This document shows positions 1 through 64,000 of a stretch of 64,000 bases of DNA, piece by piece (positions within the stretch are counted from its first letter, which is position 1; the number at the start of each line of letters is the position of its first letter). Below the pieces are notes generated by a model, which ran no database searches, was not told the DNA's origin, and saw only the letters and a program-made list of their open reading frames with translations. The translations under genes and the position numbers were made by a program. The DNA lies in IMG/VR virus record IMGVR_UViG_3300030419_004471, positions 124,001 to 188,000 of that record; one strand, 5' to 3'.

Positions 1-1
1 A

Positions 2-391
2 GACACCAATTAATTTAATAGTATTATACTTTATATTTCTTCTTGTAAGTTCGTTATCCCATCTTTTAAAATCTTCTTCTCTTCTATGCTCACCCATAAA
101 ATCTATAACAAATGTATCACATTCTATATCATAAAAAGTTGGATTTTCAGAACTAATCTTATTACCAGTACCAGTACCATCATCTGTCCAGTTTATATTG
201 GGACTACACATTTCTTCTAATTCATATCCATGCACAAAAAACATATCAAACTTTCTATCTAATGTATCTCTTAATACAGATATTGGATAATTTAATCCAA
301 TTCCATTATTACTTTTTAGTAGAAGTGAAATTCGGTGTTTATTTAATGTACCTAATTTTAACTCTTTATTTAATTGAGTAGTGTAGGGCAT
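2..391 (-). CDS. hypothetical protein, 3' end runs off window
   Basis: Hand-translated open frame MPYTTQLNKELKLGTLNKHRISLLL... from ATG at 391, abutting the cysC stop, with no stop before position 1. Confidence 0.7.
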   Translation of the reverse strand, partial: MPYTTQLNKELKLGTLNKHRISLLLKSNNGIGLNYPISVLRDTLDRKFDMFFVHGYELEEMCSPNINWTDDGTGTGNKISSENPTFYDIECDTFVIDFMGEHRREEDFKRWDNELTRRNIKYNTIKLIGV

Positions 392-862
392 TTATAATTT
401 TTCTAATTTGTGTAAGTGATTTATAATTTTAGAAAAAGACATATCGGGAGAATCTTCTGTTGTATCTATATCTATGAAATTTATTTCTGGTGCTTCGTAA
501 TCTTTAGCTCTAAACTTATATCTTTCTCTCTTCTCTGTAGTATGAAGATATATCTCTACGATATCTGAACTTAATTTATCTTTAAATTCTTCTCTTAGTT
601 TTCTAAATGGTGCAACTACTGAAACAACAACATCACATCCATTGTTATGAGCAAATTCTGCTATCATCTGAGCATTGCGGATATTGGTTTCTCTACCTTT
701 ATCTGAATAATCTTTGTTTACCGTTAATTTTCTTAAATCATCTCCGTCAATATGGAAAACATCTCGTCTCCAATTTCTTTTTTCGGTTTTTAAAAATTTG
801 TATAGTTTATTGCCTAACGTAGTCTTACCACTTGAAGGTTGTCCTGTAAACCAGTATATCAT
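392..862 (-). CDS. cysC: adenylyl-sulfate (APS) kinase
   Basis: IYWFTGQPSSGKTT P-loop, IDGDDLR, DYSDKGRETNI, VAPFRKLR and YEAP motifs. Confidence 0.88.
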   Translation of the reverse strand: MIYWFTGQPSSGKTTLGNKLYKFLKTEKRNWRRDVFHIDGDDLRKLTVNKDYSDKGRETNIRNAQMIAEFAHNNGCDVVVSVVAPFRKLREEFKDKLSSDIVEIYLHTTEKRERYKFRAKDYEAPEINFIDIDTTEDSPDMSFSKIINHLHKLEKL

Positions 863-873
863 AGAATTTATTT

Positions 874-1479
874 TTAAGTTATATCTTTTGATTCAATTAA
901 TGTATAAGAAAAAGAATTACCCCAAATACCAGCACCCTTTTTAACTATTTCCATAAAAGAATTAAAATCAGATTCCTTAGAAAATACTTGACAACCAGCT
1001 GACCATTTATCTACTTGTGTAGAACCATTAACTCTTGAACCTGCTTTATGTATATTAATACCAAATATACCTTCGTGTATATTGGATTCTAACAAATCAT
1101 AATTGTCATCTCTATTATTATCTCTATAAACCTTTATTGGTTTAGCTTGTCTTAGTGCTTCATATTTATTTTGATGCAGTCCAATCTTATGTGAACCTCT
1201 ATATTGACCTGGTTTTACAATTGCAACTCCAGCATTACTCATTATATTTTCTGTCCAATAAGAACCAGGGTCTGTTGTACAATCCCAACAATGAAAATTC
1301 CATTTACCATTTAAATCTTTATATGATAAAGTCATTTTATCATCAAACCTATTAGTAACTTTTCCATGCGTTGCTGAATTTCTAACTCCTACGATATTTA
1401 CATCGTATCCTTTGTTACCAGTGAACCACTTATAACCTTTTGATTGAACTGCTTTTTGTATTTGTTGTATTGTGTACAT
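874..1479 (-). CDS. L,D-transpeptidase/YkuD-like peptidoglycan enzyme, candidate endolysin
   Basis: GINIH...WSAGCQV (HxxxxS-x-GC catalytic motif) and TTDPG. Confidence 0.65.
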   Translation of the reverse strand: MYTIQQIQKAVQSKGYKWFTGNKGYDVNIVGVRNSATHGKVTNRFDDKMTLSYKDLNGKWNFHCWDCTTDPGSYWTENIMSNAGVAIVKPGQYRGSHKIGLHQNKYEALRQAKPIKVYRDNNRDDNYDLLESNIHEGIFGINIHKAGSRVNGSTQVDKWSAGCQVFSKESDFNSFMEIVKKGAGIWGNSFSYTLIESKDIT

Positions 1480-1500
1480 ATTCCTTGTATTTAGTTGTTA

Positions 1501-2058
1501 TTAATTTAGTAAATATCCATAAGGAGTTGCTGATATATCTTGTCCTATTGGATAGTATTCCAATTTCATTGATACAGTCATAGTTCTTTGAATGTATGGA
1601 TTAAAGAATTCTCCAGCAGCTTCTAAAGAAATTAAACCACTATGAGATTGACCTGCATCATAAACAATGACTTCATTCCAAACAATATATTCTTGGTCAC
1701 CTGGTATTTCTACTCCAGCATATTTGTTATCTGGATTTTCCCAAGTGTATGTACCAAGATCTAATAGTTCTCCATCATCGTTTGCATCTGAATCTAAACA
1801 ATACAATGCAAAGTGTTGTCTATCTAATCTTGGGTCACCTTCATCTATTTGAAGATACAGAATAAATATCTTTTTAAGTTTTTGGTCTACCCATTTTTCT
1901 CCAGCAAATGTAGTGATAACTGAATATCTTTCACTTGGGTCAAATGTTTCACCATCTAAAGTCATTTCGAATTTAGGTAGAAGTATCTCTTCTTCTTCCT
2001 TTTTACAACTGACAGTTAGTAGTACAATTCCTAATAATATCAATAATAATTTTTTCAT
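1501..2058 (-). CDS. lipoprotein, hypothetical
   Basis: MKKLLLILLGIVLLTVSC lipobox followed by KKEEEE, resembling a Bacteroidota lipoprotein export signal. Confidence 0.7.
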   Translation of the reverse strand: MKKLLLILLGIVLLTVSCKKEEEEILLPKFEMTLDGETFDPSERYSVITTFAGEKWVDQKLKKIFILYLQIDEGDPRLDRQHFALYCLDSDANDDGELLDLGTYTWENPDNKYAGVEIPGDQEYIVWNEVIVYDAGQSHSGLISLEAAGEFFNPYIQRTMTVSMKLEYYPIGQDISATPYGYLLN

Positions 2059-2059
2059 T

Positions 2060-2311
2060 TTAGTTACCACCTCTCCTCTTCTTTAATCTTTCTCTTCTTT
2101 GTTTCTGAATTTTTTCCCACTCCTCTTTGGTGTAAACCTTTATAGTTTTAGTGTTGTTACACTTATTAATAGTAGTAACAGTAACTTTTTCTTTTTCTAC
2201 TATCTTAGTGTGTATGCATTTATTTGCAGTTTGTGCTGTTCTTTGTCCTCTTTGTTGAGCGTTAGCTGTTAAGGAAAATAGAACTAATAATGTTATTAAT
2301 AAATTTTTCAT
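2060..2311 (-). CDS. small secreted basic protein
   Basis: Sec signal ending ANA|Q; two Cys. Confidence 0.6.
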   Translation of the reverse strand: MKNLLITLLVLFSLTANAQQRGQRTAQTANKCIHTKIVEKEKVTVTTINKCNNTKTIKVYTKEEWEKIQKQRRERLKKRRGGN

Positions 2312-2329
2312 AATTTTTTCTCTTTAATT

Positions 2330-3580
2330 TTATCTTGTGATTCCCTTACCGTAATCTGATTTTCTGTAATCCCTCACTCTGTATGGAATCTGATGCGATT
2401 TCCAATAGTGATTTAATGTATTTACCAAGTCTTTTACAACTGTTTTAAGTTTTTCTTTCTTTTGGTCGGTTGTGGTATCAAACATTCCTTTAGGTATCAT
2501 TCCTTTAATATAATTTTTTATTGGAAATATACCTACTTCGTTTACTGATTCGTTTGTTCTGTAAACTTGTCTTACAACTTTTCTATTTTTTAATAAATCA
2601 ATATAAACATCTAAACCCTTTCTTTCCATATCCTTTTTGAATTTGGAAAATAACTTATCATTATATTGAGAATCTCTTACTGTCTTAACAACTTTATTAC
2701 CTTTAGTTGCATATGCTACATATTGTTCATTCTCGTTTACTGATTCATAAATACCAATATTTATATTACCTGGTTCGAATTTAACTAATTTAGCTCCCAT
2801 TTCTTTACCAAACTTTTCCCATGCATCTTTATTTTTCATATAAGATGACATTCTTACTTCAAATCCTTTTCCTTTTTTAGTAATCTTTTTTAATGCTTTT
2901 GGTGAAATACCAACTTTATCCAATGCATTTATAATATCATATTTAAAATCTTTAATATTCCCTCTGTATCTTTCATTCATATTATCTTTTTTATAATCAT
3001 CATAGTTTTTCTTTGATAATTTTTGGCCACTTTCATTAAACATAGTACCAGTTTTCCAACTACCAGTGTGTTTTTTTAATACATTGTAAATCTTATGTAT
3101 CTCTGCATCATTATCATGCCCATGTCCTAATTCTATACTTAATTCACCTTTAGTGACAGGATGTTTACTGATGTAAACTCTTATTTTTCTGTTAATCTTT
3201 CTAACATCATTTTGGATTTTCAATAATTGTTTTGGAGTTACCTCAGGTTTCTTAGCGAATTTATTTTCTTCTATATCAGGTTGACCAGAATACTTTTTTT
3301 TCTTACCTAAGTTATTATCATCATCGTGGTCTCTCTTCTTAGCTCTAGTTTGAACGTGATAAAATGCGTATTCTTTTTTTAGTCTGTTAAGTATTTCTTG
3401 TTTTACTTTTTTTGGAAGTCCTTTATGTTTGGTTGATGCGTAGTCCTTTGCATCCTTTTTACTCATAGATTTAGCTGCATCTTTTACATCTTGAGATACA
3501 TCAGATGGTTTGATATCACCTTTTTTTAATCCGTGAACCATACCCATAAACTTTTGCTGTGCTATACTTTTACTTGGCAT
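2330..3580 (-). CDS. multi-module protein with N-terminal DUF3008-like domain; likely internal head protein
   Basis: MPSKSIAQQKFMGMVH...YASTKHKGLP is DUF3008-like; modules separated by (E)SVNE/xNE; late motif upstream. Confidence 0.6.
   Translation of the reverse strand: MPSKSIAQQKFMGMVHGLKKGDIKPSDVSQDVKDAAKSMSKKDAKDYASTKHKGLPKKVKQEILNRLKKEYAFYHVQTRAKKRDHDDDNNLGKKKKYSGQPDIEENKFAKKPEVTPKQLLKIQNDVRKINRKIRVYISKHPVTKGELSIELGHGHDNDAEIHKIYNVLKKHTGSWKTGTMFNESGQKLSKKNYDDYKKDNMNERYRGNIKDFKYDIINALDKVGISPKALKKITKKGKGFEVRMSSYMKNKDAWEKFGKEMGAKLVKFEPGNINIGIYESVNENEQYVAYATKGNKVVKTVRDSQYNDKLFSKFKKDMERKGLDVYIDLLKNRKVVRQVYRTNESVNEVGIFPIKNYIKGMIPKGMFDTTTDQKKEKLKTVVKDLVNTLNHYWKSHQIPYRVRDYRKSDYGKGITR
2538..2746. 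repeat. 14-bp direct repeat tcgtttactgattc (2538-2551, 2733-2746) encoding ESVNE
   Basis: Exact match seen in sequence. Confidence 0.8.
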
Positions 3581-3596
3581 AATAATTTCCTTCCAC

Positions 3597-3604
3597 TATA
3601 AATA
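3597..3604 (-). promoter_or_regulatory. putative late promoter TATTTATA
   Basis: + strand tataaata, 16 nt upstream of the 3580 start; recurrent motif. Confidence 0.6.
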
Positions 3605-3631
3605 TAAAGAATGTGAAGAAAATGTATATAT

Positions 3632-4684
3632 TTAGTTATTTATGCCACCTCTTGAAGAACCTCCAGAACTTCCTCCACTTGATACTCCACCGCTTGAACC
3701 TCGTGATGAACCTCCACTACTAACACCACTTGAACTTCCTCTACTAAAATTATTTGAACTTCCTCTACTGAAAGAATTAGAAGAGTTATTGATATTTGGA
3801 ATGGATGGTCTGGAGTTAATAGTGTTATTCCAATTATTAACTGGTCTACTATTATTGTTATTATTGTTAATAGGAACTACTGGTCTACCATTATTATATC
3901 TAATAACATTATTATTAGGTACATTATTTGGATTATTATAAACTCTAACATCATTAAACCTATCTCTTAATCTATCAACAATATTATCAATAACATTATT
4001 ATTATTGTTATTATTGTTATTTACATTATTTCTTGGTTTGTTATATCTTGTACTGATTAGGTTTTCTATATTACTATTACCATTATCTATAAATCTACTT
4101 CCTCTTCCTCCTCTAACATATGCAATATTTGTATTTTCTCTACTAGAATTCCAAATTACATTGTACCCTGGATTACCCCAAGGCCCATTGTACCAATTGT
4201 TCCATGGTCTGTAAGGTCTGTGCCAATTCCAAGCCCATCCATAATTCCAATTGTTCCATCCCCAATTATTATATCCCCATCCATAATTAAAGAATGGATA
4301 GTTAAATGCCCAATCATTCCAAAATTGATATCTATTCCAATAAACATCAAATGCTGTATATGGTCTCCAATAGCTAAAACTGTAGTTAGATGTGTACCAA
4401 CTATAAGGTTGGTCCATAGCATATTGTGCAAAATCCCATCTGAATCTTGAATCTGTTCTTAGTTTCCATCTTAATTGAGAATAAGATAAGGTATCTATTT
4501 TTACATCACTTGGTACTTCTAATGCTACTTCATGCGGCCCATATAATGGGTCGTGATACATAGTTGATAATTTAAATGATGCACATCCTGTAAATAAATT
4601 TAGTATAATCAATCCAGCTATTACACCAAGTACCTTAGCTATTGCATCAGCGTAACGTGTTGATTTTTTCTCTGATTGTGTCAT
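3632..4684 (-). CDS. lipoprotein with W/Y/N/G-rich and N/S/G-rich low-complexity tail
   Basis: LFTGC lipobox; GWGYNNWGWNNW segment; poly-N runs; RGSS repeats. Confidence 0.7.
   Translation of the reverse strand: MTQSEKKSTRYADAIAKVLGVIAGLIILNLFTGCASFKLSTMYHDPLYGPHEVALEVPSDVKIDTLSYSQLRWKLRTDSRFRWDFAQYAMDQPYSWYTSNYSFSYWRPYTAFDVYWNRYQFWNDWAFNYPFFNYGWGYNNWGWNNWNYGWAWNWHRPYRPWNNWYNGPWGNPGYNVIWNSSRENTNIAYVRGGRGSRFIDNGNSNIENLISTRYNKPRNNVNNNNNNNNNVIDNIVDRLRDRFNDVRVYNNPNNVPNNNVIRYNNGRPVVPINNNNNNSRPVNNWNNTINSRPSIPNINNSSNSFSRGSSNNFSRGSSSGVSSGGSSRGSSGGVSSGGSSGGSSRGGINN
3730..3769. repeat. 16-bp direct repeat ttgaacttcctctact (encodes SRGSS)
   Basis: Copies at 3730-3745 and 3754-3769. Confidence 0.75.
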
Positions 4685-4922
4685 TTAGTACCTCCTTTTC
4701 CAATTCGTTAATTCTATTTAAAATTTTTGAAATATCTTCACGAGTAGTTTTTATTGTACTCCTAATCTCTTTCCATTCTTTAATAGTATTTGTTGTATCT
4801 TTATCTATTTCTGATAAACTTACACTTTTCGTAGTATCGTTATTTGTTTGATTCTCTTCTTTAATAACATCACTACAGGACAATCCTAACATTGTTAGTA
4901 GTCCCAGTAAAAAACATTTCAT
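4647..4922 (-). CDS. small coiled-coil lipoprotein (possible o-spanin-like)
   Basis: LGLSC lipobox; heptad-rich C-terminus. Confidence 0.5.
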   Translation of the reverse strand: MKCFLLGLLTMLGLSCSDVIKEENQTNNDTTKSVSLSEIDKDTTNTIKEWKEIRSTIKTTREDISKILNRINELEKEVLNDTIREKINTLR

Positions 4923-4939
4923 ATAATCTAATCTTTACC

Positions 4940-4947
4940 TATAAATA
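4940..4947 (-). promoter_or_regulatory. putative late promoter TATTTATA
   Basis: Motif 17 nt upstream of 4922. Confidence 0.6.
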
Positions 4948-4954
4948 TAAGATT

Positions 4955-5485
4955 TTAGTGTTTTATGTGTTGTACTCTCCACTTTACATCCTTATTTCGT
5001 AGCATTCTTTTAGTAACATCTACATTCTTTTTAGAATCATCTGCGAAGTAAACATCATCATAGCCCTCATTATCAATCTTATCTTCAATCCAATCAGCTT
5101 TATCCTTTGGATTATTAGATGCTAATGCGGTTACATAAATCTTACTCATATTAATACCAATATCTTTGAGGTATTGTCTAATTGGTTTGTATGCAGCTCG
5201 TGCGGTTAGAATGTAAACTCCATCACCTCCACTACTACTAACAATTCTTCGTAGAACCGAAGTTATCTTTTTTATCTCGTTTGGATTCTGAACCTTTTCA
5301 AAATCTTTAAAATCAAATTCATCACCTGGTTTCTCTTTGTACACTGCGTATTGACCTGGTGTTAGTTTTCTTGTCTTACCTTTATTGGTAACATAAATAT
5401 ATGATGTGGTCTTTACCAGAGTATCATCAAAATCAAATACTCTGAGTTTTTTTGATTCCACAAATAAACTTCTTAATAATACCAT
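4955..5485 (-). CDS. HAD-superfamily phosphatase
   Basis: VFDFDDTL motif I, ILTAR motif II, K, YFADD motif IV. Confidence 0.8.
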   Translation of the reverse strand: MVLLRSLFVESKKLRVFDFDDTLVKTTSYIYVTNKGKTRKLTPGQYAVYKEKPGDEFDFKDFEKVQNPNEIKKITSVLRRIVSSSGGDGVYILTARAAYKPIRQYLKDIGINMSKIYVTALASNNPKDKADWIEDKIDNEGYDDVYFADDSKKNVDVTKRMLRNKDVKWRVQHIKH

Positions 5486-5489
5486 ATAC

Positions 5490-5497
5490 TATAAATA
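5490..5497 (-). promoter_or_regulatory. putative late promoter TATTTATA
   Basis: Motif 4 nt upstream of ATG at 5485. Confidence 0.6.
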
Positions 5498-5499
5498 TA

Positions 5500-5889
5500 T
5501 TACATAAATAGTTTGTAATTCTTTTCTTCGTTAACTGCTTCTATTTCATATGGATGAGTAGTATAATCATGTCCATATTTATCATAATATCTTTTAAACC
5601 AAGTAGGTGATTGTAAGTAGTGAACGTATTCGTGGATAAGAGTTTGAATAATCATTTTTCTACTTTTCATCTGAGGATAGTAAACACTAATCTCATTCAA
5701 CATTGAACAATACTCAGCGTGACATTTATCTTCTTCACCTTGAGCACCATCTTCACCACTATATTTTTCGTAGATGTTTTTGTGAAGTTCTATATAAGGA
5801 GTACATTCTTGGAATTTAGAGAACCCATAGTGCTTCTCAATCTTAGGATAAACTTCATCGATGATTTTTAACACTTTATCTTTAGTCAT
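5500..5889 (-). CDS. zincin (HExxH) metallopeptidase-like protein
   Basis: TLIHEYVHYLQ...HPYEIEA. Confidence 0.75.
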   Translation of the reverse strand: MTKDKVLKIIDEVYPKIEKHYGFSKFQECTPYIELHKNIYEKYSGEDGAQGEEDKCHAEYCSMLNEISVYYPQMKSRKMIIQTLIHEYVHYLQSPTWFKRYYDKYGHDYTTHPYEIEAVNEEKNYKLFM

Positions 5890-5905
5890 AACAATTATTT
5901 ACATA

Positions 5906-5938
5906 GTAAATATACGAAAAAAAATTGAATTATCCAAG
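5906..5938 (-). promoter_or_regulatory. Bacteroidota-type early promoter (TTGGA...CGTATATTTA)
   Basis: One of eight conserved two-box intergenic copies. Confidence 0.7.
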
Positions 5939-5957
5939 GATTTTGGTGGATTTTTTA

Positions 5958-6575
5958 CTATATTTCTAAGAAATTTGATAAATATCCAGCTATTCTACCT
6001 GCTTTTATTTGGAAATGTTCCCATTCATTTTTTGTCATTTTGTGCTTACGTTTTACATAATCACATCCTAAACATCCTATGAATTTTTCATCTAATGTGA
6101 ATAGAGGAATAACATAAGAAGATTTATCACCAGCAGCAATTCCTGCTTCTCTTAAACCATATGTTTTCCACTTTGAATCTTTGTAATCTGGTATAAAGAT
6201 ACCATTTTTCTTACCAAGATGATTAAATGCATGTGGGTAAAGTGATACGGGAATGTTATTGAATATATTTGCTACTGAAGAAATACCTCTATTTGCTGCT
6301 TCATAGAAGATTGAAAACTTTTGAATTGATTTACCTGTTGGATAATAATTACCACCATTGTGAAACTGAGTAATCCATACTCTACATCCTTTAAATTCTT
6401 CTCTTATCTCTTCAATTTCATCTTGAATTAGATTAGAATCCAACATTACCTGTTTGATTGTATCTTTCTTTTTTGCTAATTGTTTCTTTTGGTGATTTGT
6501 AATTATCAGGTATAATATCGGTCCTACCACACCTGTGATGAATGCCCCAATAAGCTCTATAAGTCCACTTTCCAT
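5958..6575 (-). CDS. single-TM protein with GAF-like domain; possible T4 T-like holin
   Basis: N-terminal TM helix; RVWITQFHNGG...SYVIPL...FIGCLGCDY GAF-like pattern. Confidence 0.5.
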   Translation of the reverse strand: MESGLIELIGAFITGVVGPILYLIITNHQKKQLAKKKDTIKQVMLDSNLIQDEIEEIREEFKGCRVWITQFHNGGNYYPTGKSIQKFSIFYEAANRGISSVANIFNNIPVSLYPHAFNHLGKKNGIFIPDYKDSKWKTYGLREAGIAAGDKSSYVIPLFTLDEKFIGCLGCDYVKRKHKMTKNEWEHFQIKAGRIAGYLSNFLEI

Positions 6576-6579
6576 TCTA

Positions 6580-6855
6580 CTAATCTTTTACTTTTAATTC
6601 TGCGTTTTTATATAATCCTGCTACCTTATCGTCCAACTCTTTAGTATATTTTTTCTTTAACGTAGTTAATTTAAGTAATTTTTGCTTAGATTTCTCAGCT
6701 TTCTTAGGGTCTTTATCTTTATATTTTAAATAAATCTGAACTTCAGCTTTCATAGTATCAACAACTTTACCTAAATCTTTAGATATTGTTTTAACACCTC
6801 TGGCTTCTTTTATTACAAATTCTCTTATTTTGTTTATTAGTTCAGAATTATTCAT
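6580..6855 (-). CDS. hypothetical helical protein
   Basis: Intact ORF from MNNSEL; IREFVIKE leader. Confidence 0.6.
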   Translation of the reverse strand: MNNSELINKIREFVIKEARGVKTISKDLGKVVDTMKAEVQIYLKYKDKDPKKAEKSKQKLLKLTTLKKKYTKELDDKVAGLYKNAELKVKD

Positions 6856-6856
6856 T

Positions 6857-7264
6857 TTAAAATTGTCCTGCTTTCTTAACATCTTCTATTGCTTCTTGTA
6901 ACTCATCTAATGTAACAGGACATTCTAAATCTAATCCTGCTTTAAAACTTTCTTCGTTGATACCATCTTTAAAAATTATTAAAGTTGGTGCCATTCGAAT
7001 TCTATATTCTTTTTTAGCCTTTGGAGCTTTAGCTATATCAACTCTGTAATACTTAACTCCATCTATCTTATCCCAATCAGCGAATGCATTTGCTTCATTA
7101 AATTTAGCCCAAAACTCTACAACTACTATATTTGCCTCATCATCTCCAAACGCTTCCTTATGGTTTATCTTATCTTCAAAATTTGAATCATCAATAAATT
7201 CTTGGCCGAAACTATTAAATCCGCAAACTAAAGATAAGATAAATATGAATAAAAATTTTCTCAT
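6857..7264 (-). CDS. secreted thioredoxin-fold protein lacking CxxC
   Basis: Signal peptide; VVVEFWAKFN where WxxWCxxC is expected; cis-Pro loop MAPTLIIFKDG. Confidence 0.7.
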   Translation of the reverse strand: MRKFLFIFILSLVCGFNSFGQEFIDDSNFEDKINHKEAFGDDEANIVVVEFWAKFNEANAFADWDKIDGVKYYRVDIAKAPKAKKEYRIRMAPTLIIFKDGINEESFKAGLDLECPVTLDELQEAIEDVKKAGQF

Positions 7265-7274
7265 ATTTGTCCTA

Positions 7275-7607
7275 TCAGTTATTTTTTTGTATTTCATATA
7301 AACGCTCATCGATTTTATCTAACTTTTCCTTAATCTCATCAACATCATCTTGAGTGTCCATAATAGTTTGGCGAATCAGCTCATCCTTCATATCAAACTC
7401 CATTCTTTCGATAACAGGTGTTGGTAACTCTTTCGCCTCTTGAATGTCAGCTTGTAGGGAATACCACATACCAATTAATGTAGCTAGTCCTACAACTACC
7501 ATTCCTATAGTTTTTAAACTTATCGAGAAATCAGATTTTCCATCCCCATCAATATCAATTCCCATTGATGTATCTTCACCTAATTCTCTAGTACCTTTTC
7601 TTGCCAT
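7275..7607 (-). CDS. single-TM coiled-coil protein
   Basis: TM IGMVVVGLATLIGMWY; C-terminal heptads; DIDGDGKSD Ca-loop-like motif. Confidence 0.65.
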   Translation of the reverse strand: MARKGTRELGEDTSMGIDIDGDGKSDFSISLKTIGMVVVGLATLIGMWYSLQADIQEAKELPTPVIERMEFDMKDELIRQTIMDTQDDVDEIKEKLDKIDERLYEIQKNN

Positions 7608-7627
7608 AATCTTCTTTCTTTAGTCTA

Positions 7628-8857
7628 TTATCTAAATGTATAGTTTATTCCAAATGTTGAATTAAAGAATTTAGTATCCCACATTTTATTGTATTCACCT
7701 TCAGCAAAAACTCCTAAATTCTTACCTATTTTCCAACCAAAGTTGATACCAAATTGATAATCTTCCCATTGTTCACCTTCTGCATCTTGTACCAATCCAC
7801 CTTTACCCCAATTGTTTCTGTTTAAGTAAGAGAAATCTTCATCTCCTTTAACATATTTGTGATATCCTGGTAGATAGTTTGCGTATCCGTGAAACCAAAA
7901 GTTATTCTTATAATGATAGAAATCAGCTCCTAAGATTGGTGATACAACACCGAATGGGTCTATACTATCCCAAATTTCATTATTATATCTGTTAATAAGG
8001 TCTCTGAATACTGTGTTTCTAAAATCTAAATCTGAATGTGCTACGATATTTCCTTGTTCATCTCTCCAAATCCAATCAAATCTTTCATTACCAGTTTCTA
8101 AATCAGTATAAGTTGTTGCGTGGTCTGTGTATCCATACTCGTATCCTAAAGAGTACCAAGGATTAGCTGGATATTCTTCCCCATCAATTATTTGAATTTC
8201 ATTTAACCAAATTTCAATCGGGTTATATCCATATGCTCTAGTGTGAGTTCTATATATTGCTCCAGCTGATAAACTAAATTTCTTACCAATTGGTAATCTA
8301 GCTCTTACTTCTGCTGATTTATATTCGAAATCAAATGCACCTTGGCTTCTTGATTCTAACTTAACAATATGATTTTTACCTGTGTGTCTAATAAAATACC
8401 TAAAGTTATTCCATTCTTCACCTCTAAGTCTTTCCTTTTCAAAGTGAAATAAATATTCAAATCCTTGAACTGCTGATGTTGGTGCGGATAATGCTTGTTG
8501 ACTTTCTCTGTATTGATTACCTGTCCAGAAGTTACCTGGTTTTCTTTCGTATTGAAATCTTCCTAGTTTACGGATACCTATTCCATATCTGTAATCAAAT
8601 GGATAATATTCTGTTACTTCTATAACTCTTGGTATAGCGTACAAATCTCCATCAGCTGGTCTTTCTACAAAGAAATCTTTTCTTGAGTTTTCATATGCAT
8701 TTCTGATATCACCGGCTGCATAAATTGTTCCGTATTTTAAGAAGTCATTATAGAACTCTTTAAATATATTCTTTTTTACTTTCGTTTCTTCTATTTCTTG
8801 GGCATTAACATTAAATGAAAGTAATAAACTTAACATTAATAATAGTAAATTTCTCAT
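7628..8857 (-). CDS. outer-membrane beta-barrel protein
   Basis: Signal peptide; alternating amphipathic strands; C-terminal FGINYTFR beta-signal. Confidence 0.7.
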   Translation of the reverse strand: MRNLLLLMLSLLLSFNVNAQEIEETKVKKNIFKEFYNDFLKYGTIYAAGDIRNAYENSRKDFFVERPADGDLYAIPRVIEVTEYYPFDYRYGIGIRKLGRFQYERKPGNFWTGNQYRESQQALSAPTSAVQGFEYLFHFEKERLRGEEWNNFRYFIRHTGKNHIVKLESRSQGAFDFEYKSAEVRARLPIGKKFSLSAGAIYRTHTRAYGYNPIEIWLNEIQIIDGEEYPANPWYSLGYEYGYTDHATTYTDLETGNERFDWIWRDEQGNIVAHSDLDFRNTVFRDLINRYNNEIWDSIDPFGVVSPILGADFYHYKNNFWFHGYANYLPGYHKYVKGDEDFSYLNRNNWGKGGLVQDAEGEQWEDYQFGINFGWKIGKNLGVFAEGEYNKMWDTKFFNSTFGINYTFR

Positions 8858-8891
8858 TTTTTCTCCCTAATTTTATAAGGTTATATTTGTA

Positions 8892-8899
8892 TATAAGTA
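8892..8899 (-). promoter_or_regulatory. putative late promoter variant TACTTATA
   Basis: + strand tataagta upstream of 8857. Confidence 0.5.
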
Positions 8900-8920
8900 T
8901 TAAAAAATAACCAAATCGTG

Positions 8921-9583
8921 CTATATTTTGTTTTCTATATCACTTTTTATGTATTGAAATAACTTTTTACCTATCTTTTCTCCAAAATCCTTATCAGAGG
9001 AATAATGTGCTCTAGCTATAAGTCTACTTTTTGATATATCCTTACCTGCGTTGATAAATTCATTTCGTAATCTACCTTTATCGTATTTTTCTGCTAAATA
9101 TAATCCTATTAATGTACCCTGAACTGCATGTCCTGAGGGATACGATGGTGTTTTCATAGAGGAAAGTATTACCTCTGCTAACTTCATATTATATTCTTGT
9201 GCTAATTTGCCTGGTCTTGGTCTATTAAAGTGATATTTTAGGTCTAAAATAATACCAGCTGAATCATCCATTAACTTTTCCACCATTTCTTTTGGAAACT
9301 CAACTCCATTTTTTTTACAAACTTTTTCAAAAACATCATCAATTTCATCATTTTCTACAACAAAGTTTTTATCTTCAGGTAATTTTTGTAAGGTTTTTAA
9401 TTCATTATATGTTTGTAGTGATTCATTTTTTGGTGGATGAGCATCTTTAAATTCTGAATAATCTAAATCACTAAATAGTCCATTTTTAACCTTATCTATC
9501 TTTTTTTGATGTTTAGGCTTGATGGAATCTGAATGCTTTAGATTCTTAATTGATACTATGTTTTCAAATGTATATACAAACAT
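8921..9583 (-). CDS. PAP2/haloperoxidase-fold acid phosphatase
   Basis: K..FNRPRP, PSYPSGH, SR...AHY.SD motifs. Confidence 0.85.
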   Translation of the reverse strand: MFVYTFENIVSIKNLKHSDSIKPKHQKKIDKVKNGLFSDLDYSEFKDAHPPKNESLQTYNELKTLQKLPEDKNFVVENDEIDDVFEKVCKKNGVEFPKEMVEKLMDDSAGIILDLKYHFNRPRPGKLAQEYNMKLAEVILSSMKTPSYPSGHAVQGTLIGLYLAEKYDKGRLRNEFINAGKDISKSRLIARAHYSSDKDFGEKIGKKLFQYIKSDIENKI

Positions 9584-9586
9584 ACC

Positions 9587-9594
9587 TATAAATA
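9587..9594 (-). promoter_or_regulatory. putative late promoter TATTTATA
   Basis: Motif 3 nt upstream of ATG at 9583. Confidence 0.6.
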
Positions 9595-9780
9595 TTACTT
9601 TTTAAAGTAATTCCAAATATCTATAGCTTTTGAAGTGATTTTTTCTGTTGCGTTACCAACTTTTTTTGAGATTTGTTTTGCGATTGGAGTAGGTAATACC
9701 TTTTCTAATTTCTTTTTGGCTTTACCCTTTGCGATTAAACCTGCACCTTTTTCGATTATTTTTTCTTTTAGCTTTCCCAC
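9595..9780 (-). CDS. small basic hypothetical protein
   Basis: GTG start with late motif 3 nt upstream (9784-9791). Confidence 0.55.
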   Translation of the reverse strand: MGKLKEKIIEKGAGLIAKGKAKKKLEKVLPTPIAKQISKKVGNATEKITSKAIDIWNYFKK

Positions 9781-9802
9781 AAATATAAATATACTCAGTA
9801 TA

Positions 9803-10690
9803 TTATTTCCATAATCCCATTTCGGAATTACATCCTGCTTCTGCTATTTTTTTAAATTCTTCTCTTCTATCTATGCCAGGTACAAAATCTGTAAGATGTT
9901 TGTTATTTCTGTATTTATAGTTTTCACAAACTACTAAATTTTTTATTTTGAATTGAATTCCTTCTTTGTGATGTTCACACCACCACATTATATATGTATC
10001 TTCTAAACCATAGTGTCCAAATGATTCAGGAACAGTCACCTTATCTAATAGTTCTTTAGATAAACAAGTAAACCAACCACCAGCAAATTTCATTCTTGGT
10101 TGTCCTATCACATTATTATTTACTGTTTCTATTCCAATGTTTCCATTCTTAATCCCACAATCTACAAATGGGTCATTTGTTTTTTGATAACCTAATGGTT
10201 CATTTAGGTATTGTTCATTTACTAAACAATCCCAAGTTGAATCCCATATACGAACTATTTCAGGAGTAACCACCGATAGTGGATACTTATCTTTTATAGA
10301 TTTAATAGAACTATCAATATAAGCAAGAGTTCTTTCATCGAATATGATATCTGTATCTAACCAAATATGATAATCTACATCTTTGTGAGTTTTCCAAGTT
10401 TTTCTTCTTTTCGATACACAACCCAAAACTTCTGATTTATCTTCAACTCTAAAGTATTTGTTAGTAATCCAATCTGATTGTTTTCTAAGTTTATCAAACT
10501 TACCAAAAAAGTACTCCATAGGAATTTTACTATTTTCCCATAACGTTAATTCACCAGTTAATGCTAATGTTATATCTAAAATAAAATCTTTTTCATCGAT
10601 ATAACGAAATGCTTTTTGTAGTTGAATTAATGTTAATTCTAAATCATCTATCTCGTGTGGTAAACAAAATATGGAAATACAATACTTCAT
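9803..10690 (-). CDS. GT-A fold glycosyltransferase
   Basis: WLDTD DxD motif, GGWF, YGLED. Confidence 0.7.
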   Translation of the reverse strand: MKYCISIFCLPHEIDDLELTLIQLQKAFRYIDEKDFILDITLALTGELTLWENSKIPMEYFFGKFDKLRKQSDWITNKYFRVEDKSEVLGCVSKRRKTWKTHKDVDYHIWLDTDIIFDERTLAYIDSSIKSIKDKYPLSVVTPEIVRIWDSTWDCLVNEQYLNEPLGYQKTNDPFVDCGIKNGNIGIETVNNNVIGQPRMKFAGGWFTCLSKELLDKVTVPESFGHYGLEDTYIMWWCEHHKEGIQFKIKNLVVCENYKYRNNKHLTDFVPGIDRREEFKKIAEAGCNSEMGLWK

Positions 10691-11085
10691 TATGCGTTAT
10701 AATCTACTTTAGTCCATTTATCATCTGAATCCATTCTGAAAGAACCTACATAAACTTGATTCCATTCATCAGGTGCTATTAGAGATAAGAATAGAGTTTC
10801 ATCTTTTTGTTGGTATAAATGATAAGTATGTCCTTTAATTGGTTCAAATCTAAACTCACTATTATATACTAACTTGTTCCACTCATATGCTTCTAATAAC
10901 TTTCTATACTCTTCTTTTATCTCTTCATAACGTGCTTCGAAGTAATGATTTGTCTTAATTAAGTTCTTTTGTTTGTATGAAGATATATCTGTTGTTCTAA
11001 TAGCTGGTGCTCCGACGTGGTCTCCATAAGGCATTATCGCCTTATTCTCTGCAAACATATCTGGTTTCTTTTTCTTTTTAGCCAT
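10690..11085 (-). CDS. DUF2452 family protein
   Basis: PYG..VGAPAI, FEPIKGHTYHLY, LSLIAPDEW. Confidence 0.75.
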   Translation of the reverse strand: MAKKKKKPDMFAENKAIMPYGDHVGAPAIRTTDISSYKQKNLIKTNHYFEARYEEIKEEYRKLLEAYEWNKLVYNSEFRFEPIKGHTYHLYQQKDETLFLSLIAPDEWNQVYVGSFRMDSDDKWTKVDYNA

Positions 11086-11311
11086 TACATTCACCATTAA
11101 CTATACAAGAATTATCCCAACCATCCTTCTGTGCATAACAAGAGTTCATATAAGTTGTTCCATCTGGTGCACATACTGGTTCATATATCTCTATACATAC
11201 AGCTCCTTTTGTATATTCTCCCTTAACACAAGTATCATCCTCTTCTTGACAAGATGTTAATAAAAACATTAGAAGCATAGAAGTCCAAAATGTTATTAAT
11301 ATATTTCTCAT
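11078..11311 (-). CDS. Kazal-type protease-inhibitor lipoprotein
   Basis: LTSC lipobox; CIEIYEPVCAPDGTTYMNSC Kazal signature; terminal GEC. Confidence 0.8.
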   Translation of the reverse strand: MRNILITFWTSMLLMFLLTSCQEEDDTCVKGEYTKGAVCIEIYEPVCAPDGTTYMNSCYAQKDGWDNSCIVNGECNG

Positions 11312-11787
11312 ACAACTACAACTAATTTTTTAGCTCCTTCAAATCCATACTTTAAACTATAAGTAAAAAGAAAATCACCAATTATTGTATTAACAAAAAA
11401 TGGTAATGCTAATACATAGCAACTTATTAATCCTTCTACTGTATGTGGGTATCCTAATAAGAAAACTCCAAAATTTGTAATTAAAAAGAACAATAATGAA
11501 CTACTAAATATTACTTTATTTGAAATTCTTTTAGAATTCATACCAATTAAAGATATTAACATAAATGATAAATAAACAAATATCGATATACTACTAAATC
11601 CTAAAAATAAATCAGATAGCCCCATACATAATAAAGGTAGTCCAAATGCTAACCATTTATTATCAAATCGGTTTCCACCAAATAAAGCTATTGCTGTTAT
11701 TGGAGCAACGTTAGGTGGGTGTGGTAATAATCTTGCTAATAATGCCAATACTATTAATAATAATACAACTTTATTTTTACTTATCAT
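11308..11787 (-). CDS. DUF6580-like membrane protein (ECF S-component-like)
   Basis: RLLPHPPNVAPITAIALF; FFLITNFG; multiple TM helices. Confidence 0.7.
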   Translation of the reverse strand: MISKNKVVLLLIVLALLARLLPHPPNVAPITAIALFGGNRFDNKWLAFGLPLLCMGLSDLFLGFSSISIFVYLSFMLISLIGMNSKRISNKVIFSSSLLFFLITNFGVFLLGYPHTVEGLISCYVLALPFFVNTIIGDFLFTYSLKYGFEGAKKLVVVV

Positions 11788-11983
11788 TGTTTTTCTTTTC
11801 TAATTTTATCCAAAATCTTTCAAATCCAAAATAACTTAATGTTTTAATTAGAGTATCTATTCCACCAATAGCTAAACCAAATTTCCAATTACCACTAACA
11901 AACCAACCTGATAATATAGTGATTGAGGTTGCTATACATCTCCAAATAATTGTTTTCGCTATTGTACTCCTATAACTTGTCAA
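11777..11983 (-). CDS. DUF2061 membrane protein
   Basis: STIAKTIIWR...K...YF.FERFW. Confidence 0.75.
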   Translation of the reverse strand: MTSYRSTIAKTIIWRCIATSITILSGWFVSGNWKFGLAIGGIDTLIKTLSYFGFERFWIKLEKKNNDK

Positions 11984-12777
11984 CTATATTTTTGGTATAT
12001 AAAATCTTTAAATTCTGGTATTCTATCATACTGATGAACTAAACAAAATGGTTCACCTTTTTGATTCTTAACAATATAATTTTCATCTACAATGGGTGTT
12101 GGTTCTAATAGAACATCTTTAAACTCATCTTTCTTTACTAATACAGTTCCCAATTGTGTAACAAATCCTTCTTCTTGATTTACTTTTTGTACATTTTGTA
12201 CGATACCATTTAAGTTAATTAGTACATTGTATGCAGCTTGGTCTGATAATTGGTCTGGATTCGATGTAGTCATACTCCATCTGTAGATGTTAATAAATAA
12301 ATCTCTAAGATATTCTGCTTCTCCAACTATTGTTCCAGCGCAATAAGATACTTTATTTTGTAACCATTCCCATTCCATAGGAAAAGATGTTCCACTATTT
12401 ACACAAGCCCAAGGGTCATCTTTCATAGTTATTGATTCTGAAAAAGCCATTATCTCATCATCCATATTATAATCAATCCATTCAGTAGGGTCTTTTTGAA
12501 ATATCACATCTTTTACATCTGTCCAAATAATCGTTTCATCTTTTGGAAACTGCTCTAACAATTTGTAGATATCTCTGAATCTTTGTAAGATGATATGTTG
12601 TTGTAATTCGTTCTGATACAACTCCCATCCTTTTGATTTAAGGTAATCAATAGTTTCTTGGGGTATATCATATACCATCATTACTTTTCTTCCCTTAAAA
12701 CCACTCTGATGGATTGATTCAACATAAGGTCTTATATCTTCTGGTCTATATTTTGTTATGCATCCTAATATTGTCAT
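11980..12777 (-). CDS. GT-A fold glycosyltransferase
   Basis: TDVKDVIFQ, CAGTIVG, DQAAYN, VHQYDR. Confidence 0.7.
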   Translation of the reverse strand: MTILGCITKYRPEDIRPYVESIHQSGFKGRKVMMVYDIPQETIDYLKSKGWELYQNELQQHIILQRFRDIYKLLEQFPKDETIIWTDVKDVIFQKDPTEWIDYNMDDEIMAFSESITMKDDPWACVNSGTSFPMEWEWLQNKVSYCAGTIVGEAEYLRDLFINIYRWSMTTSNPDQLSDQAAYNVLINLNGIVQNVQKVNQEEGFVTQLGTVLVKKDEFKDVLLEPTPIVDENYIVKNQKGEPFCLVHQYDRIPEFKDFIYQKYS

Positions 12778-13541
12778 AATTTAATTAAGTTATGGTCTTT
12801 ACATGCGGTTAATATTTCTATTCCCAATTCTTCATAATTTGGTACTTCCCAGTGTTCACATAATTTAGTATTCTGAATTATCTCATATCCAGCTAACATC
12901 ATAACATACTGAAATAAGAAATCTTGCCAACCATATATTTTATTTATTTTAGTAAAATCATCAAAAGGTTTTAAATATAAATCTAATGCCCTTTCATATG
13001 AATCCATATATTGAACTCTATTAAAAATAGTTCCTCCTCCACTAGCATAACCTGGACAATTATCCACTCCACCTACATGCCTTGAATAATCAAAATATTG
13101 ACCTGGAATATAATTTGCTCTCATTCTTCCTGTAGGTGATGGTGTTGTTGGGTGTATTGCCATAGAAAACTCTTCACTTAAAATACTGATTGGTTTTAAT
13201 ACAAAGTCATCTTCTTCGAATAACATAATATATTTTGAATCAGTTTTTTTACAAGCATCATAAATTCCTCTTAACCATTCTACTGCTTTTTCTTTTGTCC
13301 AATGTTCGTATCCTATATCCCTATCACCAAAGTTACCAGGATATCCTACTTGAAAATTATTTCTTGTAACAGTTGCTCCTATCTCCTTACCAACTTTAGT
13401 ATAATTTTCAATATCTCCATCGTAATCTACATTTATAAAAAGGTCTGCATCAGGATAAAACTTTTTTAAAGTTTGCATAGATTTCTTTCCTGCTTCCCAT
13501 TCAGTCCATGCCCACAAATATCCACTTATTAATTTACTCAT
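12774..13541 (-). CDS. putative glycosyltransferase (GT-A)
   Basis: MLFEEDD motif, GGGTIF, WQD; cluster context. Confidence 0.55.
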   Translation of the reverse strand: MSKLISGYLWAWTEWEAGKKSMQTLKKFYPDADLFINVDYDGDIENYTKVGKEIGATVTRNNFQVGYPGNFGDRDIGYEHWTKEKAVEWLRGIYDACKKTDSKYIMLFEEDDFVLKPISILSEEFSMAIHPTTPSPTGRMRANYIPGQYFDYSRHVGGVDNCPGYASGGGTIFNRVQYMDSYERALDLYLKPFDDFTKINKIYGWQDFLFQYVMMLAGYEIIQNTKLCEHWEVPNYEELGIEILTACKDHNLIKL

Positions 13542-13551
13542 AATTTATTTT

Positions 13552-13860
13552 TTAACATAATTCACATTCAGGCATAAACCAAAAGATTAGTATAATTAAC
13601 AGAATTGCTATTATTGTTACCAATATTCTAATTGGTCTTGATTGTTGTTCTTTCCATGCCCTAATTTTTAATCCCCACTTTGTACCTACTCTAGCAGCCC
13701 AATCAAATCCTCTACCTACCCAATCAAATGGTGGTACTTTTAAAAGTGTTACTAATCCTATAAGGAAACCTGTAAATCCTTCTCCTCCTACAATTAGTAA
13801 GATTGATGCTCCTAAGAAGTACCAACCTATGTATCTCTGTAAGTGTTGTTTCATATTCAT
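13552..13860 (-). CDS. small membrane protein
   Basis: Two to three hydrophobic segments; C-terminal CELC. Confidence 0.6.
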   Translation of the reverse strand: MNMKQHLQRYIGWYFLGASILLIVGGEGFTGFLIGLVTLLKVPPFDWVGRGFDWAARVGTKWGLKIRAWKEQQSRPIRILVTIIAILLIILIFWFMPECELC

Positions 13861-14528
13861 AATTGTTCGAAGTATCCTCCAATTTTAAATTTAACATCGG
13901 CTGTTACACTTCCTTTATCAGATGTTTTAAAATCATCAGGATGTACTACTCTAAAATCAATAGAACATCTCGTATCTTTTTCTTCGTTTGTTTGATTACC
14001 GTGCAAAAGATTTGGTCCACTAAATACTAAAATTTCACCATAAGATACATCGTAACCTTTGAAATCTTCTTTTCCTTCTTCTGATTCCATCCATATGGTG
14101 TTCGTTCCATATGCATCAGTAAATGGTAACCATAAGTTAATCTCATCTACTCCGTGATTGTAATCTCTATCTCTATGCCATTCACCAACCCCCAAGTTAT
14201 CAACTTGATGTACTCTAAATGTAGGAATCTTTTGATAAATTAAATTATCCCAGTTTCTTGATGTTCCCAAATATACACTATCATTCCAATTAAAATGCTC
14301 TACTACAACATCTCTAACAAATTCCCAATACAATGGATAAAATTCTGATTTGAATTTATCATAATATGTTTTGTGCCACATTGTAGCTTGGTCAGTAGGT
14401 TCAGTATATCTTTCATACTTCTTAACCTCGTGTAAATTTTCTAAACTTTTTTCACCTAAGATATCTTTTATCAAAGGTCTGAATTGATACTTAGATGTAT
14501 CGTATTTAATTTTATGTGTTTTTATCAT
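13857..14528 (-). CDS. 2OG-Fe(II) oxygenase-like protein (StrG-like)
   Basis: WHRD HxD, NLWLPFT, LHGN, TRCSIDFR. Confidence 0.7.
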   Translation of the reverse strand: MIKTHKIKYDTSKYQFRPLIKDILGEKSLENLHEVKKYERYTEPTDQATMWHKTYYDKFKSEFYPLYWEFVRDVVVEHFNWNDSVYLGTSRNWDNLIYQKIPTFRVHQVDNLGVGEWHRDRDYNHGVDEINLWLPFTDAYGTNTIWMESEEGKEDFKGYDVSYGEILVFSGPNLLHGNQTNEEKDTRCSIDFRVVHPDDFKTSDKGSVTADVKFKIGGYFEQL

Positions 14529-15199
14529 TCTGTTCTTTCTAATTTATATAAACTATTATCTACTGCTGATTTAAATTCATCATCCAACCACACAACATTA
14601 TCTTCACCAACTTGATTTACCATCGGTAAGTATAAGTTATGCATCCCAGAGTTAACTCCATGCGGAGGATTAGTTTCCATTTCCAATACTGCATCAAAAA
14701 ATGATTCCAACATTGAATATGGAAAAACTATAAATGTATCGTTTACTATTGGTAAATCCATAAACTCAGGTTCTCTCCAAAGAAAACTACACTTTGTAAA
14801 ATCATAATCATATTCTTCAAATGGATTTCTGAAAAAGTTTATATCATATCTAGTAGATATAACTAAATCTAAATCTTGATTGTAAAGTTGTTGTAAACTA
14901 TTTAGATATGAAACAGTCATTACTTTCATACCATTACCAACTCTATCACCACCACCTAATTTATTTAATTGCTGTTCTATAAATGTGTGTTTTATTGCTG
15001 GTGAATAATCTTCTACTATTTTATCTTGCTTTTCATTTTTATAACTGAAAAGGTAAAACTTTACTTCATGCCCATCTTTTCTCAATGGATTAACTACATT
15101 CTTATAAAAGTTTTGTATAGAGTTTTCATAATCTCTTAATCTACCGCCTTCTATTGCATTATTATAAGAAACTCCAACTAAATTAATTCCTATCTTCAT
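14525..15199 (-). CDS. putative glycosyltransferase-like protein (paralog of 16964-17638)
   Basis: MKIGINLVG; DLVISTRYD; ND.F. Confidence 0.5.
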   Translation of the reverse strand: MKIGINLVGVSYNNAIEGGRLRDYENSIQNFYKNVVNPLRKDGHEVKFYLFSYKNEKQDKIVEDYSPAIKHTFIEQQLNKLGGGDRVGNGMKVMTVSYLNSLQQLYNQDLDLVISTRYDINFFRNPFEEYDYDFTKCSFLWREPEFMDLPIVNDTFIVFPYSMLESFFDAVLEMETNPPHGVNSGMHNLYLPMVNQVGEDNVVWLDDEFKSAVDNSLYKLERTE

Positions 15200-15783
15200 A
15201 TGTTATATACTTTATTAATGGTTGGTATAAATTTTTTGTAAGTATCTAAATCACTATCATCTATATTACCTCTCTTATATATCTTTGGTTCGTGTTCATA
15301 ACAATCATCAACCGAAGGAATAGATTCTAATAATTTTAAAGAACCCAAAACAAACGCTGGAGCTATTTGTATTAATCTTTTATATAACTCCACCATTGTA
15401 TCTCCTTTAAATACAGGATATGTCATTTTACTAATAATCGGTCCTTTATCAAATACTTCTGTCATTTTATGGAAAGTTAAACCTTGTTCTATAGAATCTT
15501 CTTTTAAGGTATGATACAATATATCAGTTCCACCCCACTCAGGTAATAATCCCGTATGAACATTAAATGCGTTTTCCAAATTTAATAATCTTCTATTATA
15601 TTGTAGTGATAATTTTATATCATGCTCAACACTTTCATCAACAACTGGTAAACTCATTTCAGAACCAATAACAGGATTCTGAGAAGGAATATGTCCAACT
15701 AACTCATAATGATTTTGTAACAAATCACAAGTTACTTTTGTTAAGTGCGCAGAACCATAAATTAAAATCTTCTTTATTTCCAT
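15196..15783 (-). CDS. sugar N-formyltransferase
   Basis: NVHTGLLPEWGG; GLTFH; FDKGPII. Confidence 0.8.
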   Translation of the reverse strand: MEIKKILIYGSAHLTKVTCDLLQNHYELVGHIPSQNPVIGSEMSLPVVDESVEHDIKLSLQYNRRLLNLENAFNVHTGLLPEWGGTDILYHTLKEDSIEQGLTFHKMTEVFDKGPIISKMTYPVFKGDTMVELYKRLIQIAPAFVLGSLKLLESIPSVDDCYEHEPKIYKRGNIDDSDLDTYKKFIPTINKVYNI

Positions 15784-16964
15784 TTTTTAATACAATCTAC
15801 AATATATTCTCTTTGTTCTTTAGTTACCCACCAACCAACTGGTATCGAAACTACCTTATCAATTGTTTTTTCCAAATTAGGTAAATCAGTTTTAAACTCT
15901 TCCATACAACTATGTTTATCGTTTCTTTCGTGAACCTGAGATACCATAATGTTACACTCTTTCATATACTCATAGAACGAAGGTCTATCATCAACTAATA
16001 GTGAGTAAATCCAAAATGATGATTCAAATCCTTCTTCTCTTTTCAATAATGTAACTCCTTCTACATTTTGTAATTCAGAATCATAATAAGCTGCGTTATC
16101 TTTATGTTTACTAACAATATCATCTATATGTTTAAAATTCTCCATACCAACAGCTGCACATATATCATTCATATGAAACTTAAATCCCCATTCAGGAATA
16201 TCTGCTTCACATCTAAAATCAGTTCTACCCTTTGGATTTCTATCAATACCATACCATCTAAGTAATTTTGCTCTTTCATATAATTCATCATGCGGACAAA
16301 ATAATAAACCACCATCAACAGAGGTTATATGTTTGATTGCTTGTAATGAGTTCATCACAAAATTATTATGATTTCCTAAATATTTTCCTTTATACTTTGA
16401 ACCAAAAGCATGAGCCGCATCTTCTATCAATGCTGGTGCCCATCCATTCTTGCCTCTGAATTTAGCTCTGATATCTCTAATCTTATCTAAATCCAATGGA
16501 TATCCTCCCCAATGAACTCCCATAATAGCTTTTGTTTTTGGAGTCATCTTCTTTTCCAAATCCTCCAAACACATATTCAAAGTTGTTGGGTCAATATCTA
16601 CCCATTTGATTTTAAGATTGTTTGCTACGATTGGCCAATTAGATGCAGTACAAGTTAATGGTGTTGCTAATACCTCATCACCATCTTCTATACCAGGCCA
16701 ATTATGTTCTACAAAAGCAACTCCAAAAAATTCTTCTCTCCAATGTGGTTTTGGTTTTTTTAATAAATGTAATGCTAAATGTAAAGCTGATGTTCCAGCA
16801 TTTGTAGTTACTACTTTCTCATTACCAAAGTATTCCCCAAGTTGTTTTTCAAACTCATCTACTTTAGTTCCTTGTCCAATGTAACCACTATCTAATACTT
16901 CTCCAACTTTTTCTTTGGCAGTTGGTGCCATAAAAACTTTAAATAAAGGGATTGTTTCTTTCAT
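15774..16964 (-). CDS. DegT/DnrJ/EryC1/StrS PLP sugar aminotransferase
   Basis: GTSALHLA, EDAAHAFG, SLQAIKHITSVDGG. Confidence 0.92.
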   Translation of the reverse strand: MKETIPLFKVFMAPTAKEKVGEVLDSGYIGQGTKVDEFEKQLGEYFGNEKVVTTNAGTSALHLALHLLKKPKPHWREEFFGVAFVEHNWPGIEDGDEVLATPLTCTASNWPIVANNLKIKWVDIDPTTLNMCLEDLEKKMTPKTKAIMGVHWGGYPLDLDKIRDIRAKFRGKNGWAPALIEDAAHAFGSKYKGKYLGNHNNFVMNSLQAIKHITSVDGGLLFCPHDELYERAKLLRWYGIDRNPKGRTDFRCEADIPEWGFKFHMNDICAAVGMENFKHIDDIVSKHKDNAAYYDSELQNVEGVTLLKREEGFESSFWIYSLLVDDRPSFYEYMKECNIMVSQVHERNDKHSCMEEFKTDLPNLEKTIDKVVSIPVGWWVTKEQREYIVDCIKKWK

Positions 16965-17638
16965 TAATACCATAGTTTATTATCTCTTAGTAAATCAAAT
17001 GGTAAATCATTAGATTTATTAACTAAGTGATATAGATTTTTTCTTTTTAATATATTCATAAAATTCTTTTCTGCAAATTCTATATATCCAATTTTTTTGG
17101 AGTGTTTAAGATATTCACTAAAAATATCTGAGAAAAGAATATCTGCGTTATCTTGATTTAAAATACAAAGATTATCATCTGTAATTTCACTACCAGGCCA
17201 ATGTTGATTTGATATGTTTATTTTATCCATATCTAATTTATTTAAATCAATATCAATACTAGCTCCCAAATCATATCTACTTCTAATAACACAATCATAT
17301 TTTTCACCTGATAATTGTATGTGTTTGTAAGTCATTTCCCAACTATAAAACATTGGAAATGTTCTAAAGTTACCCCAAACATCATAATCCTCTAAAGGTC
17401 TACTTCTATCATCGTTTGGAGATTCAATACCTTCTCTATGTTTTGTAAACTTAACTGGTTTTTGTATGAAGAGTATTTTTGGTTTGTTATATATCCTTTT
17501 AACTTCATCGTATTCTTCATCTTTCCAACAATGTAAATACAAATCCACATCGTTATTATCAATAATATGTTTCCAATATTGTTTATATCCTTCTTCAACT
17601 TTTCTGGCTAAACCAGTTAACATTAATGCTACCTTCAT
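16964..17638 (-). CDS. putative glycosyltransferase-like protein
   Basis: MKVALMLTG..R; YLHCW; YDCVIRSRYD. Confidence 0.5.
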   Translation of the reverse strand: MKVALMLTGLARKVEEGYKQYWKHIIDNNDVDLYLHCWKDEEYDEVKRIYNKPKILFIQKPVKFTKHREGIESPNDDRSRPLEDYDVWGNFRTFPMFYSWEMTYKHIQLSGEKYDCVIRSRYDLGASIDIDLNKLDMDKINISNQHWPGSEITDDNLCILNQDNADILFSDIFSEYLKHSKKIGYIEFAEKNFMNILKRKNLYHLVNKSNDLPFDLLRDNKLWY

Positions 17639-18127
17639 CTAAATAATTGTTTGATTTCTTTTTGTAAAGATTTCATCTTTAAAATTTGATATAAAATCTG
17701 AACATACTCCATAACATTTACTAACATCATCATTGTATCTTTCAGGTTGAACTGCTATACTATACTTTAATGGTTGTTTACCTGGAAAAGCCCAAATATA
17801 ACCTTTAGAAGTGATAGTTACATCATCAGTTTGATGATAAAAATAATTTAATTCTTTATATCCAAGAGTTTCTTCTAAATTTTTGAGTTCTTCTATTGTT
17901 TTTATATCTTTACAATGAACCCATAATTGATTACTTCTTCTTGTTAACCATTTAAAAGCTACTTCATATTGAGGTTCATCGTGTCCCAACCAAAAAAATC
18001 CATCTACAAACCATAAATCTATCTCAACATCATAACCTTGTTTTAAAGCATCATTAATATATTTAGGTTCATTTTCTAAATCTGGTTGCTTACCATTAAT
18101 ATTTCCTCTATGCGATATTAATCTCAT
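17639..18127 (-). CDS. GDPD/PLC-like phosphodiesterase
   Basis: ISHRGN, EN, VEID, LGHD, HCK, CSD. Confidence 0.75.
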   Translation of the reverse strand: MRLISHRGNINGKQPDLENEPKYINDALKQGYDVEIDLWFVDGFFWLGHDEPQYEVAFKWLTRRSNQLWVHCKDIKTIEELKNLEETLGYKELNYFYHQTDDVTITSKGYIWAFPGKQPLKYSIAVQPERYNDDVSKCYGVCSDFISNFKDEIFTKRNQTII

Positions 18128-18555
18128 TAATTAAAATAAATTTCTGAAGCATCATCTTCTATCTCTTCTATCCGTTTTGCTTTATCATCAATCACTAAAT
18201 CAAAGTGTGGTTTTGTTGGTTGAAAGGGTTTATCCTCTCTATAACCTACAATCAAATCATCAAATTTACATCCCCAACTTTCTAATTGTTTTGTTGTAAA
18301 ATCATATAAATCTCTCTGAGAAGTTCCTCCTCTACCAGTCCAATATGTTACATGCCAACCATCATCTTTAAATTTATTTATTTTATCAATATTTTTTTGA
18401 TTAGGTATAGCTGCTTCATAAACTCTCTTTCCTTCATAAAAACAAATTGTTTCATCTATATCTACAAATACTCTCTTTTGTCCTGTTGAGAATCTATTAG
18501 ATTCTATTGGTTGTTTATTTTTTGGTGTTTGGTTTTGTGGTACAAATAACTTCAT
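18127..18555 (-). CDS. HAD phosphatase (capsule-biosynthesis type)
   Basis: VDIDETI, WTGRG, KP, IDDKA. Confidence 0.75.
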   Translation of the reverse strand: MKLFVPQNQTPKNKQPIESNRFSTGQKRVFVDIDETICFYEGKRVYEAAIPNQKNIDKINKFKDDGWHVTYWTGRGGTSQRDLYDFTTKQLESWGCKFDDLIVGYREDKPFQPTKPHFDLVIDDKAKRIEEIEDDASEIYFN

Positions 18556-19922
18556 TACTTATAATTTTCTAAATAGTATTTTAAATCTTCAGGTGTTCCC
18601 AGTCCCCACATCTTATCAATATTAAATGTACGAATTTCTTTTCCATCGCCTATTGCTTGATTGAAAACAGGACAAACATAAAACTCATTGTTCACTCTGA
18701 TATCCTTTTCAATCATATCCTCTGCATAGTTTACAAAATCAGAACCTTTCTTCCAATAGTAAAAACCAACAGTTGCTATATCTGATATAGGATTTTTCTC
18801 AGCTACCTCAGTTACTAATCCCTCATCATTAACTTTAGCGAAACTCCATTTAGGATGGGTTGCTTTGAAAGATACGATACCACCATCAGCTTCAGTTTCA
18901 TTCATTTTATATAAAAACTCATTTGAATCCCATTCTACGAATTGGTCTGAGTTAGCAAAAAATAATGGATTATCTGAATTGATGTATTCTTTGGCTAATA
19001 GTGCAGTACAAGCTGCTCCTTCGGTTATTCCATCTACTTCTACTATTTTACAACCTGGTGTTATTAGATTCAATAAAGTATCTAAGTTATATTTTTCTCT
19101 ATGTTCTTTTTGTACAACATAAACATAATTTGCTTTTATATTTAGATTTTCAACTACCACTTGAATCATAGGTTTTCCTTTTACATCTATTAATGGTTTA
19201 GGAAATGTATATCCAGCTTGTTGAAATCTACTTCCAGCTCCTGCCATTGGAATTAAAACTGTTAGGTTTTCATCTCTCCAAGCAGGTGTTGATTGTATCT
19301 CTCCCATATTGATTTGATTTAATTTGTTTTTAATATTTTGTAATGTAACTTCTTTTGTATTCTTAACTCTTAGTATATGTGATTTAGAACGAGCTGCTGC
19401 AAGTAATCCATAAGGTGAATCTTCTACTATTAATGTTTCTTCAGGTAAACAACTCATCATTGATATTGCTTTCCAATACATCTCTGGATGTGGTTTACCA
19501 TTTTTAACATCTTCGTTAGATATTATTAAATCCATATATTCCATAATACCCAATTTAGATAAAACTGTCAAGCAAGTTTTTCTAATTGAGTTTGAACATA
19601 CTGCAATCTTATATCCACATTCTACCAAATCACTCATCAATTCAATAAGAACATTATTAACTTCAAGTGTTTTAAGTTTTTCTAAAGTTAATCTTTGTTT
19701 GGTTTCCCAAACCTCAGAATGATTTTCTGTTGGTAATCCTTTCTTTTCGGATAACATATCTAATTTTTGAACTGTTTTCAATCCATCGTAAGTAGATAAA
19801 TGTTCATTCCAACTAATAGCATATTTTTTACCTAACGCTTCATTTAGTGCATTATAGTGAATGTTTTTAGCTTCAACTAAAACTCCATCCAAATCAAATA
19901 TAACTAATTTTATTTTACTCAT
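18555..19922 (-). CDS. HAD phosphatase fused to sugar-phosphate nucleotidyltransferase
   Basis: FDLDGVL/KPHP/VEDS followed by IPMAGAGSRF, PKPLI, LGTPEDL. Confidence 0.85.
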   Translation of the reverse strand: MSKIKLVIFDLDGVLVEAKNIHYNALNEALGKKYAISWNEHLSTYDGLKTVQKLDMLSEKKGLPTENHSEVWETKQRLTLEKLKTLEVNNVLIELMSDLVECGYKIAVCSNSIRKTCLTVLSKLGIMEYMDLIISNEDVKNGKPHPEMYWKAISMMSCLPEETLIVEDSPYGLLAAARSKSHILRVKNTKEVTLQNIKNKLNQINMGEIQSTPAWRDENLTVLIPMAGAGSRFQQAGYTFPKPLIDVKGKPMIQVVVENLNIKANYVYVVQKEHREKYNLDTLLNLITPGCKIVEVDGITEGAACTALLAKEYINSDNPLFFANSDQFVEWDSNEFLYKMNETEADGGIVSFKATHPKWSFAKVNDEGLVTEVAEKNPISDIATVGFYYWKKGSDFVNYAEDMIEKDIRVNNEFYVCPVFNQAIGDGKEIRTFNIDKMWGLGTPEDLKYYLENYK

Positions 19923-20224
19923 TTTTTAAGAATACCTAACAATTGATGTTCATTAAATAAAAGAAATTTATCATCTCCCATTTTGATTTCATCGCCTGCC
20001 ATATCTTTAGCATACATAACTTTATCACCAACTTTAACTGTCATTGGTATTCGTTCTCCTGTTTGTGAAAAAATACCAGTTCCAACTGATACTACTTCAC
20101 CATATACTTTTTGTCCTCTTGTTGCACTATCTGCTATGATAATACCGCTTTTTGTTTTCATTTCGCCAGAGTCTATCTTTACAAGTACTCTGTCTCCTAA
20201 TGGTCTAAATTTACCTTCTTCCAT
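19919..20224 (-). CDS. groES: co-chaperonin GroES
   Basis: RPLGDRVLV, TKSGII, VVSVGTG, VKVGDKV. Confidence 0.92.
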   Translation of the reverse strand: MEEGKFRPLGDRVLVKIDSGEMKTKSGIIIADSATRGQKVYGEVVSVGTGIFSQTGERIPMTVKVGDKVMYAKDMAGDEIKMGDDKFLLFNEHQLLGILKK

Positions 20225-20954
20225 GCTTACCTTCGTCTAAATGACAAAATAACCCTTCACCATGCGCTACTTTGTATGTTTGTTTTGCCCACCACTTTGA
20301 AATATTACCTTCTAATGCAATACCCTCACCAGCGAACTGTTTAACTGTTTCTAAATAAAAATCCTTTTTGTATAAACAAGGATTATTTGTCCAATTACCA
20401 TAACGAGAAGTGGTGATAAAATATTCACCATCTCTTTTTATATGTTCTGGAAACTTTTCAGCTGGGTTACACCAATGAACCGAATCCAATAAATGAGGTG
20501 ATGTACATTCAATCTCTTTATCGTAATAGTCTAATTCTCTTCCTTGATATTGGAATGAGAAGTGTGGAAATCCCGGATTAGCTCTGTGTCTATATCTTAC
20601 ACAACTAAATCCATTATCTAATAATTTCACTCCACTTAACAATCTTGTTCTTGCGAGTTCTTTATCTTCTATTAATTTCCAATCATGCTCTAATACTAGA
20701 ACATTTTCTGTTTTAGCTTGTTCGGTAAGTTCTATAAATGCACTACCGATGCCAATGTTTTCTTTTTTTGCGATATATGGAATCCCAAAATGATTTGCTA
20801 TATCTTTATCTTGTTCTGAGAATTCTTGAAATAGGATACAAACATCATTAATCTGATGTAGAAATTCTTGATTGAAATATGTTTGTAGTGTGTTAACTAA
20901 AGTTTGTCCACTGTTCCATGCTAAAATTCCTATACTTATTGGGAGTTTTTCCAT
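20211..20954 (-). CDS. GT2-like glycosyltransferase
   Basis: ISIGILAWN, ENIG, LEHDW, TNNP. Confidence 0.65.
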   Translation of the reverse strand: MEKLPISIGILAWNSGQTLVNTLQTYFNQEFLHQINDVCILFQEFSEQDKDIANHFGIPYIAKKENIGIGSAFIELTEQAKTENVLVLEHDWKLIEDKELARTRLLSGVKLLDNGFSCVRYRHRANPGFPHFSFQYQGRELDYYDKEIECTSPHLLDSVHWCNPAEKFPEHIKRDGEYFITTSRYGNWTNNPCLYKKDFYLETVKQFAGEGIALEGNISKWWAKQTYKVAHGEGLFCHLDEGKHGRR

Positions 20955-21838
20955 TCTTCGTATTTATCAATTATAAAATCAACTCTTTGCTTTTGTGTAT
21001 GGTTATCTAATACTTTTCTATATCCATTCTCAGCTATTCTTTCTCTCTCTTTATTATCATCTGCATATTTGTTCATTTTGTTAATACAATCAACCATATC
21101 ATTATAGTAAACTATATCCTCACCATCAACAAATAGTTCATCTAATCTTTTTGATTTATTTAATCTATCAGTTAGTACCATTTTTTTACAAGCCATTCCT
21201 TCAAATATTCTACGAGTAATTTCACCCCATCTACTATGTTGAAGTACTATCATACCACTATTTAAAAATTGAGTATGTTCATCAGATTCCATTCCATTTT
21301 TATTACCAATACTTCCAGCTGAATGTGCAGTTATAGTATCTAAAAACTGAGAACCTCCCATACCTCTAGTTGTAACTGCTATAAATTGATTTTCAACTTC
21401 TTCTATTGGATATTGAACTCTTGTATCTGCAAAGTGTGTCCACCAATAAGCATTTCTTCCTCTTTTCTTATATTCTTCAGCTGATTCATAATCAGGTGAA
21501 AGAGTCATATGAAATCTTTCAGATTTTGGATAGTTGTTTTCAAAATTTTGTGGGTCATCTCCACTCTCTTGTACCCAAAATGCTGATGGTAGTTTTTCTT
21601 TATCTAATTCTGGTGAATCAAATCTACCCCAATCCATAAACAATACGATATTAGAATCATCTTCTTTACTTAACCAATCTTTAATATTATCATCAAAGTA
21701 TTGACCTGTTCTATTTGAACCTATGGAAACTATATTAACATCCCATCCTCTATCTTCAAACTCATAAGCTAATGATAATGGTGTTGACCACTTCTCACCA
21801 TCATATGCATATACAAATGTTATTTTAGATTGTTTCAT
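20936..21838 (-). CDS. GT-B glycosyltransferase (CgeB/Glyco_trans_1_2-like)
   Basis: DDP, RIFEGMAC, RERIAENG..V...HT. Confidence 0.78.
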   Translation of the reverse strand: MKQSKITFVYAYDGEKWSTPLSLAYEFEDRGWDVNIVSIGSNRTGQYFDDNIKDWLSKEDDSNIVLFMDWGRFDSPELDKEKLPSAFWVQESGDDPQNFENNYPKSERFHMTLSPDYESAEEYKKRGRNAYWWTHFADTRVQYPIEEVENQFIAVTTRGMGGSQFLDTITAHSAGSIGNKNGMESDEHTQFLNSGMIVLQHSRWGEITRRIFEGMACKKMVLTDRLNKSKRLDELFVDGEDIVYYNDMVDCINKMNKYADDNKERERIAENGYRKVLDNHTQKQRVDFIIDKYEEWKNSQ

Positions 21839-22448
21839 AAAATTCGTTTTGTTTTTCCTGTCTTTCAATTTTTTTGTGATGATATAAACAATATTCTTCT
21901 TGTGGAGGAAAGTTTGAAACAGTATCATAACCTGTAATTCTTTCGTGAACTTTATTCATCCACATTATTTCTGGTGTGTTTCTATAAACTCTAGTTTGAT
22001 AATCAGGGAAATTAACCCAACCTTTATCACTTACATTCCATCCCCATTTTTTAATATGTTCATCTGTTAATCCTTCAACAGTATTTATTCTTGGAATAAA
22101 AATAACATCAACTTCATTACCATCCAATATATCAGCTAATGAACTTGCTAAGTATTCATTTGGAATTTCATCTGCATCAATCTGAAAAATATAATCTTTG
22201 GTACAATGTGATTTTAAATTATTTTTAAATGATGCGAAATCTTTATTTAATGGAAATGCAATTACTTTGTATCCGTGCATCTTTTCCATTATTTTTAGAT
22301 ATTCCAATACTTCATCAGTAACCGATGATTCATCATACTGAACAACTACTTCATCATTTTCATTTGAGTGTAATTGTAAAAAGTTTAGAAGATTCGTTAT
22401 CTCTTCTAATTCATTACATACTGTTATTGCGTAACTAATCGTTTTCAC
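21825..22448 (-). CDS. GT2 glycosyltransferase
   Basis: ISYAITVCNE, IDADE, PDYQTR, VHE. Confidence 0.85.
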   Translation of the reverse strand: MKTISYAITVCNELEEITNLLNFLQLHSNENDEVVVQYDESSVTDEVLEYLKIMEKMHGYKVIAFPLNKDFASFKNNLKSHCTKDYIFQIDADEIPNEYLASSLADILDGNEVDVIFIPRINTVEGLTDEHIKKWGWNVSDKGWVNFPDYQTRVYRNTPEIMWMNKVHERITGYDTVSNFPPQEEYCLYHHKKIERQEKQNEFYETI

Positions 22449-22962
22449 TTCTATCTTGTTTTAATACGTCTTTAATTTCTGCTTTTGTATCTGTCTCTTC
22501 ATTAAATAATTTTACTAATGCATCATATTCAAAAACTACTTCACTAGCGTTTTGTATTTTATCTATAAAATATGTTCTATAGTTACCTAATCTATAGGAA
22601 TAGACAGCTCTATTATTTTTAATAAACCCATCAAATAATCTTTTACCTGGTGCATCAAATTTTTTCAATAAAGATGCCAAATCTTTATAATCTGGTGTTA
22701 TTGGGTTAGTTTTATCTCTTAGCTTTCTAAGCATTGATATTAAGGATGTTGGTAATACCTCATTAATTTTTATACAATGTAATTTCATCTTACCTCCATC
22801 AGAAACTCTACCAATTACAAAAACATATCTTGCATCAGGTCCTCTTTTAGTATCACCACCATAGTTAACAAGTCTGTAAATATTTCCTTGTTTTATCTGA
22901 GCTTTAGCTACTCTTCTTTCTGGTTTAAGAAACTCTAAATATTGATTTATATAATTTGGCAT
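22435..22962 (-). CDS. hypothetical phage protein (weak resemblance to T4 gp2 end protector)
   Basis: GNIYRLVNY...YRTY pattern; function tentative. Confidence 0.4.
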   Translation of the reverse strand: MPNYINQYLEFLKPERRVAKAQIKQGNIYRLVNYGGDTKRGPDARYVFVIGRVSDGGKMKLHCIKINEVLPTSLISMLRKLRDKTNPITPDYKDLASLLKKFDAPGKRLFDGFIKNNRAVYSYRLGNYRTYFIDKIQNASEVVFEYDALVKLFNEETDTKAEIKDVLKQDRSEND

Positions 22963-24224
22963 TATAACTTTTTAATTTCAGGTAATTTTAAACTTACAAA
23001 CTCTGGTAGTTTGATATATTTATCCATAATTTTTCCGAACTTCTCATGCATTGCTTTTAAAGAAAAGTTTTTCTTTGTATTATTAACTAATCCTTTTGAT
23101 TTATTTGAATAAGTTTTATAATCGTTAAATACTTTATCAATCATACCAGCCGCATAAGAGTAATTTAATTGATACCATTTTGCTTCTTTTAATAAGAACT
23201 TATCTGCAACACTTGGATGAATATTATCCAATGCTCCTTCTAAAAATACAGTGTTCTCTTCTGGTAAGAAATCTAAATGCCCACTCCATTTGGATACTAA
23301 GATAGGTTTTCCTGTTAGTGAGAATTCACATAATGGTCTCCCATATCCCTCACCTTTAGTAAAAGATATCATAGCTTTTACTTTTGGATGATGATACAAA
23401 GATGCCATTTCATCTTCATGCAAATCACCAAATAAAAGATATATTGGTGGACAGTTATCTCCGAATTGAGATTTTATTGATTTAATCTTAGCTGATATAT
23501 CTTCTCTATCAATAACTGAGAATCCAGCTGAAGATGTTTTTAATATTAATCCTGGTTGTTTATTTTTTGGAGTATTTTTAAAAACAGTACAGAATGTTTG
23601 AATCATCATACCAACATCCTTTCTATCTTTACCTAAATCTCCTTTTAACCAATGCCCAACAAAAAGATAATTCCAATCAGTTTCTATCCCTTCTAAAACA
23701 TCTTTTTCTGTTTTAGGATTTAAAAATGTTTCTAATTGAACTCCCTCATGCAAAACTTCTATAGGTGTAGTTACCTTATGTTGTTTTACAACTTTATTTG
23801 TTCTCTTATCTCTTTCATCATATATAGTATTTGCCAATGTAGCTTTAGAGAATTCTGTAGGTACTATAATCAAATCCATTCTATTACATCCATCAATCCA
23901 ATCTTTTGGTGCTAATGTTGATTCAATACCAGCCGTTATACCAATACTAAACTTAGCTCTTTTTTGGAATTCATTTGGTACTGTCATTTGAATATGAACC
24001 TCTGGTTGTTTATCTACTGGTCTTGCACAACTTTCTAATAATTTTTTACCAAAATCTGTTGTTGGATTTATTTGATTTTGTGGTGTAGTACCCCAACGAG
24101 TTGGAATAGTATGTACATCAAACTTATCATATTCAAAAATTGATTTCAAGATATCTCTTGAATGGTCACCATATCCACTTCTTGTTGCAACTGGCGCCTG
24201 ATATATTAATAATGGTTTACTCAT
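22962..24224 (-). CDS. GT4-like GT-B glycosyltransferase
   Basis: SGYG, RKD, KGEGYGRPLCE. Confidence 0.85.
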   Translation of the reverse strand: MSKPLLIYQAPVATRSGYGDHSRDILKSIFEYDKFDVHTIPTRWGTTPQNQINPTTDFGKKLLESCARPVDKQPEVHIQMTVPNEFQKRAKFSIGITAGIESTLAPKDWIDGCNRMDLIIVPTEFSKATLANTIYDERDKRTNKVVKQHKVTTPIEVLHEGVQLETFLNPKTEKDVLEGIETDWNYLFVGHWLKGDLGKDRKDVGMMIQTFCTVFKNTPKNKQPGLILKTSSAGFSVIDREDISAKIKSIKSQFGDNCPPIYLLFGDLHEDEMASLYHHPKVKAMISFTKGEGYGRPLCEFSLTGKPILVSKWSGHLDFLPEENTVFLEGALDNIHPSVADKFLLKEAKWYQLNYSYAAGMIDKVFNDYKTYSNKSKGLVNNTKKNFSLKAMHEKFGKIMDKYIKLPEFVSLKLPEIKKL

Positions 24225-24225
24225 C

Positions 24226-25617
24226 TTATTTTATTTTGTATAAATTATATCTCTTTTTAGGTTTCCAGTTCTTTATTGCTTTCTCAATACCATCTGCCAT
24301 ACATTTATTTTGGTTATCTACATTTAATCCTAAATCCCCTAAAAATGCTTCTCTTCCAGCTTTTCCAGCTTTTTTTCTACCTTCATCACCTTTATCATAC
24401 CAATATCTAATTGCTTGTGCAACTTCAGTTACATCAACTTTATCATCAATAATATAAGGTGTTGGAACTGAACCTGTCATTGTTTGTACTCTACTCCATA
24501 CGGGCTTTACCCATTCACCGTGAGTTACTTTATCTTCCCAATCTCTCCAATTATGAAGTGAACCAATTTTCTTATAATCTTCTGCAGTAAATAATTTACC
24601 ATCTGATTTCTTTCTAAATCCACATTGGTCTTGCAATCCACCAGTAATGTTTACTATAATTGGTGTTTCAGCCATTACTGATTCAGCGGTTGTTAATCCG
24701 AATCCTTCATTACCTGCTATATTGATTGTAACATCAGCTAAGTTGTATAGATAATTTAATTGTTGTGTATCTATTCTTGCTGTTGAAAATCTAACATCAT
24801 AATCAGGACAAATATTATCTTTTACTGCAAATAAATTTGTTCCATTTTGGTCGATAGGTTGTGTGTGCATCACTAAACAACACTTATCTCTATCTTCTTC
24901 AGGTAAACCATCTACAAATTGTTTGTATGCCCATATAACATCTGATGGTTGTTTTCTTTTAATATTTCTATTCATCCAAAATAAAACAAATTTATAATCT
25001 TTATCACCTAATATTTGTTTTTTGAAATCATCAGGAATATCATTTACTTCTTTAAAACTTTCAGAATTAATACCGTGTGGTACATAATCTACTTGCCAAT
25101 CTTCTAATGGTGTAATGGTTTCTGAATCTAATTTACCTAACCTACTTACTATACCATAAGTTTGTCTTGATATACATCCTAACCAATCACAACTTTCATA
25201 ATAATCTCTATTATATTTTGGGTCAGGTAAGTCATCCCATATATGATAAAATAATATTGGAATGTTTTCTCTAATCTCTGCTTCAATATCATATAACCAT
25301 CTCCAATATCTTGGGTCTGTAAAATGTAATATAGCATCTGGGTTATGTCTCATTATCAATTGCCTTAAAACATCTGGGTCTCCATACCCAGTCCAAGGAA
25401 TTATCTTTAATGATGCATCTTCAACGCCAGTTTGTTTTCTAACATCTGCACCCAAATCTATTTCTTTACCTTTATCAGGATGATTTACAGCTGCACCTAA
25501 CTGAACCCAATGGAATCTATCTAAAGTTCCCATAACAAATTCTTTAGATACTGTTGCTATACCTGATGTCATTCTTAAATCATCAGATAGTAATAGAATC
25601 TTCTTTTTTTCTGCCAT
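24226..25617 (-). CDS. GT4-like GT-B glycosyltransferase
   Basis: NRNIKRKQ, NEGFGLTTAES, TGGLQDQ. Confidence 0.85.
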   Translation of the reverse strand: MAEKKKILLLSDDLRMTSGIATVSKEFVMGTLDRFHWVQLGAAVNHPDKGKEIDLGADVRKQTGVEDASLKIIPWTGYGDPDVLRQLIMRHNPDAILHFTDPRYWRWLYDIEAEIRENIPILFYHIWDDLPDPKYNRDYYESCDWLGCISRQTYGIVSRLGKLDSETITPLEDWQVDYVPHGINSESFKEVNDIPDDFKKQILGDKDYKFVLFWMNRNIKRKQPSDVIWAYKQFVDGLPEEDRDKCCLVMHTQPIDQNGTNLFAVKDNICPDYDVRFSTARIDTQQLNYLYNLADVTINIAGNEGFGLTTAESVMAETPIIVNITGGLQDQCGFRKKSDGKLFTAEDYKKIGSLHNWRDWEDKVTHGEWVKPVWSRVQTMTGSVPTPYIIDDKVDVTEVAQAIRYWYDKGDEGRKKAGKAGREAFLGDLGLNVDNQNKCMADGIEKAIKNWKPKKRYNLYKIK

Positions 25618-25627
25618 TAATTGTTAT

Positions 25628-25768
25628 TTAAATTGTTCTGAATCTTCGTGATGAATTCCAATATACTCTTGGTGTATTACCTAAGTATTTTTTACGATAT
25701 ATTCTATCGTTGAAATCATTACGGATGGAATTTAATTGTGTATTACCGTTTTCTTGATTTTGTTTCAT
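25628..25768 (-). CDS. 46-aa hypothetical protein missing from the ORF track
   Basis: Hand-translated MKQNQENGNTQLNSIRNDFNDRIYRKKYLGNTPRVYWNSSRRFRTI; fills the gap exactly. Confidence 0.6.
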   Translation of the reverse strand: MKQNQENGNTQLNSIRNDFNDRIYRKKYLGNTPRVYWNSSRRFRTI

Positions 25769-25770
25769 TT

Positions 25771-25965
25771 TTAAAATTGCGAACCACTTACTTCTAATAA
25801 TGTGTATTCATTGATTTCTTCCCTAAAATCTTTATCTTCAACATATTTATCAACCGCTCTATTAACTAATTTTTGAAGTGTAATGTCCGAATCAAAAGAT
25901 AAACTTTTAAACTTGGAGTAAACATTTTTCAGAATCTTTACTGTTGTTAATTTTGTTTCTACCAT
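25771..25965 (-). CDS. small ribbon-helix-helix-like DNA-binding protein
   Basis: LTTVKI strand followed by two helices (TLQKLVNRAV). Confidence 0.55.
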   Translation of the reverse strand: MVETKLTTVKILKNVYSKFKSLSFDSDITLQKLVNRAVDKYVEDKDFREEINEYTLLEVSGSQF

Positions 25966-25985
25966 AATCTCTTTTATTTGTTATA

Positions 25986-26003
25986 TATAAGTATATATAA
26001 ATA
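25986..26003 (-). promoter_or_regulatory. tandem late motifs (TATTTATA and TACTTATA) heading the glycan island
   Basis: + strand tataagta 25986-25993 and tataaata 25996-26003. Confidence 0.55.
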
Positions 26004-26022
26004 TAAGAAAATTATAAAAACA

Positions 26023-26880
26023 TTAATTCCAAGCCGAACACAATCCTCTTTCTTTAAACTCACACCAATCACATAATCTAGTTTTGTTTGTAAAGTAATC
26101 TATATCCCTATGCTTACCCTCATCATCAAACACAGTTTCAATGAAATTCATAAACCCATTCCAAGCCTTATTAATGGATGGTTTTCCATTAGCTGGAATG
26201 TGAGATGATATACGAGGAATAGGAAAATCATAATTCTCATTTATTTTTCTTTTAAGAATCTGAAACTCTACGTGAACTTTATTTAGAGGTAAATTATACT
26301 TCTCTGCGTAAATCTTTTTGTACAATAAAATTTGTGCGTTTTTTATTGGGTCTCGCTTTTGGTATTTATTCCAACCTCTTGTTGATGTTTTTAAGTCTAT
26401 AATAGTAATTGAGTTATCATATAAATTCCTTATAACAACATCAATAAAACCAAGAAAATTTATATTTGGTTTTACTTTAGCGTTTAAGGGTAGCTCAATA
26501 GCTTCTAACTTTTGATTCTTTTTAGAATACCATTTAGCTAATTTTGTTTTAAAAAACTTTAGTATCTGCCTACCATCCCCAAAAAACTCTTCCAATTCAA
26601 TTTGAGTACAGGGTAATCTATCACCTTGCTTTTCTTTTTCTTTCTTAAACTCTTCAACCAATTTATCTTTTAGTAATAAATCCAAGTCTATTTCCATAGC
26701 TTGTTTCTTTGTTACATTGTACATCACATCCAAAAAATGTTGGATGGTTTCGTGCATAGCCGTACCAAAGATTGTGTGAATGTTACCAGAACTTTCACCT
26801 AATTTATCAATATAGTTTAGTTTGAATTGTTGTGGACATGAACTCCACATATTATATTGTGAGAAAGACACTCTAGCCAT
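26023..26880 (-). CDS. PD-(D/E)xK RecB/Cas4-like exonuclease
   Basis: SFSQ..CP, FGTAMH, E, GFID, IIDLKT, Q..LY, CDWC...C Fe-S staple. Confidence 0.85.
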   Translation of the reverse strand: MARVSFSQYNMWSSCPQQFKLNYIDKLGESSGNIHTIFGTAMHETIQHFLDVMYNVTKKQAMEIDLDLLLKDKLVEEFKKEKEKQGDRLPCTQIELEEFFGDGRQILKFFKTKLAKWYSKKNQKLEAIELPLNAKVKPNINFLGFIDVVIRNLYDNSITIIDLKTSTRGWNKYQKRDPIKNAQILLYKKIYAEKYNLPLNKVHVEFQILKRKINENYDFPIPRISSHIPANGKPSINKAWNGFMNFIETVFDDEGKHRDIDYFTNKTRLCDWCEFKERGLCSAWN

Positions 26881-26896
26881 ATACTAATTTGTTATA

Positions 26897-26928
26897 TAAA
26901 TATACAAAAAATTCCTGAGAAATCCAAA
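26897..26928 (-). promoter_or_regulatory. Bacteroidota-type early promoter
   Basis: TTTGGA...TGTATATTTA; shares aaaaattcctgagaaatccaaat with the 38006 copy. Confidence 0.7.
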
Positions 26929-26932
26929 TATT

Positions 26933-27736
26933 TTACCAAAAAGTTTTCTCTCTATCTGAATCAGGTTCGTATGTAGTATGATGTACCACATCTGTATTAT
27001 AATCACTAGCTGATTTTGGATAAGGTTTTGTTTCGTGTTTTAATCTTTTTACCAAATCTCTCTTCTCTTTTTTACTCTGAGGTAGAATCTGAATGTATCT
27101 ATGTTTTGGTGGTTCTTCTCTTCTCCAGAACTCTTTATAACCTTGCTTACCGATTTCTTTTCTAAGGTGTTCTAAGTTACCACTACCCCATAAATTAAAT
27201 ACACTTCTACTATGAATCCAATCATATGGGTCTTTACTTAATGAGATACCCCAATTAGGCATAAGAGCGATATCTGTTGATAATCCTTGATAAATCCAAT
27301 TGGTAGCTTGATATATTCCTCCTAAGTGTTCTTGTCCATTATCAGCATAAGATAATAAAACTTTTATATTTTTATCATTATCTTTAATCCATTTAAATGT
27401 TTTTGCCAATGCATTAGATTCTATATTTGAACCATACCCATCATCAACATATAATCTAGTCAACTCTAAGATGTTATCTTTAGATAATCCCTCACAAACA
27501 GAAGTTGCTGCTTTTGCTCCTACTGGAAATCCATATATTGCACATCCTATTAGTTTATCTTTATTACCAAATACATCTTCTTCATCTAACTTATAGTAAA
27601 TACCCAAAGCATATCTACACATAGTCCAAGCATGCGTATAATGCTTCTTTACTATAATATCCTTCGCTATGGATTTAGATATTTGTGCAACGTGCACTCT
27701 ACTAACATCACAATATTCTTTACCTTCTACTTTCAA
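26933..27736 (-). CDS. Mom-like GNAT DNA-modification protein
   Basis: HY, ILELTRL, NIES, LLSYAD...H.GGIYQATNW.YQG, KHRY. Confidence 0.8.
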   Translation of the reverse strand: MKVEGKEYCDVSRVHVAQISKSIAKDIIVKKHYTHAWTMCRYALGIYYKLDEEDVFGNKDKLIGCAIYGFPVGAKAATSVCEGLSKDNILELTRLYVDDGYGSNIESNALAKTFKWIKDNDKNIKVLLSYADNGQEHLGGIYQATNWIYQGLSTDIALMPNWGISLSKDPYDWIHSRSVFNLWGSGNLEHLRKEIGKQGYKEFWRREEPPKHRYIQILPQSKKEKRDLVKRLKHETKPYPKSASDYNTDVVHHTTYEPDSDREKTFW

Positions 27737-28466
27737 TTGGTTCTAATTTATGTATTTCTAATTCATCCGTATCATTATTCTTAGGATAAGTTTCTGATGG
27801 ATGTTTTAATGTTTTTAATATTTTCTTTCGTTCACCACCTTTACTCAGTATGTAAACGTATCTATGTTTTCTTGGTTCTTTACGAATCCAAAATGGTTTA
27901 TCAACTTTTTCTTGTATTTTCTTTGGGTCATTAGTTCCATAATATGGGAAGATAGTTCTACCATGCTGCCATTCACCATCTTCATTAAATTTAAAACTCC
28001 AACTATCATTGTATCTAAGTGAGTTACCCTGATAAATCCAATTGGTAGCTTGATAAATTGTACCAGCGTGTCCTTCTTTTGGGTCTGAATATGATATTAA
28101 TCCTTTAATTTGTGGTGCGTTTTCTCTTAACCATTTAAAACTCTGTCCTATAAACCAACTTTCTATATTCGAACCATAATCATCAAATATAAAAACTCTA
28201 ACTAACTCTAATACTTCTGTTCTATCTAATAAAGGTGATATTGATTGTCCACTTAATCTTCCGATTGGGTCTCCATAACATATTACACCTATAAGTTTTT
28301 CTGATGAATTAAAAAATTGATGTGAATCATCTTCGATATATAATCCTAATGAATAGGATACTTTTGTCCAAAGATGTGAATAATGATTTTTAACTATAAT
28401 ATCTTTAGCTACAGATTTGGAAATCTTTCTAATAGATAATTTTGATGTATCACAATATTGCTTCAT
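27720..28466 (-). CDS. Mom-like GNAT DNA-modification protein (paralog)
   Basis: NHYS, LELVR, NIES, ISYSD..GH.GTIYQATNW.YQG, KHRY. Confidence 0.8.
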   Translation of the reverse strand: MKQYCDTSKLSIRKISKSVAKDIIVKNHYSHLWTKVSYSLGLYIEDDSHQFFNSSEKLIGVICYGDPIGRLSGQSISPLLDRTEVLELVRVFIFDDYGSNIESWFIGQSFKWLRENAPQIKGLISYSDPKEGHAGTIYQATNWIYQGNSLRYNDSWSFKFNEDGEWQHGRTIFPYYGTNDPKKIQEKVDKPFWIRKEPRKHRYVYILSKGGERKKILKTLKHPSETYPKNNDTDELEIHKLEPIESRR

Positions 28467-28666
28467 AAACTTCCAGTCCAAAACTCATTTAAATGTTGCC
28501 AAGTCTTGTTGGTTATGATTTTGTTTATGTTAGCTGGTGAGACTTTATTGTTACGAGCTATGATGGTTATATTTCTATGACCCATTCTCCATAACTTTCT
28601 TATTTGTATAACCTGTTCATCCGTCAGTTTTGCTGATGGATGTGATTGGCCTCTTCTTATTGGCAT
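28463..28666 (-). CDS. small HTH protein (homing-endonuclease C-terminal-like)
   Basis: GQSHPSAKLTDEQVIQIR...IA...VS...I..I...TW. Confidence 0.7.
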   Translation of the reverse strand: MPIRRGQSHPSAKLTDEQVIQIRKLWRMGHRNITIIARNNKVSPANINKIITNKTWQHLNEFWTGSL

Positions 28667-28930
28667 TTATAAATTTTCATTAATACTATTTGTGTACGCT
28701 AGCTCTGATTGCACTCCTACAAATCTATTTATTTCAACTCCATCCTTCTCTATTACTACTGTAGGAACTGACCTAACGTGGTATTTTTGAGCTTCTTCAA
28801 ATTGTTCGTCTATATTAATATACGAAAAATTTACCGAATTTCCAAATTTTTGATTAACTTTTTCTAAAATCGGTTTTAGAGCTTTGCAAGGTCCACACCA
28901 AGGGGCTTCGAATTTTTTAACTTCTATCAT
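28667..28930 (-). CDS. trxA: thioredoxin
   Basis: WCGPC; VRSVPT. Confidence 0.92.
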   Translation of the reverse strand: MIEVKKFEAPWCGPCKALKPILEKVNQKFGNSVNFSYINIDEQFEEAQKYHVRSVPTVVIEKDGVEINRFVGVQSELAYTNSINENL

Positions 28931-28949
28931 TTTTTTCTCCTATTTAAAT

Positions 28950-30734
28950 TTAACCATCACACGCAACACAATCAGGGTCAACTGCTCTATCTGCAATATC
29001 ACCTCTGAGTACACTTTCCGTTCTCATATAATACAAAGTTTTTATACCTTGTTTCCACGCTTCCATTGTAACTTGATTAATCCACTTCGGTGTTGCAATC
29101 GAAGGGAACGCCAAATTTAATGATACGGATTGGTCAATATACTGCTGTCTAACACCAGCTTGCTTAACCAAATCCATTTGATTAATTTCTTTGAATGTTT
29201 TAAATACTTCTTTTACTGGATAAACCTTATCCCTATCTCCATTTTTAATATCTTTACATAATGTAAGTTTTCCATCTAAATAACACCATTTATCCAATTC
29301 TTTTAATGATTGAACAGAACCACCGTCATCCAATATTTTATCCCAAGTTTCCTTTTTATTTATACCAGCTTTTCTTAGTGCTTTTTCTAGCTCCCCATTC
29401 TTTCTAATAAATGTACCTTTAGAAGTTTGCTCAGTAAATACATTAGCTGCCCAAGGCTCAATACCTGGTGATACATTACCACTAAGTTTTGAATTACTAA
29501 CAGTTGGTGCAACTGCTCTTAAATGTGTATTTCTAAATCCACTTTCTCTACACCATAATGGTTCACCATATTCTTCTGCTAATTGTCTACTAGCTCTTTC
29601 TGATTCAATTTTTAATTGTGAAAATATTTTACGAGTTTCAAACTGAGCTTCCATACCTTCAAATGGAATACCTCTTTGTTGTAAGTAAGTGTGCCATCCT
29701 AAAACTCCTAATCCTAATGCTCTACCTTTTTCAGCAGATGCTACTGAATTTTCAAATCCTCTCATATTTTTAGCTTTCTGAATAAATTCTGAAAGTACTC
29801 CATCTAAAAATATAGTTGCAGTATGAACTAAATCAGTATCTCTCCACTCATCATACTTTGCTAAGTTAAGTGAAGATAAACAACATACAAATGAATGATT
29901 CTCATCAGTATGTAAAGTGATTTCTGAACAGATATTAGTCATAAATACTTTTAATCCATTCTTTTTGTACATATCAGGATTACCTTTGTTTACATTACCT
30001 TTAAACATAATGTAAGGTTCACCTGTTGCTTTTCTTTTTTGTAATAATTTACCCCATTTTCTTCTTGCATCTTCATTACCATCTTGAAGTTTTCTCATAA
30101 ATTTATCACCAACGATTGCACATTGATGTAAATTAAGTGATTGTCTGTTTACATCACCTTTAGGTTCTCTTATCTCTAACCAATCTTCAAAATCATCGTG
30201 TTCAATGTTTAAGTTAACTGAAGCAGCTCCTCTTCTTACTGAACCTTGATTCGTAGCAAGAATTGTAGAATCATATATTTTTGCGAAAGGTACAACACCA
30301 TCTGATGTACCATTCATAGTAATTATAGAACCTGCTGGTCTAATTTGGTTAATACATATACCAACACCACCACCATGCTTTGCTAATAGCATTAATTCTA
30401 AATTCTTTTTTCCAATCTCATAGATACTATCACCCACATCTATACCAAAGCAACTTATTGGTAATCCTCTATCTGTTCCAGTATTTGAAAGAACTGGTGT
30501 TGCTAAATTTAACCAACCTTTCCAGATGTAATCAAAGAACTTTGTTGCCATCTGAGGTTTGTTTAATCTTTGTGCAATACGAGTAGCTACTCTCCAATAT
30601 GCATCTTTGGGTTTTTCACCAGGTAAAAGATACCCTTTTGAAATTGTTTTAACATATATTTCTGTATTTGCCCAAGATGGAAAATCTACATCAATTTCCC
30701 ATTCAAACTCTTCACCATAATTTTTTGCTGCCAT
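28950..30734 (-). CDS. nrdA: class Ia ribonucleotide reductase alpha subunit (no ATP cone)
   Basis: ISCF, TNICSE, APT, TLYY, C-terminal CVAC. Confidence 0.95.
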   Translation of the reverse strand: MAAKNYGEEFEWEIDVDFPSWANTEIYVKTISKGYLLPGEKPKDAYWRVATRIAQRLNKPQMATKFFDYIWKGWLNLATPVLSNTGTDRGLPISCFGIDVGDSIYEIGKKNLELMLLAKHGGGVGICINQIRPAGSIITMNGTSDGVVPFAKIYDSTILATNQGSVRRGAASVNLNIEHDDFEDWLEIREPKGDVNRQSLNLHQCAIVGDKFMRKLQDGNEDARRKWGKLLQKRKATGEPYIMFKGNVNKGNPDMYKKNGLKVFMTNICSEITLHTDENHSFVCCLSSLNLAKYDEWRDTDLVHTATIFLDGVLSEFIQKAKNMRGFENSVASAEKGRALGLGVLGWHTYLQQRGIPFEGMEAQFETRKIFSQLKIESERASRQLAEEYGEPLWCRESGFRNTHLRAVAPTVSNSKLSGNVSPGIEPWAANVFTEQTSKGTFIRKNGELEKALRKAGINKKETWDKILDDGGSVQSLKELDKWCYLDGKLTLCKDIKNGDRDKVYPVKEVFKTFKEINQMDLVKQAGVRQQYIDQSVSLNLAFPSIATPKWINQVTMEAWKQGIKTLYYMRTESVLRGDIADRAVDPDCVACDG

Positions 30735-30735
30735 T

Positions 30736-31155
30736 TTATAATAATTTTATTTGTGATGAATCACCATAATTTCCAAATAATTCATCGTCTTTTTTAATAT
30801 CTCTTAATGCTATTCCTGTATTGCTATCTATATTACCTTTTTCATACATAGTGTTTATCATAGCCAATGGTTCTGAAAATAAAAAATTAGTATCCTTTAT
30901 CAATCTAAAACTGATATATGAATAATCATCATTTATTCTACTCCCATATGAACGTAACAAATATGCTAAAACTTCTTTAGGTAACTCCTTAGCTTCTTTA
31001 AATCTTATTCTATACCATTTAGTTTTTCCTTCCCAATTTGGAAAAACCTGCTCTCCTTTCTTAATATCTACCAAAGCAAACAAACCAACACCGTGCACTT
31101 TGCTTGGTCTTTGATATGATTTTACACTCGTATTAAGATAATCAAATGGTTTCAT
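30736..31155 (-). CDS. SET-domain protein (lysine methyltransferase-like)
   Basis: SKVHGVGLFALVDIKKGE; ALRDIKKDDELFGNYG; NH motif appears as MINT. Confidence 0.78.
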   Translation of the reverse strand: MKPFDYLNTSVKSYQRPSKVHGVGLFALVDIKKGEQVFPNWEGKTKWYRIRFKEAKELPKEVLAYLLRSYGSRINDDYSYISFRLIKDTNFLFSEPLAMINTMYEKGNIDSNTGIALRDIKKDDELFGNYGDSSQIKLL

Positions 31156-31732
31156 ACTTTTTTCTTTTTTGAAAATCCCCATCGATAAAATAAGTCCAGT
31201 TACAATTGTGTCCATCTTCAATTATTTTAGGATAATTCTCCCTGTGTGGAGAATTAATCTTAAACCAGTGAGAATGTAAATCTTTTGTATCTCTTATAGA
31301 AAAATAACTAAAAATTGATAAAACACAATTTTCATTTGCAACCATCTTTGCATAATCCTCAAACTTATTATAGTTTGAATCATCATAAGTATCCATAAAG
31401 ATACCATCAAATTTGATATCCAGCTCTGGTATTACATCTATCCAATCTCCAAAATGTATATGAACATTCTCTTTACCCTCAGCCCACTCTAGAGCTTTTG
31501 AATAAATTTGTGGATTTGATTCGATACAATGATAGTTGCCAACTCTTTTATAAATGGCATCTGCACTATATCCAAGTCCAAATCCTACATCTAATACTTT
31601 ACCACCATTTTGTGTAACTATATTAGAATAAAATTCCATCAATTCTTTAGATACAATATCCATAACAATTGATGAATGGTCATCAGAATAATATATTCTG
31701 CTATCTGTTATTGTAACCTTTTTATTTTTCAA
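31142..31732 (-). CDS. class I SAM methyltransferase, GAMT/Rmt2-like
   Basis: VM, GGKVLDVGFGLG, IESNP, GDWIDV, FDGIFMDTY; TTG start. Confidence 0.8.
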   Translation of the reverse strand: MKNKKVTITDSRIYYSDDHSSIVMDIVSKELMEFYSNIVTQNGGKVLDVGFGLGYSADAIYKRVGNYHCIESNPQIYSKALEWAEGKENVHIHFGDWIDVIPELDIKFDGIFMDTYDDSNYNKFEDYAKMVANENCVLSIFSYFSIRDTKDLHSHWFKINSPHRENYPKIIEDGHNCNWTYFIDGDFQKRKKYETI

Positions 31733-31737
31733 TTTTT

Positions 31738-32733
31738 TTAAAATAAATCATCCCAATCTTCTCCCTCATTAGCTTTACTATAATCAGTAGGTCTAATAGC
31801 GAAAAAATCGGTATGAGTGTGTCCACCTGTCAAATGATAAAACCAATCTAAATTATCAGCTTTCTTCTTATCGAATTCAAAGATACCTTTGTATCCTAGT
31901 TCTTCTAATTTAGTATTGGTTCGTTGTTTAATAAACTCTTTTAAATCATCTGCTTTTAAATTTTCCAAATCACCCATCTCAAACATTTTATCAATAAATT
32001 TAAGTTCGAGTTCAACGATTAATTTAGCGGCTTCAGTAATACTCTTTTTACATTGTTTTAATAAGTCTGGATATTCATCACACATATGTCTGAATAATAC
32101 ACATCCCATTTTAGAATGTAAAGATTCATCTCGTACTGACCATTTCATTTGCTGACCAATACCTTTGAGTTTATTTCTCATTTGAAATGAATATAGAACA
32201 GCGAATGAAGAATACAAAGAAACTCCTTCAGCAAATGCAGAAAAGATAGCTAAACTTCTACCTACTTCTTGTCTTGCTTTTTCATTTTTTTGTAAATCTT
32301 CATGTGTCCAATCTGCAGAGGTTTCTGTGAGTAATTCAAATTTTTCCGCTACTGCTGGTTCGTGTAGAAAAGCTTCGAAGTTTTCCAATCCTAATGTTTC
32401 ATTTAGATATGAATATGCAGTTGCATGAATGGTTTCTTGTGAACCAAACATCATTGCCATTTGTCTTATCTCATGCTTAGGAAACCATTTAGTAACCATA
32501 TTAGTCCAATAATCTGAAACTGCACATTCTGTTTGTGCAAATCCCAATAGAATATTACCAACTAAGTTTTTTTCTTCCTTAGTTAAGGTTTCATTCCAAT
32601 CCTTGACATCCATTTGCATGGGTATCTCGGTGTGAAGCCAAAATGCTTGTGCTTGTTTTAACCAGCCTTCATTATAATATATTGGATATTCGAATGGTTT
32701 GAACGGAATTCGTTCTTTGAATAGTTTACTCAT
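31738..32733 (-). CDS. nrdB: class Ia ribonucleotide reductase beta subunit
   Basis: ETIHATAY, AEGVSLYSSF, RDESLH, DFF...DY. Confidence 0.95.
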   Translation of the reverse strand: MSKLFKERIPFKPFEYPIYYNEGWLKQAQAFWLHTEIPMQMDVKDWNETLTKEEKNLVGNILLGFAQTECAVSDYWTNMVTKWFPKHEIRQMAMMFGSQETIHATAYSYLNETLGLENFEAFLHEPAVAEKFELLTETSADWTHEDLQKNEKARQEVGRSLAIFSAFAEGVSLYSSFAVLYSFQMRNKLKGIGQQMKWSVRDESLHSKMGCVLFRHMCDEYPDLLKQCKKSITEAAKLIVELELKFIDKMFEMGDLENLKADDLKEFIKQRTNTKLEELGYKGIFEFDKKKADNLDWFYHLTGGHTHTDFFAIRPTDYSKANEGEDWDDLF

Positions 32734-32746
32734 TTTTTTATAACCT

Positions 32747-32917
32747 TTATTTGTTTTCCTCTACAGACGCTTTTCTATAATCTGTAACTAATTTTTTAAT
32801 TTCACCAATAGCTTTTCTTGCTCTTGATTTAGCTGCTTTTGATGTTCCATTGTGTTCTAATTCGAATTGTGTGTACAATTCTTTAATTTGTTCGAAAAGT
32901 TCCTGTGATTTTGCCAT
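32747..32917 (-). CDS. Hc1-type histone H1-like protein (56 aa, not in ORF track)
   Basis: MAKSQELFEQIKELYTQFELEHNGTSKAAKSRARKAIGEIKKLVTDYRKASVEENK; KAA.xRARK...L.....RK signature; AGGAG RBS. Confidence 0.8.
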   Translation of the reverse strand: MAKSQELFEQIKELYTQFELEHNGTSKAAKSRARKAIGEIKKLVTDYRKASVEENK

Positions 32918-33011
32918 AATTTATTTCTCCTTTTAATTTAAGTTCGGTGAATATAACTATTGTATATATTTAAAAAAATTCACCAATGTTATTTATTTTT
33001 GTAACTTTTTT

Positions 33012-34373
33012 CTAAAAGTTCATACTCTCCACATATTTCTTATGTAATAATTGCTTCCTTTCTATGTTTCCACTAGCGGATTCTTTAGTAGAAAGTATCC
33101 CTTCGGCTGAAGTTCCTTCGTAAACTTCTATGAATCCTGTATTAGTATCCATCTTACAAGGGAATGTTATTCCATCAGGTCCGAATCTGTTTTTCATAAT
33201 GTGAGCTCTTGCAGTATTATTCAATTTATCTTTTGATTTTCTACTCCAACTCATAATGAAATCAGCATTCATAACTTTTGCATAAGAGTCTGAAATTTTA
33301 TCTGCTTCTATAACTTCTGAATCAATTGCTGAACGATTAGTTTGAGATGCTGTCCATATTGGAATACCATATTCACCACTTAATCCTCTTAAGTCAATAT
33401 AAACACCACCTTGCTCAGCGTATGTTGAATCAGTTTTATTTGAATGTGATAGTAACAAATCTGCATAATCGATTAAGATTAAATCAGGTTTATTATCTGT
33501 TGCTATCATTTTATCTATGTGTTGTGCAATCTTCTTTGAAGATACACCTTTAGGTGGGAAATATTTAATTAATAATCTTCCCTGCAATCCTTTAATTTTT
33601 TCTTTTACTTTTTCTTTATTTTCTTTAATATCAGCTGATGGTATTTTAGAAAATACAGTATCATATCTTTGTCCTACATAATGTTCTGATAATTCTAATG
33701 AATAATGAACTACACTTAATCCTTGTTTTACTGCTGATGCTCCTAATGTAGTTAGTATCCAAGTTTTACCAACACCAGATGGTGCAACTACAACTCCCAA
33801 TTCACCTGGTCCTAATCCACCATCCATTAAATCATTCACTGGTTTCCAATCGGTTGGTACGGTATCTCTTTTTACATCATCTATACGAGAATCAAAATCA
33901 TCTTTATAGTCATGTCCTAAATCAGTCTCAATACCTACTTTCATAGCTTTATCAACCAAATCTTTTATCCTATTGTAATTACCAGCTTTTAATAAATCAA
34001 CTGATGTTAATATTACCTGTTTAAGATTTTGATTTCTACAAAACGAAGTAAACTCTTTTTTAATATAATCTAAATCTACATTACCAACTTGAGTATAAAC
34101 ATGTCTAAGTTGTTCTTTAACTGTAGTTTTTAAAATTTCATTATCTAATTTAGAAACTTTTACTTTGAAAACATCCATAGTAGGAGGTTTTCTAAACTCT
34201 TCATTATAATCTATGATTTCACCAATAATCCATTTATTAGCTTCTGATTCAAAAAACTTTGGTGATACTACTTCTGAAAGTTTATCTAAGAATTTACCAT
34301 CTGTAAGTAATGCTGAAACTACTTTAGATTGGAATGAATTTCCATATTTTGATAAATTATCTATCTCTTGCAT
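33012..34373 (-). CDS. 41: replicative helicase (T4 gp41/DnaB-like)
   Basis: APSGVGKT, SLE, IDYAD, SQTNR, KNRFG. Confidence 0.92.
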   Translation of the reverse strand: MQEIDNLSKYGNSFQSKVVSALLTDGKFLDKLSEVVSPKFFESEANKWIIGEIIDYNEEFRKPPTMDVFKVKVSKLDNEILKTTVKEQLRHVYTQVGNVDLDYIKKEFTSFCRNQNLKQVILTSVDLLKAGNYNRIKDLVDKAMKVGIETDLGHDYKDDFDSRIDDVKRDTVPTDWKPVNDLMDGGLGPGELGVVVAPSGVGKTWILTTLGASAVKQGLSVVHYSLELSEHYVGQRYDTVFSKIPSADIKENKEKVKEKIKGLQGRLLIKYFPPKGVSSKKIAQHIDKMIATDNKPDLILIDYADLLLSHSNKTDSTYAEQGGVYIDLRGLSGEYGIPIWTASQTNRSAIDSEVIEADKISDSYAKVMNADFIMSWSRKSKDKLNNTARAHIMKNRFGPDGITFPCKMDTNTGFIEVYEGTSAEGILSTKESASGNIERKQLLHKKYVESMNF

Positions 34374-34822
34374 TAAACTTTTAGTTTAAGTTTTGTTATT
34401 TGTTTCTTCTCTGTTCCGTATTTTTCGCAGATATATTTAATGTGTTCTCTGCCTTCTCTAGTAGAATAAAGTATTTCTAAATATTCATTTGCTTCTTTTT
34501 TTGAACATTCATAATCTACACAAACCAAATCTACTAACCAATCCTCATACTTTTGTGATTTTTTCCCCTTTACATATCTAAGATAATGCCTCCCCTTTGG
34601 TATGATACCAATGTATGCTAAATATAATGCTTTCGGAGGAAGAGCTTGTGTATATGGTTGTAGTTCCGCTATTAAATCAATCCAATCTGGATTCATTGAA
34701 AGAAACCTATGAATCATATAATTTGACCAACTCTTCAAATCTTCGTCCTCTAACTTATCGAAATATTTAGGGTCTTGATATTGTGTTATCGCTTTTATGT
34801 GGTCAAATAATCCTTTAGCCAT
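34373..34822 (-). CDS. 62: clamp-loader small subunit (gp62-like)
   Basis: YMIHRFLSM, SKKEANEYL; adjacent to gp44. Confidence 0.7.
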   Translation of the reverse strand: MAKGLFDHIKAITQYQDPKYFDKLEDEDLKSWSNYMIHRFLSMNPDWIDLIAELQPYTQALPPKALYLAYIGIIPKGRHYLRYVKGKKSQKYEDWLVDLVCVDYECSKKEANEYLEILYSTREGREHIKYICEKYGTEKKQITKLKLKV

Positions 34823-35105
34823 TCTTCTTAGTGTCTATTTTTTTATCCAAGTGTTTAATCTCTTCAGGTAATAATTGCTCATTTAAAGCCCCACATTCAC
34901 CACAAAGATAAACGTCAATTGGTATCATCACATCTTGCGCTGTACCAGTAATTAAACGAGATATTGTTCTAAGCTTTACACCTGGTAAAAATACATCATA
35001 ACCACATTCAGTACATACCATTGGTTTTGATGTTTTTAAATCTATTTTAGGTTGTTGTTGAGGTGTGTTTCCTGCTCCTCCTGCAGTTCCTATAATTTTT
35101 GCCAT
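34815..35105 (-). CDS. zinc-ribbon protein
   Basis: CTEC...CGEC. Confidence 0.65.
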   Translation of the reverse strand: MAKIIGTAGGAGNTPQQQPKIDLKTSKPMVCTECGYDVFLPGVKLRTISRLITGTAQDVMIPIDVYLCGECGALNEQLLPEEIKHLDKKIDTKKNG

Positions 35106-35106
35106 A

Positions 35107-36057
35107 TTATTTGTTTATCGTTGATAAAATGTTTAGTATCGTAGCCATAAAGGGTATTTCCTTATCGACTGCTAAAGCATCTCTATGTTGACCTTCTGCT
35201 AATACCAAAATTACTCCACTAACCTTACCTGAAGCATATTCATCTACCTTTTCATAGAGTACTGAATACATTTCTGTAAAATCTTGCATTTTAGAATCCG
35301 CAACCATCTGCCTTATTTTCATATATTTATTCCTACTATCATCTGATGATTTAAGAATATCTAATATTTTAGTTTTGAAATCAGAATCCATCAAATCATT
35401 TTTAGAAAGTTTTAACTCACCCTTAACAGAATTAAGTTGACAAGTATTTATTACTTTTCTTATATCAGGATATGATGAATCTATGATAGGAACTAAATCC
35501 TTTACATCATATTTTATTTCTTCGGAACTAAGTATCTTATCTAATTGTACTGCAACTTCTTTTTTAGAAGGTGGTACAATTTGGAATGTTTGACATCTAC
35601 TTTGAATTGGGTCAATTATCTTCTCAACATAATTACAGGTCAAAATAAACCTACAATGTTTTGAAAATGTTTCCATAAGATTTCTTAATATAGCTTGTGC
35701 ATTTGGAGTCATATAATCAAACTCATCCAATATAACAATCTTATATTTCTTAAATCCTTGTGATGATGCAAAGTTCTTAACTTTATTTCTAACTGTATCT
35801 ACATTGTTTTCATCAGATGCATTTATAATCATATAATCACATTCAATTGATTTAACAATGAGTTTAGCCAAAGTTGTTTTACCAGTACCAGCTTTACCAA
35901 AAAGTAAAAGGTGTGGAACATCTGATGTTTCCAAATATCCTGCAACCTTTTCCTTTAGATGTTCATTACCAACATAATCATCTAATTTTACGGGTCTATA
36001 TTTCTCTACCCATAATGAATTATCTATTGTTTCTTCTGTTTGTTCGAAAAATCCCAT
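35107..36057 (-). CDS. 44: clamp-loader AAA+ subunit (gp44/RFC)
   Basis: WVEKYRP, GKAGTGKT, NASD, LDEFD, SRC. Confidence 0.95.
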   Translation of the reverse strand: MGFFEQTEETIDNSLWVEKYRPVKLDDYVGNEHLKEKVAGYLETSDVPHLLLFGKAGTGKTTLAKLIVKSIECDYMIINASDENNVDTVRNKVKNFASSQGFKKYKIVILDEFDYMTPNAQAILRNLMETFSKHCRFILTCNYVEKIIDPIQSRCQTFQIVPPSKKEVAVQLDKILSSEEIKYDVKDLVPIIDSSYPDIRKVINTCQLNSVKGELKLSKNDLMDSDFKTKILDILKSSDDSRNKYMKIRQMVADSKMQDFTEMYSVLYEKVDEYASGKVSGVILVLAEGQHRDALAVDKEIPFMATILNILSTINK

Positions 36058-36058
36058 A

Positions 36059-37279
36059 TTATCTTCCTACTTCTTTTAAATAATTGTTTTTCATTGTTTC
36101 CCAATCCATACCAATAGCATCTATATAAAATAAATGTTCTGGTTTCAATCGATTAGAATCATATAACTTTGTATATCTTTTTATGGCTTGTCTTTTCCAC
36201 CACTTATTAATGTAATCAACTCCCTCTTCAAACTTCTTTTTCATCTTTAAATCTTTTTCTTCAATTTCTGAACGAAGAAATTCTGGTCCGTTTTCATACA
36301 TCATAGCAAGATACACTCCTCTTTTGAATCCGTGATGGTAATCAGCTGCTCTGATACCACATTCTTTAAAGATTCTTCCTAAAATCTTTTGTTTAATACC
36401 ACTAACAGGTCCTTGTCGTTGAGATTCAGCTCCATACATATTAGCTCCGTTTCTTTTTCTTTCTTCTGTAATATGTTCTTTATACCAATCCTCTCTGTTT
36501 TCTTTTAACCATTGGTGCCACGGGTCATAAAATTTATCATCAGGTTTAATTGCTATCTTACCAGCAGATTCCCCTAATGTTTTAAAATGTGGAATACCAT
36601 TATATTGAGAATGAATACCATATAAAGAAGTTGTACCAACACCAATTAGAGTTTGTCCATATTTCTTTTTCCAAAAATCTCTAATTTCAGGTACAGTAGT
36701 CATCATCGCTGTAAGTTTACCACCTAAGAAATTATATCCTAATGGTTGTGTACATACTATCGTAGAAGCGATTGTTGTATAATTTAACTTACCCTTTTTA
36801 AACTTATCTTCTTTATTCCATCCTATGTATTTATCTCTAACACCCATCGATGTAACATCAGATGCTAAAGATATCATACCCAGCAATTTACCACTTTTCT
36901 TATCCTTAACAAAAACTTTAACATTTCTACCAGGGTTAGCTGTCCAACTCATTGTATGAATCATCTTTCTAAGATGTGTCCATTTTGTAGCTTCTTTAGT
37001 ATCTTCTACAATTTCAACGTATGGTTCTAACTCTTCAATTTCTTTTATTGTAAGTTCTTTATCATTAATATCTGTAGGTCTCCATTGCCAATCATAATAA
37101 GATGCTATAGCAGATTTATCTCTAATCATAGAATCTCCTTGCAACTCTACCCACTTTTTATATAAAGTTTGTTCCTCTACAGACATCTGCATAAGATAGT
37201 CCATATTCTCAATGAGCTTTTTCTTCTCATCTTCGAATACAAATTGAGGTTTAGCTGGTTCGGTATCCCAAAAACTCAT
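36059..37279 (-). CDS. DUF4338/Druantia DruA-like protein
   Basis: PGR, RD.YIGW, QPLGYNFLGGKL, TTSLYG..SQYN, G.KRGVY. Confidence 0.72.
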   Translation of the reverse strand: MSFWDTEPAKPQFVFEDEKKKLIENMDYLMQMSVEEQTLYKKWVELQGDSMIRDKSAIASYYDWQWRPTDINDKELTIKEIEELEPYVEIVEDTKEATKWTHLRKMIHTMSWTANPGRNVKVFVKDKKSGKLLGMISLASDVTSMGVRDKYIGWNKEDKFKKGKLNYTTIASTIVCTQPLGYNFLGGKLTAMMTTVPEIRDFWKKKYGQTLIGVGTTSLYGIHSQYNGIPHFKTLGESAGKIAIKPDDKFYDPWHQWLKENREDWYKEHITEERKRNGANMYGAESQRQGPVSGIKQKILGRIFKECGIRAADYHHGFKRGVYLAMMYENGPEFLRSEIEEKDLKMKKKFEEGVDYINKWWKRQAIKRYTKLYDSNRLKPEHLFYIDAIGMDWETMKNNYLKEVGR

Positions 37280-37974
37280 TACTTAATCTCTACTAAATAA
37301 TAATTTGATGTATAATCTCCGTCCTCAAATGAAAGATGTGCTAATCCTTTAGATGAAATTTTTAATGAAGATGATTTTGAACCTTTGTTAGCTATAAGAA
37401 TAGCTTTTAGATATTTAGCTGAAAATGCTATAGGTTTTATATCATTATCACATTTACAATTAACATCAATACTAATTCTATTTGAATTAATTGATGAATA
37501 ACCTAAAATGATTTCACCTTTGTTTTTTGTACAAGTAAAAGTAAATGTATCTGCATCTGCTAATGCTCCTTTTGATTTGATAAATTTATTTACAAACTCA
37601 TCATCTAATGTTACCTCAGAATCAAATTCAGGTAATGCCTTTAAATCAGGTACAGCAGGTATAACAGATGGAGCAGCTAGCATATATTGTACTTTCGTAC
37701 CCTTATCACTAAATTTAAGAGCTCCTGTTACCTCTTCTACTTTTATTGATGAATCTAATACACTTAACAATCCTCTCAATTGAGAAGTTGTATAAATACC
37801 AAATTCACCACTAGGAAACTCACTATCTTTCACAGATACGTTTCCTAATAATGTCTTATCATCAGAAATCATTCTGACTGACATTGAATCATCAGTAGAG
37901 TTCATCATTACTGATTCAACCTCGCCACCGAGATTATATCGATTTATGAACCCATCTAATTTTAATTTTTCCAT
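37279..37974 (-). CDS. 45: DNA sliding clamp (gp45-like)
   Basis: EFGIY motif, PCNA-like two-domain pattern, replisome context. Confidence 0.75.
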   Translation of the reverse strand: MEKLKLDGFINRYNLGGEVESVMMNSTDDSMSVRMISDDKTLLGNVSVKDSEFPSGEFGIYTTSQLRGLLSVLDSSIKVEEVTGALKFSDKGTKVQYMLAAPSVIPAVPDLKALPEFDSEVTLDDEFVNKFIKSKGALADADTFTFTCTKNKGEIILGYSSINSNRISIDVNCKCDNDIKPIAFSAKYLKAILIANKGSKSSSLKISSKGLAHLSFEDGDYTSNYYLVEIK

Positions 37975-38005
37975 AATTATCCTTTTATTAATTTATTTAT
38001 TGTTA

Positions 38006-38037
38006 CAAATATACGAAAAATTCCTGAGAAATCCAAA
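38006..38037 (-). promoter_or_regulatory. Bacteroidota-type early promoter
   Basis: TTTGGA...CGTATATTTG (-33 TTTG, -7 TAnnTTTG). Confidence 0.75.
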
Positions 38038-39084
38038 TTATTTCGTAATTATATTTCCAAAAGTATCCCTCAACCAATCATTAAAATTTTTACCAAATGC
38101 ATCAGTAACCTTATATTTTACTAATGTTTTCATAATATCTAATTTATTGATTGGATTTACTTCTTCATCATATCTATCTAAGATATTCATCTTAATGTTA
38201 CCACTAATATCTGGGTCATGCAATTGCATCAATTCTCTATTCATTAAGATTTGTTCTTTTGAATTTAATATCTCATCATAAATTTTAAGCTTTCCTTTCT
38301 TTTCATCAGCTAATTTTAATAAATCTTCAACTGATATTTTTTTATTTTCTGTAATTTCAGGAAATCTTTTAACTAATGTTTTAATACCACATCCGTGAAC
38401 ACCTGGTATATTATCTGAAGTATCACCATCTAATACTCTAAATAGTAATAAATTTTTAGATTCAATACCATATTCTTCCTTTACCAACTCTTTGTTGTAA
38501 AGTTTCTTTTTGGTAGGAGACCAAACGATGGTCGTATCATCTACTAATTGTAGGAAATCCTTATCAGTAGACATAACCACCGCTTGTTCGTTCTCTTTAA
38601 GAAGTTGGGTACTAATGTACGCCATTACATCATCCGCTTCACAACCATCGTAAATCATTGTTGTAATAGGTAAATAATTTAAGATATCAGCTAACCAAAC
38701 GAATTGTCTCTTCATTGATTCTCTTTCATCTTCTTCATTCATCAAATCAGCATATTGTCTATTGACTCTTAACTTATTTTTTGAACGTTCTGATTTATAC
38801 CCACTAAATCTTTTCTTTCTTTTCTGAGAACCTCCCTTACCATCAAAAACTACAATGACTCTTGTCGGTTGAGTGTTTCTAATCGCATAACCTATTGATT
38901 TCAGAACACCAGTTACACCACCAACGTGGTCACCATCATCATTCATTGTAGGAATGGATGACCAGCATCTGATAAATGTATTTAAACCATCGATAATTAG
39001 AACTCGGTCATTTCGTTTCCTATCGATATTTTGGTCGTGTGCTCTTTCAACCGAATTAAGTATGTCTTTGTAGAGTTTCTTCAT
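38038..39084 (-). CDS. rnh: 5'-3' exonuclease / T4 RNase H-like
   Basis: IIDG, VFDG, YK..R, EADD, STDKDF, GDTSDNIPGV. Confidence 0.92.
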   Translation of the reverse strand: MKKLYKDILNSVERAHDQNIDRKRNDRVLIIDGLNTFIRCWSSIPTMNDDGDHVGGVTGVLKSIGYAIRNTQPTRVIVVFDGKGGSQKRKKRFSGYKSERSKNKLRVNRQYADLMNEEDERESMKRQFVWLADILNYLPITTMIYDGCEADDVMAYISTQLLKENEQAVVMSTDKDFLQLVDDTTIVWSPTKKKLYNKELVKEEYGIESKNLLLFRVLDGDTSDNIPGVHGCGIKTLVKRFPEITENKKISVEDLLKLADEKKGKLKIYDEILNSKEQILMNRELMQLHDPDISGNIKMNILDRYDEEVNPINKLDIMKTLVKYKVTDAFGKNFNDWLRDTFGNIITK

Positions 39085-39317
39085 TAAAGTACTTCTTTTG
39101 TTGTTGAAAAATACTTTTCTAATGTTTCTAATCTCTCATCAGCAGATGCTAATAACTTTAAAGCTTGTGTTGCATTATCCCAAAAATCTTTTGTGGAATG
39201 GTCTCCGATTCCAGCAGGAAAGTTTTTCAGTAAATCCAATGATAACAAAGCTTTGTTCTTATCAGCTTCAGCTTCTGATTTTAACATGTCAAATATTCTT
39301 TTATCTATTTTTGCCAT
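39084..39317 (-). CDS. conserved phage hypothetical protein
   Basis: P.GIGDHS helical hairpin. Confidence 0.6.
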   Translation of the reverse strand: MAKIDKRIFDMLKSEAEADKNKALLSLDLLKNFPAGIGDHSTKDFWDNATQALKLLASADERLETLEKYFSTTKEVL

Positions 39318-39321
39318 AATT

Positions 39322-40443
39322 TTAATCATTTTCACCAGGTAACTCAGTATCTACTTCCATAGCATCTATATCTAATGTATCTGATTTGTATTGAAGTATT
39401 GTTGATTCACATATCTTTTTGTAAATCTGGTCTCTAACTTCTTCTCTATCATCCATCAATTCGATAAAATCCTTAGATTGAAACTTTAGTTCTTCACCAG
39501 TTTCAGTATCTATGTAAGTGTACCAAGCGCCAGCTTGTTTTACTAATTTATTATCTTTCATTACTCGTAACCAAGAACCATAGTTATCAATACCTCTATC
39601 GAAGTAGATTTCAAAATCAGCCGCTCTTAAAGGTGGCCCCATTCGATTCTTTATTACTTGACATCTCACTTTCATACCAACAACCTTATCCAATCCATTC
39701 ACTTTCATTTTGATTTGCCCCATTCCCTTCAATCTCAGTCTAACTGAAGAGTGGAAAGCTAGTGCTTTACCACCTGAAGTAGTCCAAGGGTCACCAAACA
39801 TTGCGTTCATTTTTTGTCTAAGTTGATTAGTAAATACTAATGAAATTTTCTGTCTACCAATCATATTGGTAATCTTTCTCATCGCCTTAGAAATAATAAT
39901 AGCTTTATCTGTAGCATATCCATCTTTATTATAATCAGCTGCTAACTCATTCTTAGTTGAAGCTGCTGCTACTGAATCTACTACGATTGTAACTAATTTA
40001 TCTCTTGAGGTTTGTCTTACCTTTTCAATGATAGTTTCACAATAATCAAAGATTTGTTCAACAGAATCCGCTGATACATAAAGAAGTTTAGAAACATCAA
40101 CACCGATAGCTTCTAAAAATTCTCTACTTACTGCAGTTTCGGTATCAATTAATACAGCTACACCACCTTGCTTTTGTGTTTCAGCAAGACAATGAGCAGA
40201 TACTAATGATTTACCACTCTGTTCCAAACCTGTAATCTCTGTAATTCTACCAACAGGCAACCCACCATATGGGCGATTAGAAATTGCAACATCCAACATA
40301 GCACATCCAGTCGAAATCCAACCCTCAACATTTGTGGGTGCTTCATCCGAATCAAGGAAAAATGCTACCTTCTGGTCTTTCGCTGATTTATTCAGCTCGC
40401 CAGCTAGAATATCTGCTAGTTCTAATTCTTTTTTCTTTGCCAT
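39322..40443 (-). CDS. uvsX: RecA/UvsX recombinase
   Basis: GLEQSGKS, DTE, VDSVAA, TNQLR, GGKALAF. Confidence 0.93.
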   Translation of the reverse strand: MAKKKELELADILAGELNKSAKDQKVAFFLDSDEAPTNVEGWISTGCAMLDVAISNRPYGGLPVGRITEITGLEQSGKSLVSAHCLAETQKQGGVAVLIDTETAVSREFLEAIGVDVSKLLYVSADSVEQIFDYCETIIEKVRQTSRDKLVTIVVDSVAAASTKNELAADYNKDGYATDKAIIISKAMRKITNMIGRQKISLVFTNQLRQKMNAMFGDPWTTSGGKALAFHSSVRLRLKGMGQIKMKVNGLDKVVGMKVRCQVIKNRMGPPLRAADFEIYFDRGIDNYGSWLRVMKDNKLVKQAGAWYTYIDTETGEELKFQSKDFIELMDDREEVRDQIYKKICESTILQYKSDTLDIDAMEVDTELPGEND

Positions 40444-40456
40444 TTAGTTTTTAATA

Positions 40457-41284
40457 TTATTTGTTAAACAAATCATCAAATGCAGCCGCAACATCATCAG
40501 TTTTCTTAGATGTTTTTGGTTTATCATCAGTATCAAATGGTAAATCATCAACTTCTTTTTCTGATTTAACCTCTTTGTTTGATAATGTTTCCTCAGCTAC
40601 TGAAGGTTCACCATCTTCATTTTTATCTGAAGTTGGATTTAACCATCCTTCTAATACTGCTTTTAATTCATCATAAGATAATTCTGAATATAAATCAGTA
40701 ATTTCAGTTTGAGTTTCTAAAAATTTAGTAACATCTTCAGCTTTATCAGATAATGCACTTTGATTTGGTTTAACTCTAATAGTTGTAACAGGATATGAAG
40801 TTCCTGCTTCTTCGGCAGATTGGTATTCTATAGTAATATCTCTACCCGTTTTAGGGTCTGTTATATCACCATAATCTGGGTCTGCTATATATCCAAGAAT
40901 TTCTTGATATACAGTTTTACCGAATCCCCAAAATTTGATTCCTTCTCCTTCTTGTCCTCTCACTAAAATAGGAACGAAAGTTCTTAATTTCGGCTCCATC
41001 TGCTTAGCAGCTTTCCAATCTTCCTTATCACCCATTCTTTTCAATCTATCAGCAAACTCAACTATAGGGTCAGGTCTACCAAATGATTGTGGTGAGAGAT
41101 AAGTTTTATTATTAATGTTGTAGTGAAAATACAATTCGATGAAAGGATTATCTTTTTCGAATTTGTAGGGAACGATTCTGACTTGATGTTTACCAGGTGT
41201 TGGTTTCCATAGATTGTCAGACTTCTTTTGTGTGTTTTGTAGTTTGTTCAGTCTACCTCTGATTGCGTCAATATTAATTGCCAT
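40457..41284 (-). CDS. 32: single-stranded DNA-binding protein (gp32-like)
   Basis: DPI.E, FGKTVY, DITD...GRD, acidic C-terminal tail ending FDDLF. Confidence 0.85.
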   Translation of the reverse strand: MAINIDAIRGRLNKLQNTQKKSDNLWKPTPGKHQVRIVPYKFEKDNPFIELYFHYNINNKTYLSPQSFGRPDPIVEFADRLKRMGDKEDWKAAKQMEPKLRTFVPILVRGQEGEGIKFWGFGKTVYQEILGYIADPDYGDITDPKTGRDITIEYQSAEEAGTSYPVTTIRVKPNQSALSDKAEDVTKFLETQTEITDLYSELSYDELKAVLEGWLNPTSDKNEDGEPSVAEETLSNKEVKSEKEVDDLPFDTDDKPKTSKKTDDVAAAFDDLFNK

Positions 41285-41363
41285 AATTTACTCCTTTTAA
41301 GTGTTAATATAATTTTAAATTTTACAGTTTAGTTTGAGATGCGTTTCTTACATCCGGTGTATA

Positions 41364-41371
41364 TATAAATA
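41364..41371 (-). promoter_or_regulatory. putative late-type promoter TATTTATA
   Basis: Motif about 80 nt upstream of the gp32 start. Confidence 0.5.
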
Positions 41372-41415
41372 TAACAAACTTCCAAAAACCACCGATATTT
41401 TTAGAGTTTTTTTAA

Positions 41416-41760
41416 CTATTTTGCCCACTTTTTTCGGTTAACAATTTGAGAGATAACACCATAGACTGAAAGGTCTTGATATGTATCTTCTATTGCTTCA
41501 CCAACCTCATCAGGTTGACCTTTTACAACCAATTGTTTTAACCTCTGAATCTTATCGTTTTTTCTAAACCAAAGACCAGTAAGCGCAACGTTAATATCAT
41601 CCGATGATTCCAATACTGAACCTACTGATATATTATCAGGTCCATAATTTCTTTGTTTCTTACAAAATGTATCGTACATCTCATCTAATATTTTTTTAAA
41701 TTCTTGAGTTGTTGCTGGAAATTTATCCTCACAATACTCAATCGCAGTTTGTTTTTTCAT
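41416..41760 (-). CDS. DUF1599 / nucleotide-modification-associated (MazG-like) protein
   Basis: KKQRNYG, NDKIQRL, EAIEDTYQDLSVY. Confidence 0.75.
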   Translation of the reverse strand: MKKQTAIEYCEDKFPATTQEFKKILDEMYDTFCKKQRNYGPDNISVGSVLESSDDINVALTGLWFRKNDKIQRLKQLVVKGQPDEVGEAIEDTYQDLSVYGVISQIVNRKKWAK

Positions 41761-41780
41761 ATAATATAACTTTATTTCTA

Positions 41781-41812
41781 CTAATATACAAAAAATTTTT
41801 CACATTTCCAAA
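41781..41812 (-). promoter_or_regulatory. Bacteroidota-type early promoter
   Basis: TTTGGA...TGTATATTAG. Confidence 0.65.
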
Positions 41813-44326
41813 TTAAAATGAAAAAAACTTTTCAGCTGTTTTTGTTGAGGATAAAACCTCACCCCATTTCATAGCCCCATAAAAATCCTCTAACTTCTTT
41901 AAAAGTTCTCTTTCAAAGATTTTATCATAATCAATATAGGTCTTTACTAAATCCATAATTTCCTTTGGGTCATCATATCCTTTGAATGCTACTCCATCTA
42001 ATCCCATTGGATTTTGTTTAAGATACACCCATTTAACCTTATCACCATTTTTCATAGGTTCATATTTCATCTCACATTTAAAATGAGATAATAGTTGATT
42101 AAATGCTATAGCTGCTTTTACGTGAGCTGGTGTGCCTGATACAAATTGGAACATTCTGATTTGTTTACCCTTTGGAAGATATTTTGTTAAATTCTTTACA
42201 GATGTATTTTTTGCAATATCTACAACATTCATCTGAGATAAATTATTTTTGAAATCATAAATCTTATCAGTAAGTTCAGTTTCCGTTTTACCTTTTAGAA
42301 TATCAATTAGAACTTCACTCATAAACTTTCTAAATGCCGCTGGATAAGATGACCTAACAACATCTAAGCCCTTTACATCTAATTTATTAACAGATACACC
42401 ATTATCAGATATAATCCATTGTGCGTATCGTTTTTTAGCTATCCAAATACCTGATTTAGAAACATATTCTTTTTTAATCTCAAATCTATGTTTATCAATA
42501 TTGAAAATTCTTTTTGCAAGTATATCATAAAAATCATTTAGATAATCTTGCATTTCTCCTGCTATTCCATTTACGAAACCAGCGATATCATCATCAGAAT
42601 TATCTCTCCAAGTTGGGTTTCTACTATCAAGTAAGGGAGTAGCACTAAAAAAAACGGAATCAGTGTCAATGTATATATTACTATCCAAATCGGGATTACC
42701 CAATTCTTTATTGTACCTGATGTTAGCCATGTCAGCAGTTGACTTAATAACTGTCTGTCCTGTCGTGGTAACAGCGGTAGCATTATCAACATCATAAAAC
42801 CTAAAGGCAGGAAGGCCAAGCACCCCATATAAAGAATTAAGTAGAATTTTTTGTACCAATTGACGTTTTTTATACCATTCATATTTTTCATTATCTCCGC
42901 TTTTTCCATATTGTTTCATTTTATTTTTGAACTCAACTCTTTGATTAAACCAAATATCTAAGATATCAGGTATACAACCAACAGTATCAGTTCTATATAA
43001 TACACCATTAGATGCAACTGAAAATTTTGAATTATCTAAATACTTTTTAAGATTTTCTTTTGTAATCGTATCTTCACCGATTGTATAAGTATCCTTACCA
43101 CCCTTTACAAACTCATTCGCATCCCAATCATTAATCTTACCAATCTTAGTTTCTGGTGAGATATTAATACTCATAATAATAGATGGATATAGAGAAGTTA
43201 AATCTAAATCATAAATCCATTCATATTTTCCAACGATAGGTGCTTTTACATATGCTCCGATAAACTTCTCCTCATTGTTATCTCTTAATGCTTGCATTCT
43301 CTCCTGTCTATCAGCTGGTTTATTTGGTGCTACGATACCTTTTCTTTTCAAATAACATAACAATGCTCCTTCTAAGTATTTTGATGAATAAACAAAATCT
43401 TCGTATGGAACGTGACCTGCATGACAAATACCTCTTGCCGTATCGATGAATTGTAACTTCTTATCCATATCAACTACCAACTCAACATCCACTAAGTTAT
43501 ACTCAATAAACTTCTCTATATCATCTCTAAATAATTGGTCTAAGTTTCCTTGATATTCTACCTTACCTCTACCTAACTCTTTTGATGCAATACTATCTAA
43601 ACGATAATTGTCTAATTCTGTATAAGTAAAGTTTTTGTAAAGTGCTAAATAATCTAAATAAGATACACCAGCCATAAAGAATCTCTTACGATAAGGTGAC
43701 CAGAAACATTCACCGATTGGTGATAATCTATTTGCGTTTCTTTTACCTATAACATTTTTTATTCTATTATAAAGATATGGTGTATCAAAGTAATCTATAT
43801 TCCATCCAGTAACAATAGTTGGATTAATATATTCATATAGTTCTAAATATTTTTCTAATAATTCTGCTTCACTTCTAAATGGTAGTACAATAGCTTTATC
43901 AGTTTTCTTATTTGATAAAACATTATCTTTATCTAAAACCAAAACATAATATTGATTGGTAGCTGAATCATGCAATGCTATAGAAGTAATTTCATTCTTA
44001 GCTTCTTGCATATCAGGTAAACCTGTTTCCATCTCTACCTCAATATCATATGTAAGAGTTATATGCCCTTCTGATGGTAAATCCGAATCAGTATATGTAT
44101 CTACTAAAACTCTAGTCGTTTCTGCAACATCTGATTCAAAAAGATTAGGATTATCTTTATTGAATTTATATATCTTAGTTAACCTATCTCCATACAAAGA
44201 TACACACTCACCATTTTCTGCTTTTTCATATGCATATCTTGTATAAGGGAAAGTTCTGTAACCTAATTTATCATCCCATAAGTGTATGAGATTCTTCTGT
44301 CTTTGGTAATATACGTTTTGGTACAT
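41813..44326 (-). CDS. 43: family B DNA polymerase (gp43-like)
   Basis: DIE exonuclease motif, GWN..FD, DLTSLYPS, KILLNSLYG, YIDTDS, KKRY. Confidence 0.97.
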   Translation of the reverse strand: MYQNVYYQRQKNLIHLWDDKLGYRTFPYTRYAYEKAENGECVSLYGDRLTKIYKFNKDNPNLFESDVAETTRVLVDTYTDSDLPSEGHITLTYDIEVEMETGLPDMQEAKNEITSIALHDSATNQYYVLVLDKDNVLSNKKTDKAIVLPFRSEAELLEKYLELYEYINPTIVTGWNIDYFDTPYLYNRIKNVIGKRNANRLSPIGECFWSPYRKRFFMAGVSYLDYLALYKNFTYTELDNYRLDSIASKELGRGKVEYQGNLDQLFRDDIEKFIEYNLVDVELVVDMDKKLQFIDTARGICHAGHVPYEDFVYSSKYLEGALLCYLKRKGIVAPNKPADRQERMQALRDNNEEKFIGAYVKAPIVGKYEWIYDLDLTSLYPSIIMSINISPETKIGKINDWDANEFVKGGKDTYTIGEDTITKENLKKYLDNSKFSVASNGVLYRTDTVGCIPDILDIWFNQRVEFKNKMKQYGKSGDNEKYEWYKKRQLVQKILLNSLYGVLGLPAFRFYDVDNATAVTTTGQTVIKSTADMANIRYNKELGNPDLDSNIYIDTDSVFFSATPLLDSRNPTWRDNSDDDIAGFVNGIAGEMQDYLNDFYDILAKRIFNIDKHRFEIKKEYVSKSGIWIAKKRYAQWIISDNGVSVNKLDVKGLDVVRSSYPAAFRKFMSEVLIDILKGKTETELTDKIYDFKNNLSQMNVVDIAKNTSVKNLTKYLPKGKQIRMFQFVSGTPAHVKAAIAFNQLLSHFKCEMKYEPMKNGDKVKWVYLKQNPMGLDGVAFKGYDDPKEIMDLVKTYIDYDKIFERELLKKLEDFYGAMKWGEVLSSTKTAEKFFSF
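42571..42909 (-). CDS. candidate overprinted (+1 frame) membrane protein within polB
   Basis: 112 stop-free codons, two to three TM segments, coinciding with atypical synonymous codons in polB. Confidence 0.45.
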   Translation of the reverse strand: MEKAEIMKNMNGIKNVNWYKKFYLILYMGCLAFLPLGFMMLIMLPLLPRQDRQLLSQLLTWLTSGTIKNWVIPIWIVIYTLTLIPFFLVLLPYLIVETQLGEIILMMISLVS

Positions 44327-45456
44327 TAACTATTTAATTGTTTATGAAGTTCTTTAATCATTTTATCTTCGTTATTGGATAATTGTTTAGCTCTTTCGAT
44401 TGAACGAAGTTCTTGTGTAAATCTAAATATATCATCATCCAACATTTTATCTAACATTTCAAAGAAATCTTTCTTTTTTGTGAAAAATAATCCATCTGGG
44501 TCTATTTCTCTATAACATAAAGAATCTTGAAATATCATTGGAGTACCATTCATCATACAATCAGTACCACTAACACTCCAACCATAATTTGTTTGTCTCA
44601 TCTGTACACCAACTTTACAATTTTGTAATCTTTCGTAGTATTCATGCTTTGGAACTTTTGTATTATCAATCCAAGATTCACTTGGTTTACCTTTAAGTTG
44701 TGGCACCCATAAAACAAAATCATCTCTTTGTTTTCTATATTCCTTCATAAGTTTTAAAAACGCAGGCCATCCTTTGTAACCAGCAGCCCTATGATTGAAT
44801 ACAATAACATTTCTTTTTTCGTTTGAAGGTTTTTCAACTATAAATTCTTTTGGTAATCCTAAATTCCATACTGTAAGAATATCATCTAATTTATTTACAA
44901 ATTCTTCAGTAAATGTTTCTTTAGCTTCTTCTAATACTCTATTCTTTTGGTCTTGTGTATTTAAATAACAAGTATCCATTTGAGATACTCCTAATAATTC
45001 TATAGGTAACCACATCCATTTTGCTTTACCCGGCCTTCTATCTGCTCCATTTGCCGATTTCATTTCCCACCAATGACAATAACCAATTATTTTTGTATCC
45101 ATATTCTTTTTATATCTACCAGTCTGAACCCAATCTGGTAAATGAGAATATATTACATCATAATCTATGTCTTTTGATAATTTTATTAAATCTAATGGAG
45201 GGAATGCTCTTTGATTCATCATATCACCACTAAATGGTGCAATATGTTGTTTTACATTTTCTAAATTAAGTTTTCTTACTGGTTTTGGTAATATTACATT
45301 CCAAAAGTAATCACCTAATTTATCCAATGCAATAATATGGTTGTATAAAACATCCACAAATGAATCTTTTTCAATACTACCAGCATTCGTGATATTTGGT
45401 ATCACCAACACTTTTCTAGCATCTTTGTAATCTATTTTAGTTTCCCAAAAACTCAT
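44326..45456 (-). CDS. GT-B glycosyltransferase, candidate DNA-modifying enzyme
   Basis: VFNHR...KGW..F; WSVSGTDCMMNGTP; translationally coupled to polB. Confidence 0.7.
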   Translation of the reverse strand: MSFWETKIDYKDARKVLVIPNITNAGSIEKDSFVDVLYNHIIALDKLGDYFWNVILPKPVRKLNLENVKQHIAPFSGDMMNQRAFPPLDLIKLSKDIDYDVIYSHLPDWVQTGRYKKNMDTKIIGYCHWWEMKSANGADRRPGKAKWMWLPIELLGVSQMDTCYLNTQDQKNRVLEEAKETFTEEFVNKLDDILTVWNLGLPKEFIVEKPSNEKRNVIVFNHRAAGYKGWPAFLKLMKEYRKQRDDFVLWVPQLKGKPSESWIDNTKVPKHEYYERLQNCKVGVQMRQTNYGWSVSGTDCMMNGTPMIFQDSLCYREIDPDGLFFTKKKDFFEMLDKMLDDDIFRFTQELRSIERAKQLSNNEDKMIKELHKQLNS

Positions 45457-45465
45457 TATCTCTAT

Positions 45466-45972
45466 TTAGTGTATTTGGATTCCATTCTCATATATTTCTT
45501 TAGTTTGTAGGTGAGCTGCTAATCTTGGGTCTTTACCTTTATTCTTCTTCTTAAATTGTTTTTTTAGTTTTGGTAAAAGTAAATTATAAACAGTATCTCC
45601 ATCCAATTTCCATATCTCTGCTATTGGATTGCTTGGGTCTGTAGTAAATCTAGCAATATAATGGTTTTTATATTTTTTAATTTTTTCTTTTTTTAAATAA
45701 TCATTTTGTTCTTTCCAAGTATTAAATACGGAAATTCCAGAATATGCAGCTTTTATTTTATCAGCTGTTGTTGATTTATATTCACAATCTCCATCGGAGT
45801 CTATCCCATCAGCTCCACTCAATGTTTCCGCCACTTTATGACCAAGTTTAATTGCTATCAAAATCTCTCTACTTCGTGCATAAGAAAATGGGTCTCCCCA
45901 ATTTCCTTCTTTACAAGCCTCCATCATAAGATTCCAAGCTTTTGAATATTTTTGTTCTGGTGTTATACGCAT
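45466..45972 (-). CDS. PD-(D/E)xK type II restriction endonuclease-like protein (PvuII-like)
   Basis: RE...GADGIDSDGDCEYKS catalytic layout; C-terminal KDPR. Confidence 0.6.
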   Translation of the reverse strand: MRITPEQKYSKAWNLMMEACKEGNWGDPFSYARSREILIAIKLGHKVAETLSGADGIDSDGDCEYKSTTADKIKAAYSGISVFNTWKEQNDYLKKEKIKKYKNHYIARFTTDPSNPIAEIWKLDGDTVYNLLLPKLKKQFKKKNKGKDPRLAAHLQTKEIYENGIQIH

Positions 45973-45991
45973 ATTTTAGGGTTTTATGTTA

Positions 45992-46023
45992 CTAATATAC
46001 GAAATTATTTTGAATTATCCAAG
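45992..46023 (-). promoter_or_regulatory. Bacteroidota-type early promoter for the nuclease-GT-polB unit
   Basis: TTGGA...CGTATATTAG. Confidence 0.7.
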
Positions 46024-46047
46024 GAAAAAGTGAAGTTTTTTTCAGTT

Positions 46048-46443
46048 TTATGAAAATTTTATTACATCGAATACTCTTGTGTTGATTTTCTTAGTGCCTT
46101 CAACATTAGTTACTATGATTGAGTTTCTGAATTTATCCCAATCTACTGTAAAAGATTTATCAATTACACCATTATTCTCTTCTTTTATCAGTTCGTTTAA
46201 TGCGTTTATTGTGTACAATGTATTTGATTGTTTTTTTCTATGTACCAATATAGTATCAGATAATGGTTTATCTGGTTTATATTTAGTGTCTATATTATAA
46301 GTTACGAACAACTCTTCTAAATCTGATTTATTTTGAAGAACATAAATGTAGTTATAAACTATATGGTATGTTTCTCTGATGTCTTGAAGTGTTGTTTGTA
46401 ACCTCTCTTTTGTTGTAAAAGTACACAATAGTTGAGTTTTCAT
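46048..46443 (-). CDS. conserved phage hypothetical protein
   Basis: QLLCTF, HRKKQSNTLYTINALN; late motif at 46471-46478. Confidence 0.7.
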   Translation of the reverse strand: MKTQLLCTFTTKERLQTTLQDIRETYHIVYNYIYVLQNKSDLEELFVTYNIDTKYKPDKPLSDTILVHRKKQSNTLYTINALNELIKEENNGVIDKSFTVDWDKFRNSIIVTNVEGTKKINTRVFDVIKFS

Positions 46444-46500
46444 AAATCTTTCTTCCGATTTTTATACACCTATAAGTATTAATCGCAAAAAGATTAATTA

Positions 46501-48525
46501 TTATGATGGTTTCTTATCACCTGATTTCAAACATTTCTGTAAAGATGGATGATAATTGTATACTGTTGATAGTTTACCTAAGATTCCTGTCTTAGAACGT
46601 TGTTTCTTTTCACCAATTGGATATCTATCACCACCTTCTGTTACTGCATATATTATTTTAGAAGCACCTGTTATTGCTGTTCCACCTCTTTGAGTCTGTT
46701 CAGATTCTTCACTTACTTCAAAGTTTTTAATCATTTGATTTTTATTTTCAAATGGTAGACAGTTTGATAATGATTTTTTATCTACTTTTACACCACCACT
46801 TTCTTGATAAAATGCGTCTTGGTCTTGGAAAACACCTTCACCACCAAACATCATACCTAAGTGAAGTTTTTCTGCAACTGATTCTGCTTCTAATACAGTA
46901 CCCATACCCATTTCTTTACCATCCACCATCACTTTAGTTTCGTTCAACTTTTTAATAGTATCTAAATCTGTACCAATTGTTGCTTTTCTAATTTTACCAA
47001 TTTCTGCACCAATTCGAGGACCACCTGTTGCATTTGATAAATCTGCTACAATTCTTTGTTCATCCTTTGTTAAATCATTTGGGTTTTTATTAGCGTAGTT
47101 TACAAATCCCTTCATAATCTGTTCATCTGTTGGTGGGGTATCCGAACCATCAGGTAAATATTCAGTTTTCTTTGAAATCTTTTTTTCCATCGCTTTCCAA
47201 TATTTTAAAGGGTCTTTTCCTTTTGATAATGTTTTTGAAAGTTCCACTAACTCACTTGTATTAACACTATCTAAATGTTTTCCAGGTCCTGAAGTTACAG
47301 TATTTAGTTTTTCTTCCAATTCTGAATATTTCTTTTCTTGGTCATCCATTATCGTTTTAGCAATCTCACCTTGTTTTTTATCTAGTGTACCCTTTGATAC
47401 TAAATTATCTACTTCTTTCTTTTTTAAAGTAAATTCTGCTTTTAATGATGATTGTGCTACTAAGGCGTTAACATTATCTTTATCAGAATAAAAAGTCATA
47501 TGTAAATCACCTGTATCTTCATTGGTAACGAATATTGCTGTATCCGATGGATTTGCTCCACCACCACCACTTTTGATTATATCAATTGCTTCTTCTTTAC
47601 TAACTTCTGTATTTCCTAAAAATACTTTACCTGTTACACCATTTACCATATTTTCTTGGGCTTTTAAACCTTTTGAATCTCCGAAAAATGGTTCTGCTTT
47701 AGCATTTGTGATATTATTTTTGCTAAGAATATTTTGTCTAACGTGGTCATTTTTACTTTGTGCTGCTCGAGTAGCGATTATTGCTTTACCAGCCTCACCT
47801 ATTGATATACCATATTTTTCTGCTATTGGGGCCGCTTCTTTTTTTGTTATACCTGTTGGTAGGTTATCACTTTTATTATCTTTTCCTAAACCACTTCCTT
47901 TTAATTGGTTACAAGTATTCTCTAAAACGGAATCATAATTAAATTCTTTTCCCGAGTTTATTGAGTCTGTTGCTCCTGTAGATGAAAATATCTCATTTAA
48001 CATTGAACCTGCTGAACCTGGCGCACCTTTTTCAAATCCCGTTTCAATAAATTTATCCATTGATGCTCTATTATCTTCTGATGAAAAAGTATCTGATTCT
48101 TCACTCGGTTTATCAGTTTTTTCTTTTTCCTTCTCTATCTTTTTCTTTATATCAGGTGCATGAGCAAAATCACCTTTACCACTTATAGCAGTTTTTGGTT
48201 TTTCTTCTGTTGATTGTGCATCTGTATCTATTGGTGTATATTTTCCACCATCATCTTTTTTAAAGGTTTGTGCATCTTTTTTATCCTTATCACCTATCTT
48301 AACATAAACACCTTTTCCTTTATGATGGTATTTCTCATCTTCCTTTTCATCTTCCTTTAATAAGTTTTTGATTAGTTCGTATTTGACATCAGTCAATCCC
48401 ATTTCAGTAAGAACCTCACTCAAAATACTAATATGAGCAGGTTTACTAAAATTAGGATATCCTTCATCTGAACGATAGGATATTTCTAATAGTATATCTT
48501 TTATAATGTCATCTTTATTCACCAC
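46501..48525 (-). CDS. large hypothetical protein, possibly head-packaged, with a PD-(D/E)xK-like core
   Basis: L-x-E leaders; NE...NPSD...YSDK; late motif at 48527-48534 (true start may be GTG 48522). Confidence 0.5.
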   Translation of the reverse strand: MVNKDDIIKDILLEISYRSDEGYPNFSKPAHISILSEVLTEMGLTDVKYELIKNLLKEDEKEDEKYHHKGKGVYVKIGDKDKKDAQTFKKDDGGKYTPIDTDAQSTEEKPKTAISGKGDFAHAPDIKKKIEKEKEKTDKPSEESDTFSSEDNRASMDKFIETGFEKGAPGSAGSMLNEIFSSTGATDSINSGKEFNYDSVLENTCNQLKGSGLGKDNKSDNLPTGITKKEAAPIAEKYGISIGEAGKAIIATRAAQSKNDHVRQNILSKNNITNAKAEPFFGDSKGLKAQENMVNGVTGKVFLGNTEVSKEEAIDIIKSGGGGANPSDTAIFVTNEDTGDLHMTFYSDKDNVNALVAQSSLKAEFTLKKKEVDNLVSKGTLDKKQGEIAKTIMDDQEKKYSELEEKLNTVTSGPGKHLDSVNTSELVELSKTLSKGKDPLKYWKAMEKKISKKTEYLPDGSDTPPTDEQIMKGFVNYANKNPNDLTKDEQRIVADLSNATGGPRIGAEIGKIRKATIGTDLDTIKKLNETKVMVDGKEMGMGTVLEAESVAEKLHLGMMFGGEGVFQDQDAFYQESGGVKVDKKSLSNCLPFENKNQMIKNFEVSEESEQTQRGGTAITGASKIIYAVTEGGDRYPIGEKKQRSKTGILGKLSTVYNYHPSLQKCLKSGDKKPS

Positions 48526-48537
48526 CTATAAATATCC

Positions 48538-49170
48538 TTATATAATAGTTTTACTTCTTCTATTAACCTGACATTGGATTTCGTAATCACTCCAATGTTT
48601 TGTTGGTACTGAATTTGGAAAGTAAAAACATTCTTTTCTACCATCTGGGAATGTTATATGTTTCCAATAACCATTTGGTACATGCCCACCAGTTGGTAAT
48701 ATTAAATGGTCTTTTTCAAAATGTAAAACAATTCTTACTTTTAAAGTACCATATTTTTTAGCCCATTCTCTTTCTTGAGCTTCCAACTCTCTCCACGCAC
48801 CTCTATTTAACTTATCAAATTGTAGAGAACAATTTAAATAAGAAAATGTAGTTTTTAAATTTTCTTTAGTGTCGGTAAAAGCAGCGGCTGGTGCCATATG
48901 ACCTTTATCCCACACATTATTTTTATAATCATCATTATCTGATGTATAAACTCCTTTAGGAACATAAAAATCCATACTACCTCTATCGAATTTTTTAACA
49001 ATATTCCTAACTTCATACTCAACCCAATTTGGTTGTTCTAATGTTTCATTGTAAGAAACTTTAAATACATCATTCTCAATTCTTACATCTGTTCTGTTTT
49101 GTCCAAAGCTACTAAGGAAAACTCCTACGCATAATAGTAGGGATAAGCTTAATTTCAATTTGTATTTCAT
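48538..49170 (-). CDS. secreted DNA/RNA non-specific endonuclease (NucA/EndA family)
   Basis: Signal peptide; DKGHMAPA; TF..N..Q..LNRGAWRELE; VP..YWK; late motif 49202-49209. Confidence 0.88.
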   Translation of the reverse strand: MKYKLKLSLSLLLCVGVFLSSFGQNRTDVRIENDVFKVSYNETLEQPNWVEYEVRNIVKKFDRGSMDFYVPKGVYTSDNDDYKNNVWDKGHMAPAAAFTDTKENLKTTFSYLNCSLQFDKLNRGAWRELEAQEREWAKKYGTLKVRIVLHFEKDHLILPTGGHVPNGYWKHITFPDGRKECFYFPNSVPTKHWSDYEIQCQVNRRSKTII

Positions 49171-49219
49171 AATCTATCTTTACTTGTAATCACTTCTAAT
49201 ATATAAATATTAGATTTAT

Positions 49220-50458
49220 CTAAATAAGTTTTATTTTTGGCTTTTCAGGTTCTTTACTATCTAATTCTTCACCATCTAATAAATGGTATAAATTTGAATG
49301 TACAAAGGGTATTGGGTCTGAATCACCTCTCGGGTTTTGCTTGGTTCTTCGTACTAATTTTTTAAGTTGTTCTATAAGTATAGGATATTTTGGATGTGTA
49401 GATACACACACATTTCTATCATTATACCATTCCTCTGTATGCACTCTCCAATCTTGAATCGCTCTAAACATTATATGATAATCTGTAAAAGAATCTTTGA
49501 ATATATCTTCTATCATATCAACGAAATCTATCATTTGTTCTACATTATGGTCTTGTACAACAAAAGAGAAGGTACAATTTAATATTGGTTCATCTATAGT
49601 AGCTATAAATTTTAAATTCTCCATTAATACATCCCATCTACCATTTAATCTTACTTTATTTTCATAAGTTTCTTTTTCTGCCGCATCTATTGATATTTCT
49701 ATACCTTCAATAATTGGATGTACATTAGATATGGAGTTCCACATCTTTTCAGTAAGCATATTACCATTTGTAACTATAAAAAGATTTTTAAGTTTTGGAT
49801 ATTTCTTTATGTCTAAATTTTGTAACCATTTTCTAAATACATTAGAATAAAATGGGTCACCACTACCTGTACATATTATTTTTTCTACTCCTTCACTAAA
49901 CTGAGTATCGAATGAATTCATTATACTTTCTGCGTTAGGATTATGAGCATTTGTATTTAAATGTATTCTACAAGATGGACATTTAAGATTACAACTAGCA
50001 TCGAAATTTAAATAAACTTGGTCTGGTAATTTTTGATGTTGAATATATTCAAATTCTTTTAAAGAATAGTTTTTTCCAGTATGAGGGTCAATGAATTTAG
50101 CCTTAAATTCCTTTTCTGGTAATGAACTATGTTCATTTACCCAAGGACACATCATAGAACAATACTTATAATCTCCTTCAGATATTGCTTCTCTTAATTT
50201 AGTATGAAATTTATTATTCCAATTTTTAGAAAGGTCATTTATATCTTCTATTTCTGATACATCGTGAGCTGATAATTGTCTAGGGAAATTTTTTTTATCC
50301 TTATGTCTTGATAATAGTTCGGCTTCAAATTCTTTTTTAAGAGTATCTTGGTCGAACCATTCTGGACAACAAGGGGATGTTGAGGTGTTAAATATCTGTA
50401 ACTCCCTGAATGGGGCTGGACATCTAAAATCTTTTAATCTTTTTAGATTCTTCTTCAT
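49220..50458 (-). CDS. radical SAM protein with N-terminal SPASM/Twitch-like Cys cluster
   Basis: CNLKCPSC, GSGDPF, TNG, SIDAA. Confidence 0.85.
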   Translation of the reverse strand: MKKNLKRLKDFRCPAPFRELQIFNTSTSPCCPEWFDQDTLKKEFEAELLSRHKDKKNFPRQLSAHDVSEIEDINDLSKNWNNKFHTKLREAISEGDYKYCSMMCPWVNEHSSLPEKEFKAKFIDPHTGKNYSLKEFEYIQHQKLPDQVYLNFDASCNLKCPSCRIHLNTNAHNPNAESIMNSFDTQFSEGVEKIICTGSGDPFYSNVFRKWLQNLDIKKYPKLKNLFIVTNGNMLTEKMWNSISNVHPIIEGIEISIDAAEKETYENKVRLNGRWDVLMENLKFIATIDEPILNCTFSFVVQDHNVEQMIDFVDMIEDIFKDSFTDYHIMFRAIQDWRVHTEEWYNDRNVCVSTHPKYPILIEQLKKLVRRTKQNPRGDSDPIPFVHSNLYHLLDGEELDSKEPEKPKIKLI

Positions 50459-50470
50459 ATACTATATATA

Positions 50471-51544
50471 TTATACCTTCGAATAATCTTTTATTACCAT
50501 CGCACCATTTATATATGTAAAATCTTCAAACATTTTTTGAAGTTCATAATTAGAAAACTTTTTATGTAATCCGTTATGACATTCATTACATAGAATTTGT
50601 ATATCATTTTCTTCTTCAAACCCCATTCTTTTATAGGTATTATGATGGGCATGATATTCCGATTCTTTTTTTGATGCATCTCCACACATCTGACACTTAC
50701 ATCCTCTTTTTTTAAGTAGATATTTTCTTTTTCTTTTCCAACAACCAGAACCTATGTAGAGAGAATGTTGATTCTCAAATTGCACTTCTGATAAATTAAA
50801 TTTTTCAGAAAAGGGATTCTTCACATCTTCCTTTAATGATAAATCACCATTTAATATTAGATATATTAAATCTCTATTTTGTCGTATTACTCTCAAAGAA
50901 CTATTATCATAAATTGGTGATAAAGCTTTCTGAATAATATTCAAATGTTTATCATTTAAAATACCACCATAGGTTATTGATGAAGAAATCATAGTTCTGG
51001 ACTGAGAGTTGATTTGTTTCCAAACTTTTTTATTTTGTTTAATTTGAATTAACATATTAATCATCTCTTCGTTAAGATAATATTTATAATTTACTTCTGT
51101 TTTTGGAATTTTTCTAACATATGGTTTTGTTTCAAGTGATGTTACTTTGGGTTTTTTAATTCTTGTTATTTTTGTGGGTTTTATTTCTTTAACTTTAGCG
51201 TAAAAGAATCGTGGATTCGATTCATCTAATATATCCATTATACCCTTTATCTTAACTGCTTTTTGAATTGGTTTAAGATGTTTTGAGTTTAGAATTCCTT
51301 TTCTTCTAATAGATTGAGTAATTAATCCTTTTGTATTTGGGTTAACTTTTTTATAATCTTTAGATTGTTTAAATAACTTTAAAAATTCTATTTGTCCAGG
51401 GTTCAATGGATACATTACCCTACCCCTCGACTTTTTCTTTTTCTTTCTTTTGGGTTTTGATTTAGTATTTTTAGTGCGTTTTTTAGAAGGTAGAGTAAGT
51501 TCTCCACTTTTATATTTTTTAAATATAATATCCATTTCACTCAT
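50471..51544 (-). CDS. HNH endonuclease with duplicated N-terminal domain
   Basis: CQMC...AHHNTY...LCNECHNGLH; two GILNxKHL repeats. Confidence 0.75.
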   Translation of the reverse strand: MSEMDIIFKKYKSGELTLPSKKRTKNTKSKPKRKKKKKSRGRVMYPLNPGQIEFLKLFKQSKDYKKVNPNTKGLITQSIRRKGILNSKHLKPIQKAVKIKGIMDILDESNPRFFYAKVKEIKPTKITRIKKPKVTSLETKPYVRKIPKTEVNYKYYLNEEMINMLIQIKQNKKVWKQINSQSRTMISSSITYGGILNDKHLNIIQKALSPIYDNSSLRVIRQNRDLIYLILNGDLSLKEDVKNPFSEKFNLSEVQFENQHSLYIGSGCWKRKRKYLLKKRGCKCQMCGDASKKESEYHAHHNTYKRMGFEEENDIQILCNECHNGLHKKFSNYELQKMFEDFTYINGAMVIKDYSKV

Positions 51545-51547
51545 ACC

Positions 51548-52825
51548 TTAAACTTTCGAATAATCTTTACCAAAGCTCATTCTAGTCGGAAATCCAAAAC
51601 TTTCAATAGTTGATTGAACATCCATTAACCATTGAACATCTTTTGGAGCTTCTTCCGCAAGTTCAAATAAGAATGAATCATATGTATATAAAATCGGTAA
51701 GGGTAAACTCTTTTCCTTCAGCTTTTTCATAACCTCAATATTAAATTCAGTTTCAGTCGCTTGAAGTAGATAATTGAAGTACTTTTGTCCAGTCGGTTGT
51801 TCTATCCAACCTATAGGTATTCTTCTACCTTTTGGGGTTTTGATATAACCATTCTTTATAGCTTCTTCTTGCATCTTTCTAATAAATCTATCAACTTTAT
51901 CAAAGAATGGGATTTTTCTATCTTCATCAGTTACACCACCATAAAGTATTTTAAATGTTCTTCCTTTTGAATCATCATAGGAACATCCATATTGGTCTGC
52001 TAACCATTGGTGAACGGATGTATCGGGTAATTTATACTTAATCATTTTAGCAATAATCCTAACGTGATATGCATCATAATCGAATTGTACAAACTTTTTA
52101 CCTTTTGGGGGAATGAATATCTCTCTACTACCATCACTTTTATTAAGAGCTGAATAATTAATACCCAAATGCCTGTTGGATGGTCTGCTTGTTATTGTAT
52201 ATGGATTGTATTCTGTAAATGTTCGAGAGAACCAAAGTGATTTCTTATTATCTGGCCATCTATCAAGAAATTTTTCCCTATCGACCTGAATCCCCTTTTG
52301 TTCGATTTCTGAAAGAATAGGTATCATAGTATCATCAATCCACGAATTTGTTGATGGAATTAGTAATTGTTGTCTTAATTCATCTAAAATATCCTTTATA
52401 ACCTCTATAAACTTCATTATAGGGATACTTTTACCTAAACTATCTCTTATACCCAAACGAGTGTAAAAGTTCGTTAAATCCTCTATTTTCTCTCCATAAG
52501 GATATAGTTTGTTATTTTCAAAGAAAAGATTTGATTGTATATCCTTAGTATTCTTTATATTTAACTTAGTTTGTAGTAGCCCTTTCTTATTCCATACCCA
52601 TTTTTCTTTTTTTGATTTTGATAAATCTATTTCTAATTTTTCACAATCATTATGATTAAATGGTAAAATAAAATGTAAATTTTCAAATGCTACATATAAA
52701 AAGGATATATCAGAAGTCATTGGATGACGCTCTAAATCCTCCCAAATAGGCATAATTAATGAAGTTTCATTATTCCAATATTCGAGAAATTGTTCTTTTT
52801 CACTATGTGACTCAACAATAATCAT
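51548..52825 (-). CDS. atypical minimal family A DNA polymerase
   Basis: TSRPS, FDYDAYH (motif A), KGRTFKILYG (motif B), NYLLQ, YTYDS (motif C). Confidence 0.78.
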   Translation of the reverse strand: MIIVESHSEKEQFLEYWNNETSLIMPIWEDLERHPMTSDISFLYVAFENLHFILPFNHNDCEKLEIDLSKSKKEKWVWNKKGLLQTKLNIKNTKDIQSNLFFENNKLYPYGEKIEDLTNFYTRLGIRDSLGKSIPIMKFIEVIKDILDELRQQLLIPSTNSWIDDTMIPILSEIEQKGIQVDREKFLDRWPDNKKSLWFSRTFTEYNPYTITSRPSNRHLGINYSALNKSDGSREIFIPPKGKKFVQFDYDAYHVRIIAKMIKYKLPDTSVHQWLADQYGCSYDDSKGRTFKILYGGVTDEDRKIPFFDKVDRFIRKMQEEAIKNGYIKTPKGRRIPIGWIEQPTGQKYFNYLLQATETEFNIEVMKKLKEKSLPLPILYTYDSFLFELAEEAPKDVQWLMDVQSTIESFGFPTRMSFGKDYSKV

Positions 52826-52829
52826 TGTA

Positions 52830-52861
52830 CAAATATACGAAAAATATTTTAATTTTCCAAA
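52830..52861 (-). promoter_or_regulatory. Bacteroidota-type early promoter, probably leaderless
   Basis: TTTGGA...CGTATATTTG ending 4 nt before ATG 52825. Confidence 0.72.
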
Positions 52862-53274
52862 TCTTTTTGAGATATTTTGATAAGTGGGAATATAATTCCA
52901 ACTGTTTTTCTCATTTTAGAATAATTGAAGAAGAATCTTATAGGATATTCTTTTAATGGTTTTACTGTTGCTATAGCAAATGGTTTAGTATCAGCGTGTC
53001 CACCAATAATAATACCCCCACCTAAACTAAATTGTTCGAAATGATATTGTGAATTAACCATAACCTTTCCTTTGTTTAGATTTTCTATTGGAGTCATATA
53101 AGCAATCCCAACTGATACTATTGTATCATACCTTTGATTTAAAGATATTCCAATCATATCGTCTCCTACATTAAGTGCTCTTCCAGTCATAACTCCTACA
53201 GTTGTTTGTGCAAATGTAGTAGTTGATAGCAATAATAATAAAATTATTGCAATTATAATTTTAAAAGTTCTCAT
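52849..53274 (-). CDS. small secreted beta-rich (OMP-like) protein
   Basis: Signal TFA|Q; alternating beta-strands. Confidence 0.5.
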   Translation of the reverse strand: MRTFKIIIAIILLLLLSTTTFAQTTVGVMTGRALNVGDDMIGISLNQRYDTIVSVGIAYMTPIENLNKGKVMVNSQYHFEQFSLGGGIIIGGHADTKPFAIATVKPLKEYPIRFFFNYSKMRKTVGIIFPLIKISQKDLEN

Positions 53275-54170
53275 TTTATAAATGGTAATATTGATAATTC
53301 TTTTGCTTTAGATTCCACCATAACATCCACATCATTACCATAAGTATTTGGTAAAGTATCAATATAATCCGAATGTGCTTGTGGTTTAAGTTTTTCGTTA
53401 CCTTCGTGTAATGATTTAGATTCTGAATAGTGAACAATTGGTTTGATACCTTTAGGCCAAGTAGATATTGCTAACTCTAAAGCTTCTTGCTCTGATAAAT
53501 CACCTGTACAAAATTTGTGGTGATGATAATCAAATACAATAGGGATACCGATTCTTTCGTGTATGTACATCAAATCTTTTACTGAGTACATAGATGCTTT
53601 ATCATCGTTTTCTACAGTCAATCTAGTCTGAACTGATTCTGGTAATCTTTCGAAGTTTTTACAAAACCTATCCATAGCGGATATCTTATCACCATAAACA
53701 CCATTACAATGAATATTGATTTTGTTATAAGGTGAACGTTCTAAACCAATCATATCGAAAACTTCGCCATGTATCCGTAAATCAGTAATAGTTTTTTCTA
53801 CAACACTTTCTCGTGGTGAAACCAATACATTGAATGGACCTGGATGTGAAGTCAAACGTAATCCGTTGTTTTTTGCATAAAACCCACAACCAGCCAATAA
53901 TGTTTTGATTCTTAGGTATTGTGGTAAATCTTCAAATTTGTATTCAGATGCCCAAGGAAAGAACTCTGATGATATTCTGAAACATTTGATTCCATTCTTT
54001 ACATTCCATCTAAGTATCCTACCTAAATCAGCTGCGTTTAACATACCCAACTCACCAGCATAATCCAAACCTCTTTCTTTAAAGGTTCTTTTTATCATAC
54101 TACGATTAGTTGTTATTTTTGGTTTTTGACTAGATAAAGTCATATTGATGCAAGCGTATCCTAAATTCAT
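53271..54170 (-). CDS. uvsE: UV-damage endonuclease
   Basis: LGYACIN, FRISS, HPG.F, ENDD, FDYHHH, HYSE, AHSD, ESKAKE. Confidence 0.95.
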   Translation of the reverse strand: MNLGYACINMTLSSQKPKITTNRSMIKRTFKERGLDYAGELGMLNAADLGRILRWNVKNGIKCFRISSEFFPWASEYKFEDLPQYLRIKTLLAGCGFYAKNNGLRLTSHPGPFNVLVSPRESVVEKTITDLRIHGEVFDMIGLERSPYNKINIHCNGVYGDKISAMDRFCKNFERLPESVQTRLTVENDDKASMYSVKDLMYIHERIGIPIVFDYHHHKFCTGDLSEQEALELAISTWPKGIKPIVHYSESKSLHEGNEKLKPQAHSDYIDTLPNTYGNDVDVMVESKAKELSILPFIK

Positions 54171-54190
54171 ATATTATTATTTGTGTTATA

Positions 54191-54222
54191 CAAATATACG
54201 AAAAATTATTGAAATATCCAAG
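54191..54222 (-). promoter_or_regulatory. Bacteroidota-type early promoter
   Basis: TTGGA...CGTATATTTG. Confidence 0.75.
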
Positions 54223-54239
54223 GAAAAAGTGAATTATTT

Positions 54240-54629
54240 TTAAAGTTTTTTAGAATATGTGTGAAGTGATTCATTTTGAATTTTAATCCAATCTTCTATA
54301 TTTACTTTAATACCCAATTCATTAGCGAATAGTAATCCTTTTTTCCAAGCGTTGATTTCGTTAATATATTGGTAGAATTTAAACTTTTTAGGTTCTTTAT
54401 CCTCATCTATAGTTTTAAAATAATTATCTTTATCAGTTTGAAGAAAATGTCCTACTTCGTGTAAAAGAGAATATAATCCGTTTTTTTCTAAATTGTGATT
54501 ATGGTGAATAAATATCTTTTTATTCTTATGCCCCATAAAAGCAGTGATTTGTCCAAGTAATACATCGATTCCAAATTTCTCCTTGAGATAATCAGAAACT
54601 TTTTTAAATTGTTTAGGGTATTTTTTCAT
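54240..54629 (-). CDS. HExxH metallopeptidase-like protein
   Basis: LLHEVGH...EINAW..G. Confidence 0.72.
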   Translation of the reverse strand: MKKYPKQFKKVSDYLKEKFGIDVLLGQITAFMGHKNKKIFIHHNHNLEKNGLYSLLHEVGHFLQTDKDNYFKTIDEDKEPKKFKFYQYINEINAWKKGLLFANELGIKVNIEDWIKIQNESLHTYSKKL

Positions 54630-55134
54630 ATTTTACTATTCGTTCACAATCCCACCTAAACCATCTTGTTACCTGTTTTTGAGATGGATAACATTCTTTG
54701 AGTATATTACCTTTTAATTTTTTTGTATCTTCATCAAGTGGTTGTTTATAACAAGTATCAAATACCCATAATTTTTCAGGGCATAACCTACTCATTACAT
54801 TATGAGTTCCAATATGTCTATAATGACCATATTCACCACCTTGATTATGTGTTACTACTTTTTCCCAATTCCTTTCGTTCAAAACTCGTTCCAAACGAGG
54901 AATCAAAATCGATTCATTATATGCTGTGGAAGATTTGTAAGGTTCTCCATCCCAATGTTCCCATTTCTCTACTCCCAACATTTCCATCGCTTTGATGAAT
55001 TCTTTATGTCTTATTAAGTGGTTTCCATAATCTAATACAACCACTTTGTATTCATTTGGATGTTTAATTAACTCTCCACCACCAAATAGTGTCTCATCAT
55101 CTGGATGAGCAACTACCATTAATTTGTTAATCAC
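54613..55134 (-). CDS. PIG-L/LmbE family deacetylase
   Basis: VAHPDDE; THN..GEYGH.RH; YPSQ. Confidence 0.85.
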   Translation of the reverse strand: MINKLMVVAHPDDETLFGGGELIKHPNEYKVVVLDYGNHLIRHKEFIKAMEMLGVEKWEHWDGEPYKSSTAYNESILIPRLERVLNERNWEKVVTHNQGGEYGHYRHIGTHNVMSRLCPEKLWVFDTCYKQPLDEDTKKLKGNILKECYPSQKQVTRWFRWDCERIVKYEKIP

Positions 55135-55137
55135 ATC

Positions 55138-55169
55138 TAAATATAGACAATTTTTAGGAAAAATCCAAG
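55138..55169 (-). promoter_or_regulatory. Bacteroidota-type early promoter variant, probably leaderless
   Basis: TTGGA...CTATATTTA just upstream of GTG 55134. Confidence 0.55.
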
Positions 55170-55175
55170 GAAAAT

Positions 55176-55931
55176 TTAAGATATTTTTGCAGAACCTACA
55201 TCAATTGGTTCTCTTTTCATATGATTTCCTTTAGCGAAGTTTGCACCTTCTTTGATATAACCAGTTAAGAATGCTCTTCTGAATCTTTTTGAAGTGTTTG
55301 GTTCTGAACCGTGTACTACATTTGAATGAAGTAATGCAACCTGTCCTTTCCTTAGATACCCATCTATATGTGGAAAATTATGGTCATCTGGTAATACACA
55401 AGGTTTTCCTCTTTCGTTCCTCCAATTCTTAGGATTTGAACCAGCTCTTTCTTCATCTACTTCTATTGGTAATCTACCTAAGTGATGAGAACCTTCCAAA
55501 TACCAAACAGAACCATTGTTAGGGTCGTGATTATCAAGTGCAATAGAAACATTAACTATTTCATTTGCATTACATTGTGTATAGAATATGTTTTGATGTT
55601 GGTCTCTTCCTAATTGACCTGGTGGTTTGAAGTATGCCCAAGTTTGTACTCCAAATATTTTAGAATTCATCAGAAACTCACACGCTTCTATAATCTTAGG
55701 ATGTTTCATTAAACCAGTTAGAACCTTTGATTCTTTGTGTGGATACATATATGGGTCATATTCTCCCCATTCACCTTCTGTATCATTTTCTTGTCTTTTA
55801 ACTCTGACTCTTTCTAATTCATCTCCTATAGCATCAGCTTCTGATTCTGTTAAGAGGTTTAAAATAGATACTCCTTTGTATCTCCAGTCAAATTGTAATT
55901 GTTGTTTTTCTAATTCGGTAAGATAACTCAT
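55176..55931 (-). CDS. phytanoyl-CoA dioxygenase (PhyH)-family 2OG-Fe(II) enzyme
   Basis: KPP, HQN (HxD variant), IALD, NG, GSH, HGS.PN.S...RR. Confidence 0.85.
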   Translation of the reverse strand: MSYLTELEKQQLQFDWRYKGVSILNLLTESEADAIGDELERVRVKRQENDTEGEWGEYDPYMYPHKESKVLTGLMKHPKIIEACEFLMNSKIFGVQTWAYFKPPGQLGRDQHQNIFYTQCNANEIVNVSIALDNHDPNNGSVWYLEGSHHLGRLPIEVDEERAGSNPKNWRNERGKPCVLPDDHNFPHIDGYLRKGQVALLHSNVVHGSEPNTSKRFRRAFLTGYIKEGANFAKGNHMKREPIDVGSAKIS

Positions 55932-55964
55932 ATAACTTTAATTTATGTTGTATATGTATATATA

Positions 55965-56321
55965 TTAGTTTTTTGAATATTCCAATAAATTTACTAATCT
56001 ATTTTTTAATTGTGGCATTACTTTCAATTGTTCACCAATACTAGCTTTGTTGGATTTTTTGATTTCTTCTTTAGTTCCAGTAATTCTCCATTTTAAACTT
56101 GCAACTCTAAATAGTGGATTTCCTCTTAGTATCGCAAACCTGTCACTGGATACTTCTGAAATTGGTGATAAATTATCATTTGTTTTTTGTGCAAATCGTC
56201 TTACAATATATCCTCTATTAATATCGTATTTTGAAATTTTAGGAATATGTGGTTTTATCTCAGCTGAAAGCTTTATATTTCTTGATACAGTTAATCCTTT
56301 ATATTGTTCGTTATTATCCAT
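55965..56321 (-). CDS. hypothetical protein of the tail/baseplate module
   Basis: GYIVRRF...WRITG; coupled to the upstream hub-like gene. Confidence 0.6.
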   Translation of the reverse strand: MDNNEQYKGLTVSRNIKLSAEIKPHIPKISKYDINRGYIVRRFAQKTNDNLSPISEVSSDRFAILRGNPLFRVASLKWRITGTKEEIKKSNKASIGEQLKVMPQLKNRLVNLLEYSKN

Positions 56322-58639
56322 TATGCTTTAGGTCTAAATTGCCCCTCTATTGTTGTTTTCCAATTCATACCATCTATCGAATGTTCTACAGATGTAGTAG
56401 TAAATTCTCCGGTTCTAGTATATTTCTCAGGAATACCAGTTATTGTGAATGTATCCCCAAATGCTATACCACTATTACCGTGTATATCAAAATTATATTT
56501 TACTGTTCCCATTAACGGACCTGTTCCTTTGATTGCTTTTCCGTCTGAATCATAATTTGGATTATCTTTTGTTTGATTTTTCTTCCATAACATTTCATCA
56601 TCATATGTTGGGAACATTATTACAGAATCTAAATCTGTAGTATCTAAATCTATATGACCATCTTTTACGGATGGATATGCTCCTATCTTTTCTAAGAAAG
56701 AGTTGTACAAATCAGCTTTATCTTTTTCGGGAATATCACTTTCTACATCCTCCATTGGTTTTGTATCATCTTTATTTACTGCAGCTTTAGCATTATGTAA
56801 ATCTAATACAGAATCTCTAAATGTGGGTTGATTAAATAATGCATTGTTAGTTTCTCTCTCATCCGCATCTCCAGATATATTAGCTGCTCCACCATCGGCA
56901 GCTTTTCTATCAGCTATTATAGAACTTGCCATATCTCCAGGTAAATCTATATCTAATGTACCTCCTAAGAAAAATGATTGTTCACCATTATGTACAAATG
57001 GTGTTGGTGAAGATTCTTCGTGAGTTGTACACGCCATATCAACTACTTGTAGACATCTCTGTCCTTGTTTTAAATCCATTATAGCTTCAGGAGCAGCTGA
57101 TTCTACTATTTCAAACTTCCATAAGTTACCACAAGCTGCTGACATACCATTTAATATTTCCATTAAAACATCTCTATATGTTGTTGATTCTTTTTCTAAT
57201 ACCCCAATGATAAAATCCATATTAACATAAAGATTATCTAAATATCCCCAAGTATTTGCATCTCTAGCTATTGTTCTAAATCCATGCTCTGTAGGTTCTA
57301 ATTGTCTTGAAGCTAAAGCTGTTGGTTCTGGGAATTGTACAGCTATATTTCCTGATTCATCTCTTTGTGCGCAAGGATTCGGTGGATTTTTTTTCTGTTC
57401 TTGTGTTCCTTCACTTATTATTTCAAGAAATCCAAAATCAGGACAATTTTCATTTGGTACTAACAATACATCTTTTTTAGTTGAAAACATACTTTTAAAT
57501 CCACCACAAACTGTCCATTCTGTAAATATTTTTATTGGATAATTATTAGGTCCAACTTGGAATCCCTTTTCTAACATTATTTTATCGTTAGTATCTAATA
57601 CTTTCTTTATTACAGAAAATTTAACAAATCTTTCCGTTCCAATTAAATCCGTACCATTTGGTATTTCTAATTGTGAACCATTTAACTGAACATCATTTGT
57701 GAAAATCCACCAACCACCTTCTGATTCACCACCTAATTTATTTCTAGTTGAAGTATTGAAATTTATATAATTTTCTTCTTTACTAAGTTCACCAGCTAAA
57801 GCTTTTATTGCAGCTGTTTGTTTATGATTTGGTAATGAATTAAAGAAATATCTCCAATTTTTTTCTCCTGCTGTTAGGCTTGATGTACTTTTTTTCCCTA
57901 AGTCAGCATATTTTAAACCTGGTGTTGGTTGTTTCTCTTTAGAATCATCATCATCACCTTTATCAGATGATATAATAGGTTTTGTAGTTTGAATCATTCC
58001 CGGCATATTACCCATACCTTTGATGGTTACATCCAATTTATAAACATCACCATCACTTCCTACTTTAAATCCAGTTATAAATCCTAAAATAGCGTTATAA
58101 TCTCCTTGTGAATCTTTTCTTTTTTTCAAAAGTAAATTGAAATCCATACCCACATTTGCAATAGCTTCTGTATTTAAATCAATTAATTCATTATGAGCTC
58201 TATGTAAATCCCAACCAAACTCAACCAATATAGTATGACCTGGTTCACCAAAATATTTTTGAAGTACATCTACTTGACCACTTGTATATGCATCTATTGT
58301 GAAGTTACATTCTCTAGCTAATCCCCAATCATTATCCTTTAAAGTTAATCCACTAATTGTTGGAGATGGTCTTATTCCTCTATCTTCGCCTTGTACCGTA
58401 ACTGGCTCTCCTGCCCAATTTAATCCAACTACACCAGGAGAATCTGCAGTTCCATAAACCGAACTGGTACTACCAAATAGAGGTAAATCAGGATTTGATT
58501 GTAAAACCAATCCTTCTCCAGAATTACCAATTACTCGTATCCATGCATTTAATCTAGTTGTATAGTGTGCTTCTCTCTTTCTATAAAGATTATCTACAAC
58601 CCATTCTGGTATCGCTCTGTATGCTGGCCATTTGCTCAT
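56321..58639 (-). CDS. baseplate hub-like structural protein
   Basis: PGHTILVEFGW; C-terminal HGNSGI.FGD.F....IP...F....VEHSI....WKT; tail context. Confidence 0.6.
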   Translation of the reverse strand: MSKWPAYRAIPEWVVDNLYRKREAHYTTRLNAWIRVIGNSGEGLVLQSNPDLPLFGSTSSVYGTADSPGVVGLNWAGEPVTVQGEDRGIRPSPTISGLTLKDNDWGLARECNFTIDAYTSGQVDVLQKYFGEPGHTILVEFGWDLHRAHNELIDLNTEAIANVGMDFNLLLKKRKDSQGDYNAILGFITGFKVGSDGDVYKLDVTIKGMGNMPGMIQTTKPIISSDKGDDDDSKEKQPTPGLKYADLGKKSTSSLTAGEKNWRYFFNSLPNHKQTAAIKALAGELSKEENYINFNTSTRNKLGGESEGGWWIFTNDVQLNGSQLEIPNGTDLIGTERFVKFSVIKKVLDTNDKIMLEKGFQVGPNNYPIKIFTEWTVCGGFKSMFSTKKDVLLVPNENCPDFGFLEIISEGTQEQKKNPPNPCAQRDESGNIAVQFPEPTALASRQLEPTEHGFRTIARDANTWGYLDNLYVNMDFIIGVLEKESTTYRDVLMEILNGMSAACGNLWKFEIVESAAPEAIMDLKQGQRCLQVVDMACTTHEESSPTPFVHNGEQSFFLGGTLDIDLPGDMASSIIADRKAADGGAANISGDADERETNNALFNQPTFRDSVLDLHNAKAAVNKDDTKPMEDVESDIPEKDKADLYNSFLEKIGAYPSVKDGHIDLDTTDLDSVIMFPTYDDEMLWKKNQTKDNPNYDSDGKAIKGTGPLMGTVKYNFDIHGNSGIAFGDTFTITGIPEKYTRTGEFTTTSVEHSIDGMNWKTTIEGQFRPKA

Positions 58640-58655
58640 TTTTCATCTTTTAAGT

Positions 58656-59459
58656 TTACCAAGCTTTACAACTCCAATATCTAGCCTTATGTCTTGGGCC
58701 TGGATTATCACAATTGTGTCTTGCTCTGAATGCTTTTCTTCTTGAAGGAATATCTTTTTGAATCTGCATTGTTTTTTGACCTGCTTTTTTTGCGGAAGTT
58801 CCACCGTGTCCAAAGTTTACTTTTACTACATTTCCTTTTGGATTTTTTACATATACTTTAAATTTCTTTACATCACCTCTCATTGGTTTGTTTAATTTAA
58901 CTTTTCTTCCTTGATATTCTGCTTCATTGATTTCAGATTTTAAAGTTTTCATAAATTCTATAAATTCTTTTATATCTTGCTGATTAACAACATCATATTC
59001 ACCGATTTGTTCTTTTTTCCAACCACCACCAGCTGCTTTATATTTTTTAGCTGCCCAAGCATTTGCATAAGCTGATGGATATACATCAAACTTCTTTTTA
59101 GCTTGAGATTTATAATAAGACCATTTAGATGGATTTGTTGGTACATTTTTTTCTAAAAATAATTCTAATTTTTCTTGTATTTCTTTTTTTGTCTTTACCA
59201 TAATCGGTTTCCTTCCTTGTCCTGGTTGGTTTTTACCACCTCTACCAGCTTTGTTTTGTGCTGCTCTTTTTCTACGAGTTGCAGATTCTTTTTCTTTCTT
59301 ACTCATACTACGAGCTTTACTAGCAGGAACACATTTTGCATATCCCCTTTTGTCTCCACTTGTTCCACATTCAGGATGTTTTCCTGATTTATCTTTTTTT
59401 CCAATGTTTACCCATTTCTGTTTAAACCACTTTCTTAAATCTTCGTGTACACTATGCAT
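58656..59459 (-). CDS. multi-module basic protein (C-terminal DUF6321-like); likely head-associated
   Basis: EDLRKWF..KWV; YPSAYAN; EAEYQGRKVKLNKP...ARYWSC, with modules separated by x-x-E. Confidence 0.65.
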   Translation of the reverse strand: MHSVHEDLRKWFKQKWVNIGKKDKSGKHPECGTSGDKRGYAKCVPASKARSMSKKEKESATRRKRAAQNKAGRGGKNQPGQGRKPIMVKTKKEIQEKLELFLEKNVPTNPSKWSYYKSQAKKKFDVYPSAYANAWAAKKYKAAGGGWKKEQIGEYDVVNQQDIKEFIEFMKTLKSEINEAEYQGRKVKLNKPMRGDVKKFKVYVKNPKGNVVKVNFGHGGTSAKKAGQKTMQIQKDIPSRRKAFRARHNCDNPGPRHKARYWSCKAW

Positions 59460-59751
59460 TACTAGTCTCCTTTCTTACAATTTCTGTAAAATCTTTTGGT
59501 ATTCTTAAAATAGTACCATCTGTTAATCCTAACTTAGCATCGTGTATATTATTAGCGTTAGCTATAATCCACCAATAAGCAGGAGTTCCATAATATTGTT
59601 TTGATAATAAATCTAATCTATCACCAGTTTGTGTAGCAACATATATATCATCATTCTTTAAAGGTATTCTTTTTAACCTCTTAGATTTATATACAGTCTT
59701 TCCATCTGTACTCTTTTTTGTTATATTTTTGTGATATCTACTAATTGCCAT
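59452..59751 (-). CDS. LysM baseplate wedge protein (gp53/tail X-like)
   Basis: GDRLDLLS..YYG...WWIIA.AN...G..LRIP; late motif at 59758-59765. Confidence 0.8.
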   Translation of the reverse strand: MAISRYHKNITKKSTDGKTVYKSKRLKRIPLKNDDIYVATQTGDRLDLLSKQYYGTPAYWWIIANANNIHDAKLGLTDGTILRIPKDFTEIVRKETSNA

Positions 59752-59765
59752 TTTTATTATAAATA

Positions 59766-61460
59766 TTATCCACTTGTATTATATGTTAAAGGTGTAAACC
59801 CATATAAATTTTCTCTTCTTTCAGTATTTCTTCTTTGTTCTAAAAACTTCATTGTTATTGAAACTTCTACTAAATGTGGTAATTTGTATCCTTTTTCTAC
59901 TGTTGGTACATTTTTTACACCAGCTTTTTCAAAAAATGCAGCACTTGATTCATATTCTTTAACTTGTTCTGTAGTTCCATCTAACTGCCAATTAGAATTA
60001 TCAGGAACAGTATATTGTAATGATTCAATAAAAGCTTCTCTCTTTTTATATAAATCACCTAAAGTAAAATATAAAAGTGGTGCTCTTACTGAACCAATTG
60101 AAGATTGATAACCTGATTTAATATCTGGATTACCTAATGGATATGTTAAAGATGTTAAAAATCCAATCTTACTCCAATTATTAAGTAATTCTTTTGAATT
60201 CATTGGATATATTGTAAAATTAAAAGTAACACTTCTTTCTACACCATCATATGTGTAAAAATTAAATGGGTTACCACTAAATTTAGCTCCTGCCCAAGAT
60301 GGAGATACCGTTTCTGAAAGTCCTGTAATAGTTCCTCTGAAGTTTACAGTTTCATCAGTAACAACACTTTGAAATTTTAATGGTACAAAATCCCAGTCAT
60401 CTATTGATTTATTATTAATTTTTAAATCTTCTGAAGTATAGATTCCAGTTTGATTTATTGCATCATCTGTGTTTGTAAATCCTTTATCAGAAATTAATTT
60501 GTTTCCTAACTCATCCTTCTCAGTACTGAATTTATTTTCTTCATTAAACTTTACTGAATCAACATTTGTTTTTATATTAACACCTTCTGCTCCATCTTTT
60601 GTTACTTGTTTACCAAGAGCGTCTTTCCCAGTAACTTGTACATATCCTTTTCCAACTCTTAAAGCAGCTAATTGGGCTTCAGGTGTTTCGTATTTGATGT
60701 AAGTACTACTTTTTTCATCTATATTTAATTTATTTTCTAATGCTTTTTCTGAATATGTAGTACCTGTTACACTTTCAAAAATACCAGGTGATGGTTTTGT
60801 CTCTTTTTCCTTATATGGTTCTTTTTTACCAAATCTACTTTTTAAATTATTTTTAAAACTACTATCATTAAATAATGTATCTCTAAGTGTATCCTTTGCT
60901 TCTTTTAGTAATTTACCAGCTGCTTGTTGAGCAATTGTCTTTGGAGTTCCACCACTTAATAGTCCACCAATAAAACTTCCTTGTGCACCTCTTTTTATTT
61001 TTATTAGTCTTTCTTCATAACCTGATTGAACACCAAGCGTTGGGTCATTTAGTGTACCACCACGACCAAATTTATCACTAGCTTTTGTTACTGCATCATT
61101 AGCAAGTTTTGCTAATCCTTTTAATTCATCACCATCACCACCACCAGCTTTTTTTGTATATGAACTTGGTATAAGAGTTTGAGGTACACCTAATGTAGAG
61201 TTAACTACAGTTCTTAGATTTTTTATCGTACCACCAATTAAACCACCATCACCTTCATCGGTACGCATCTTATCCATATCAGGTGTTGAACGAAGAGCTA
61301 TACGAGTAGCTTCGTTGCCATATATTAATGGATTGTTAAGTTCTACTGCAGATTTTACTCTAACACCAGTAAGTTCTTGCTCAACACCAGTCAATCTATC
61401 TGGTTTTACTTGTTTATCTAATCCTGCTCCCCTAAATAATTCTAATATTGTTCTTCCCAT
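59766..61460 (-). CDS. baseplate/tail-tube-initiator-like protein
   Basis: FRGTITGLSE..SPSW...Y.Y.G.ERSVTFNF...P.....LGD; follows tape measure. Confidence 0.65.
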   Translation of the reverse strand: MGRTILELFRGAGLDKQVKPDRLTGVEQELTGVRVKSAVELNNPLIYGNEATRIALRSTPDMDKMRTDEGDGGLIGGTIKNLRTVVNSTLGVPQTLIPSSYTKKAGGGDGDELKGLAKLANDAVTKASDKFGRGGTLNDPTLGVQSGYEERLIKIKRGAQGSFIGGLLSGGTPKTIAQQAAGKLLKEAKDTLRDTLFNDSSFKNNLKSRFGKKEPYKEKETKPSPGIFESVTGTTYSEKALENKLNIDEKSSTYIKYETPEAQLAALRVGKGYVQVTGKDALGKQVTKDGAEGVNIKTNVDSVKFNEENKFSTEKDELGNKLISDKGFTNTDDAINQTGIYTSEDLKINNKSIDDWDFVPLKFQSVVTDETVNFRGTITGLSETVSPSWAGAKFSGNPFNFYTYDGVERSVTFNFTIYPMNSKELLNNWSKIGFLTSLTYPLGNPDIKSGYQSSIGSVRAPLLYFTLGDLYKKREAFIESLQYTVPDNSNWQLDGTTEQVKEYESSAAFFEKAGVKNVPTVEKGYKLPHLVEVSITMKFLEQRRNTERRENLYGFTPLTYNTSG

Positions 61461-63562
61461 TATTCTCGTTCTCCGTAATTGTTAGATTGGCTTCTTGATA
61501 CTACTTTAGAAACCCCGTCTGTAACTTTTTTACCATCCATATTTACAACAACCTGTAAATTTCTAATATCTTCACCTAAAGTATTTATAGCTGCTACTAC
61601 TGCTCTATTATCTCCACCACCTCCACCTCTATTACCAAATAAACCACCAAATAAACCTGGAGCTGCTACTAAATCATCATTATCCGATAATTGGAACAAT
61701 CCTCCTTCTTTAGTAGATACTTGTGTTTTACCATCAGCAGGAGATGCCATATCACCAGCTTCACCATATAGTTTACTAAATCCAGTTCCTATAATAGCGG
61801 CTGCTGTAGCAGCACCCAAAATCGGTCCTACTATTGGTATCCAAGCTAATGCACCATATGCTGCATATGCAGCCATTAATATCATAGCTGCTGCCACCAA
61901 TTTTATCATTCCCGCAAAAGGGCCTAAAGCATCTGCCCATCCTCTAATATAGTCTGCAACAGTTCCAACCATAGTAATCATCGAAGTAAAAAAACCTACT
62001 ATACCACTAACAACCCACATTACTCCTTCTAAAGCTGGCATAACACCTTCCATTATTGGTGCAAATGCCAATACTAATTGAGTACCTATTTCTGAAAATG
62101 AGTTCGCTACATTATCTAATACTGATTGCATTTCTTTTTGGTCTTTAATTTTTTGTGTTTGATTTGCTAAATCAGTTTTTGAAATATTATTTAAATCTTT
62201 ACCAGAAGCGATAAGTGCATCATAAGCAGCTTGTTGGTCTGCATTCATTTTACCAAACTTTTGCCTTACATTAAGTTGATTTTGTATTTCACTAAACTCC
62301 ATACCAGCAGCTTCAGCTAATTTCTGCTTTTGGAAGTAATTTAAATTATCTAAATCAATTGTACCTTGTATTTGGTCTAATACTGCTTGTTGTGATTTAA
62401 CTATATCACCAGTAGCTGCTAATTCTCTAGCTCTGTTAAAATTAACTGATTGTCCTAACATAGCAGATGCTTCTAATTCAGCGTTAATACTATTATTAAA
62501 ATCTAATAATCCTTCTGCTACTTTAGATGCCTGACCTATTGATGTTCCTAATCTTGCTGCTTGAACTGCTGCTTTGGTTAAATCTTGTACTGAACCTGAG
62601 AAATGCATTGCTGCTGCTTCTGAGTTTTCAGCTATATCTTTTATTACTTTTGATGGAGCTACTCCAGCAGCTGCAGCTAATTGTGTAGTAAATTCAACTT
62701 GATATTGTGCAGCTTCGGCAGATAATCCTCCTAATTGTTGGAATATAGAATTTAATTTTGCTCCATCTGCAGCTGCTACTCCGAAGTTCTTTTCCAATGC
62801 AACTGTACTTTCTAATACTTCTTTTGATGGTTTTCCTATTCCTTCAAATTCATTAATAAATGCTGCAGCTGCCTTACCCACATCTTCCATTGATGCACCT
62901 AAACCTGCCGTACCTTTTGTTACTGCAGCTATATCACCTTTTAATCCTTTAGTTTGGGAGTTTAATAAACCTGTTTCTTCTCTAACTGCCTTTGCAGCTC
63001 CTTCTAATTTTTGAAACCCAACAAAAGCTAATGCTAATGCCGCGAGTAATCCCATAGCAATAAACATAGGTCCTAATTTTGCAAGCATACCTGACATTGA
63101 TTTTAATGAAGCAGTTCCTCCTGCTACACCAGCTCGAAAAGATTTGAAGAATCCAGCCCCTCCTTTTTGTGCAGCTTGAAATGATGATGTAAATCTACTA
63201 CTGAATCTATGTGCAGCTACATCAAATACTCTACCTGCTTTTGCTGCAAATGGGTCAAATACTTTTCCTAATGATGTACCAATTACTGGAACATCTTTTA
63301 CCATATCGCCTATTTTTTCTAATCCAGCTTTGAATCCTTCTGCTGTTTCTTTTGCTTTTTTATTTACAGATGTTAATACTGCATTTTGTTGTTTAGTTGC
63401 TTTAAGAGCTGCTCTAAGGGCTTTAGCTTTTTCTATTTGATTTTTCTTAACGGCACCACTAGTTTTTTCTATAATTTTCTCACTTGCTAAAATTTCAGCA
63501 TTAAGTGAAGAAATCTGTTTTAAGTTTTCTATTTGCCCTATGTAGTCTTGTTCTCTTGCCAT
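61460..63562 (-). CDS. tail tape measure protein
   Basis: Long Ala/Gly-rich helical protein with hydrophobic stretches; C-terminal V.MDGKKV. Confidence 0.82.
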   Translation of the reverse strand: MAREQDYIGQIENLKQISSLNAEILASEKIIEKTSGAVKKNQIEKAKALRAALKATKQQNAVLTSVNKKAKETAEGFKAGLEKIGDMVKDVPVIGTSLGKVFDPFAAKAGRVFDVAAHRFSSRFTSSFQAAQKGGAGFFKSFRAGVAGGTASLKSMSGMLAKLGPMFIAMGLLAALALAFVGFQKLEGAAKAVREETGLLNSQTKGLKGDIAAVTKGTAGLGASMEDVGKAAAAFINEFEGIGKPSKEVLESTVALEKNFGVAAADGAKLNSIFQQLGGLSAEAAQYQVEFTTQLAAAAGVAPSKVIKDIAENSEAAAMHFSGSVQDLTKAAVQAARLGTSIGQASKVAEGLLDFNNSINAELEASAMLGQSVNFNRARELAATGDIVKSQQAVLDQIQGTIDLDNLNYFQKQKLAEAAGMEFSEIQNQLNVRQKFGKMNADQQAAYDALIASGKDLNNISKTDLANQTQKIKDQKEMQSVLDNVANSFSEIGTQLVLAFAPIMEGVMPALEGVMWVVSGIVGFFTSMITMVGTVADYIRGWADALGPFAGMIKLVAAAMILMAAYAAYGALAWIPIVGPILGAATAAAIIGTGFSKLYGEAGDMASPADGKTQVSTKEGGLFQLSDNDDLVAAPGLFGGLFGNRGGGGGDNRAVVAAINTLGEDIRNLQVVVNMDGKKVTDGVSKVVSRSQSNNYGERE

Positions 63563-63575
63563 AGTTAGCTATTAC

Positions 63576-63836
63576 TTATTTTATTCCAAATTGTTTCATA
63601 GCTTTTGCTAACGCTGGAGATGGTTTTAAACCTTTGGCTTTCATCTTAGCGGTTGCTTTTTTTAAATCATCTAAAGCTTTATCACCATCTGCTAAAGCTT
63701 GTTGAAGTGATTTATCTTTAGCCAATACTTTTTGAATTTTTCTTTTGAAAAAATTAACTAAAAATCCTTCTCTTTTTAGATTGTGTTTTTTAACAATATT
63801 AGAGAATAGTATCTTATCGTTTTCGTTTATTTTCAT
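63576..63836 (-). CDS. hypothetical protein
   Basis: AGGAG RBS; late motif at 63870-63877. Confidence 0.65.
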   Translation of the reverse strand: MKINENDKILFSNIVKKHNLKREGFLVNFFKRKIQKVLAKDKSLQQALADGDKALDDLKKATAKMKAKGLKPSPALAKAMKQFGIK

Positions 63837-63883
63837 AGTTTTTCTCCTTTGTGGGTATTTTTATACAACTATAAATATAAAGT

Positions 63884-63913
63884 AAAAAAAAAGTGAGGAA
63901 TTATCTCCTCACT
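63884..63913 (-). terminator. intrinsic terminator
   Basis: Minus strand AGTGAGGA-GATAAT-TCCTCACT followed by a T-run. Confidence 0.8.
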
Positions 63914-64000
63914 CTTATGTTTGGTTTTCTGACATTTGGTGATGATTTTTTCATCGCCTTATCATGCTCTTCTTTCTCTTTTTTCTTTGCCTCTCCAAGT
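63901..64000 (-). CDS. 3' end of an upstream gene (possibly tail assembly chaperone)
   Basis: ...LGEAKKKEKEEHDKAMKKSSPNVRKPNIRVRR*; position before the tape measure gene. Confidence 0.5.
   Translation of the reverse strand, partial: LGEAKKKEKEEHDKAMKKSSPNVRKPNIRVRR

What the first reader, a model, noticed from the sequence alone, without database searches (positions are those of the whole stretch)
3597..63877. Late-promoter motif that is the reverse complement of T4's TATAAATA
Seen: about 12 intergenic + strand TATAA(A/G)TA copies (3597, 4940, 5490, 8892, 9587, 9784, 25986/25996, 41364, 46471, 48527, 49202, 59758, 63870). All lie just upstream of minus-strand genes, so the coding strand reads ATA(T/C)TTATA. 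Several are only 3-6 nt from the start codon. Known: T4 gp55 reads TATAAATA on the coding strand. Inference: a divergent late sigma factor with inverted specificity, producing many leaderless late mRNAs.
Basis: partly seen in the sequence, partly recalled or inferred. Interest (0 to 1): 0.6.

Follow-up and report, generated by a model that had tools for sequence, protein, structure and literature searches.

The report
Variant late promoter of T4-like phage
The repeated ATA(T/C)TTATA(T/G) boxes in front of the genes of this 214-kb marine T4-like phage are most likely its late promoters, read by a very divergent T4 gp55-type sigma factor, so this is a new sequence variant of a known system, not an "inverted" one.

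Summary
All 14 listed copies exist, plus one missed at 26895. The window's 2.5 kb of intergenic DNA holds 15 copies in gene orientation (0.9 expected) and none in the opposite orientation. Genome-wide (213,601 bp, nearly all genes on the minus strand) there are 42 intergenic copies against 3.9 expected. The real unit is a 10-mer, A-TA(T/C)TTATA-(T/G), with no -35 element.

It precedes tail sheath, tail tube, portal, adaptor and baseplate genes, and some DNA-metabolism genes. A second, longer host-type motif (TTGG-N19-TATATTTG) precedes the DNA polymerase, clamp, primase and small-ORF early region.

The box recurs before orthologous genes in Flavobacterium phage immuto, phage Mel-JY01 and about 80 metagenomic relatives.

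The genome, outside the window, encodes a 243-aa protein that I assign to the gp55/sigma-region-2 family. No direct family scan detects it. Support comes from profile comparison, scans of family members and a fold match to T4 gp55.

"Inverted specificity" is not needed: TATTTATA differs from TATAAATA at two central bases. Only 5-9 of 42 sites are close enough to the start codon for leaderless mRNA. No start sites were mapped, so timing and +1 are inferred. New variant of a known kind.

The parts
63869..63878 (-). Late-type box ATATTTATAG, 33 nt before gene 63576-63836 (86 aa); terminator hairpin plus T-run 6 nt upstream
59757..59766 (-). Late-type box ATATTTATAA, 6 nt before ATG of gene 59452-59751 (baseplate wedge, gp25-like)
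49201..49210 (-). Late-type box ATATTTATAT, 31 nt before gene 48538-49170 (nuclease)
48526..48535 (-). Late-type box ATATTTATAG, 1 nt before a GTG or 14 nt before the first ATG of gene 46501-48525 (674 aa, unknown)
46470..46479 (-). Late-type box ATACTTATAG, 27 nt before gene 46048-46443 (131 aa, conserved in both relatives; immuto ortholog also has the box)
41363..41372 (-). Late-type box ATATTTATAT, 79 nt before gene 40457-41284 (single-strand DNA binding protein, gp32-like)
26894..26903 (-).
25985..26004 (-). Two tandem late-type boxes (ATATTTATAT and ATACTTATAT), 30 and 20 nt before gene 25771-25965 (64 aa); the upstream one overlaps an early-type TTGGAA-N-TTATATTTA arrangement
9783..9792 (-). 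Late-type box ATATTTATAT, 3 nt before a GTG of ORF 9595-9780 (61 aa; start uncertain)
9586..9595 (-). Late-type box ATATTTATAG followed by GT-ATG: 3 nt before gene 8921-9583 (220 aa); candidate leaderless mRNA
8891..8900 (-). Late-type box ATACTTATAT, 34 nt before gene 7628-8857 (409 aa)
5489..5498 (-). Late-type box ATATTTATAG, 4 nt before ATG of gene 4955-5485 (polynucleotide-kinase-like)
4939..4948 (-). Late-type box ATATTTATAG, 17 nt before gene 4647-4922
3596..3605 (-). Late-type box ATATTTATAG, 16 nt before gene 2330-3580 (416 aa)
54191..54223 (-). Early-type (host-like) promoter CCTTGG-N19-TATATTTG before gene 53271-54170
52830..52860 (-). Early-type promoter TTGG-N19-TATATTTG before gene 51548-52825 (divergent PolA-like protein)
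45992..46024 (-). Early-type promoter before the operon 45466-45972 / 44326-45456 / 41813-44326 (gp43-type DNA polymerase)
38006..38036 (-). Early-type promoter before the sliding-clamp operon
5907..5939 (-). Early-type promoter before gene 5500-5889
37279..37974 (-). gp45-type sliding clamp gene (231 aa); in T4 the clamp activates late transcription
   Evidence: phrog_223, E 3e-14

Best explanation
The boxes are the late (or middle-and-late) promoters of a distant T4-like phage from a clade that infects Bacteroidota. Each is a single 10-bp element on the coding strand, A-TA(T/C)TTATA-(T/G), with no -35/-33 partner.

The proposed reader is host RNA polymerase core carrying a phage sigma factor. 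That factor is a 243-aa protein encoded outside the window at G000:C1:64691-65422 (minus strand). Its N-terminal half is a sigma region-2 domain most like T4 gp55. The gene sits in an operon headed by one of the phage's early, host-type promoters (TTGG-N19-TATATTTG).

The inferred programme is as follows. Host sigma-A transcribes replication genes and the new sigma factor. The new factor then redirects the polymerase to about 40 boxes in front of virion genes and some nucleic-acid enzymes.

Transcription probably starts 3-4 nt after the box, closer than the 6 nt of T4. For the subset with box-(G/T)GT-ATG, the mRNA would then begin at the A of the start codon and be leaderless.

Shown here: the motif, its strand and place bias, its conservation before orthologous genes, the two promoter classes, and the remote homology of the sigma protein. 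Inferred: promoter activity, timing, which protein reads the box, the position of +1, and any dependence on the clamp.
For: - Enrichment and polarity: 42 intergenic copies against 3.9 expected in gene orientation, and 3 against 5.4 in the other orientation. Flanking A (41/42) and T/G (39/42) are conserved. There is no upstream element.
- Downstream genes include tail sheath, portal, head-tail adaptor, a tail-fibre-region gene and gp25-like baseplate wedge. The major head gene has no box of its own.
- A distinct long motif precedes the DNA polymerase operon, the clamp, the primase, the small-ORF region and the sigma operon.
- 9 of 42 boxes follow a terminator hairpin plus T-run by 3-31 nt.
- Conservation before orthologs in Mel-JY01 and Flavobacterium phage immuto: odds ratio 11, p = 3e-5. 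Tail tube and portal carry the box in all three phages; tail sheath carries it in this phage and immuto.
- In 80 IMG/VR loci holding the sigma ortholog: 140 intergenic copies in gene orientation against 24 reverse. In the closest 26 loci: 78 against 4.
- In relatives with about 50% sigma identity, the order terminator, then cTATTTATA, then the same downstream gene is kept.
- In Mel-JY01, a minus-strand operon carries the box flipped with it.
- Sigma protein: colinear BLASTP to T4 gp55, E 0.008. hhalign of its family against a gp55 alignment gives 92.7% probability, E 4e-7, 144 columns. 5 of 53 family members hit phrog_234 'late sigma transcription factor'. 12 of 53 hit Pfam Sigma70_r2. The AlphaFold model has pLDDT 90. 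Its best structural match is T4 gp55 in the open complex, 7d7c_F: Z 10.6, rmsd 4.6 A, 119 residues. The following matches are other sigma-2 domains.
- A gp45-type clamp is present.
- Start-site hint: purine at the 4th base after the box in 33/42 (p 0.0045, uncorrected), preceded by pyrimidine in 25/42.
- Precedent for co-diverged late promoter and gp55: Aeromonas phage Aeh1, with CTAAATA (PMC1524935).
Against: - No transcription start site or time-course data. The only RNA libraries holding the phage are assembled metatranscriptome contigs inside the tail-sheath gene, which cannot show starts.
- The sigma protein itself gives no hit in PHROGs, Pfam or a PDB profile search. The assignment rests on family-level and fold evidence. 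Z values near 10 for helical domains are not decisive alone.
- No gp33 homolog was found.
- The box also precedes non-structural genes (SSB, nucleases, kinase), so 'late' may be too narrow.
- About half of the boxes also fit a host-like TAnnTTTA reading.
- In one sub-clade (sigma about 57% identical) the sampled loci rarely carry the box.
Confidence: 0.72

Rival explanations
1. The boxes are host sigma-A promoters consisting of a -7 box only: (T)A-TA-TTTA, a G-to-A variant of the Bacteroidota TAnnTTTG. They are weak alone and are perhaps switched on by a phage activator, not by a new sigma factor.
For: - The phage's own early promoters carry TATATTTG/A, which shares ATATTTA with the box.
- In Flavobacterium psychrophilum the sigma-A -7 box lies at -12 to -5 (PMC9723704). 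That register would also put +1 three to four nt after the box.
- 20 of 42 sites have the T that completes TAnnTTTA.
Against: - The T of the would-be TA is present in only about half the sites. The three bases beyond TTTA (T, A, then T/G) are invariant or nearly so, and sigma-A does not explain this.
- The C variant (TACTTATA, 7 of 42) breaks the TTT of the host box.
- There is no -33 element.
- The two motif classes partition by gene function.
- A conserved gp55-like sigma is encoded and co-occurs with the box across the clade.
Confidence: 0.14
2. The motif acts in RNA and not as a promoter, for example as a processing or cleavage site or a translation signal in polycistronic transcripts.
For: - It is strand-specific and lies in transcribed-looking gaps between co-oriented genes.
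- Some copies are very close to start codons.
Against: - The distance to the start codon varies from 1 to more than 100 nt.
- Nine copies sit directly behind intrinsic terminators, where little read-through RNA is expected.
- Architecture and copy number match T4-type late promoters, and a cognate sigma candidate exists.
Confidence: 0.05
3. The boxes are genuine T4-type TATAAATA promoters on the + strand that drive antisense transcripts into the preceding genes.
For: On the + strand 35 of the 42 intergenic copies read exactly TATAAATA, the T4 consensus.
Against: - 7 of 42 read TATAAGTA.
- There is a recurrent fixed 3-nt spacing to minus-strand ATGs.
- The boxes sit downstream of minus-strand terminators.
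- The box keeps gene orientation in relatives whose genes are on the other strand, and flips with a minus-strand operon in Mel-JY01.
- Almost no genes lie on the + strand for such promoters to serve.
Confidence: 0.03

Closest known systems
Bacteriophage T4 late transcription (gp55 sigma, gp33 co-activator, gp45 sliding clamp; promoter TATAAATA at -13 to -6)
   Same: - About 40 copies of one short, nearly invariant AT-rich -10-type element with no -35 element.
- The element lies in front of virion genes.
- The phage encodes a gp55-like sigma-2 domain protein and a gp45-type clamp.
- Early genes use host-type promoters.
   Different: - The box is TATTTATA, not TATAAATA (positions 4-5 are TT, not AA). 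It extends to a 10-mer with a fixed A before and T/G after.
- The coding-strand T4 box occurs once in all intergenic DNA.
- The sigma is 243 aa, not 185. It has an extra conserved C-terminal helical domain of unresolved fold and is undetectable by the gp55 family model.
- No gp33 was found.
- The spacing to ATG in five to nine genes is too short for T4's 6-nt box-to-start distance.
Variant late promoters of other T4-like phages (Aeromonas phage Aeh1 CTAAATA; A/T at -13 in RB49, KVP40, S-PM2), as compiled in PMC1524935
   Same: The late box drifts together with a diverged gp55, while architecture and gene targets stay the same.
   Different: Those variants change the 5' edge of the box and keep the central AAA. 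Here the centre is changed, and the hosts are Bacteroidota and not Proteobacteria or cyanobacteria.
Bacteroidota sigma-A promoters (-33 TTTG, -7 TAnnTTTG at -12 to -5; PMC9723704)
   Same: - The phage's early-type motif TTGG-N19-TATATTTG fits this pattern.
- The late box shares ATATTTA with it.
- That register would place +1 three to four nt after the box.
   Different: The late box has A where the host has G, needs three further fixed bases, tolerates C inside the T-run and has no -33 element.
Two-domain alternative sigma factors (group 4/ECF and phage-encoded ones)
   Same: Full-length structural alignments to sigma-E, sigma-H, SigI and WhiG cover both halves of the model.
   Different: - The C-terminal domain alone scores only Z about 5 against sigma region 4, no better than unrelated helical proteins.
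- No -35-type element accompanies the box.

Membership tests
T4-type late promoter system | Single short AT-rich -10-type element, highly conserved, with no -35 element | tested here: met
   10-mer with 9 invariant or near-invariant positions. No upstream k-mer or positional signal.
T4-type late promoter system | Consensus TATAAATA on the coding (non-template) strand | tested here: not met
   The coding strand reads TA(T/C)TTATA. Coding-strand TATAAATA occurs once in 10.9 kb of intergenic DNA.
T4-type late promoter system | Phage-encoded gp55-family sigma factor | tested here: met
   Remote homology only. hhalign 92.7%, E 4e-7. 5/53 relatives hit phrog_234 and 12/53 hit Sigma70_r2. Best fold match is T4 gp55, 7d7c_F, Z 10.6. 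Direct family scans of the protein itself were negative.
T4-type late promoter system | gp45-type sliding clamp encoded | tested here: met
   Window 37279-37974, phrog_223, E 3e-14.
T4-type late promoter system | gp33 co-activator encoded | tested here: inconclusive
   phrog_254 gives no hit in the genome. gp33 is small and fast-evolving, so absence is not shown.
T4-type late promoter system | Located upstream of virion (late) genes | tested here: met
   Tail sheath, portal, adaptor and gp25-like wedge by family scans; the tail-tube ortholog by position next to the sheath gene. Conserved before orthologs in two relatives. Also found before some DNA-metabolism genes.
T4-type late promoter system | Transcripts start about 6 nt downstream, appear late and depend on replication and the clamp | not testable with these tools
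   Only assembled metatranscriptome contigs were available.
Bacteroidota sigma-A promoter | -7 box TAnnTTTG with a -33 TTTG about 19-21 nt upstream | tested here: not met
   The late box lacks the G, the -33 element and, in half the sites, the T of TA. The separate early-type motif does meet it.
Sigma-70 family protein (the 243-aa candidate) | Region 4 helix-turn-helix domain | tested here: inconclusive
   The C-terminal domain model (pLDDT 81) matches sigma region 4 chains at Z 4.5-5.4, no better than unrelated folds. No Pfam r4 hit among 53 relatives.

The most novel reading that the evidence does not exclude
A large, globally abundant marine clade of T4-like phages of Bacteroidota has replaced the T4 late box by ATAYTTATAK, read by a re-specified and enlarged gp55-type sigma. 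This sigma has an extra C-terminal domain and possibly no gp33. The box sits closer to the start point than in T4, so a set of late genes, including a 1,528-aa virion-size protein, is transcribed as true leaderless mRNA starting at the A of AUG. That would be a route to translation in hosts whose ribosomes largely ignore Shine-Dalgarno sequences.
Probability: 0.3. Interest if true: 0.6.

Novelty: new variant of a known kind. Interest (0 to 1): 0.45.

Why it matters
The motif gives a ready rule for annotating late operons in a very common but almost unstudied group of marine phages. The sigma family has about 3,000 clusters at 90% identity and 1,391 representatives at 50% identity in public data, none with a functional name.

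It also gives a natural pair, a changed -10-type box and a changed gp55-type sigma, for asking how sigma region 2 specificity evolves.

It makes the idea of promoter-embedded leaderless starts in Bacteroidota phages testable, because a cultured relative exists (Flavobacterium phage immuto). It does not overturn anything known about T4-type regulation.

Tried and rejected
- Direct searches of the genome for gp55 (phrog_234, phrog_12791), Sigma70_r2 (PF04542) and gp33 (phrog_254) found nothing. The same gp55 search in Mel-JY01 found nothing.
- A profile of the candidate sigma against PDB sequences found nothing.
- Foldseek E-values were all weak, 0.03 or worse, although the list was nearly all sigma factors.
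- The C-terminal domain folded alone gave no decisive match.
- The predicted complex of the clamp with the sigma C-terminal tail gave no verdict. It is not used as evidence either way.
- RNA evidence: one seawater metatranscriptome holds short contigs of the tail-sheath gene at 99% identity or more.
- Searches for a -35/-33 partner of the box (k-mers, TTG/TTTG positions) found none.
- Other promoter-like candidates among the conserved small proteins turned out to be HNH endonuclease, primase, baseplate wedge and similar.
- The search for related loci with the 53-sequence alignment failed for lack of a conserved stretch. The 8-sequence alignment worked.
- Literature searches for the box, for Mel-JY01 and for late promoters of Bacteroidota T4-like phages found no prior description.
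- The chance or AT-rich background explanation is rejected by the simulations.
- No genetic code other than table 11 was used.
Full report
**What the window is**

The window is bases 124,001-188,000 of a 213,601-bp virus record, rated 100% complete by CheckV. GC content is 31%, and almost every gene lies on the minus strand.

The genome encodes T4-type core proteins:
- a gp43-type family-B DNA polymerase;
- a gp45-type sliding clamp;
- a gp46-like nuclease and a tail sheath;
- a gp23-type major head protein, portal, large terminase and adaptor;
- an SSB and a gp25-like baseplate protein;
- a primase.

By capsid protein, its nearest relatives in the phage collection are an uncultured 484-kb phage, 'Microcystis' phage Mel-JY01, Flavobacterium phage vB_FspM_immuto and, more distantly, Rhodothermus phage RM378. 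This is a T4-like clade whose cultured members include phages of Bacteroidota-type hosts (Flavobacterium, Rhodothermus). A preprint groups immuto and related 155-190 kb phages by a divergent PolA that they share. The window's gene 51548-52825 is the ortholog of that gene.

**Checking the observation**

The window-wide count on both strands is what shuffling predicts: 27 against 25.9.

With strand and place taken into account the result is clear.
- In the window, 15 copies in gene orientation fall in 2,527 intergenic bases, against 0.9 expected (maximum 6 in 500 simulations). No opposite-orientation copy is intergenic.
- In the genome, 42 intergenic copies are seen against 3.9 expected, and 3 opposite copies against 5.4 expected.

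Aligning the 42 sites shows a longer unit. There is an A before the box in 41/42 and a T or G after it in 39/42. The only internal variation is T/C at the third position. Upstream there is only loose T-richness. A strict matrix converges on 38 perfect 10-mers, ATAYTTATAK. From the intergenic base frequencies I estimate that fewer than one is expected. No -35 or -33 partner was found.

**Where the boxes sit**

They precede the tail sheath, the tail-tube ortholog, portal, head-tail adaptor, gp25-like wedge and several large unknown proteins of the virion region. They also precede an SSB, a nuclease, an exonuclease, an HNH endonuclease and a polynucleotide-kinase-like gene. Nine follow a terminator hairpin and T-run by 3-31 nt.

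**A second promoter class**

K-mer enrichment of intergenic DNA revealed a second, longer, strand-specific motif with about 20 copies: aaaTAATTcacTTTTTCCTTGGAT-N-TTTTCGTATATTT(G/A). It can be read as TTGG-N19-TATATTTG. That fits the Bacteroidota sigma-A pattern, in which the -7 box TAnnTTTG lies at -12 to -5 in Flavobacterium psychrophilum (PMC9723704).

This class precedes the DNA polymerase operon, the clamp and clamp-loader operon, the primase/gp46 region, the divergent PolA, the block of small ORFs outside the window, and the operon holding the sigma candidate. The two classes thus divide the genome much as early and late promoters divide T4.

**Conservation in relatives**

- In immuto, 24 of 36 TAYTTATA copies are intergenic. 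In Mel-JY01, 16 of 36 are. Both phages have genes mainly on the + strand, and the copies are in gene orientation.
- Presence of the box before a gene here predicts its presence before the ortholog there: 13/22/4/76, odds ratio 11, p = 3e-5. Tail tube and portal carry the box in all three phages; tail sheath carries it here and in immuto.
- A minus-strand operon of Mel-JY01 carries the box in flipped orientation.
- In 80 IMG/VR loci fetched through the sigma candidate, intergenic copies run 140 in gene orientation to 24 reverse. In the 26 closest loci the figures are 78 to 4.
- In relatives with only about 50% sigma identity, the sigma gene is followed by a terminator hairpin, then cTATTTATA, then the same downstream gene.
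- One intermediate sub-clade rarely shows the box in the sampled stretches. This is unexplained.

**Who reads the box**

Family models for gp55 and for sigma region 2 found nothing in the genome. I then looked among proteins conserved in all three phages. One 243-aa protein drew attention (L008:8691-9422, minus strand; genome 64691-65422). It contains a KGKAFSYFTIIAKNYLI segment that looks like sigma region 2. It lies third in an operon behind an early-type promoter.

- Its own family scans were empty.
- BLASTP aligns residues 19-89 colinearly with T4 gp55 residues 18-92, E 0.008.
- The family is very large and unnamed: 2,977 clusters by word search and 1,391 representatives at 50% identity.
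- A 53-member alignment matches a six-member gp55 alignment by hhalign at 92.7% probability, E 4e-7, over 144 colinear columns from the N-terminus.
- Scanned singly, 5 of the 53 hit phrog_234 'late sigma transcription factor', 2 hit another phage sigma family, and 12 hit Pfam Sigma70_r2. No other family was hit by more than two (PHROGs) or one (Pfam) of the members.
- The AlphaFold model (pLDDT 90) has T4 gp55 in the late open complex as its best structural match: 7d7c_F, Z 10.6, rmsd 4.6 A, 119 of 137 residues. Sigma-2 domains of many other sigma factors follow.

I take this as good, though indirect, evidence for a gp55-type sigma. The C-terminal 120 residues are as conserved as the N-terminal half, but their fold is unresolved. 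Sigma region 4 chains appear only at Z about 5, among unrelated proteins. No gp33 was found. A clamp-tail complex prediction gave no verdict.

**Geometry and the leaderless question**

In T4 the box spans -13 to -6 (PMC1524935). Here nine sites lie 1-6 nt from the called start. Five of them have exactly box-(G/T)GT-ATG. Two of those five begin ATGGCA, as many genes of this phage do. With T4's spacing, transcription would begin at the G of the ATG.

Across all 42 sites, the fourth base after the box is a purine in 33 (p 0.0045, uncorrected), and the third is a pyrimidine in 25. This is a weak hint of a Y(-1)R(+1) start. That start point would coincide with the A of ATG in the 3-nt class. It would also match the host register if ATATTTA is aligned with TAnnTTTG.

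Leaderless transcripts for this minority are therefore plausible but unproven. Most of the remaining boxes lie 14-44 nt upstream, some before GGAG-like sequences.

**Verdict on the interpretation**

'Inverted specificity' is not a mechanism. In the same register, TATTTATA and TATAAATA differ at two central positions, and the reverse-complement relation follows from that. Variant late boxes paired with diverged gp55 are already known, for example Aeh1 with CTAAATA (PMC1524935).

I found no earlier description of this particular box or of this sigma family. I rate it a new variant of a known kind, of moderate interest.

**Limits**

There are no start-site, timing or binding data. Gene calls are my own longest-ORF calls. 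Several start codons are uncertain, especially the GTG starts at 9780 and 48525. The host of this particular phage is inferred from relatives and from the early-promoter pattern.

Noticed in passing
window 54191-54223, 52830-52860, 45992-46024, 38006-38036, 5907-5939 (minus strand); variants near 55138-55170 and 28815-28847; about 12 more outside the window: A second, much longer conserved intergenic motif: aaaTAATTcacTTTTTCCTTGGAT-N-TTTTCGTATATTT(G/A). It looks like a Bacteroidota sigma-A (-33/-7) early promoter with an A/T-rich upstream element. It also occurs in immuto and in most related IMG/VR loci.
   Followed up: partly
window 25985-26032 (minus strand): Before the 64-aa gene 25771-25965, an early-type TTGGAA-N-TTATATTTA arrangement overlaps the first of two tandem late-type boxes. 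This may be a promoter used in both phases.
   Followed up: no
window 51548-52825 (minus strand): A 425-aa protein with a weak DNA-polymerase match. It is the ortholog of immuto gp001 and is probably the divergent PolA ('divPolA1') described for immuto-like phages in bioRxiv 10.1101/2024.04.26.591309. Here it sits beside a regular gp43-type PolB and behind an early-type promoter.
   Followed up: partly
window about 9803-25617 (minus strand): A run of about 22 tightly packed or overlapping genes (glycosyltransferases, a HAD-hydrolase fusion and others) with neither promoter motif inside it. It looks like one long auxiliary sugar or modification operon, and it is partly shared with Mel-JY01 and immuto.
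   Followed up: no
genome G000:C1:63007-64722 (minus strand), outside the window; also L042-L093 just after the sigma gene: In this phage and many relatives, a 571-aa gene is inserted directly after the sigma gene. From memory its N-terminus resembles carbamoyltransferases; this was not checked. In immuto, Mel-JY01 and others the sigma gene is followed at once by the late box and a baseplate-region gene.
   Followed up: no
whole genome compared with L026-L034 (immuto): GGAG/AGGA-like sequences 4-18 nt before start codons occur at 19% of genes here and 24% in Mel-JY01, but only 5.5% in Flavobacterium phage immuto. Inside-gene control windows give 12% here and 17% in immuto. Either the hosts differ in Shine-Dalgarno use, or some late genes keep such sites.
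   Followed up: partly
L026-L034 (immuto), for example 120597, 131296, 145346: Many immuto boxes read cTATTTATAAATAAA, so a T4-type TATAAATA overlaps the TATTTATA box 4 nt downstream on the same strand. This phage does not show the overlap.
   Followed up: no
L075-L097 (IMG/VR relatives, sigma about 57% identical): These loci keep the early-type motif but almost never carry TAYTTATA in their intergenic DNA. Their late box, if any, may differ, which would be a possible case of sigma-promoter co-variation.
   Followed up: partly
L013:7477-9559 (tail sheath gene, outside the window): One seawater metatranscriptome (coded run X1) holds contigs of 150-250 nt at 99% identity or more within the tail-sheath gene. 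The phage or a near-identical strain is therefore present in an environmental RNA library.
   Followed up: partly

What the first reader, a model, noticed from the sequence alone, without database searches (positions are those of the whole stretch)
6857..8899. Three-gene envelope cassette: OM beta-barrel, TM coiled-coil, and redox-dead secreted thioredoxin
Seen: under one late motif, a 409-aa beta-barrel with a large acidic/aromatic insertion, an inner-membrane anchor with coiled coil and DxDGDG loop, and a signal-peptide Trx fold whose CxxC is replaced (WAKFN). Inference: a trans-envelope complex (channel, linker and periplasmic adaptor) of unknown function, such as nutrient uptake, superinfection exclusion, or export of the phage glycan. 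I do not recognise a described system with this composition.
Basis: inference. Interest (0 to 1): 0.62.

Follow-up and report, generated by a model that had tools for sequence, protein, structure and literature searches.

The report
Conserved phage envelope trio beside lysis genes
Three neighbouring phage genes (an outer-membrane barrel, a small inner-membrane coiled-coil protein and a secreted, catalytically dead thioredoxin) stay together across very distant marine phages and in many relatives lie next to the cell-bursting genes, so they may be an undescribed way to break the outer membrane at lysis.

Summary
Window 6857-8857 (- strand) encodes three proteins. One is a 409-aa signal-peptide protein that models as a 12-14-strand outer-membrane beta-barrel with a 96-aa acidic/aromatic loop. 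One is a 110-aa type II membrane protein with a short coiled coil. One is a secreted thioredoxin-fold protein with no CxxC; its true start is about 7264, not 7309.

In 108 related loci (38 barrel groups), every locus with enough flank keeps all three genes, down to 28-33% barrel identity, while other neighbours change. The tm110 gene is directly followed by the Trx-like gene in 97 of 103 cases, and the pair can lie before, after or on both sides of the barrel.

New here: in many relatives the trio abuts an endolysin and a holin. Three unrelated candidate endolysin types fill the slot: Peptidase_M15_3, Amidase_2 and a 201-aa family. Two complete 61-69 kb genomes show no lipoprotein o-spanin candidate.

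My best reading (about 0.4) is a lysis-cassette envelope module that does the spanin job with different parts. Host signals point to Bacteroidota. Binding is untested, and the complex prediction gave no verdict. In this window the candidate endolysin lies 5.4 kb away and no holin was found.

The parts
8892..8900 (-). Copy of the enriched upstream motif ATAYTTATA (here ATACTTATA), 35 nt before the barrel start codon. A GGGAG ribosome-binding site lies at about 8863-8868.
   Evidence: 20 copies against 9.0 +/- 2.8 expected; 17 on the gene strand, mostly just upstream of starts; sequence. Timing ('late') is not tested.
7628..8857 (-). Outer-membrane beta-barrel protein, 409 aa. Signal peptide ends ..NVNA/QE. 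About 12 (possibly 14) strands. Long conserved turn at 98-131, probably periplasmic (RKLxRFxYE motif). 96-aa acidic/aromatic insertion at 206-301, probably extracellular. C-terminus GINYTFR.
   Evidence: No Pfam, PHROG or NCBIfam family. The family has 2,320 word-search hits and 247 representatives at 50% identity. Atlas clusters are Viruses 98-100%.
7275..7607 (-). tm110: type II (N-in) single-pass membrane protein, 110 aa. Its 58-aa C-terminal tail is helix, Pro kink (ELPxP), then a coiled-coil helix. It has no cysteine. A lineage-specific DIDGDGKSD insert lies before the membrane segment.
   Evidence: Weak phrog_1009 match of unknown function. By a crude regex it is the only (G002), or one of two (G007; also G000 once the ORF seen is counted), type II plus charged-tail ORFs in three genomes. 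Topology is inferred, not measured.
6857..7264 (-). Secreted thioredoxin-fold protein without catalytic cysteines, 135 aa. Signal peptide ends ..SFG/QE. The active-site position reads WAKFN. The cis-Pro loop (RMAPT) and the KAGLDL loop are conserved.
   Evidence: The listed ORF runs to 7309, but homologues start at the Met at 7264.
1501..2058 (-). Facultative fourth member: a lipoprotein (lipobox LTVSC followed by KKEEEE, which matches the Bacteroidota surface-export signal K-(D/E)2). It models as a small soluble 8-stranded beta-barrel. In relatives it lies between the barrel and tm110 or directly after the Trx-like gene.
   Evidence: Export signal from PMC5080379. Absent from 12 of 12 near-complete related genomes searched, so it is not obligatory.
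874..1479 (-). 201-aa candidate endolysin (H...SAGCQV motif reminiscent of YkuD-type enzymes, my reading). In L056 (record G007) its homologue sits exactly between the Trx-like gene and a phrog_3427 holin.
   Evidence: phrog_3000 E 2e-36; phrog_33083 'endolysin' E 9e-12. (gene order). (44-48% identical homologues, most of them in Bacteroides and crAss-like phages). No Pfam or PDB sequence match, so the enzymatic assignment is tentative.

Best explanation
The three genes form a conserved envelope module of a large group of uncultured marine phages that most likely infect Bacteroidota.

The barrel is inserted in the outer membrane. tm110 is anchored in the inner membrane with its coiled-coil tail in the periplasm. 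The Trx-like protein is a soluble periplasmic adaptor that keeps the thioredoxin peptide-binding groove but cannot do redox chemistry.

I propose that the module belongs to the phage's lysis machinery and carries out the last step, the breaching of the outer membrane. In this view it is a functional equivalent of a spanin. tm110 plays the i-spanin part. The outer-membrane part is a beta-barrel rather than a small lipoprotein. The Trx-like protein links the two, possibly by clamping the barrel's long conserved periplasmic turn.

Shown:
- the three folds or topologies (models and sequence features);
- the deep co-conservation of the three genes;
- the invariant tm110-then-Trx gene order;
- the adjacency to endolysin and holin in many relatives.

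Inferred:
- that the three proteins touch;
- their orientation in the envelope;
- the role in lysis;
- any membrane-disrupting mechanism.
For: 1. CO-CONSERVATION. In 108 loci (38 barrel groups at 80% identity), tm110 lies within 4 kb in 93 of 93 loci with enough flank (34 of 34 groups) and the Trx-like gene in 92 of 92 (34 of 34). In the first set of 91 loci (34 groups), the next most common neighbour family reached only 16 groups. The trio persists at 33% barrel identity (L090) and at 28% (L086 and L098-L112).

2. PAIR BEHAVIOUR. tm110 is directly followed by the Trx-like gene in 97 of 103 cases. The pair lies downstream of the barrel (most loci), upstream (L084, L097) or duplicated on both sides (L029 type).

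3. LYSIS CONTEXT.
- L084: tm110, trx, barrel, M15 endolysin (phrog_894, E 1e-28), holin (phrog_3427, E 2e-23).
- L029: ..trx, Amidase_2 endolysin (phrog_822, E 4e-57), holin (E 2e-15).
- L056 (record G007, a complete 60.9-kb genome with terminal repeats): barrel, tm110, trx, 201-aa candidate endolysin, holin.
- L096: M15, barrel, tm110, trx.
An M15 or Amidase_2 gene lies within 4 kb in 52 of 83 loci (14 of 30 groups). Three unrelated candidate wall hydrolases in the same slot is the pattern expected of a lysis cassette.

4. NO CANONICAL SPANIN SEEN. Complete genomes G002 and G007 show no lipobox ORF by a crude screen. tm110 is the only (G002) or one of two (G007) type II charged-tail ORFs.

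5. I-SPANIN-LIKE ANATOMY. tm110 has an N-terminal membrane segment, then two periplasmic helices with a short linker, only one of them coiled-coil. PMC6139136 describes the T4 i-spanin PseT.3 the same way.

6. A KNOWN GAP. 91 of 677 phages of Gram-negative hosts had no identifiable spanin (PMC6139136), so alternative outer-membrane solutions are expected.
Against: - No interaction is shown; the complex prediction scored 0.00, which is no verdict.
- In the window's own genome the trio is not next to a recognised endolysin or holin. The 201-aa candidate lies 5.4 kb away, and Peptidase_M15_3, Peptidase_M15_4, Amidase_2, Phage_lysozyme and the phrog_3427 holin were not found.
- Only 16 of 30 groups with enough flank show a recognised lysis gene within 4 kb.
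- Related loci share ancestry, so the adjacency counts are not independent events.
- A conserved 96-aa surface insertion and a conserved charged lumen are not what a pure membrane-fusion device needs. They suggest a binding or channel activity.
- tm110's tail (58 aa, at most about 9 nm as a single helix, my estimate) is short for spanning a periplasm.
- Accessory genes also sit beside lysis genes, for example lambda bor (from my knowledge).
- The lipobox and type II screens were simple regular expressions and missed at least one ORF.
Confidence: 0.4

Rival explanations
1. Surface remodelling for superinfection exclusion or receptor masking. The barrel, sometimes with the surface-exported lipoprotein, sits on the infected cell and blocks or decoys the phage's receptor. 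This would protect the infected cell from further infection, or protect progeny from sticking to debris. tm110 and the Trx-like protein would only help assembly or anchoring.
For: - A large conserved acidic/aromatic insertion, predicted to face outward.
- A lipoprotein with a Bacteroidota surface-export signal is linked to the module in 12 of 30 groups.
Against: - This reading gives no role to an obligatory inner-membrane coiled-coil protein and a periplasmic Trx-like protein, which are as conserved as the barrel.
- The module sits in endolysin/holin neighbourhoods rather than among early genes.
- In T4 the exclusion genes act early (from my knowledge).
- The lipoprotein is absent from 12 of 12 near-complete relatives searched.
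Confidence: 0.2
2. Lysis-timing control, comparable to T4 lysis inhibition. tm110 and the secreted Trx-like protein would act like holin T and antiholin RI, a membrane protein with a periplasmic domain and a periplasmic partner that tune the holin. The barrel would be the outer-membrane sensor or entry point for the signal.
For: - The tm110/Trx pair is invariant, adjacent and duplicated as a unit.
- A separate holin gene lies 0-1 kb away in several lineages.
- A periplasmic protein with a binding groove but no catalysis suits a regulator.
Against: - No sequence relation to T4 T, RI or RIII was seen in any family scan.
- The barrel's role is ad hoc.
- Lysis inhibition is dispensable in the laboratory (from my knowledge), whereas this trio is kept in every locus examined.
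Confidence: 0.15
3. Dedicated export and display system for the linked lipoprotein (Slam-like). The barrel would flip the lipoprotein to the cell surface and the Trx-like protein would chaperone it through the periplasm.
For: - The lipoprotein sits between the barrel and tm110 in several lineages and throughout the divergent clade.
- It carries the K-(D/E)2 surface signal.
- Its model is a small 8-stranded barrel with weak likeness (Z 4-7) to surface lipoprotein domains among many others.
Against: - The lipoprotein is absent from 12 of 12 near-complete genomes that keep the trio.
- No Pfam match to the Slam family or to any other family.
- The structural matches are in the range the tool itself calls common.
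Confidence: 0.1
4. Auxiliary solute channel: a phage-made porin that raises uptake of a nutrient during infection.
For: - The barrel's best Foldseek matches are small specific porins (NanC, probability 1.0 but TM only 0.27/0.46), and KdgM scores Z 10.3.
- Many conserved Arg, Lys, Glu and His residues fall on the polar face of the strands (the facing is my reading of alternation, not measured).
Against: - A porin needs no inner-membrane or periplasmic partner.
- The context is lysis genes, not transport or metabolism.
- The fold matches do not discriminate among outer-membrane barrels.
Confidence: 0.07
5. Outer-membrane export channel for a phage-made glycan.
For: - In the window and its closest relatives, glycosyltransferase, sugar-nucleotide and sulfotransferase genes lie just upstream.
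- Polysaccharide secretion barrels (PgaA, BcsC) appear among the structural matches at Z about 9.
Against: - Those neighbours are missing from most related loci, including complete 60-77 kb genomes.
- The structural matches are generic.
Confidence: 0.03

Closest known systems
Two-component spanins (lambda Rz/Rz1, T4 PseT.3/PseT.2)
   Same: There is an inner-membrane type II protein with a helical, partly coiled-coil periplasmic tail. There is also a separate outer-membrane component. In many relatives the genes lie beside endolysin and holin.
   Different: The outer-membrane part is a 400-aa beta-barrel, not a short lipoprotein. A third, soluble Trx-fold protein is obligatory. tm110 has no cysteine. 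There is no sequence similarity to known spanin families in PHROGs or Pfam. Function is untested.
Phage-encoded beta-barrel outer-membrane proteins (lambda Lom; the 1,603 found in huge phages, preprint 10.64898/2026.10.24.761521)
   Same: A phage gene for a signal-peptide beta-barrel in a large phage genome (213.6 kb).
   Different: That survey's main text does not mention a thioredoxin partner, spanins or endolysins. This family also occurs in complete 60-77 kb genomes and always with two fixed partners.
Thioredoxin family (PF00085)
   Same: Sequence match above the Pfam cut-off, with the cis-Pro loop and the Gly loop of the binding groove kept.
   Different: No CxxC in any of 81 homologues. 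It is secreted by a signal peptide. It therefore cannot be an oxidoreductase and more likely binds a peptide.
Small specific porins KdgM/NanC, and Omp85-type barrels (TamA, FhaC)
   Same: Best structural matches to the barrel: Z 10.3 for KdgM, 11.7 for TamA, and Foldseek probability 1.0 for NanC.
   Different: Sequence identity is 3-11%, TM-scores are low (0.27/0.46), and many unrelated barrels score alike. The large insertion and the long periplasmic turn have no counterpart in them.
T4 lysis-inhibition pair (holin T and antiholin RI)
   Same: A membrane protein with a periplasmic domain paired with a secreted periplasmic protein, in a T4-like genome (PolB, RNR and gp41-type helicase). This comparison rests on my knowledge of T4.
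   Different: No homology was detected. A separate holin is present in relatives. T4 has no barrel partner.

Membership tests
Two-component spanin | i-spanin: type II inner-membrane protein with an N-terminal membrane segment and a helical (often coiled-coil) periplasmic domain | tested here: met
   tm110 has one membrane segment at about 33-52 and a 58-aa charged helical tail with heptad spacing. The definition is from PMC6139136. The topology is predicted only.
Two-component spanin | o-spanin: small outer-membrane lipoprotein with a lipobox, encoded inside, overlapping or next to the i-spanin gene | tested here: not met
   The gene after tm110 is a signal-peptidase-I type Trx-like protein (97 of 103 cases). 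A crude screen found no lipobox ORF at all in complete genomes G002 and G007. The linked lipoprotein is 185-204 aa, carries a surface-export signal, and is absent from 12 of 12 near-complete relatives.
Two-component spanin | Location in the lysis cassette with holin and endolysin | tested here: inconclusive
   Met in L084, L029, L056, L096, L102 and many M15-bearing loci. Not met in the window's own genome, where no holin was found and the candidate endolysin is 5.4 kb away.
Two-component spanin | Required for outer-membrane disruption at lysis (spherical-cell arrest when absent) | not testable with these tools
   No cultured phage carries the trio. There was no match in 50,697 phage records, and the closest cultured phage by PolB (Mel-JY01) had no match to the barrel or tm110.
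Thioredoxin (PF00085) | Thioredoxin fold by sequence profile | tested here: met
   E 5.8e-7, 29.9 bits against a cut-off of 23.5. Precomputed PF00085 on all 120 listed homologues.
Thioredoxin (PF00085) | Catalytic CxxC motif | tested here: not met
   The position reads W/Y-A-K/E-F/W-N. There is no CxxC in any of 81 distinct homologues.
Outer-membrane beta-barrel proteins (generic) | Signal peptide, closed antiparallel barrel, and an aromatic-rich C-terminal strand | tested here: met
   Signal peptide and model. Z 9-12 to many solved barrels. The C-terminus GINYTF(R/K) or GINYLIF is conserved. Membrane location is not measured.
Any curated outer-membrane protein family (Pfam, NCBIfam, PHROGs) | Profile match above threshold | tested here: not met
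   No family at E <= 0.1 and no PDB sequence match at E <= 10.
Bacteroidota Sec/SPI substrates (Q-rule) | Glutamine at +1 after the signal-peptide cleavage site | tested here: met
   A Q follows the hydrophobic region in 92 of 93 barrels and 79 of 81 Trx-like proteins, and Q21 is nearly invariant in A2. The rule is from PMC5837995. The cleavage site is predicted, not measured.

The most novel reading that the evidence does not exclude
This is a third, previously unrecognised class of phage outer-membrane disruption machinery, after spanins and the cationic-peptide disruptin. It is used by abundant marine Bacteroidota phages that lack lipoprotein spanins. It would be a three-protein bridge in which an inner-membrane coiled coil and a redox-dead thioredoxin engage a phage-made beta-barrel to open or tear the outer membrane once the wall is degraded.
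Probability: 0.3. Interest if true: 0.85.

Novelty: new variant of a known kind. Interest (0 to 1): 0.68.

Why it matters
How phages without spanins get through the outer membrane is an open question. 91 of 677 phages of Gram-negative hosts had no identifiable spanin (PMC6139136), and one alternative found so far is a cationic peptide (bioRxiv 10.1101/515445).

This trio gives a concrete candidate for a whole group of uncultured marine phages. The barrel family has 2,320 database hits and the Trx-like family 3,842. The stretch occurs nearly unchanged in about 20 marine metagenome runs from 10 studies.

If it works in lysis, it would show that the outer-membrane step can be built from a beta-barrel and a dead thioredoxin. 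It would also change how lysis cassettes are annotated in Bacteroidota phages. If it is instead a surface-remodelling device, it is still the first phage outer-membrane protein I know of with fixed inner-membrane and periplasmic partners.

Tried and rejected
- COMPLEX PREDICTION (barrel 20-409, tm110 30-110, Trx-like 21-135; partner Trx-like): score 0.00 in both runs, controls not run. This is no verdict and is used neither for nor against binding.
- CULTURED PHAGES: no DNA or protein match for the region, the barrel or the Trx-like protein. tm110 gave only a chance-level hit at E 0.8. The closest cultured phage by PolB (Microcystis phage Mel-JY01, 53%) has neither barrel nor tm110 by profile search, with the tool's caveat that an empty answer proves little.
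The single-protein scan found only four contigs in two MAGs, probably mis-binned phage DNA.
- TWO CONTIG LOOK-UPS were wasted on wrong start codons.
- ENDOLYSIN AND HOLIN IN THE WINDOW'S GENOME: Peptidase_M15_3, Phage_lysozyme, Amidase_2 and Peptidase_M15_4 were not found. No homologue of the phrog_3427 holin or the 2-TM family was found by tblastn or HMM.
- EXPRESSION: no RNA run holds the stretch.
- GIANT ~1,970-aa NEIGHBOUR: no Pfam family, and only one weak PHROG exonuclease match on one variant.
- DIVERGENT CLADE: genes between the trio and the holin gave no lysis annotation.
- LOOSE BACTEROIDOTA PROMOTER REGEX (TTG-N17-21-TAnnTTTG): not enriched genome-wide (17 on the gene strand against 13.7 +/- 3.8). 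Only a longer, specific motif recurs.
- LIPOPROTEIN FOLD SEARCH: only generic small-barrel matches, Z <= 7.
- REJECTED IDEA: that the DxDGDG stretch is a conserved periplasmic calcium loop. It is a lineage-specific insert on the N-terminal side of the membrane segment.
Full report
WHERE THE WINDOW LIES

The window is bases 124001-188000 of a 213.6-kb IMG/VR virus record with 30% G+C. It carries T4-type replication genes: family B polymerase, ribonucleotide reductase and a DnaB/gp41-type helicase. Among the ORFs of 150 aa or more, only one short overlapping ORF lies on the + strand; all the others lie on the - strand. The closest cultured phage by polymerase is Microcystis phage Mel-JY01 at 53% identity, and the next are cyanophages at 34%.

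THE OBSERVATION

The three ORFs exist as described.

- Barrel (7628-8857). It has no match in Pfam, PHROGs, NCBIfam or PDB sequences. With a 30-sequence alignment (A1) AlphaFold2 gives a model of mean pLDDT 77.6. The model has about twelve long strands, a long low-confidence turn at 98-131, and an inserted region at 206-301. Structure searches return only outer-membrane barrels: Foldseek finds NanC, OmpT, FapF and others, and VIA-align gives Z 9-12 for TamA, Omp33, FhaC, KdgM and OmpG. No single family stands out. The insertion has 19 acidic, 6 basic and 17 aromatic residues in 96.
- tm110 (7275-7607). It has one membrane segment and a 58-aa charged helical tail with coiled-coil spacing. Its DIDGDGKSD stretch lies before the membrane segment and is present in only 3 of 16 aligned homologues.
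- Trx-like gene. It matches Pfam Thioredoxin above the cut-off. It has a signal peptide, reads WAKFN where CxxC should be, and keeps the cis-proline. None of 81 distinct homologues has a CxxC. Its start is at 7264, not 7309.
- Upstream motif. The motif upstream of the barrel belongs to an enriched family: ATAYTTATA occurs 20 times against 9.0 +/- 2.8 expected. The two genes after the trio also lack a copy of their own. The 'late' label is untested.

I collected 80 viral loci with the barrel, further contigs for distant representatives, a divergent clade and four MAG contigs. ORFs were clustered and then labelled uniformly with HMMs built from those clusters.

- Of 108 loci with a full barrel (38 groups at 80% identity), every locus with at least 2.5 kb on both sides has tm110 (93 of 93; 34 of 34 groups) and the Trx-like gene (92 of 92; 34 of 34) within 4 kb.
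- In the first set of 91 loci (34 groups), the next most frequent neighbour family reached only 16 groups, at variable position and strand.
- The window's own flanking genes (PAP2 phosphatase, p100, p205, p295) are missing from most loci.
- The trio survives at 33% barrel identity with the same order (L090) and at 28% (L086 and L098-L112).
- tm110 is directly followed by the Trx-like gene in 97 of 103 cases.
- The pair lies after the barrel, before it (L084, L097), or on both sides as a duplicated unit (L029 type).

This is strong evidence for one functional module, with tm110 and the Trx-like protein as a tight pair.

THE NEW LEAD: LYSIS GENES

A 150-166-aa family lying 0-1.9 kb after the trio in 47 of 69 loci with room is Peptidase_M15_3 / phrog_894 'endolysin'. 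Gene orders:

- L084: tm110, trx, barrel, M15, holin (phrog_3427, E 2e-23).
- L029: tm110, trx, barrel, tm110, trx, Amidase_2 endolysin (phrog_822, E 4e-57), holin (E 2e-15).
- L056 (record G007; 60.9 kb, terminal repeats, rated complete): barrel, tm110, trx, a 201-aa protein, holin.
- L096: M15, barrel, tm110, trx.
- L102 (divergent clade): barrel, lipoprotein, 145 aa, tm110-like, trx-like, 129 aa, holin.

Three unrelated candidate wall hydrolases thus occupy the same slot between the trio and the same holin family. The 201-aa family is the window's ORF 874-1479 (phrog_33083 'endolysin', E 9e-12). It has 44-48% identical homologues, most of them in Bacteroides and crAss-like phages. Overall, an M15 or Amidase_2 gene lies within 4 kb in 52 of 83 loci (14 of 30 groups), and any recognised lysis gene in 57 of 83 (16 of 30).

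The trio is also not confined to large phages. Twelve related records of about 61-116 kb, most of them 61-77 kb, are rated at least 90% complete. In two complete genomes that I read in full, a simple screen found no lipobox ORF. tm110 was the only (G002) or one of two (G007) type II charged-tail ORFs.

WHAT WEAKENS THE LYSIS READING

- In the window's genome the trio is separated from the lipoprotein and the 201-aa gene by about 4.8 kb of other genes. In the close relative L010 the lipoprotein directly follows the trio, and in L002 one small gene intervenes.
- No holin or standard endolysin was found in this genome.
- The loci are related, so the counts are not independent.
- My regex screens are crude and missed a second type II ORF in G000.
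- The barrel's conserved surface insertion and charged lumen suggest a binding or channel activity that a simple fusion device would not need.
- The complex prediction gave no verdict.

A FACULTATIVE FOURTH GENE

A 185-204-aa lipoprotein (window 1501-2058) lies between the barrel and tm110, or right after the Trx-like gene, in 12 of 30 groups and throughout the divergent clade. After its lipobox cysteine it carries K-(D/E)2. This is the Bacteroidota surface-export signal of Lauber et al. (PMC5080379). It models as a small 8-stranded soluble barrel (pLDDT 83.9) with only generic matches. It is absent from 12 of 12 near-complete relatives searched, so it is an accessory and not a core part.

HOST

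Four independent signals point to Bacteroidota.

1. Glutamine follows the signal-peptide hydrophobic region in 92 of 93 barrels and 79 of 81 Trx-like proteins. This is the Bacteroidetes Q-rule (PMC5837995).
2. The lipoprotein carries the surface-export signal.
3. A recurring promoter-like motif, TTGG..N..TTTTCGTATATTTGTA, has a last element that fits TAnnTTTG. The consensus is from my knowledge, and the loose form of the pattern is not enriched.
4. The 201-aa protein's relatives are mostly in Bacteroides phages, and one trio contig was binned with a Bacteroidetes MAG.

None of these is proof.

COMPARISON WITH WHAT IS KNOWN

Phage-encoded beta-barrel outer-membrane proteins are known. A 2026 preprint counts 1,603 of them in huge phages and suggests receptor interference, but its main text does not mention thioredoxin, spanins or endolysins.

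Spanins are known as an inner-membrane protein plus an outer-membrane lipoprotein, or as a single chain. 91 of 677 phages of Gram-negative hosts had none identifiable (PMC6139136), and a cationic peptide is one alternative. tm110 meets the i-spanin definition. The o-spanin definition is not met. I therefore do not file the trio as a spanin. I propose that it does the same job with different parts. I found no paper describing this composition.

VERDICT

- The most likely role is in lysis (confidence about 0.4 for a spanin-equivalent). Surface remodelling, lysis-timing control and lipoprotein display remain live rivals.

Noticed in passing
window 7628-8857 and 6857-7264; alignments A1 and A2: Nearly every signal peptide in both families is followed by glutamine (92 of 93 and 79 of 81). 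This is the Bacteroidetes Q-rule and gives a host-phylum signal for an uncultured phage group.
   Followed up: yes
window 874-1479 (-): A 201-aa protein with an H...SAGCQV motif. It hits phrog_33083 'endolysin' and phrog_3000. It has 44-48% identical homologues, most of them in Bacteroides and crAss-like phages. In L056 it sits between the Trx-like gene and a holin. It is a candidate for an unannotated endolysin family.
   Followed up: partly
L022:57-5948, L007:41-5965 and 47 further loci: A giant protein of about 1,970 aa with no Pfam or PHROG family lies immediately upstream of the barrel in 49 loci. It takes up nearly 6 kb of complete genomes of about 68 kb. Its residues 1125-1292 are homologous to the window's small HAD/PNK-like ORF at 4955-5485.
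   Followed up: partly
related records G002-G018 (loci L022, L027, L035, L039, L056 and others): The trio occurs in genomes rated complete at about 61-77 kb as well as in this 213.6-kb T4-like genome. The cassette is therefore shared across quite different phage types.
   Followed up: partly
L086:8271-8648, L098:8964-9632, L102:8470-9048: In the divergent clade the tm110 homologue is 139-222 aa, with an extra N-terminal (presumably cytoplasmic) domain of unknown family.
   Followed up: no
window 11078-11311 (-): A 77-aa lipoprotein (LTSC followed by QEEDD) with a Kazal-type protease-inhibitor domain (Pfam E 2e-5). This is unusual for a phage.
   Followed up: no
window 3632-4684 (-) and 4647-4922 (-): Two further lipobox proteins. 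One is a 350-aa Asn/Trp/Gly-Ser-rich low-complexity protein. The other is an overlapping 91-aa lipoprotein with a helical, coiled-coil-like tail. Neither is conserved with the trio.
   Followed up: no
window upstream regions near gene starts at 5889, 26880, 37974, 45972 and 54170: A long conserved promoter-like motif, (C)CTTGGAT..TTC..N..TTTTCGTATATTTGTA, recurs before several genes and again elsewhere in the genome. Its last element fits the Bacteroidota TAnnTTTG element.
   Followed up: partly
L093-L095 (contigs PBPJ01000057, PBPJ01000028, PBPJ01000041): A MAG labelled Candidatus Woesearchaeota (RS366, Red Sea) holds three different copies of the barrel locus. It is probably a low-GC bin that collected several phage contigs.
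   Followed up: no
window 8921-9583 (-): A PAP2-family phosphatase without an obvious signal peptide lies upstream of the barrel here. In L002 it lies downstream of the trio, so it moves independently of the trio.
   Followed up: partly
window 10690-11983 (-): A run of small conserved genes of unknown function lies just upstream of the region: DUF2452, DUF6580 (a membrane protein, E 2e-43) and DUF2061 (a membrane protein).
   Followed up: no

What the first reader, a model, noticed from the sequence alone, without database searches (positions are those of the whole stretch)
9803..26003. ~16-kb phage glycan-biosynthesis island including an N-formyl-amino-sugar pathway
Seen: about ten GT-like genes (GT-A and GT-B), DegT aminotransferase directly followed by a formyltransferase, a nucleotidyltransferase-HAD/HAD/GDPD trio and a 2OG oxygenase, headed by an RHH gene and tandem late motifs. 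No flippase, Wzy or ABC exporter is visible. Known: DegT plus formyltransferase yields N-formylated NDP-sugars. Inference: late timing without an exporter favours cytoplasmic glycosylation of virion proteins over host capsule conversion.
Basis: partly seen in the sequence, partly recalled or inferred. Interest (0 to 1): 0.6.

Follow-up and report, generated by a model that had tools for sequence, protein, structure and literature searches.

The report
Jumbo phage glycan-synthesis gene island
A tightly packed 16-kb block of 24 genes in an uncultured marine jumbo T4-like phage encodes many sugar-adding enzymes and a route to a rare N-formylated amino sugar; it most likely puts a complex glycan on a target that is conserved among related phages (probably virion proteins), but that target is not shown.

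Summary
Window 9803-26005 (minus strand) is one compact block of 24 ORFs with no internal promoter-like motif. Two tandem copies of a genome-wide motif head it; the same motif precedes the portal, terminase, sheath and capsid operons.

Five glycosyltransferases are solid, two are probable and three are leads only. DegT overlaps a short formyltransferase with an intact Asn-His-Asp triad. The DegT-formyltransferase pair recurs in five other phage contigs. In close relatives a GNAT acetyltransferase fills the formyltransferase slot. The ribbon-helix-helix (RHH) and GDPD labels are unverified. GroES and four membrane or secreted genes sit inside the island but are not glycan genes.

The island has two layers. 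The proximal GT module occurs in over 500 viral contigs and in cultured Flavobacterium, Microcystis and Rhodothermus phages, and is as conserved as the DNA polymerase. The distal sugar-tailoring part is a variable cassette zone. The genome holds two more sugar clusters, including an RmlB homologue, but no initiating phosphoglycosyltransferase and no flippase-like protein.

DNA glycosylation and a DpdN-type base formylase are largely excluded. Virion-protein glycosylation is the best reading (about 0.4); host-envelope remodelling remains a serious rival.

The parts
25986..26005 (-). Tandem promoter-like motifs heading the island: TATATTTATA (26005-25996) and the ATACTTATA variant (25994-25986)
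   Evidence: The motif is strongly enriched in intergenic DNA. The same forms precede the portal, TerL operon, sheath and scaffold-capsid operon.
25771..25965 (-). 64-aa very conserved protein; RHH-like pattern only
   Evidence: Present in 80/80 related loci at 64-92% identity. No significant family or PDB match.
24226..25617 (-). Core GT-B (GT4-type) glycosyltransferase, 463 aa
   Evidence: PF00534, with an E-x7-E motif. Best PDB match is chlorovirus B736L, E 1.9e-9. Found in 510 viral contigs at 73-85% identity. As conserved as PolB.
22962..24224 (-). Second core glycosyltransferase, 420 aa
   Evidence: phrog_2170 glycosyltransferase, E 1.9e-13 over the full length. Syntenic in 71/80 loci.
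22435..22962 (-). Core 175-aa protein of unknown role; small beta-barrel fold
   Evidence: Syntenic in relatives. AlphaFold2 pLDDT 83; no convincing structural match.
21825..22448 (-). GT-A (GT2) glycosyltransferase, 207 aa
   Evidence: PF00535, E 2e-10. 67-74% identical in relatives.
20936..21928 (-). Glyco_trans_1_2 (GT-B C-terminal type) protein, 330 aa
   Evidence: PF13524, E 2.5e-24.
20211..20954 (-). Probable GT-A glycosyltransferase, 247 aa
   Evidence: GT2 E 0.014. Profile hit to TarS (PDB 5tze), E 0.039, over 200 residues. Invariant E-x-D-W motif.
19919..20224 (-). GroES (Cpn10) co-chaperonin; a passenger, not a glycan gene
   Evidence: PF00166, E 3.5e-26. It sits at different places in relatives.
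18555..19922 (-). Fusion of a beta-phosphoglucomutase-like HAD domain with a sugar-1-phosphate nucleotidyltransferase
   Evidence: PF13419 + PF00483; TIGR02009/TIGR01990 and rmlA_long. 84-89% identical in most relatives. 66-70% nucleotide identity to T4-like cyanophage genes.
18127..18555 (-). Small HAD-like phosphatase, 142 aa (weak assignment)
   Evidence: phrog_1238, E 5e-23; TIGR01689, E 4e-4; HAD_PNKP, E 0.028.
17639..18127 (-). Short GDPD-like protein, 162 aa (weak assignment)
   Evidence: Invariant H-R-G...E-x-D N-terminus. Profile against PDB GDPD, E 0.015, covering the first 50 residues only. phrog_34507.
16964..17638 (-). 224-aa paralogue A of a WavE/DUF7796-like family (possible transferase)
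   Evidence: hhalign 95% to 14525-15199. DUF7796, E 0.1. phrog_13607.
15774..16973 (-). DegT-family PLP sugar aminotransferase, C-4 type by best matches
   Evidence: PF01041, 247 bits. PDB AtmS13/CalS13 at E 1e-117 and 1e-104, then ArnB and perosamine synthase. SLQAIK lysine motif.
15196..15783 (-). Short N-formyltransferase, 195 aa, overlapping DegT by 10 nt
   Evidence: PF00551, 46 bits. N74/H76/D112 aligned to FMT and ArnA. The DegT-FT pair recurs. A GNAT replaces it in relatives.
14525..15199 (-). 224-aa paralogue B of the WavE/DUF7796-like family
   Evidence: Atlas lead WavE at 0.96. hhalign 95% to 16964-17638.
13857..14528 (-). Probable 2OG-Fe(II) oxygenase of the 'sporadic carbohydrate cluster' type
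   Evidence: TIGR04324 partial match, E 2.5e-12. It follows the formyltransferase directly in L105 and L106.
13552..13860 (-). 102-aa protein with two predicted TM segments
   Evidence: Hydropathy scan.
12774..13541 (-). 255-aa unassigned protein with a conserved E-D-D motif
   Evidence: No family match. Alignment.
11980..12777 (-). Probable GT-A-type nucleotide-sugar transferase, 265 aa
   Evidence: GT8, E 0.023. Atlas lead Nucleotid_trans at 0.97. Invariant D87/D90.
10690..11983 (-). Four-gene insert with no glycan signature: DUF2061, DUF6580 (5 TM), Kazal-like lipoprotein, DUF2452
   Evidence: In relatives the two flanking genes are adjacent (L089, L032).
9803..10690 (-). GT-A fold glycosyltransferase, 295 aa; last gene of the block
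   Evidence: AlphaFold2 pLDDT 91; Foldseek TarP/TarS/ppGalNAcT, E 2e-8; invariant W-L-D-T-D-I. 1281 homologues, none annotated.

Best explanation
The island is one late-type transcription unit of an uncultured marine jumbo T4-like myovirus (213.6 kb). The phage is related to Flavobacterium phage Immuto and Microcystis phage Mel-JY01, and its promoter style suggests a Bacteroidota host.

The island has two layers. The proximal layer is a lineage-core set of soluble glycosyltransferases (GT-B 463 aa, GT 420 aa, a 175-aa beta-barrel protein, a GT2, then further GTs) plus a mutase-nucleotidyltransferase fusion that supplies an NDP-hexose. The distal layer is a variable cassette zone that tailors the sugar and adds more transferases.

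In this phage the cassette is a C-4 aminotransferase plus an N-formyltransferase. With the RmlB homologue encoded elsewhere in the genome, the inferred product is an NDP-4-formamido-4,6-dideoxyhexose. With the phage UDP-glucose dehydrogenase and a decarboxylase, it could instead be a 4-formamido-pentose.

The enzymes lack membrane anchors, an initiating phosphoglycosyltransferase and any exporter. The glycan is therefore probably assembled in the cytoplasm, late in infection, on an acceptor conserved across the lineage, most likely virion proteins such as fibres or capsid decoration.

Shown: gene identities, synteny, conservation, motif distribution. Inferred: the sugar's identity, the timing, the acceptor.
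For: Gene identities.

One unit: genes abut or overlap and there is no perfect motif inside.

Late-type head: both motif forms also precede the portal, TerL operon, tube-position gene, sheath and scaffold-MCP operon. A different motif, with a Bacteroidota-like -7 box, marks the early and replication regions.

N-formyl sugar:
- DegT-FT adjacency recurs in L104, L106, L107/L108, L109 and L110.
- A GNAT occupies the FT slot in L024 and L091.
- An RmlB homologue lies at genome 33206-34096, E 8e-60. Further SDRs, an RmlC-like gene and Ugd lie elsewhere.

Conserved acceptor:
- The GT-B occurs in 510 contigs and in cultured phages of Flavobacterium, Microcystis and Rhodothermus.
- It is 74-79% identical to five relatives, against 75-80% for PolB.
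- Its N-terminal (acceptor-side) half is more conserved than its C-terminal half (80% against 73%).

No lipid-carrier route: no Bac_transf match and no protein with 8 or more TM segments.

Other sugar genes are interleaved with TerL, the portal and a fibre gene.

Not DNA: ThyA is canonical, no Tet_JBP match, and Immuto DNA contains only dA, dC, dT and fdPreQ1 (PMC10516641).
Against: - No virion glycan or glycoprotein has been observed for this phage or any relative. I found no paper reporting one.
- Timing rests on motif association only. The island lies directly downstream of the replication module and of a PD-(D/E)XK gene with a hybrid early/late-type promoter, so earlier read-through is possible.
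- No gp55 or gp45 homologue was detected with cyanophage queries.
- Lack of an exporter is weak evidence, because host Wzx/Wzy, ABC systems and carriers could be used.
- Envelope-directed genes lie inside or next to the island: PAP2, a lipoprotein, signal-peptide proteins and DUF6580.
- Three of the 'GT-like' genes, the GDPD label and the RHH label are unverified.
- No conspicuous Ser/Thr-rich acceptor tails were found on capsid proteins.
Confidence: 0.42

Rival explanations
1. Host-envelope remodelling. The phage enzymes make unusual NDP-sugars and extend host lipid-linked or LPS/capsule intermediates at the inner membrane. Host flippases or ABC systems then export the product, changing the infected cell's surface, for example to block superinfection or to stop progeny re-adsorbing to debris.
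For: This is the usual reading of similar 'cell-wall synthesis and modification' clusters in large T4-like cyanomyoviruses (PMC12801897). PAP2, a lipoprotein, signal-peptide proteins and small membrane proteins sit in or beside the island. The variable distal cassette zone resembles O-antigen and capsule loci. WavE-like and TarP/TarS-like similarities point to envelope glycan enzymes.
Against: No initiating phosphoglycosyltransferase, flippase, polymerase or ABC exporter is present anywhere in the genome. The GT core is conserved like PolB across phages whose hosts belong to different phyla, with the acceptor-side half the more conserved. The head motifs are late-type, which leaves little time for surface display.
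Confidence: 0.3
2. The island is not one pathway. Part of it (GDPD-like, HAD phosphatases, some GTs), together with the neighbouring PAP2, makes small glycosides or glycolipids, or scavenges phosphate from lipids. Only some genes build a glycan.
For: The GT-B has weak matches to TreT, monoglucosyl-diacylglycerol synthase, BshA and MshA. The GDPD/HAD/PAP2 set and a PHO4-like transporter are phosphate-related. GroES and four unrelated genes show that the block tolerates passengers.
Against: Seven to ten transferases plus an amino-sugar tailoring cassette are far more than a small-molecule route needs. The genes are translationally coupled under one head motif. All the matches behind this idea are far below curated cut-offs.
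Confidence: 0.12
3. DNA hypermodification. The transferases glycosylate phage DNA, as T4 alpha- and beta-glucosyltransferases do, which would fit the position next to replication genes, a nuclease and two Mom paralogues.
For: The island follows PolB, helicase, RNR, two Mom-family genes and a PD-(D/E)XK nuclease. Phage GT-B enzymes can act on DNA, and T4 a-gt also resembles B736L in HHpred (PMC6024577).
Against: The only thymidylate-synthase homologue is a canonical ThyA with the dUMP-specifying Asn. No Tet_JBP match was found, though the control for that search was silent. Pfam gave no T4 glucosyltransferase match. Immuto carries the same GT core, yet its DNA yields only dA, dC, dT and fdPreQ1. 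Mom genes accompany the island in only 4 of 80 related loci.
Confidence: 0.04
4. The formyltransferase is a DpdN-type enzyme that formylates dPreQ1 in DNA, as proposed for Immuto, and not a sugar N-formyltransferase.
For: Immuto, the closest cultured relative, has G fully replaced by fdPreQ1 and encodes a PF00551 enzyme for it (PMC10516641).
Against: This genome has no homologue of DpdA, FolE, QueE or QueF (phmmer and tblastn). The formyltransferase shares only 28% identity over 88 residues with Immuto DpdN. It overlaps DegT, and that pairing recurs in other contigs. A GNAT replaces it in relatives.
Confidence: 0.02

Closest known systems
Autonomous glycosylation systems of giant viruses: the Mimivirus viosamine route (4,6-dehydratase R141, DegT-type aminotransferase L136, N-acetyltransferase L142) and chlorovirus capsid-glycan GTs including B736L/A546L
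   Same: A virus-encoded NDP-sugar pathway (dehydratase, C-4 aminotransferase, N-acyl transferase) plus many soluble GTs and no exporter. The island's GT-B has chlorovirus B736L as its best PDB match (PMC9614988). The Mimivirus enzyme names are from my own knowledge.
   Different: This is a tailed phage of bacteria. The N-acyl step is formyl here. No glycan on virions has been shown. B736L's own acceptor is unknown.
'Cell-wall/LPS synthesis and modification' gene sets of large T4-like cyanomyoviruses (P-SSM2, S-SCSM1, S-SCSM2R)
   Same: Large marine T4-like phages carrying up to 13 GTs, NDP-sugar epimerases, RmlC and TagD-like genes, with function untested (PMC12801897). The HAD-nucleotidyltransferase gene is shared at 66-70% nucleotide identity.
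   Different: Here there is a different GT core, which is lineage-wide and as conserved as PolB, and a DegT plus formyltransferase cassette.
Mycobacteriophage virion O-glycosylation (Freeman et al. 2023)
   Same: Phage-encoded GTs glycosylate capsid and tail-tube proteins in the cytoplasm without an exporter (as summarised in PMC12619734).
   Different: Those phages carry one to a few GTs and no sugar-tailoring pathway, are siphoviruses of Actinobacteria, and share no sequence relationship tested here.
Bacterial NDP-formamido-sugar pathways (ArnB/ArnA-N for UDP-Ara4FN; VioA/VioF; WlaRD; perosamine formyltransferases)
   Same: A DegT-family aminotransferase followed by a PF00551 enzyme with the Asn-His-Asp triad. 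ArnA, WlaRD, the perosamine formyltransferase and VioF all appear among the PDB matches.
   Different: The phage enzyme is much shorter (195 aa, with a trimmed N-terminal subdomain and no extra C-terminal domain). It is no closer to sugar formyltransferases than to FMT or PurN by sequence. Its substrate is unknown.
[quoted passage not shown]
   Same: The same order: PD-(D/E)XK, a small ORF (annotated in Immuto only), GT-B, second GT, then a GT2/GT-A, with a small unknown ORF before it in Immuto. DegT follows in Immuto.
   Different: Their distal genes differ (methyltransferases, a second WecE, an epimerase, a 'pilin glycosylation protein'). Neither has the formyltransferase in the island; Immuto's PF00551 gene is DpdN in the 7-deazaguanine cluster.

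Membership tests
DegT/DnrJ/EryC1/StrS sugar aminotransferases | Family profile match above the curated cut-off over the full length | tested here: met
   PF01041, 246.8 bits against a cut-off of 19.8. PDB AtmS13/CalS13, E about 1e-117 and 1e-104.
DegT/DnrJ/EryC1/StrS sugar aminotransferases | PLP-binding lysine in the S-x-x-x-x-K motif | tested here: met
   SLQAIK at residues 209-214. Reading this as the PLP lysine rests on my knowledge of the family.
Sugar N-formyltransferases (PF00551 fold acting on NDP-amino sugars) | Formyl_trans_N match and the Asn-His-Asp catalytic triad | tested here: met
   46 bits against a cut-off of 26.1. N74, H76 and D112 align to the FMT and ArnA motifs.
Sugar N-formyltransferases (PF00551 fold acting on NDP-amino sugars) | Genomic coupling to the aminotransferase that makes the substrate | tested here: met
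   10-nt overlap with DegT. The same pair occurs in L104, L106, L109 and L110; in L107/L108 the two are separated by one 220-aa ORF. A GNAT fills the same slot in L024 and L091.
Sugar N-formyltransferases (PF00551 fold acting on NDP-amino sugars) | Formylation of an NDP-amino sugar with N10-formyl-THF | not testable with these tools
   Needs an enzyme assay.
DpdN dPreQ1 formyltransferase / 7-deazaguanine DNA modification | Co-occurrence with DpdA and the FolE-QueD-QueE-QueC-QueF pathway | tested here: not met
   No homologue of Immuto DpdA, FolE, QueE or QueF by phmmer or tblastn; one marginal QueD hit (phmmer E 0.0013); FT against DpdN gives 28% over 88 aa.
GT-A fold glycosyltransferases (for 9803-10690) | GT-A Rossmann-like fold with a DxD motif | tested here: met
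   pLDDT 91 model. Foldseek TarP, TarS, ppGalNAcT and hyaluronan synthase, E 2e-8 to 1e-6, TM about 0.5. Invariant D112-T-D114.
GT4-type GT-B glycosyltransferases (for 24226-25617) | Glycos_transf_1 match and the E-x7-E motif | tested here: met
   PF00534, 30.2 bits against a cut-off of 26.4. E304-x7-E312. B736L, E 1.9e-9.
Wzx/Wzy- or ABC-dependent surface polysaccharide loci | Initiating polyprenyl-phosphate phosphoglycosyltransferase | tested here: not met
   No PF02397 match in the genome. WecA-type PF00953 was not searched, but no protein has 8 or more TM segments.
Wzx/Wzy- or ABC-dependent surface polysaccharide loci | Flippase, polymerase or ABC exporter | tested here: not met
   Hydropathy scan of all 269 ORFs: the maximum is 7 TM, in a weak PHO4-like protein. 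The scan is crude and no family search for Wzx, Wzy or ABC was run.
T4-type DNA glycosylation | Source of a hydroxymethylated base (dCMP/dUMP hydroxymethylase or TET/JBP) | tested here: not met
   The single TS homologue is a canonical ThyA. No Tet_JBP match, but that search's control was silent.
Virus-autonomous virion glycosylation | Virus-encoded soluble GTs plus own NDP-sugar supply | tested here: met
Virus-autonomous virion glycosylation | Glycan covalently attached to virion proteins | not testable with these tools
Ribbon-helix-helix regulators (for 25771-25965) | Significant match to an RHH family or structure | tested here: inconclusive
   Antitox_RHH, E 0.19. No RHH among the PDB profile hits. 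The strand-helix-helix pattern is visible only by eye.
Glycerophosphodiester phosphodiesterases (for 17639-18127) | Full TIM-barrel GDPD domain | tested here: inconclusive
   No Pfam GDPD match. The profile matches only the first 50 residues of PDB GDPDs, E 0.015. At 162 aa the protein is too short for the whole domain.

The most novel reading that the evidence does not exclude
A deep branch of T4-like myoviruses carries a core, phage-autonomous protein-glycosylation machine comparable to that of giant viruses. The branch includes this marine jumbo lineage, Immuto, Mel-JY01 and possibly RM378. The machine would build complex, cassette-variable glycans on virion proteins, here carrying an N-formylated 4-amino sugar. 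It would be the first such system in tailed phages of Gram-negative bacteria.
Probability: 0.3. Interest if true: 0.75.

Novelty: new variant of a known kind. Interest (0 to 1): 0.5.

Why it matters
Large sugar-gene sets in marine T4-like phages are usually filed as host-surface 'auxiliary' genes and left untested. Here the proximal transferases behave like core genes. They are as conserved as the DNA polymerase, occur in over 500 viral contigs, and are shared with cultured phages of Flavobacterium and Microcystis. That makes the question testable now: stain and mass-analyse virions of Immuto or Mel-JY01.

If virions are glycosylated, tailed phages of Gram-negative hosts would join giant viruses and mycobacteriophages in making their own coats. 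That would bear on adsorption, grazing, particle stickiness and carbon export in the sea.

The acetyl-to-formyl cassette swap also gives a natural experiment in glycan diversification, and a very short N-formyltransferase for enzymology.

Tried and rejected
- Profile-profile comparisons of the unassigned proteins with the GT-A alignments gave nothing. The profiles were shallow (Neff about 2), so this says little.
- The 175-aa core protein: Foldseek and VIA-align gave only generic small beta-barrel matches (best Z 5.2), so no function is assigned.
- The RHH claim: Pfam, PHROGs and a PDB profile search gave no significant hit.
- T4 late-transcription factors: phmmer with S-CAM9 gp55 and gp45 found nothing. 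This is weak, as these proteins diverge fast.
- The standard sigma-70 promoter and terminator scan was no better than shuffled sequence.
- The plain T4 late box TATAAATA is not enriched on either strand (18 observed against 17.6 expected). The real motif is its near-complement on the coding strand.
- A Ser/Thr-rich acceptor-tail scan gave no convincing candidates.
- A first idea, that the pathway makes UDP-Ara4FN through an ArnA-like decarboxylase, lost ground. The SDR next to the UDP-glucose dehydrogenase proved to be an RmlB homologue. A pentose route through another SDR is not excluded.
- DpdN and the 7-deazaguanine pathway were rejected.
- DNA glycosylation was rejected as unlikely.
- Literature searches for Mel-JY01 and for phage sugar N-formyltransferases returned nothing relevant.

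Full report
**Setting.** The window is bases 124001-188000 of a 213,601-bp IMG/VR virus record that CheckV rates as complete. The genome is about 30% G+C, and 263 of 269 ORFs lie on the minus strand. It encodes a T4-type gp23 capsid protein, gp18 sheath, gp20 portal and T4-type TerL. Its PolB is closest to Microcystis phage Mel-JY01 (53%) and then to T4-like cyanophages (about 34%). It is therefore a jumbo, distantly T4-like myovirus. One promoter class has a Bacteroidota-like -7 box (TAnnTTTG), and the nearest cultured phage with a syntenic island infects Flavobacterium. A Flavobacteriia host is likely but not shown.

**The observation.** All 24 ORFs of 60 aa or more between 9803 and 25965 are on the minus strand. 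They abut or overlap, except for a 153-nt gap after the first gene.
- Five glycosyltransferases are solid:
  - 24226-25617 is a GT4-type GT-B with an E-x7-E motif.
  - 22962-24224 matches a phage GT family over its full length.
  - 21825-22448 is a GT2.
  - 20936-21928 is Glyco_trans_1_2.
  - 9803-10690 had no family match but gave a pLDDT-91 model with a GT-A fold (TarP, TarS, ppGalNAcT; E 2e-8) and an invariant DxD motif.
- Two more are probable GT-A enzymes on convergent weak evidence: 20211-20954 and 11980-12777.
- Three are leads only. Two are paralogues with WavE/DUF7796-like features, and one is an unassigned protein with an EDD motif.

DegT (247 bits) overlaps a 195-aa formyltransferase by 10 nt. 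That enzyme is above the Pfam cut-off and keeps the Asn-His-Asp triad. The 455-aa protein is a beta-phosphoglucomutase-like HAD domain fused to a sugar-1-phosphate nucleotidyltransferase. The small HAD, the GDPD-like protein, the 2OG oxygenase and especially the 'RHH' head gene rest on weak or sub-threshold matches.

In relatives the two genes that flank this four-gene set are adjacent, so it is an insertion.

**Head motifs and timing.** The plain T4 late box is not enriched. On the coding strand, however, TATATTTATA occurs mostly 10-50 nt before start codons. 33 of 38 occurrences are intergenic, in a genome that is 5% intergenic. A variant, ATACTTATA, behaves likewise.
- The first form precedes the portal gene, the operon that contains TerL, and the gene in the tail-tube position.
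- The variant precedes the sheath gene and the scaffold-capsid operon.
- The island head carries one copy of each, back to back, at 26005-25986. No perfect copy lies inside the block.
- A second, longer motif (CCTTGGA, a spacer, then TTCGTATATTT) is confined to the early and replication regions.

The 'tandem late motifs' are therefore real, and the late label is reasonable by association. It is not proven. There are no expression data. No gp55 homologue was found. The PD-(D/E)XK gene immediately upstream has a hybrid of both motif types and no terminator follows it, so earlier read-through is possible.

**Two layers.** A search with the first GT-B found 510 viral contigs encoding it at 73-85% identity. 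In the 20 loci with enough flank, the proximal order is constant: PD-(D/E)XK nuclease, the 64-aa protein, GT-B, the 420-aa GT, the 175-aa protein, then GT2. Next come, usually, Glyco_trans_1_2, the probable GT-A, the HAD-nucleotidyltransferase and the GDPD-like gene. Beyond that point the content differs from contig to contig.

The same head order occurs in Flavobacterium phage Immuto and, with some differences in the small ORFs, in Microcystis phage Mel-JY01; the GT-B alone is also found in Rhodothermus phage RM378. Against five relatives, PolB is 75-80% identical and the GT-B 74-79%. This transferase is a core gene of the lineage, not a sporadic passenger. Its N-terminal half, the acceptor side in GT-B enzymes, is more conserved than its donor-binding half. 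The figures are 80% against 73%, and 44-55% against 37-49% in distant relatives.

**The N-formyl sugar.** None of the 80 related loci holds the formyltransferase. In the closest ones (L024, L091), the slot after DegT holds a 142-146-aa GNAT-type acetyltransferase. The DegT-formyltransferase pair does recur:
- in a distant relative whose core GTs are only 42% identical, although its DegT is 84% identical (L104);
- in L106, where the 2OG oxygenase follows;
- in three further metagenomic contexts, once with an SDR dehydratase immediately upstream of DegT.

About 218 clusters of such short formyltransferases exist in metagenomes. This is the behaviour of an exchangeable N-acylation cassette acting on the DegT product.

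DegT's best structural relatives are AtmS13 and CalS13, followed by ArnB and perosamine synthase. From my own knowledge these are all C-4 aminotransferases.

The island has no dehydratase, but the genome supplies one. An RmlB homologue (E 8e-60) lies at genome 33206-34096, next to a UDP-glucose dehydrogenase. Four more SDRs and an RmlC-like gene lie elsewhere. The simplest complete route runs from hexose phosphate to NDP-hexose, then 4-keto-6-deoxyhexose, then 4-amino sugar, then 4-formamido sugar. A pentose version is not excluded.

**A rival for the formyltransferase.** Immuto DNA has all guanine replaced by fdPreQ1. A PF00551 enzyme, DpdN, is proposed to add the formyl group (PMC10516641). 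I fetched that Immuto cluster and searched this genome. No DpdA, FolE, QueE or QueF homologue was found. The island's formyltransferase shares only 28% identity over 88 residues with DpdN. That reading is rejected.

**What is glycosylated?**
- *DNA is unlikely.* The single thymidylate-synthase homologue is a canonical ThyA, and no TET/JBP match was found (control silent). Immuto, which carries the same GT core, yields only dA, dC, dT and fdPreQ1 on nucleoside analysis. The two Mom paralogues upstream accompany the island in only 4 of 80 loci.
- *A self-contained surface-polysaccharide pathway is also unlikely.* The genome lacks a Bac_transf initiating enzyme and any protein with 8 or more predicted TM segments.
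- *Two readings remain.* Either a phage-encoded acceptor is glycosylated in the cytoplasm, or host lipid-linked intermediates are extended and then exported by host machinery.

- The GT core is conserved like a replication gene across phages of Bacteroidota and Cyanobacteria.
- Its acceptor side is the better conserved half.
- The head motifs are those of structural operons.
- The genome's other sugar genes, including two GT7-lectin fusions, are interleaved with TerL, the portal and a fibre gene that carries a Peptidase_S74 chaperone.

The best PDB match to chlorovirus B736L fits this picture but adds little, since that enzyme's acceptor is unknown.

The case is circumstantial. Similar clusters in cyanomyoviruses are usually read as host-surface modifiers. 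Envelope-directed genes sit in and beside the island.

I put virion glycosylation at about 0.4, host-envelope remodelling at 0.3, a mixed or non-glycan role for part of the block at 0.1, and DNA at under 0.05.

**Comparison and novelty.** The closest known systems are:
- giant-virus autonomous glycosylation, including the dehydratase-aminotransferase-acetyltransferase route to N-acetylviosamine in Mimivirus;
- the untested 'cell-wall modification' gene sets of large cyanomyoviruses;
- mycobacteriophage virion O-glycosylation;
- bacterial formamido-sugar pathways.

The island is a new variant of this known kind. New here are the core status and breadth of the GT module, the acetyl/formyl cassette exchange, and a very short formyltransferase coupled to DegT in phages. 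I found no report of that last feature in the searchable library, which is limited evidence.

**Verdict.** This is a real and well-delimited island. The glycan and N-formyl-sugar annotation is sound. The virion-glycosylation reading is plausible and now testable in cultured relatives, but it is unproven. Interest 0.5.

Noticed in passing
window 26933-28481 (minus strand): Two tandem Mom-family paralogues (PF25680, E about 1e-45 each; 215 bits to each other) sit just upstream of the nuclease and island. They accompany the island in only 4 of 80 related loci. They suggest an adenine modification of this phage's DNA.
   Followed up: partly
L014 6960-19402 and L015 994-14096 (genome 6960-34096): A second, larger sugar cluster lies outside the window. 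It holds a 1202-aa cytidylyltransferase-HD protein, three SDRs, an RmlC-like gene, a split TPP E1-like enzyme, two GT7 (beta4GalT-like)-Laminin_G_3 fusions, a TagD-like cytidylyltransferase, a GT2_4, a UDP-glucose dehydrogenase and an RmlB homologue. It is interleaved with TerL, the portal and a 1528-aa fibre gene.
   Followed up: partly
L019 2339-10893 (genome 102339-110893): A third sugar-related cluster holds three methyltransferases (one TylF-like), a GalE/UXS-like SDR and a PfkB sugar kinase. An SDR 44% identical to this one lies near the DegT-formyltransferase pair in L104.
   Followed up: partly
whole genome; in the window e.g. 5939, 46024, 54223, 55170: A second promoter-like class (CCTTGGA, about 17 nt, TTCGTATATTT, resembling the Bacteroidota -7 box) is confined to genome 70-130 kb and 170-180 kb. 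The nuclease gene at 26023-26880 has a hybrid of both classes.
   Followed up: partly
L024 20112-20540; L091 17917-18357: In close relatives a 142-146-aa GNAT-type acetyltransferase occupies the exact slot of the formyltransferase after DegT. This is an N-acyl cassette swap.
   Followed up: yes
window 19919-20224: A GroES gene is embedded in the island. In relatives it lies at varying places, some 2-7 kb upstream of the nuclease. Immuto has GroES and GroEL nearby.
   Followed up: partly
window 7628-9780: Just downstream of the island, each with its own promoter-like motif (the main form before the 61-aa ORF and PAP2, the ATACTTATA variant before the 409-aa gene): a lysine-rich 61-aa ORF, a PAP2-family phosphatase and a 409-aa protein with a signal peptide. 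All point to the host envelope.
   Followed up: no
window 18555-19922: The HAD-nucleotidyltransferase fusion is 84-89% identical in most relatives, more than PolB. It also shares 66-70% nucleotide identity with genes of T4-like cyanophages (S-CAM9, S-PRM1, B3). This suggests strong constraint or recent exchange.
   Followed up: no
genome 10724-13649, 38213-39388, 71377-72621, 123240-124391 (the last reaches window 1-391): A five-member paralogous family of 383-487-aa proteins; the two members scanned against Pfam gave no match. Two tandem copies sit beside the second sugar cluster.
   Followed up: no
window 25628-25768 (minus strand): The only sizeable gap in the island holds a 46-aa ORF. The 153-nt spacing between the 64-aa gene and the GT-B is kept in the closest relatives.
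   Followed up: no
L111 10009-17016 (Immuto record 30008-37015): Immuto's 7-deazaguanine cluster (QueD, QueE, FolE, DpdA, DpdN, QueF) has no counterpart in this genome. Related phages with the same GT core therefore differ in DNA chemistry.
   Followed up: yes
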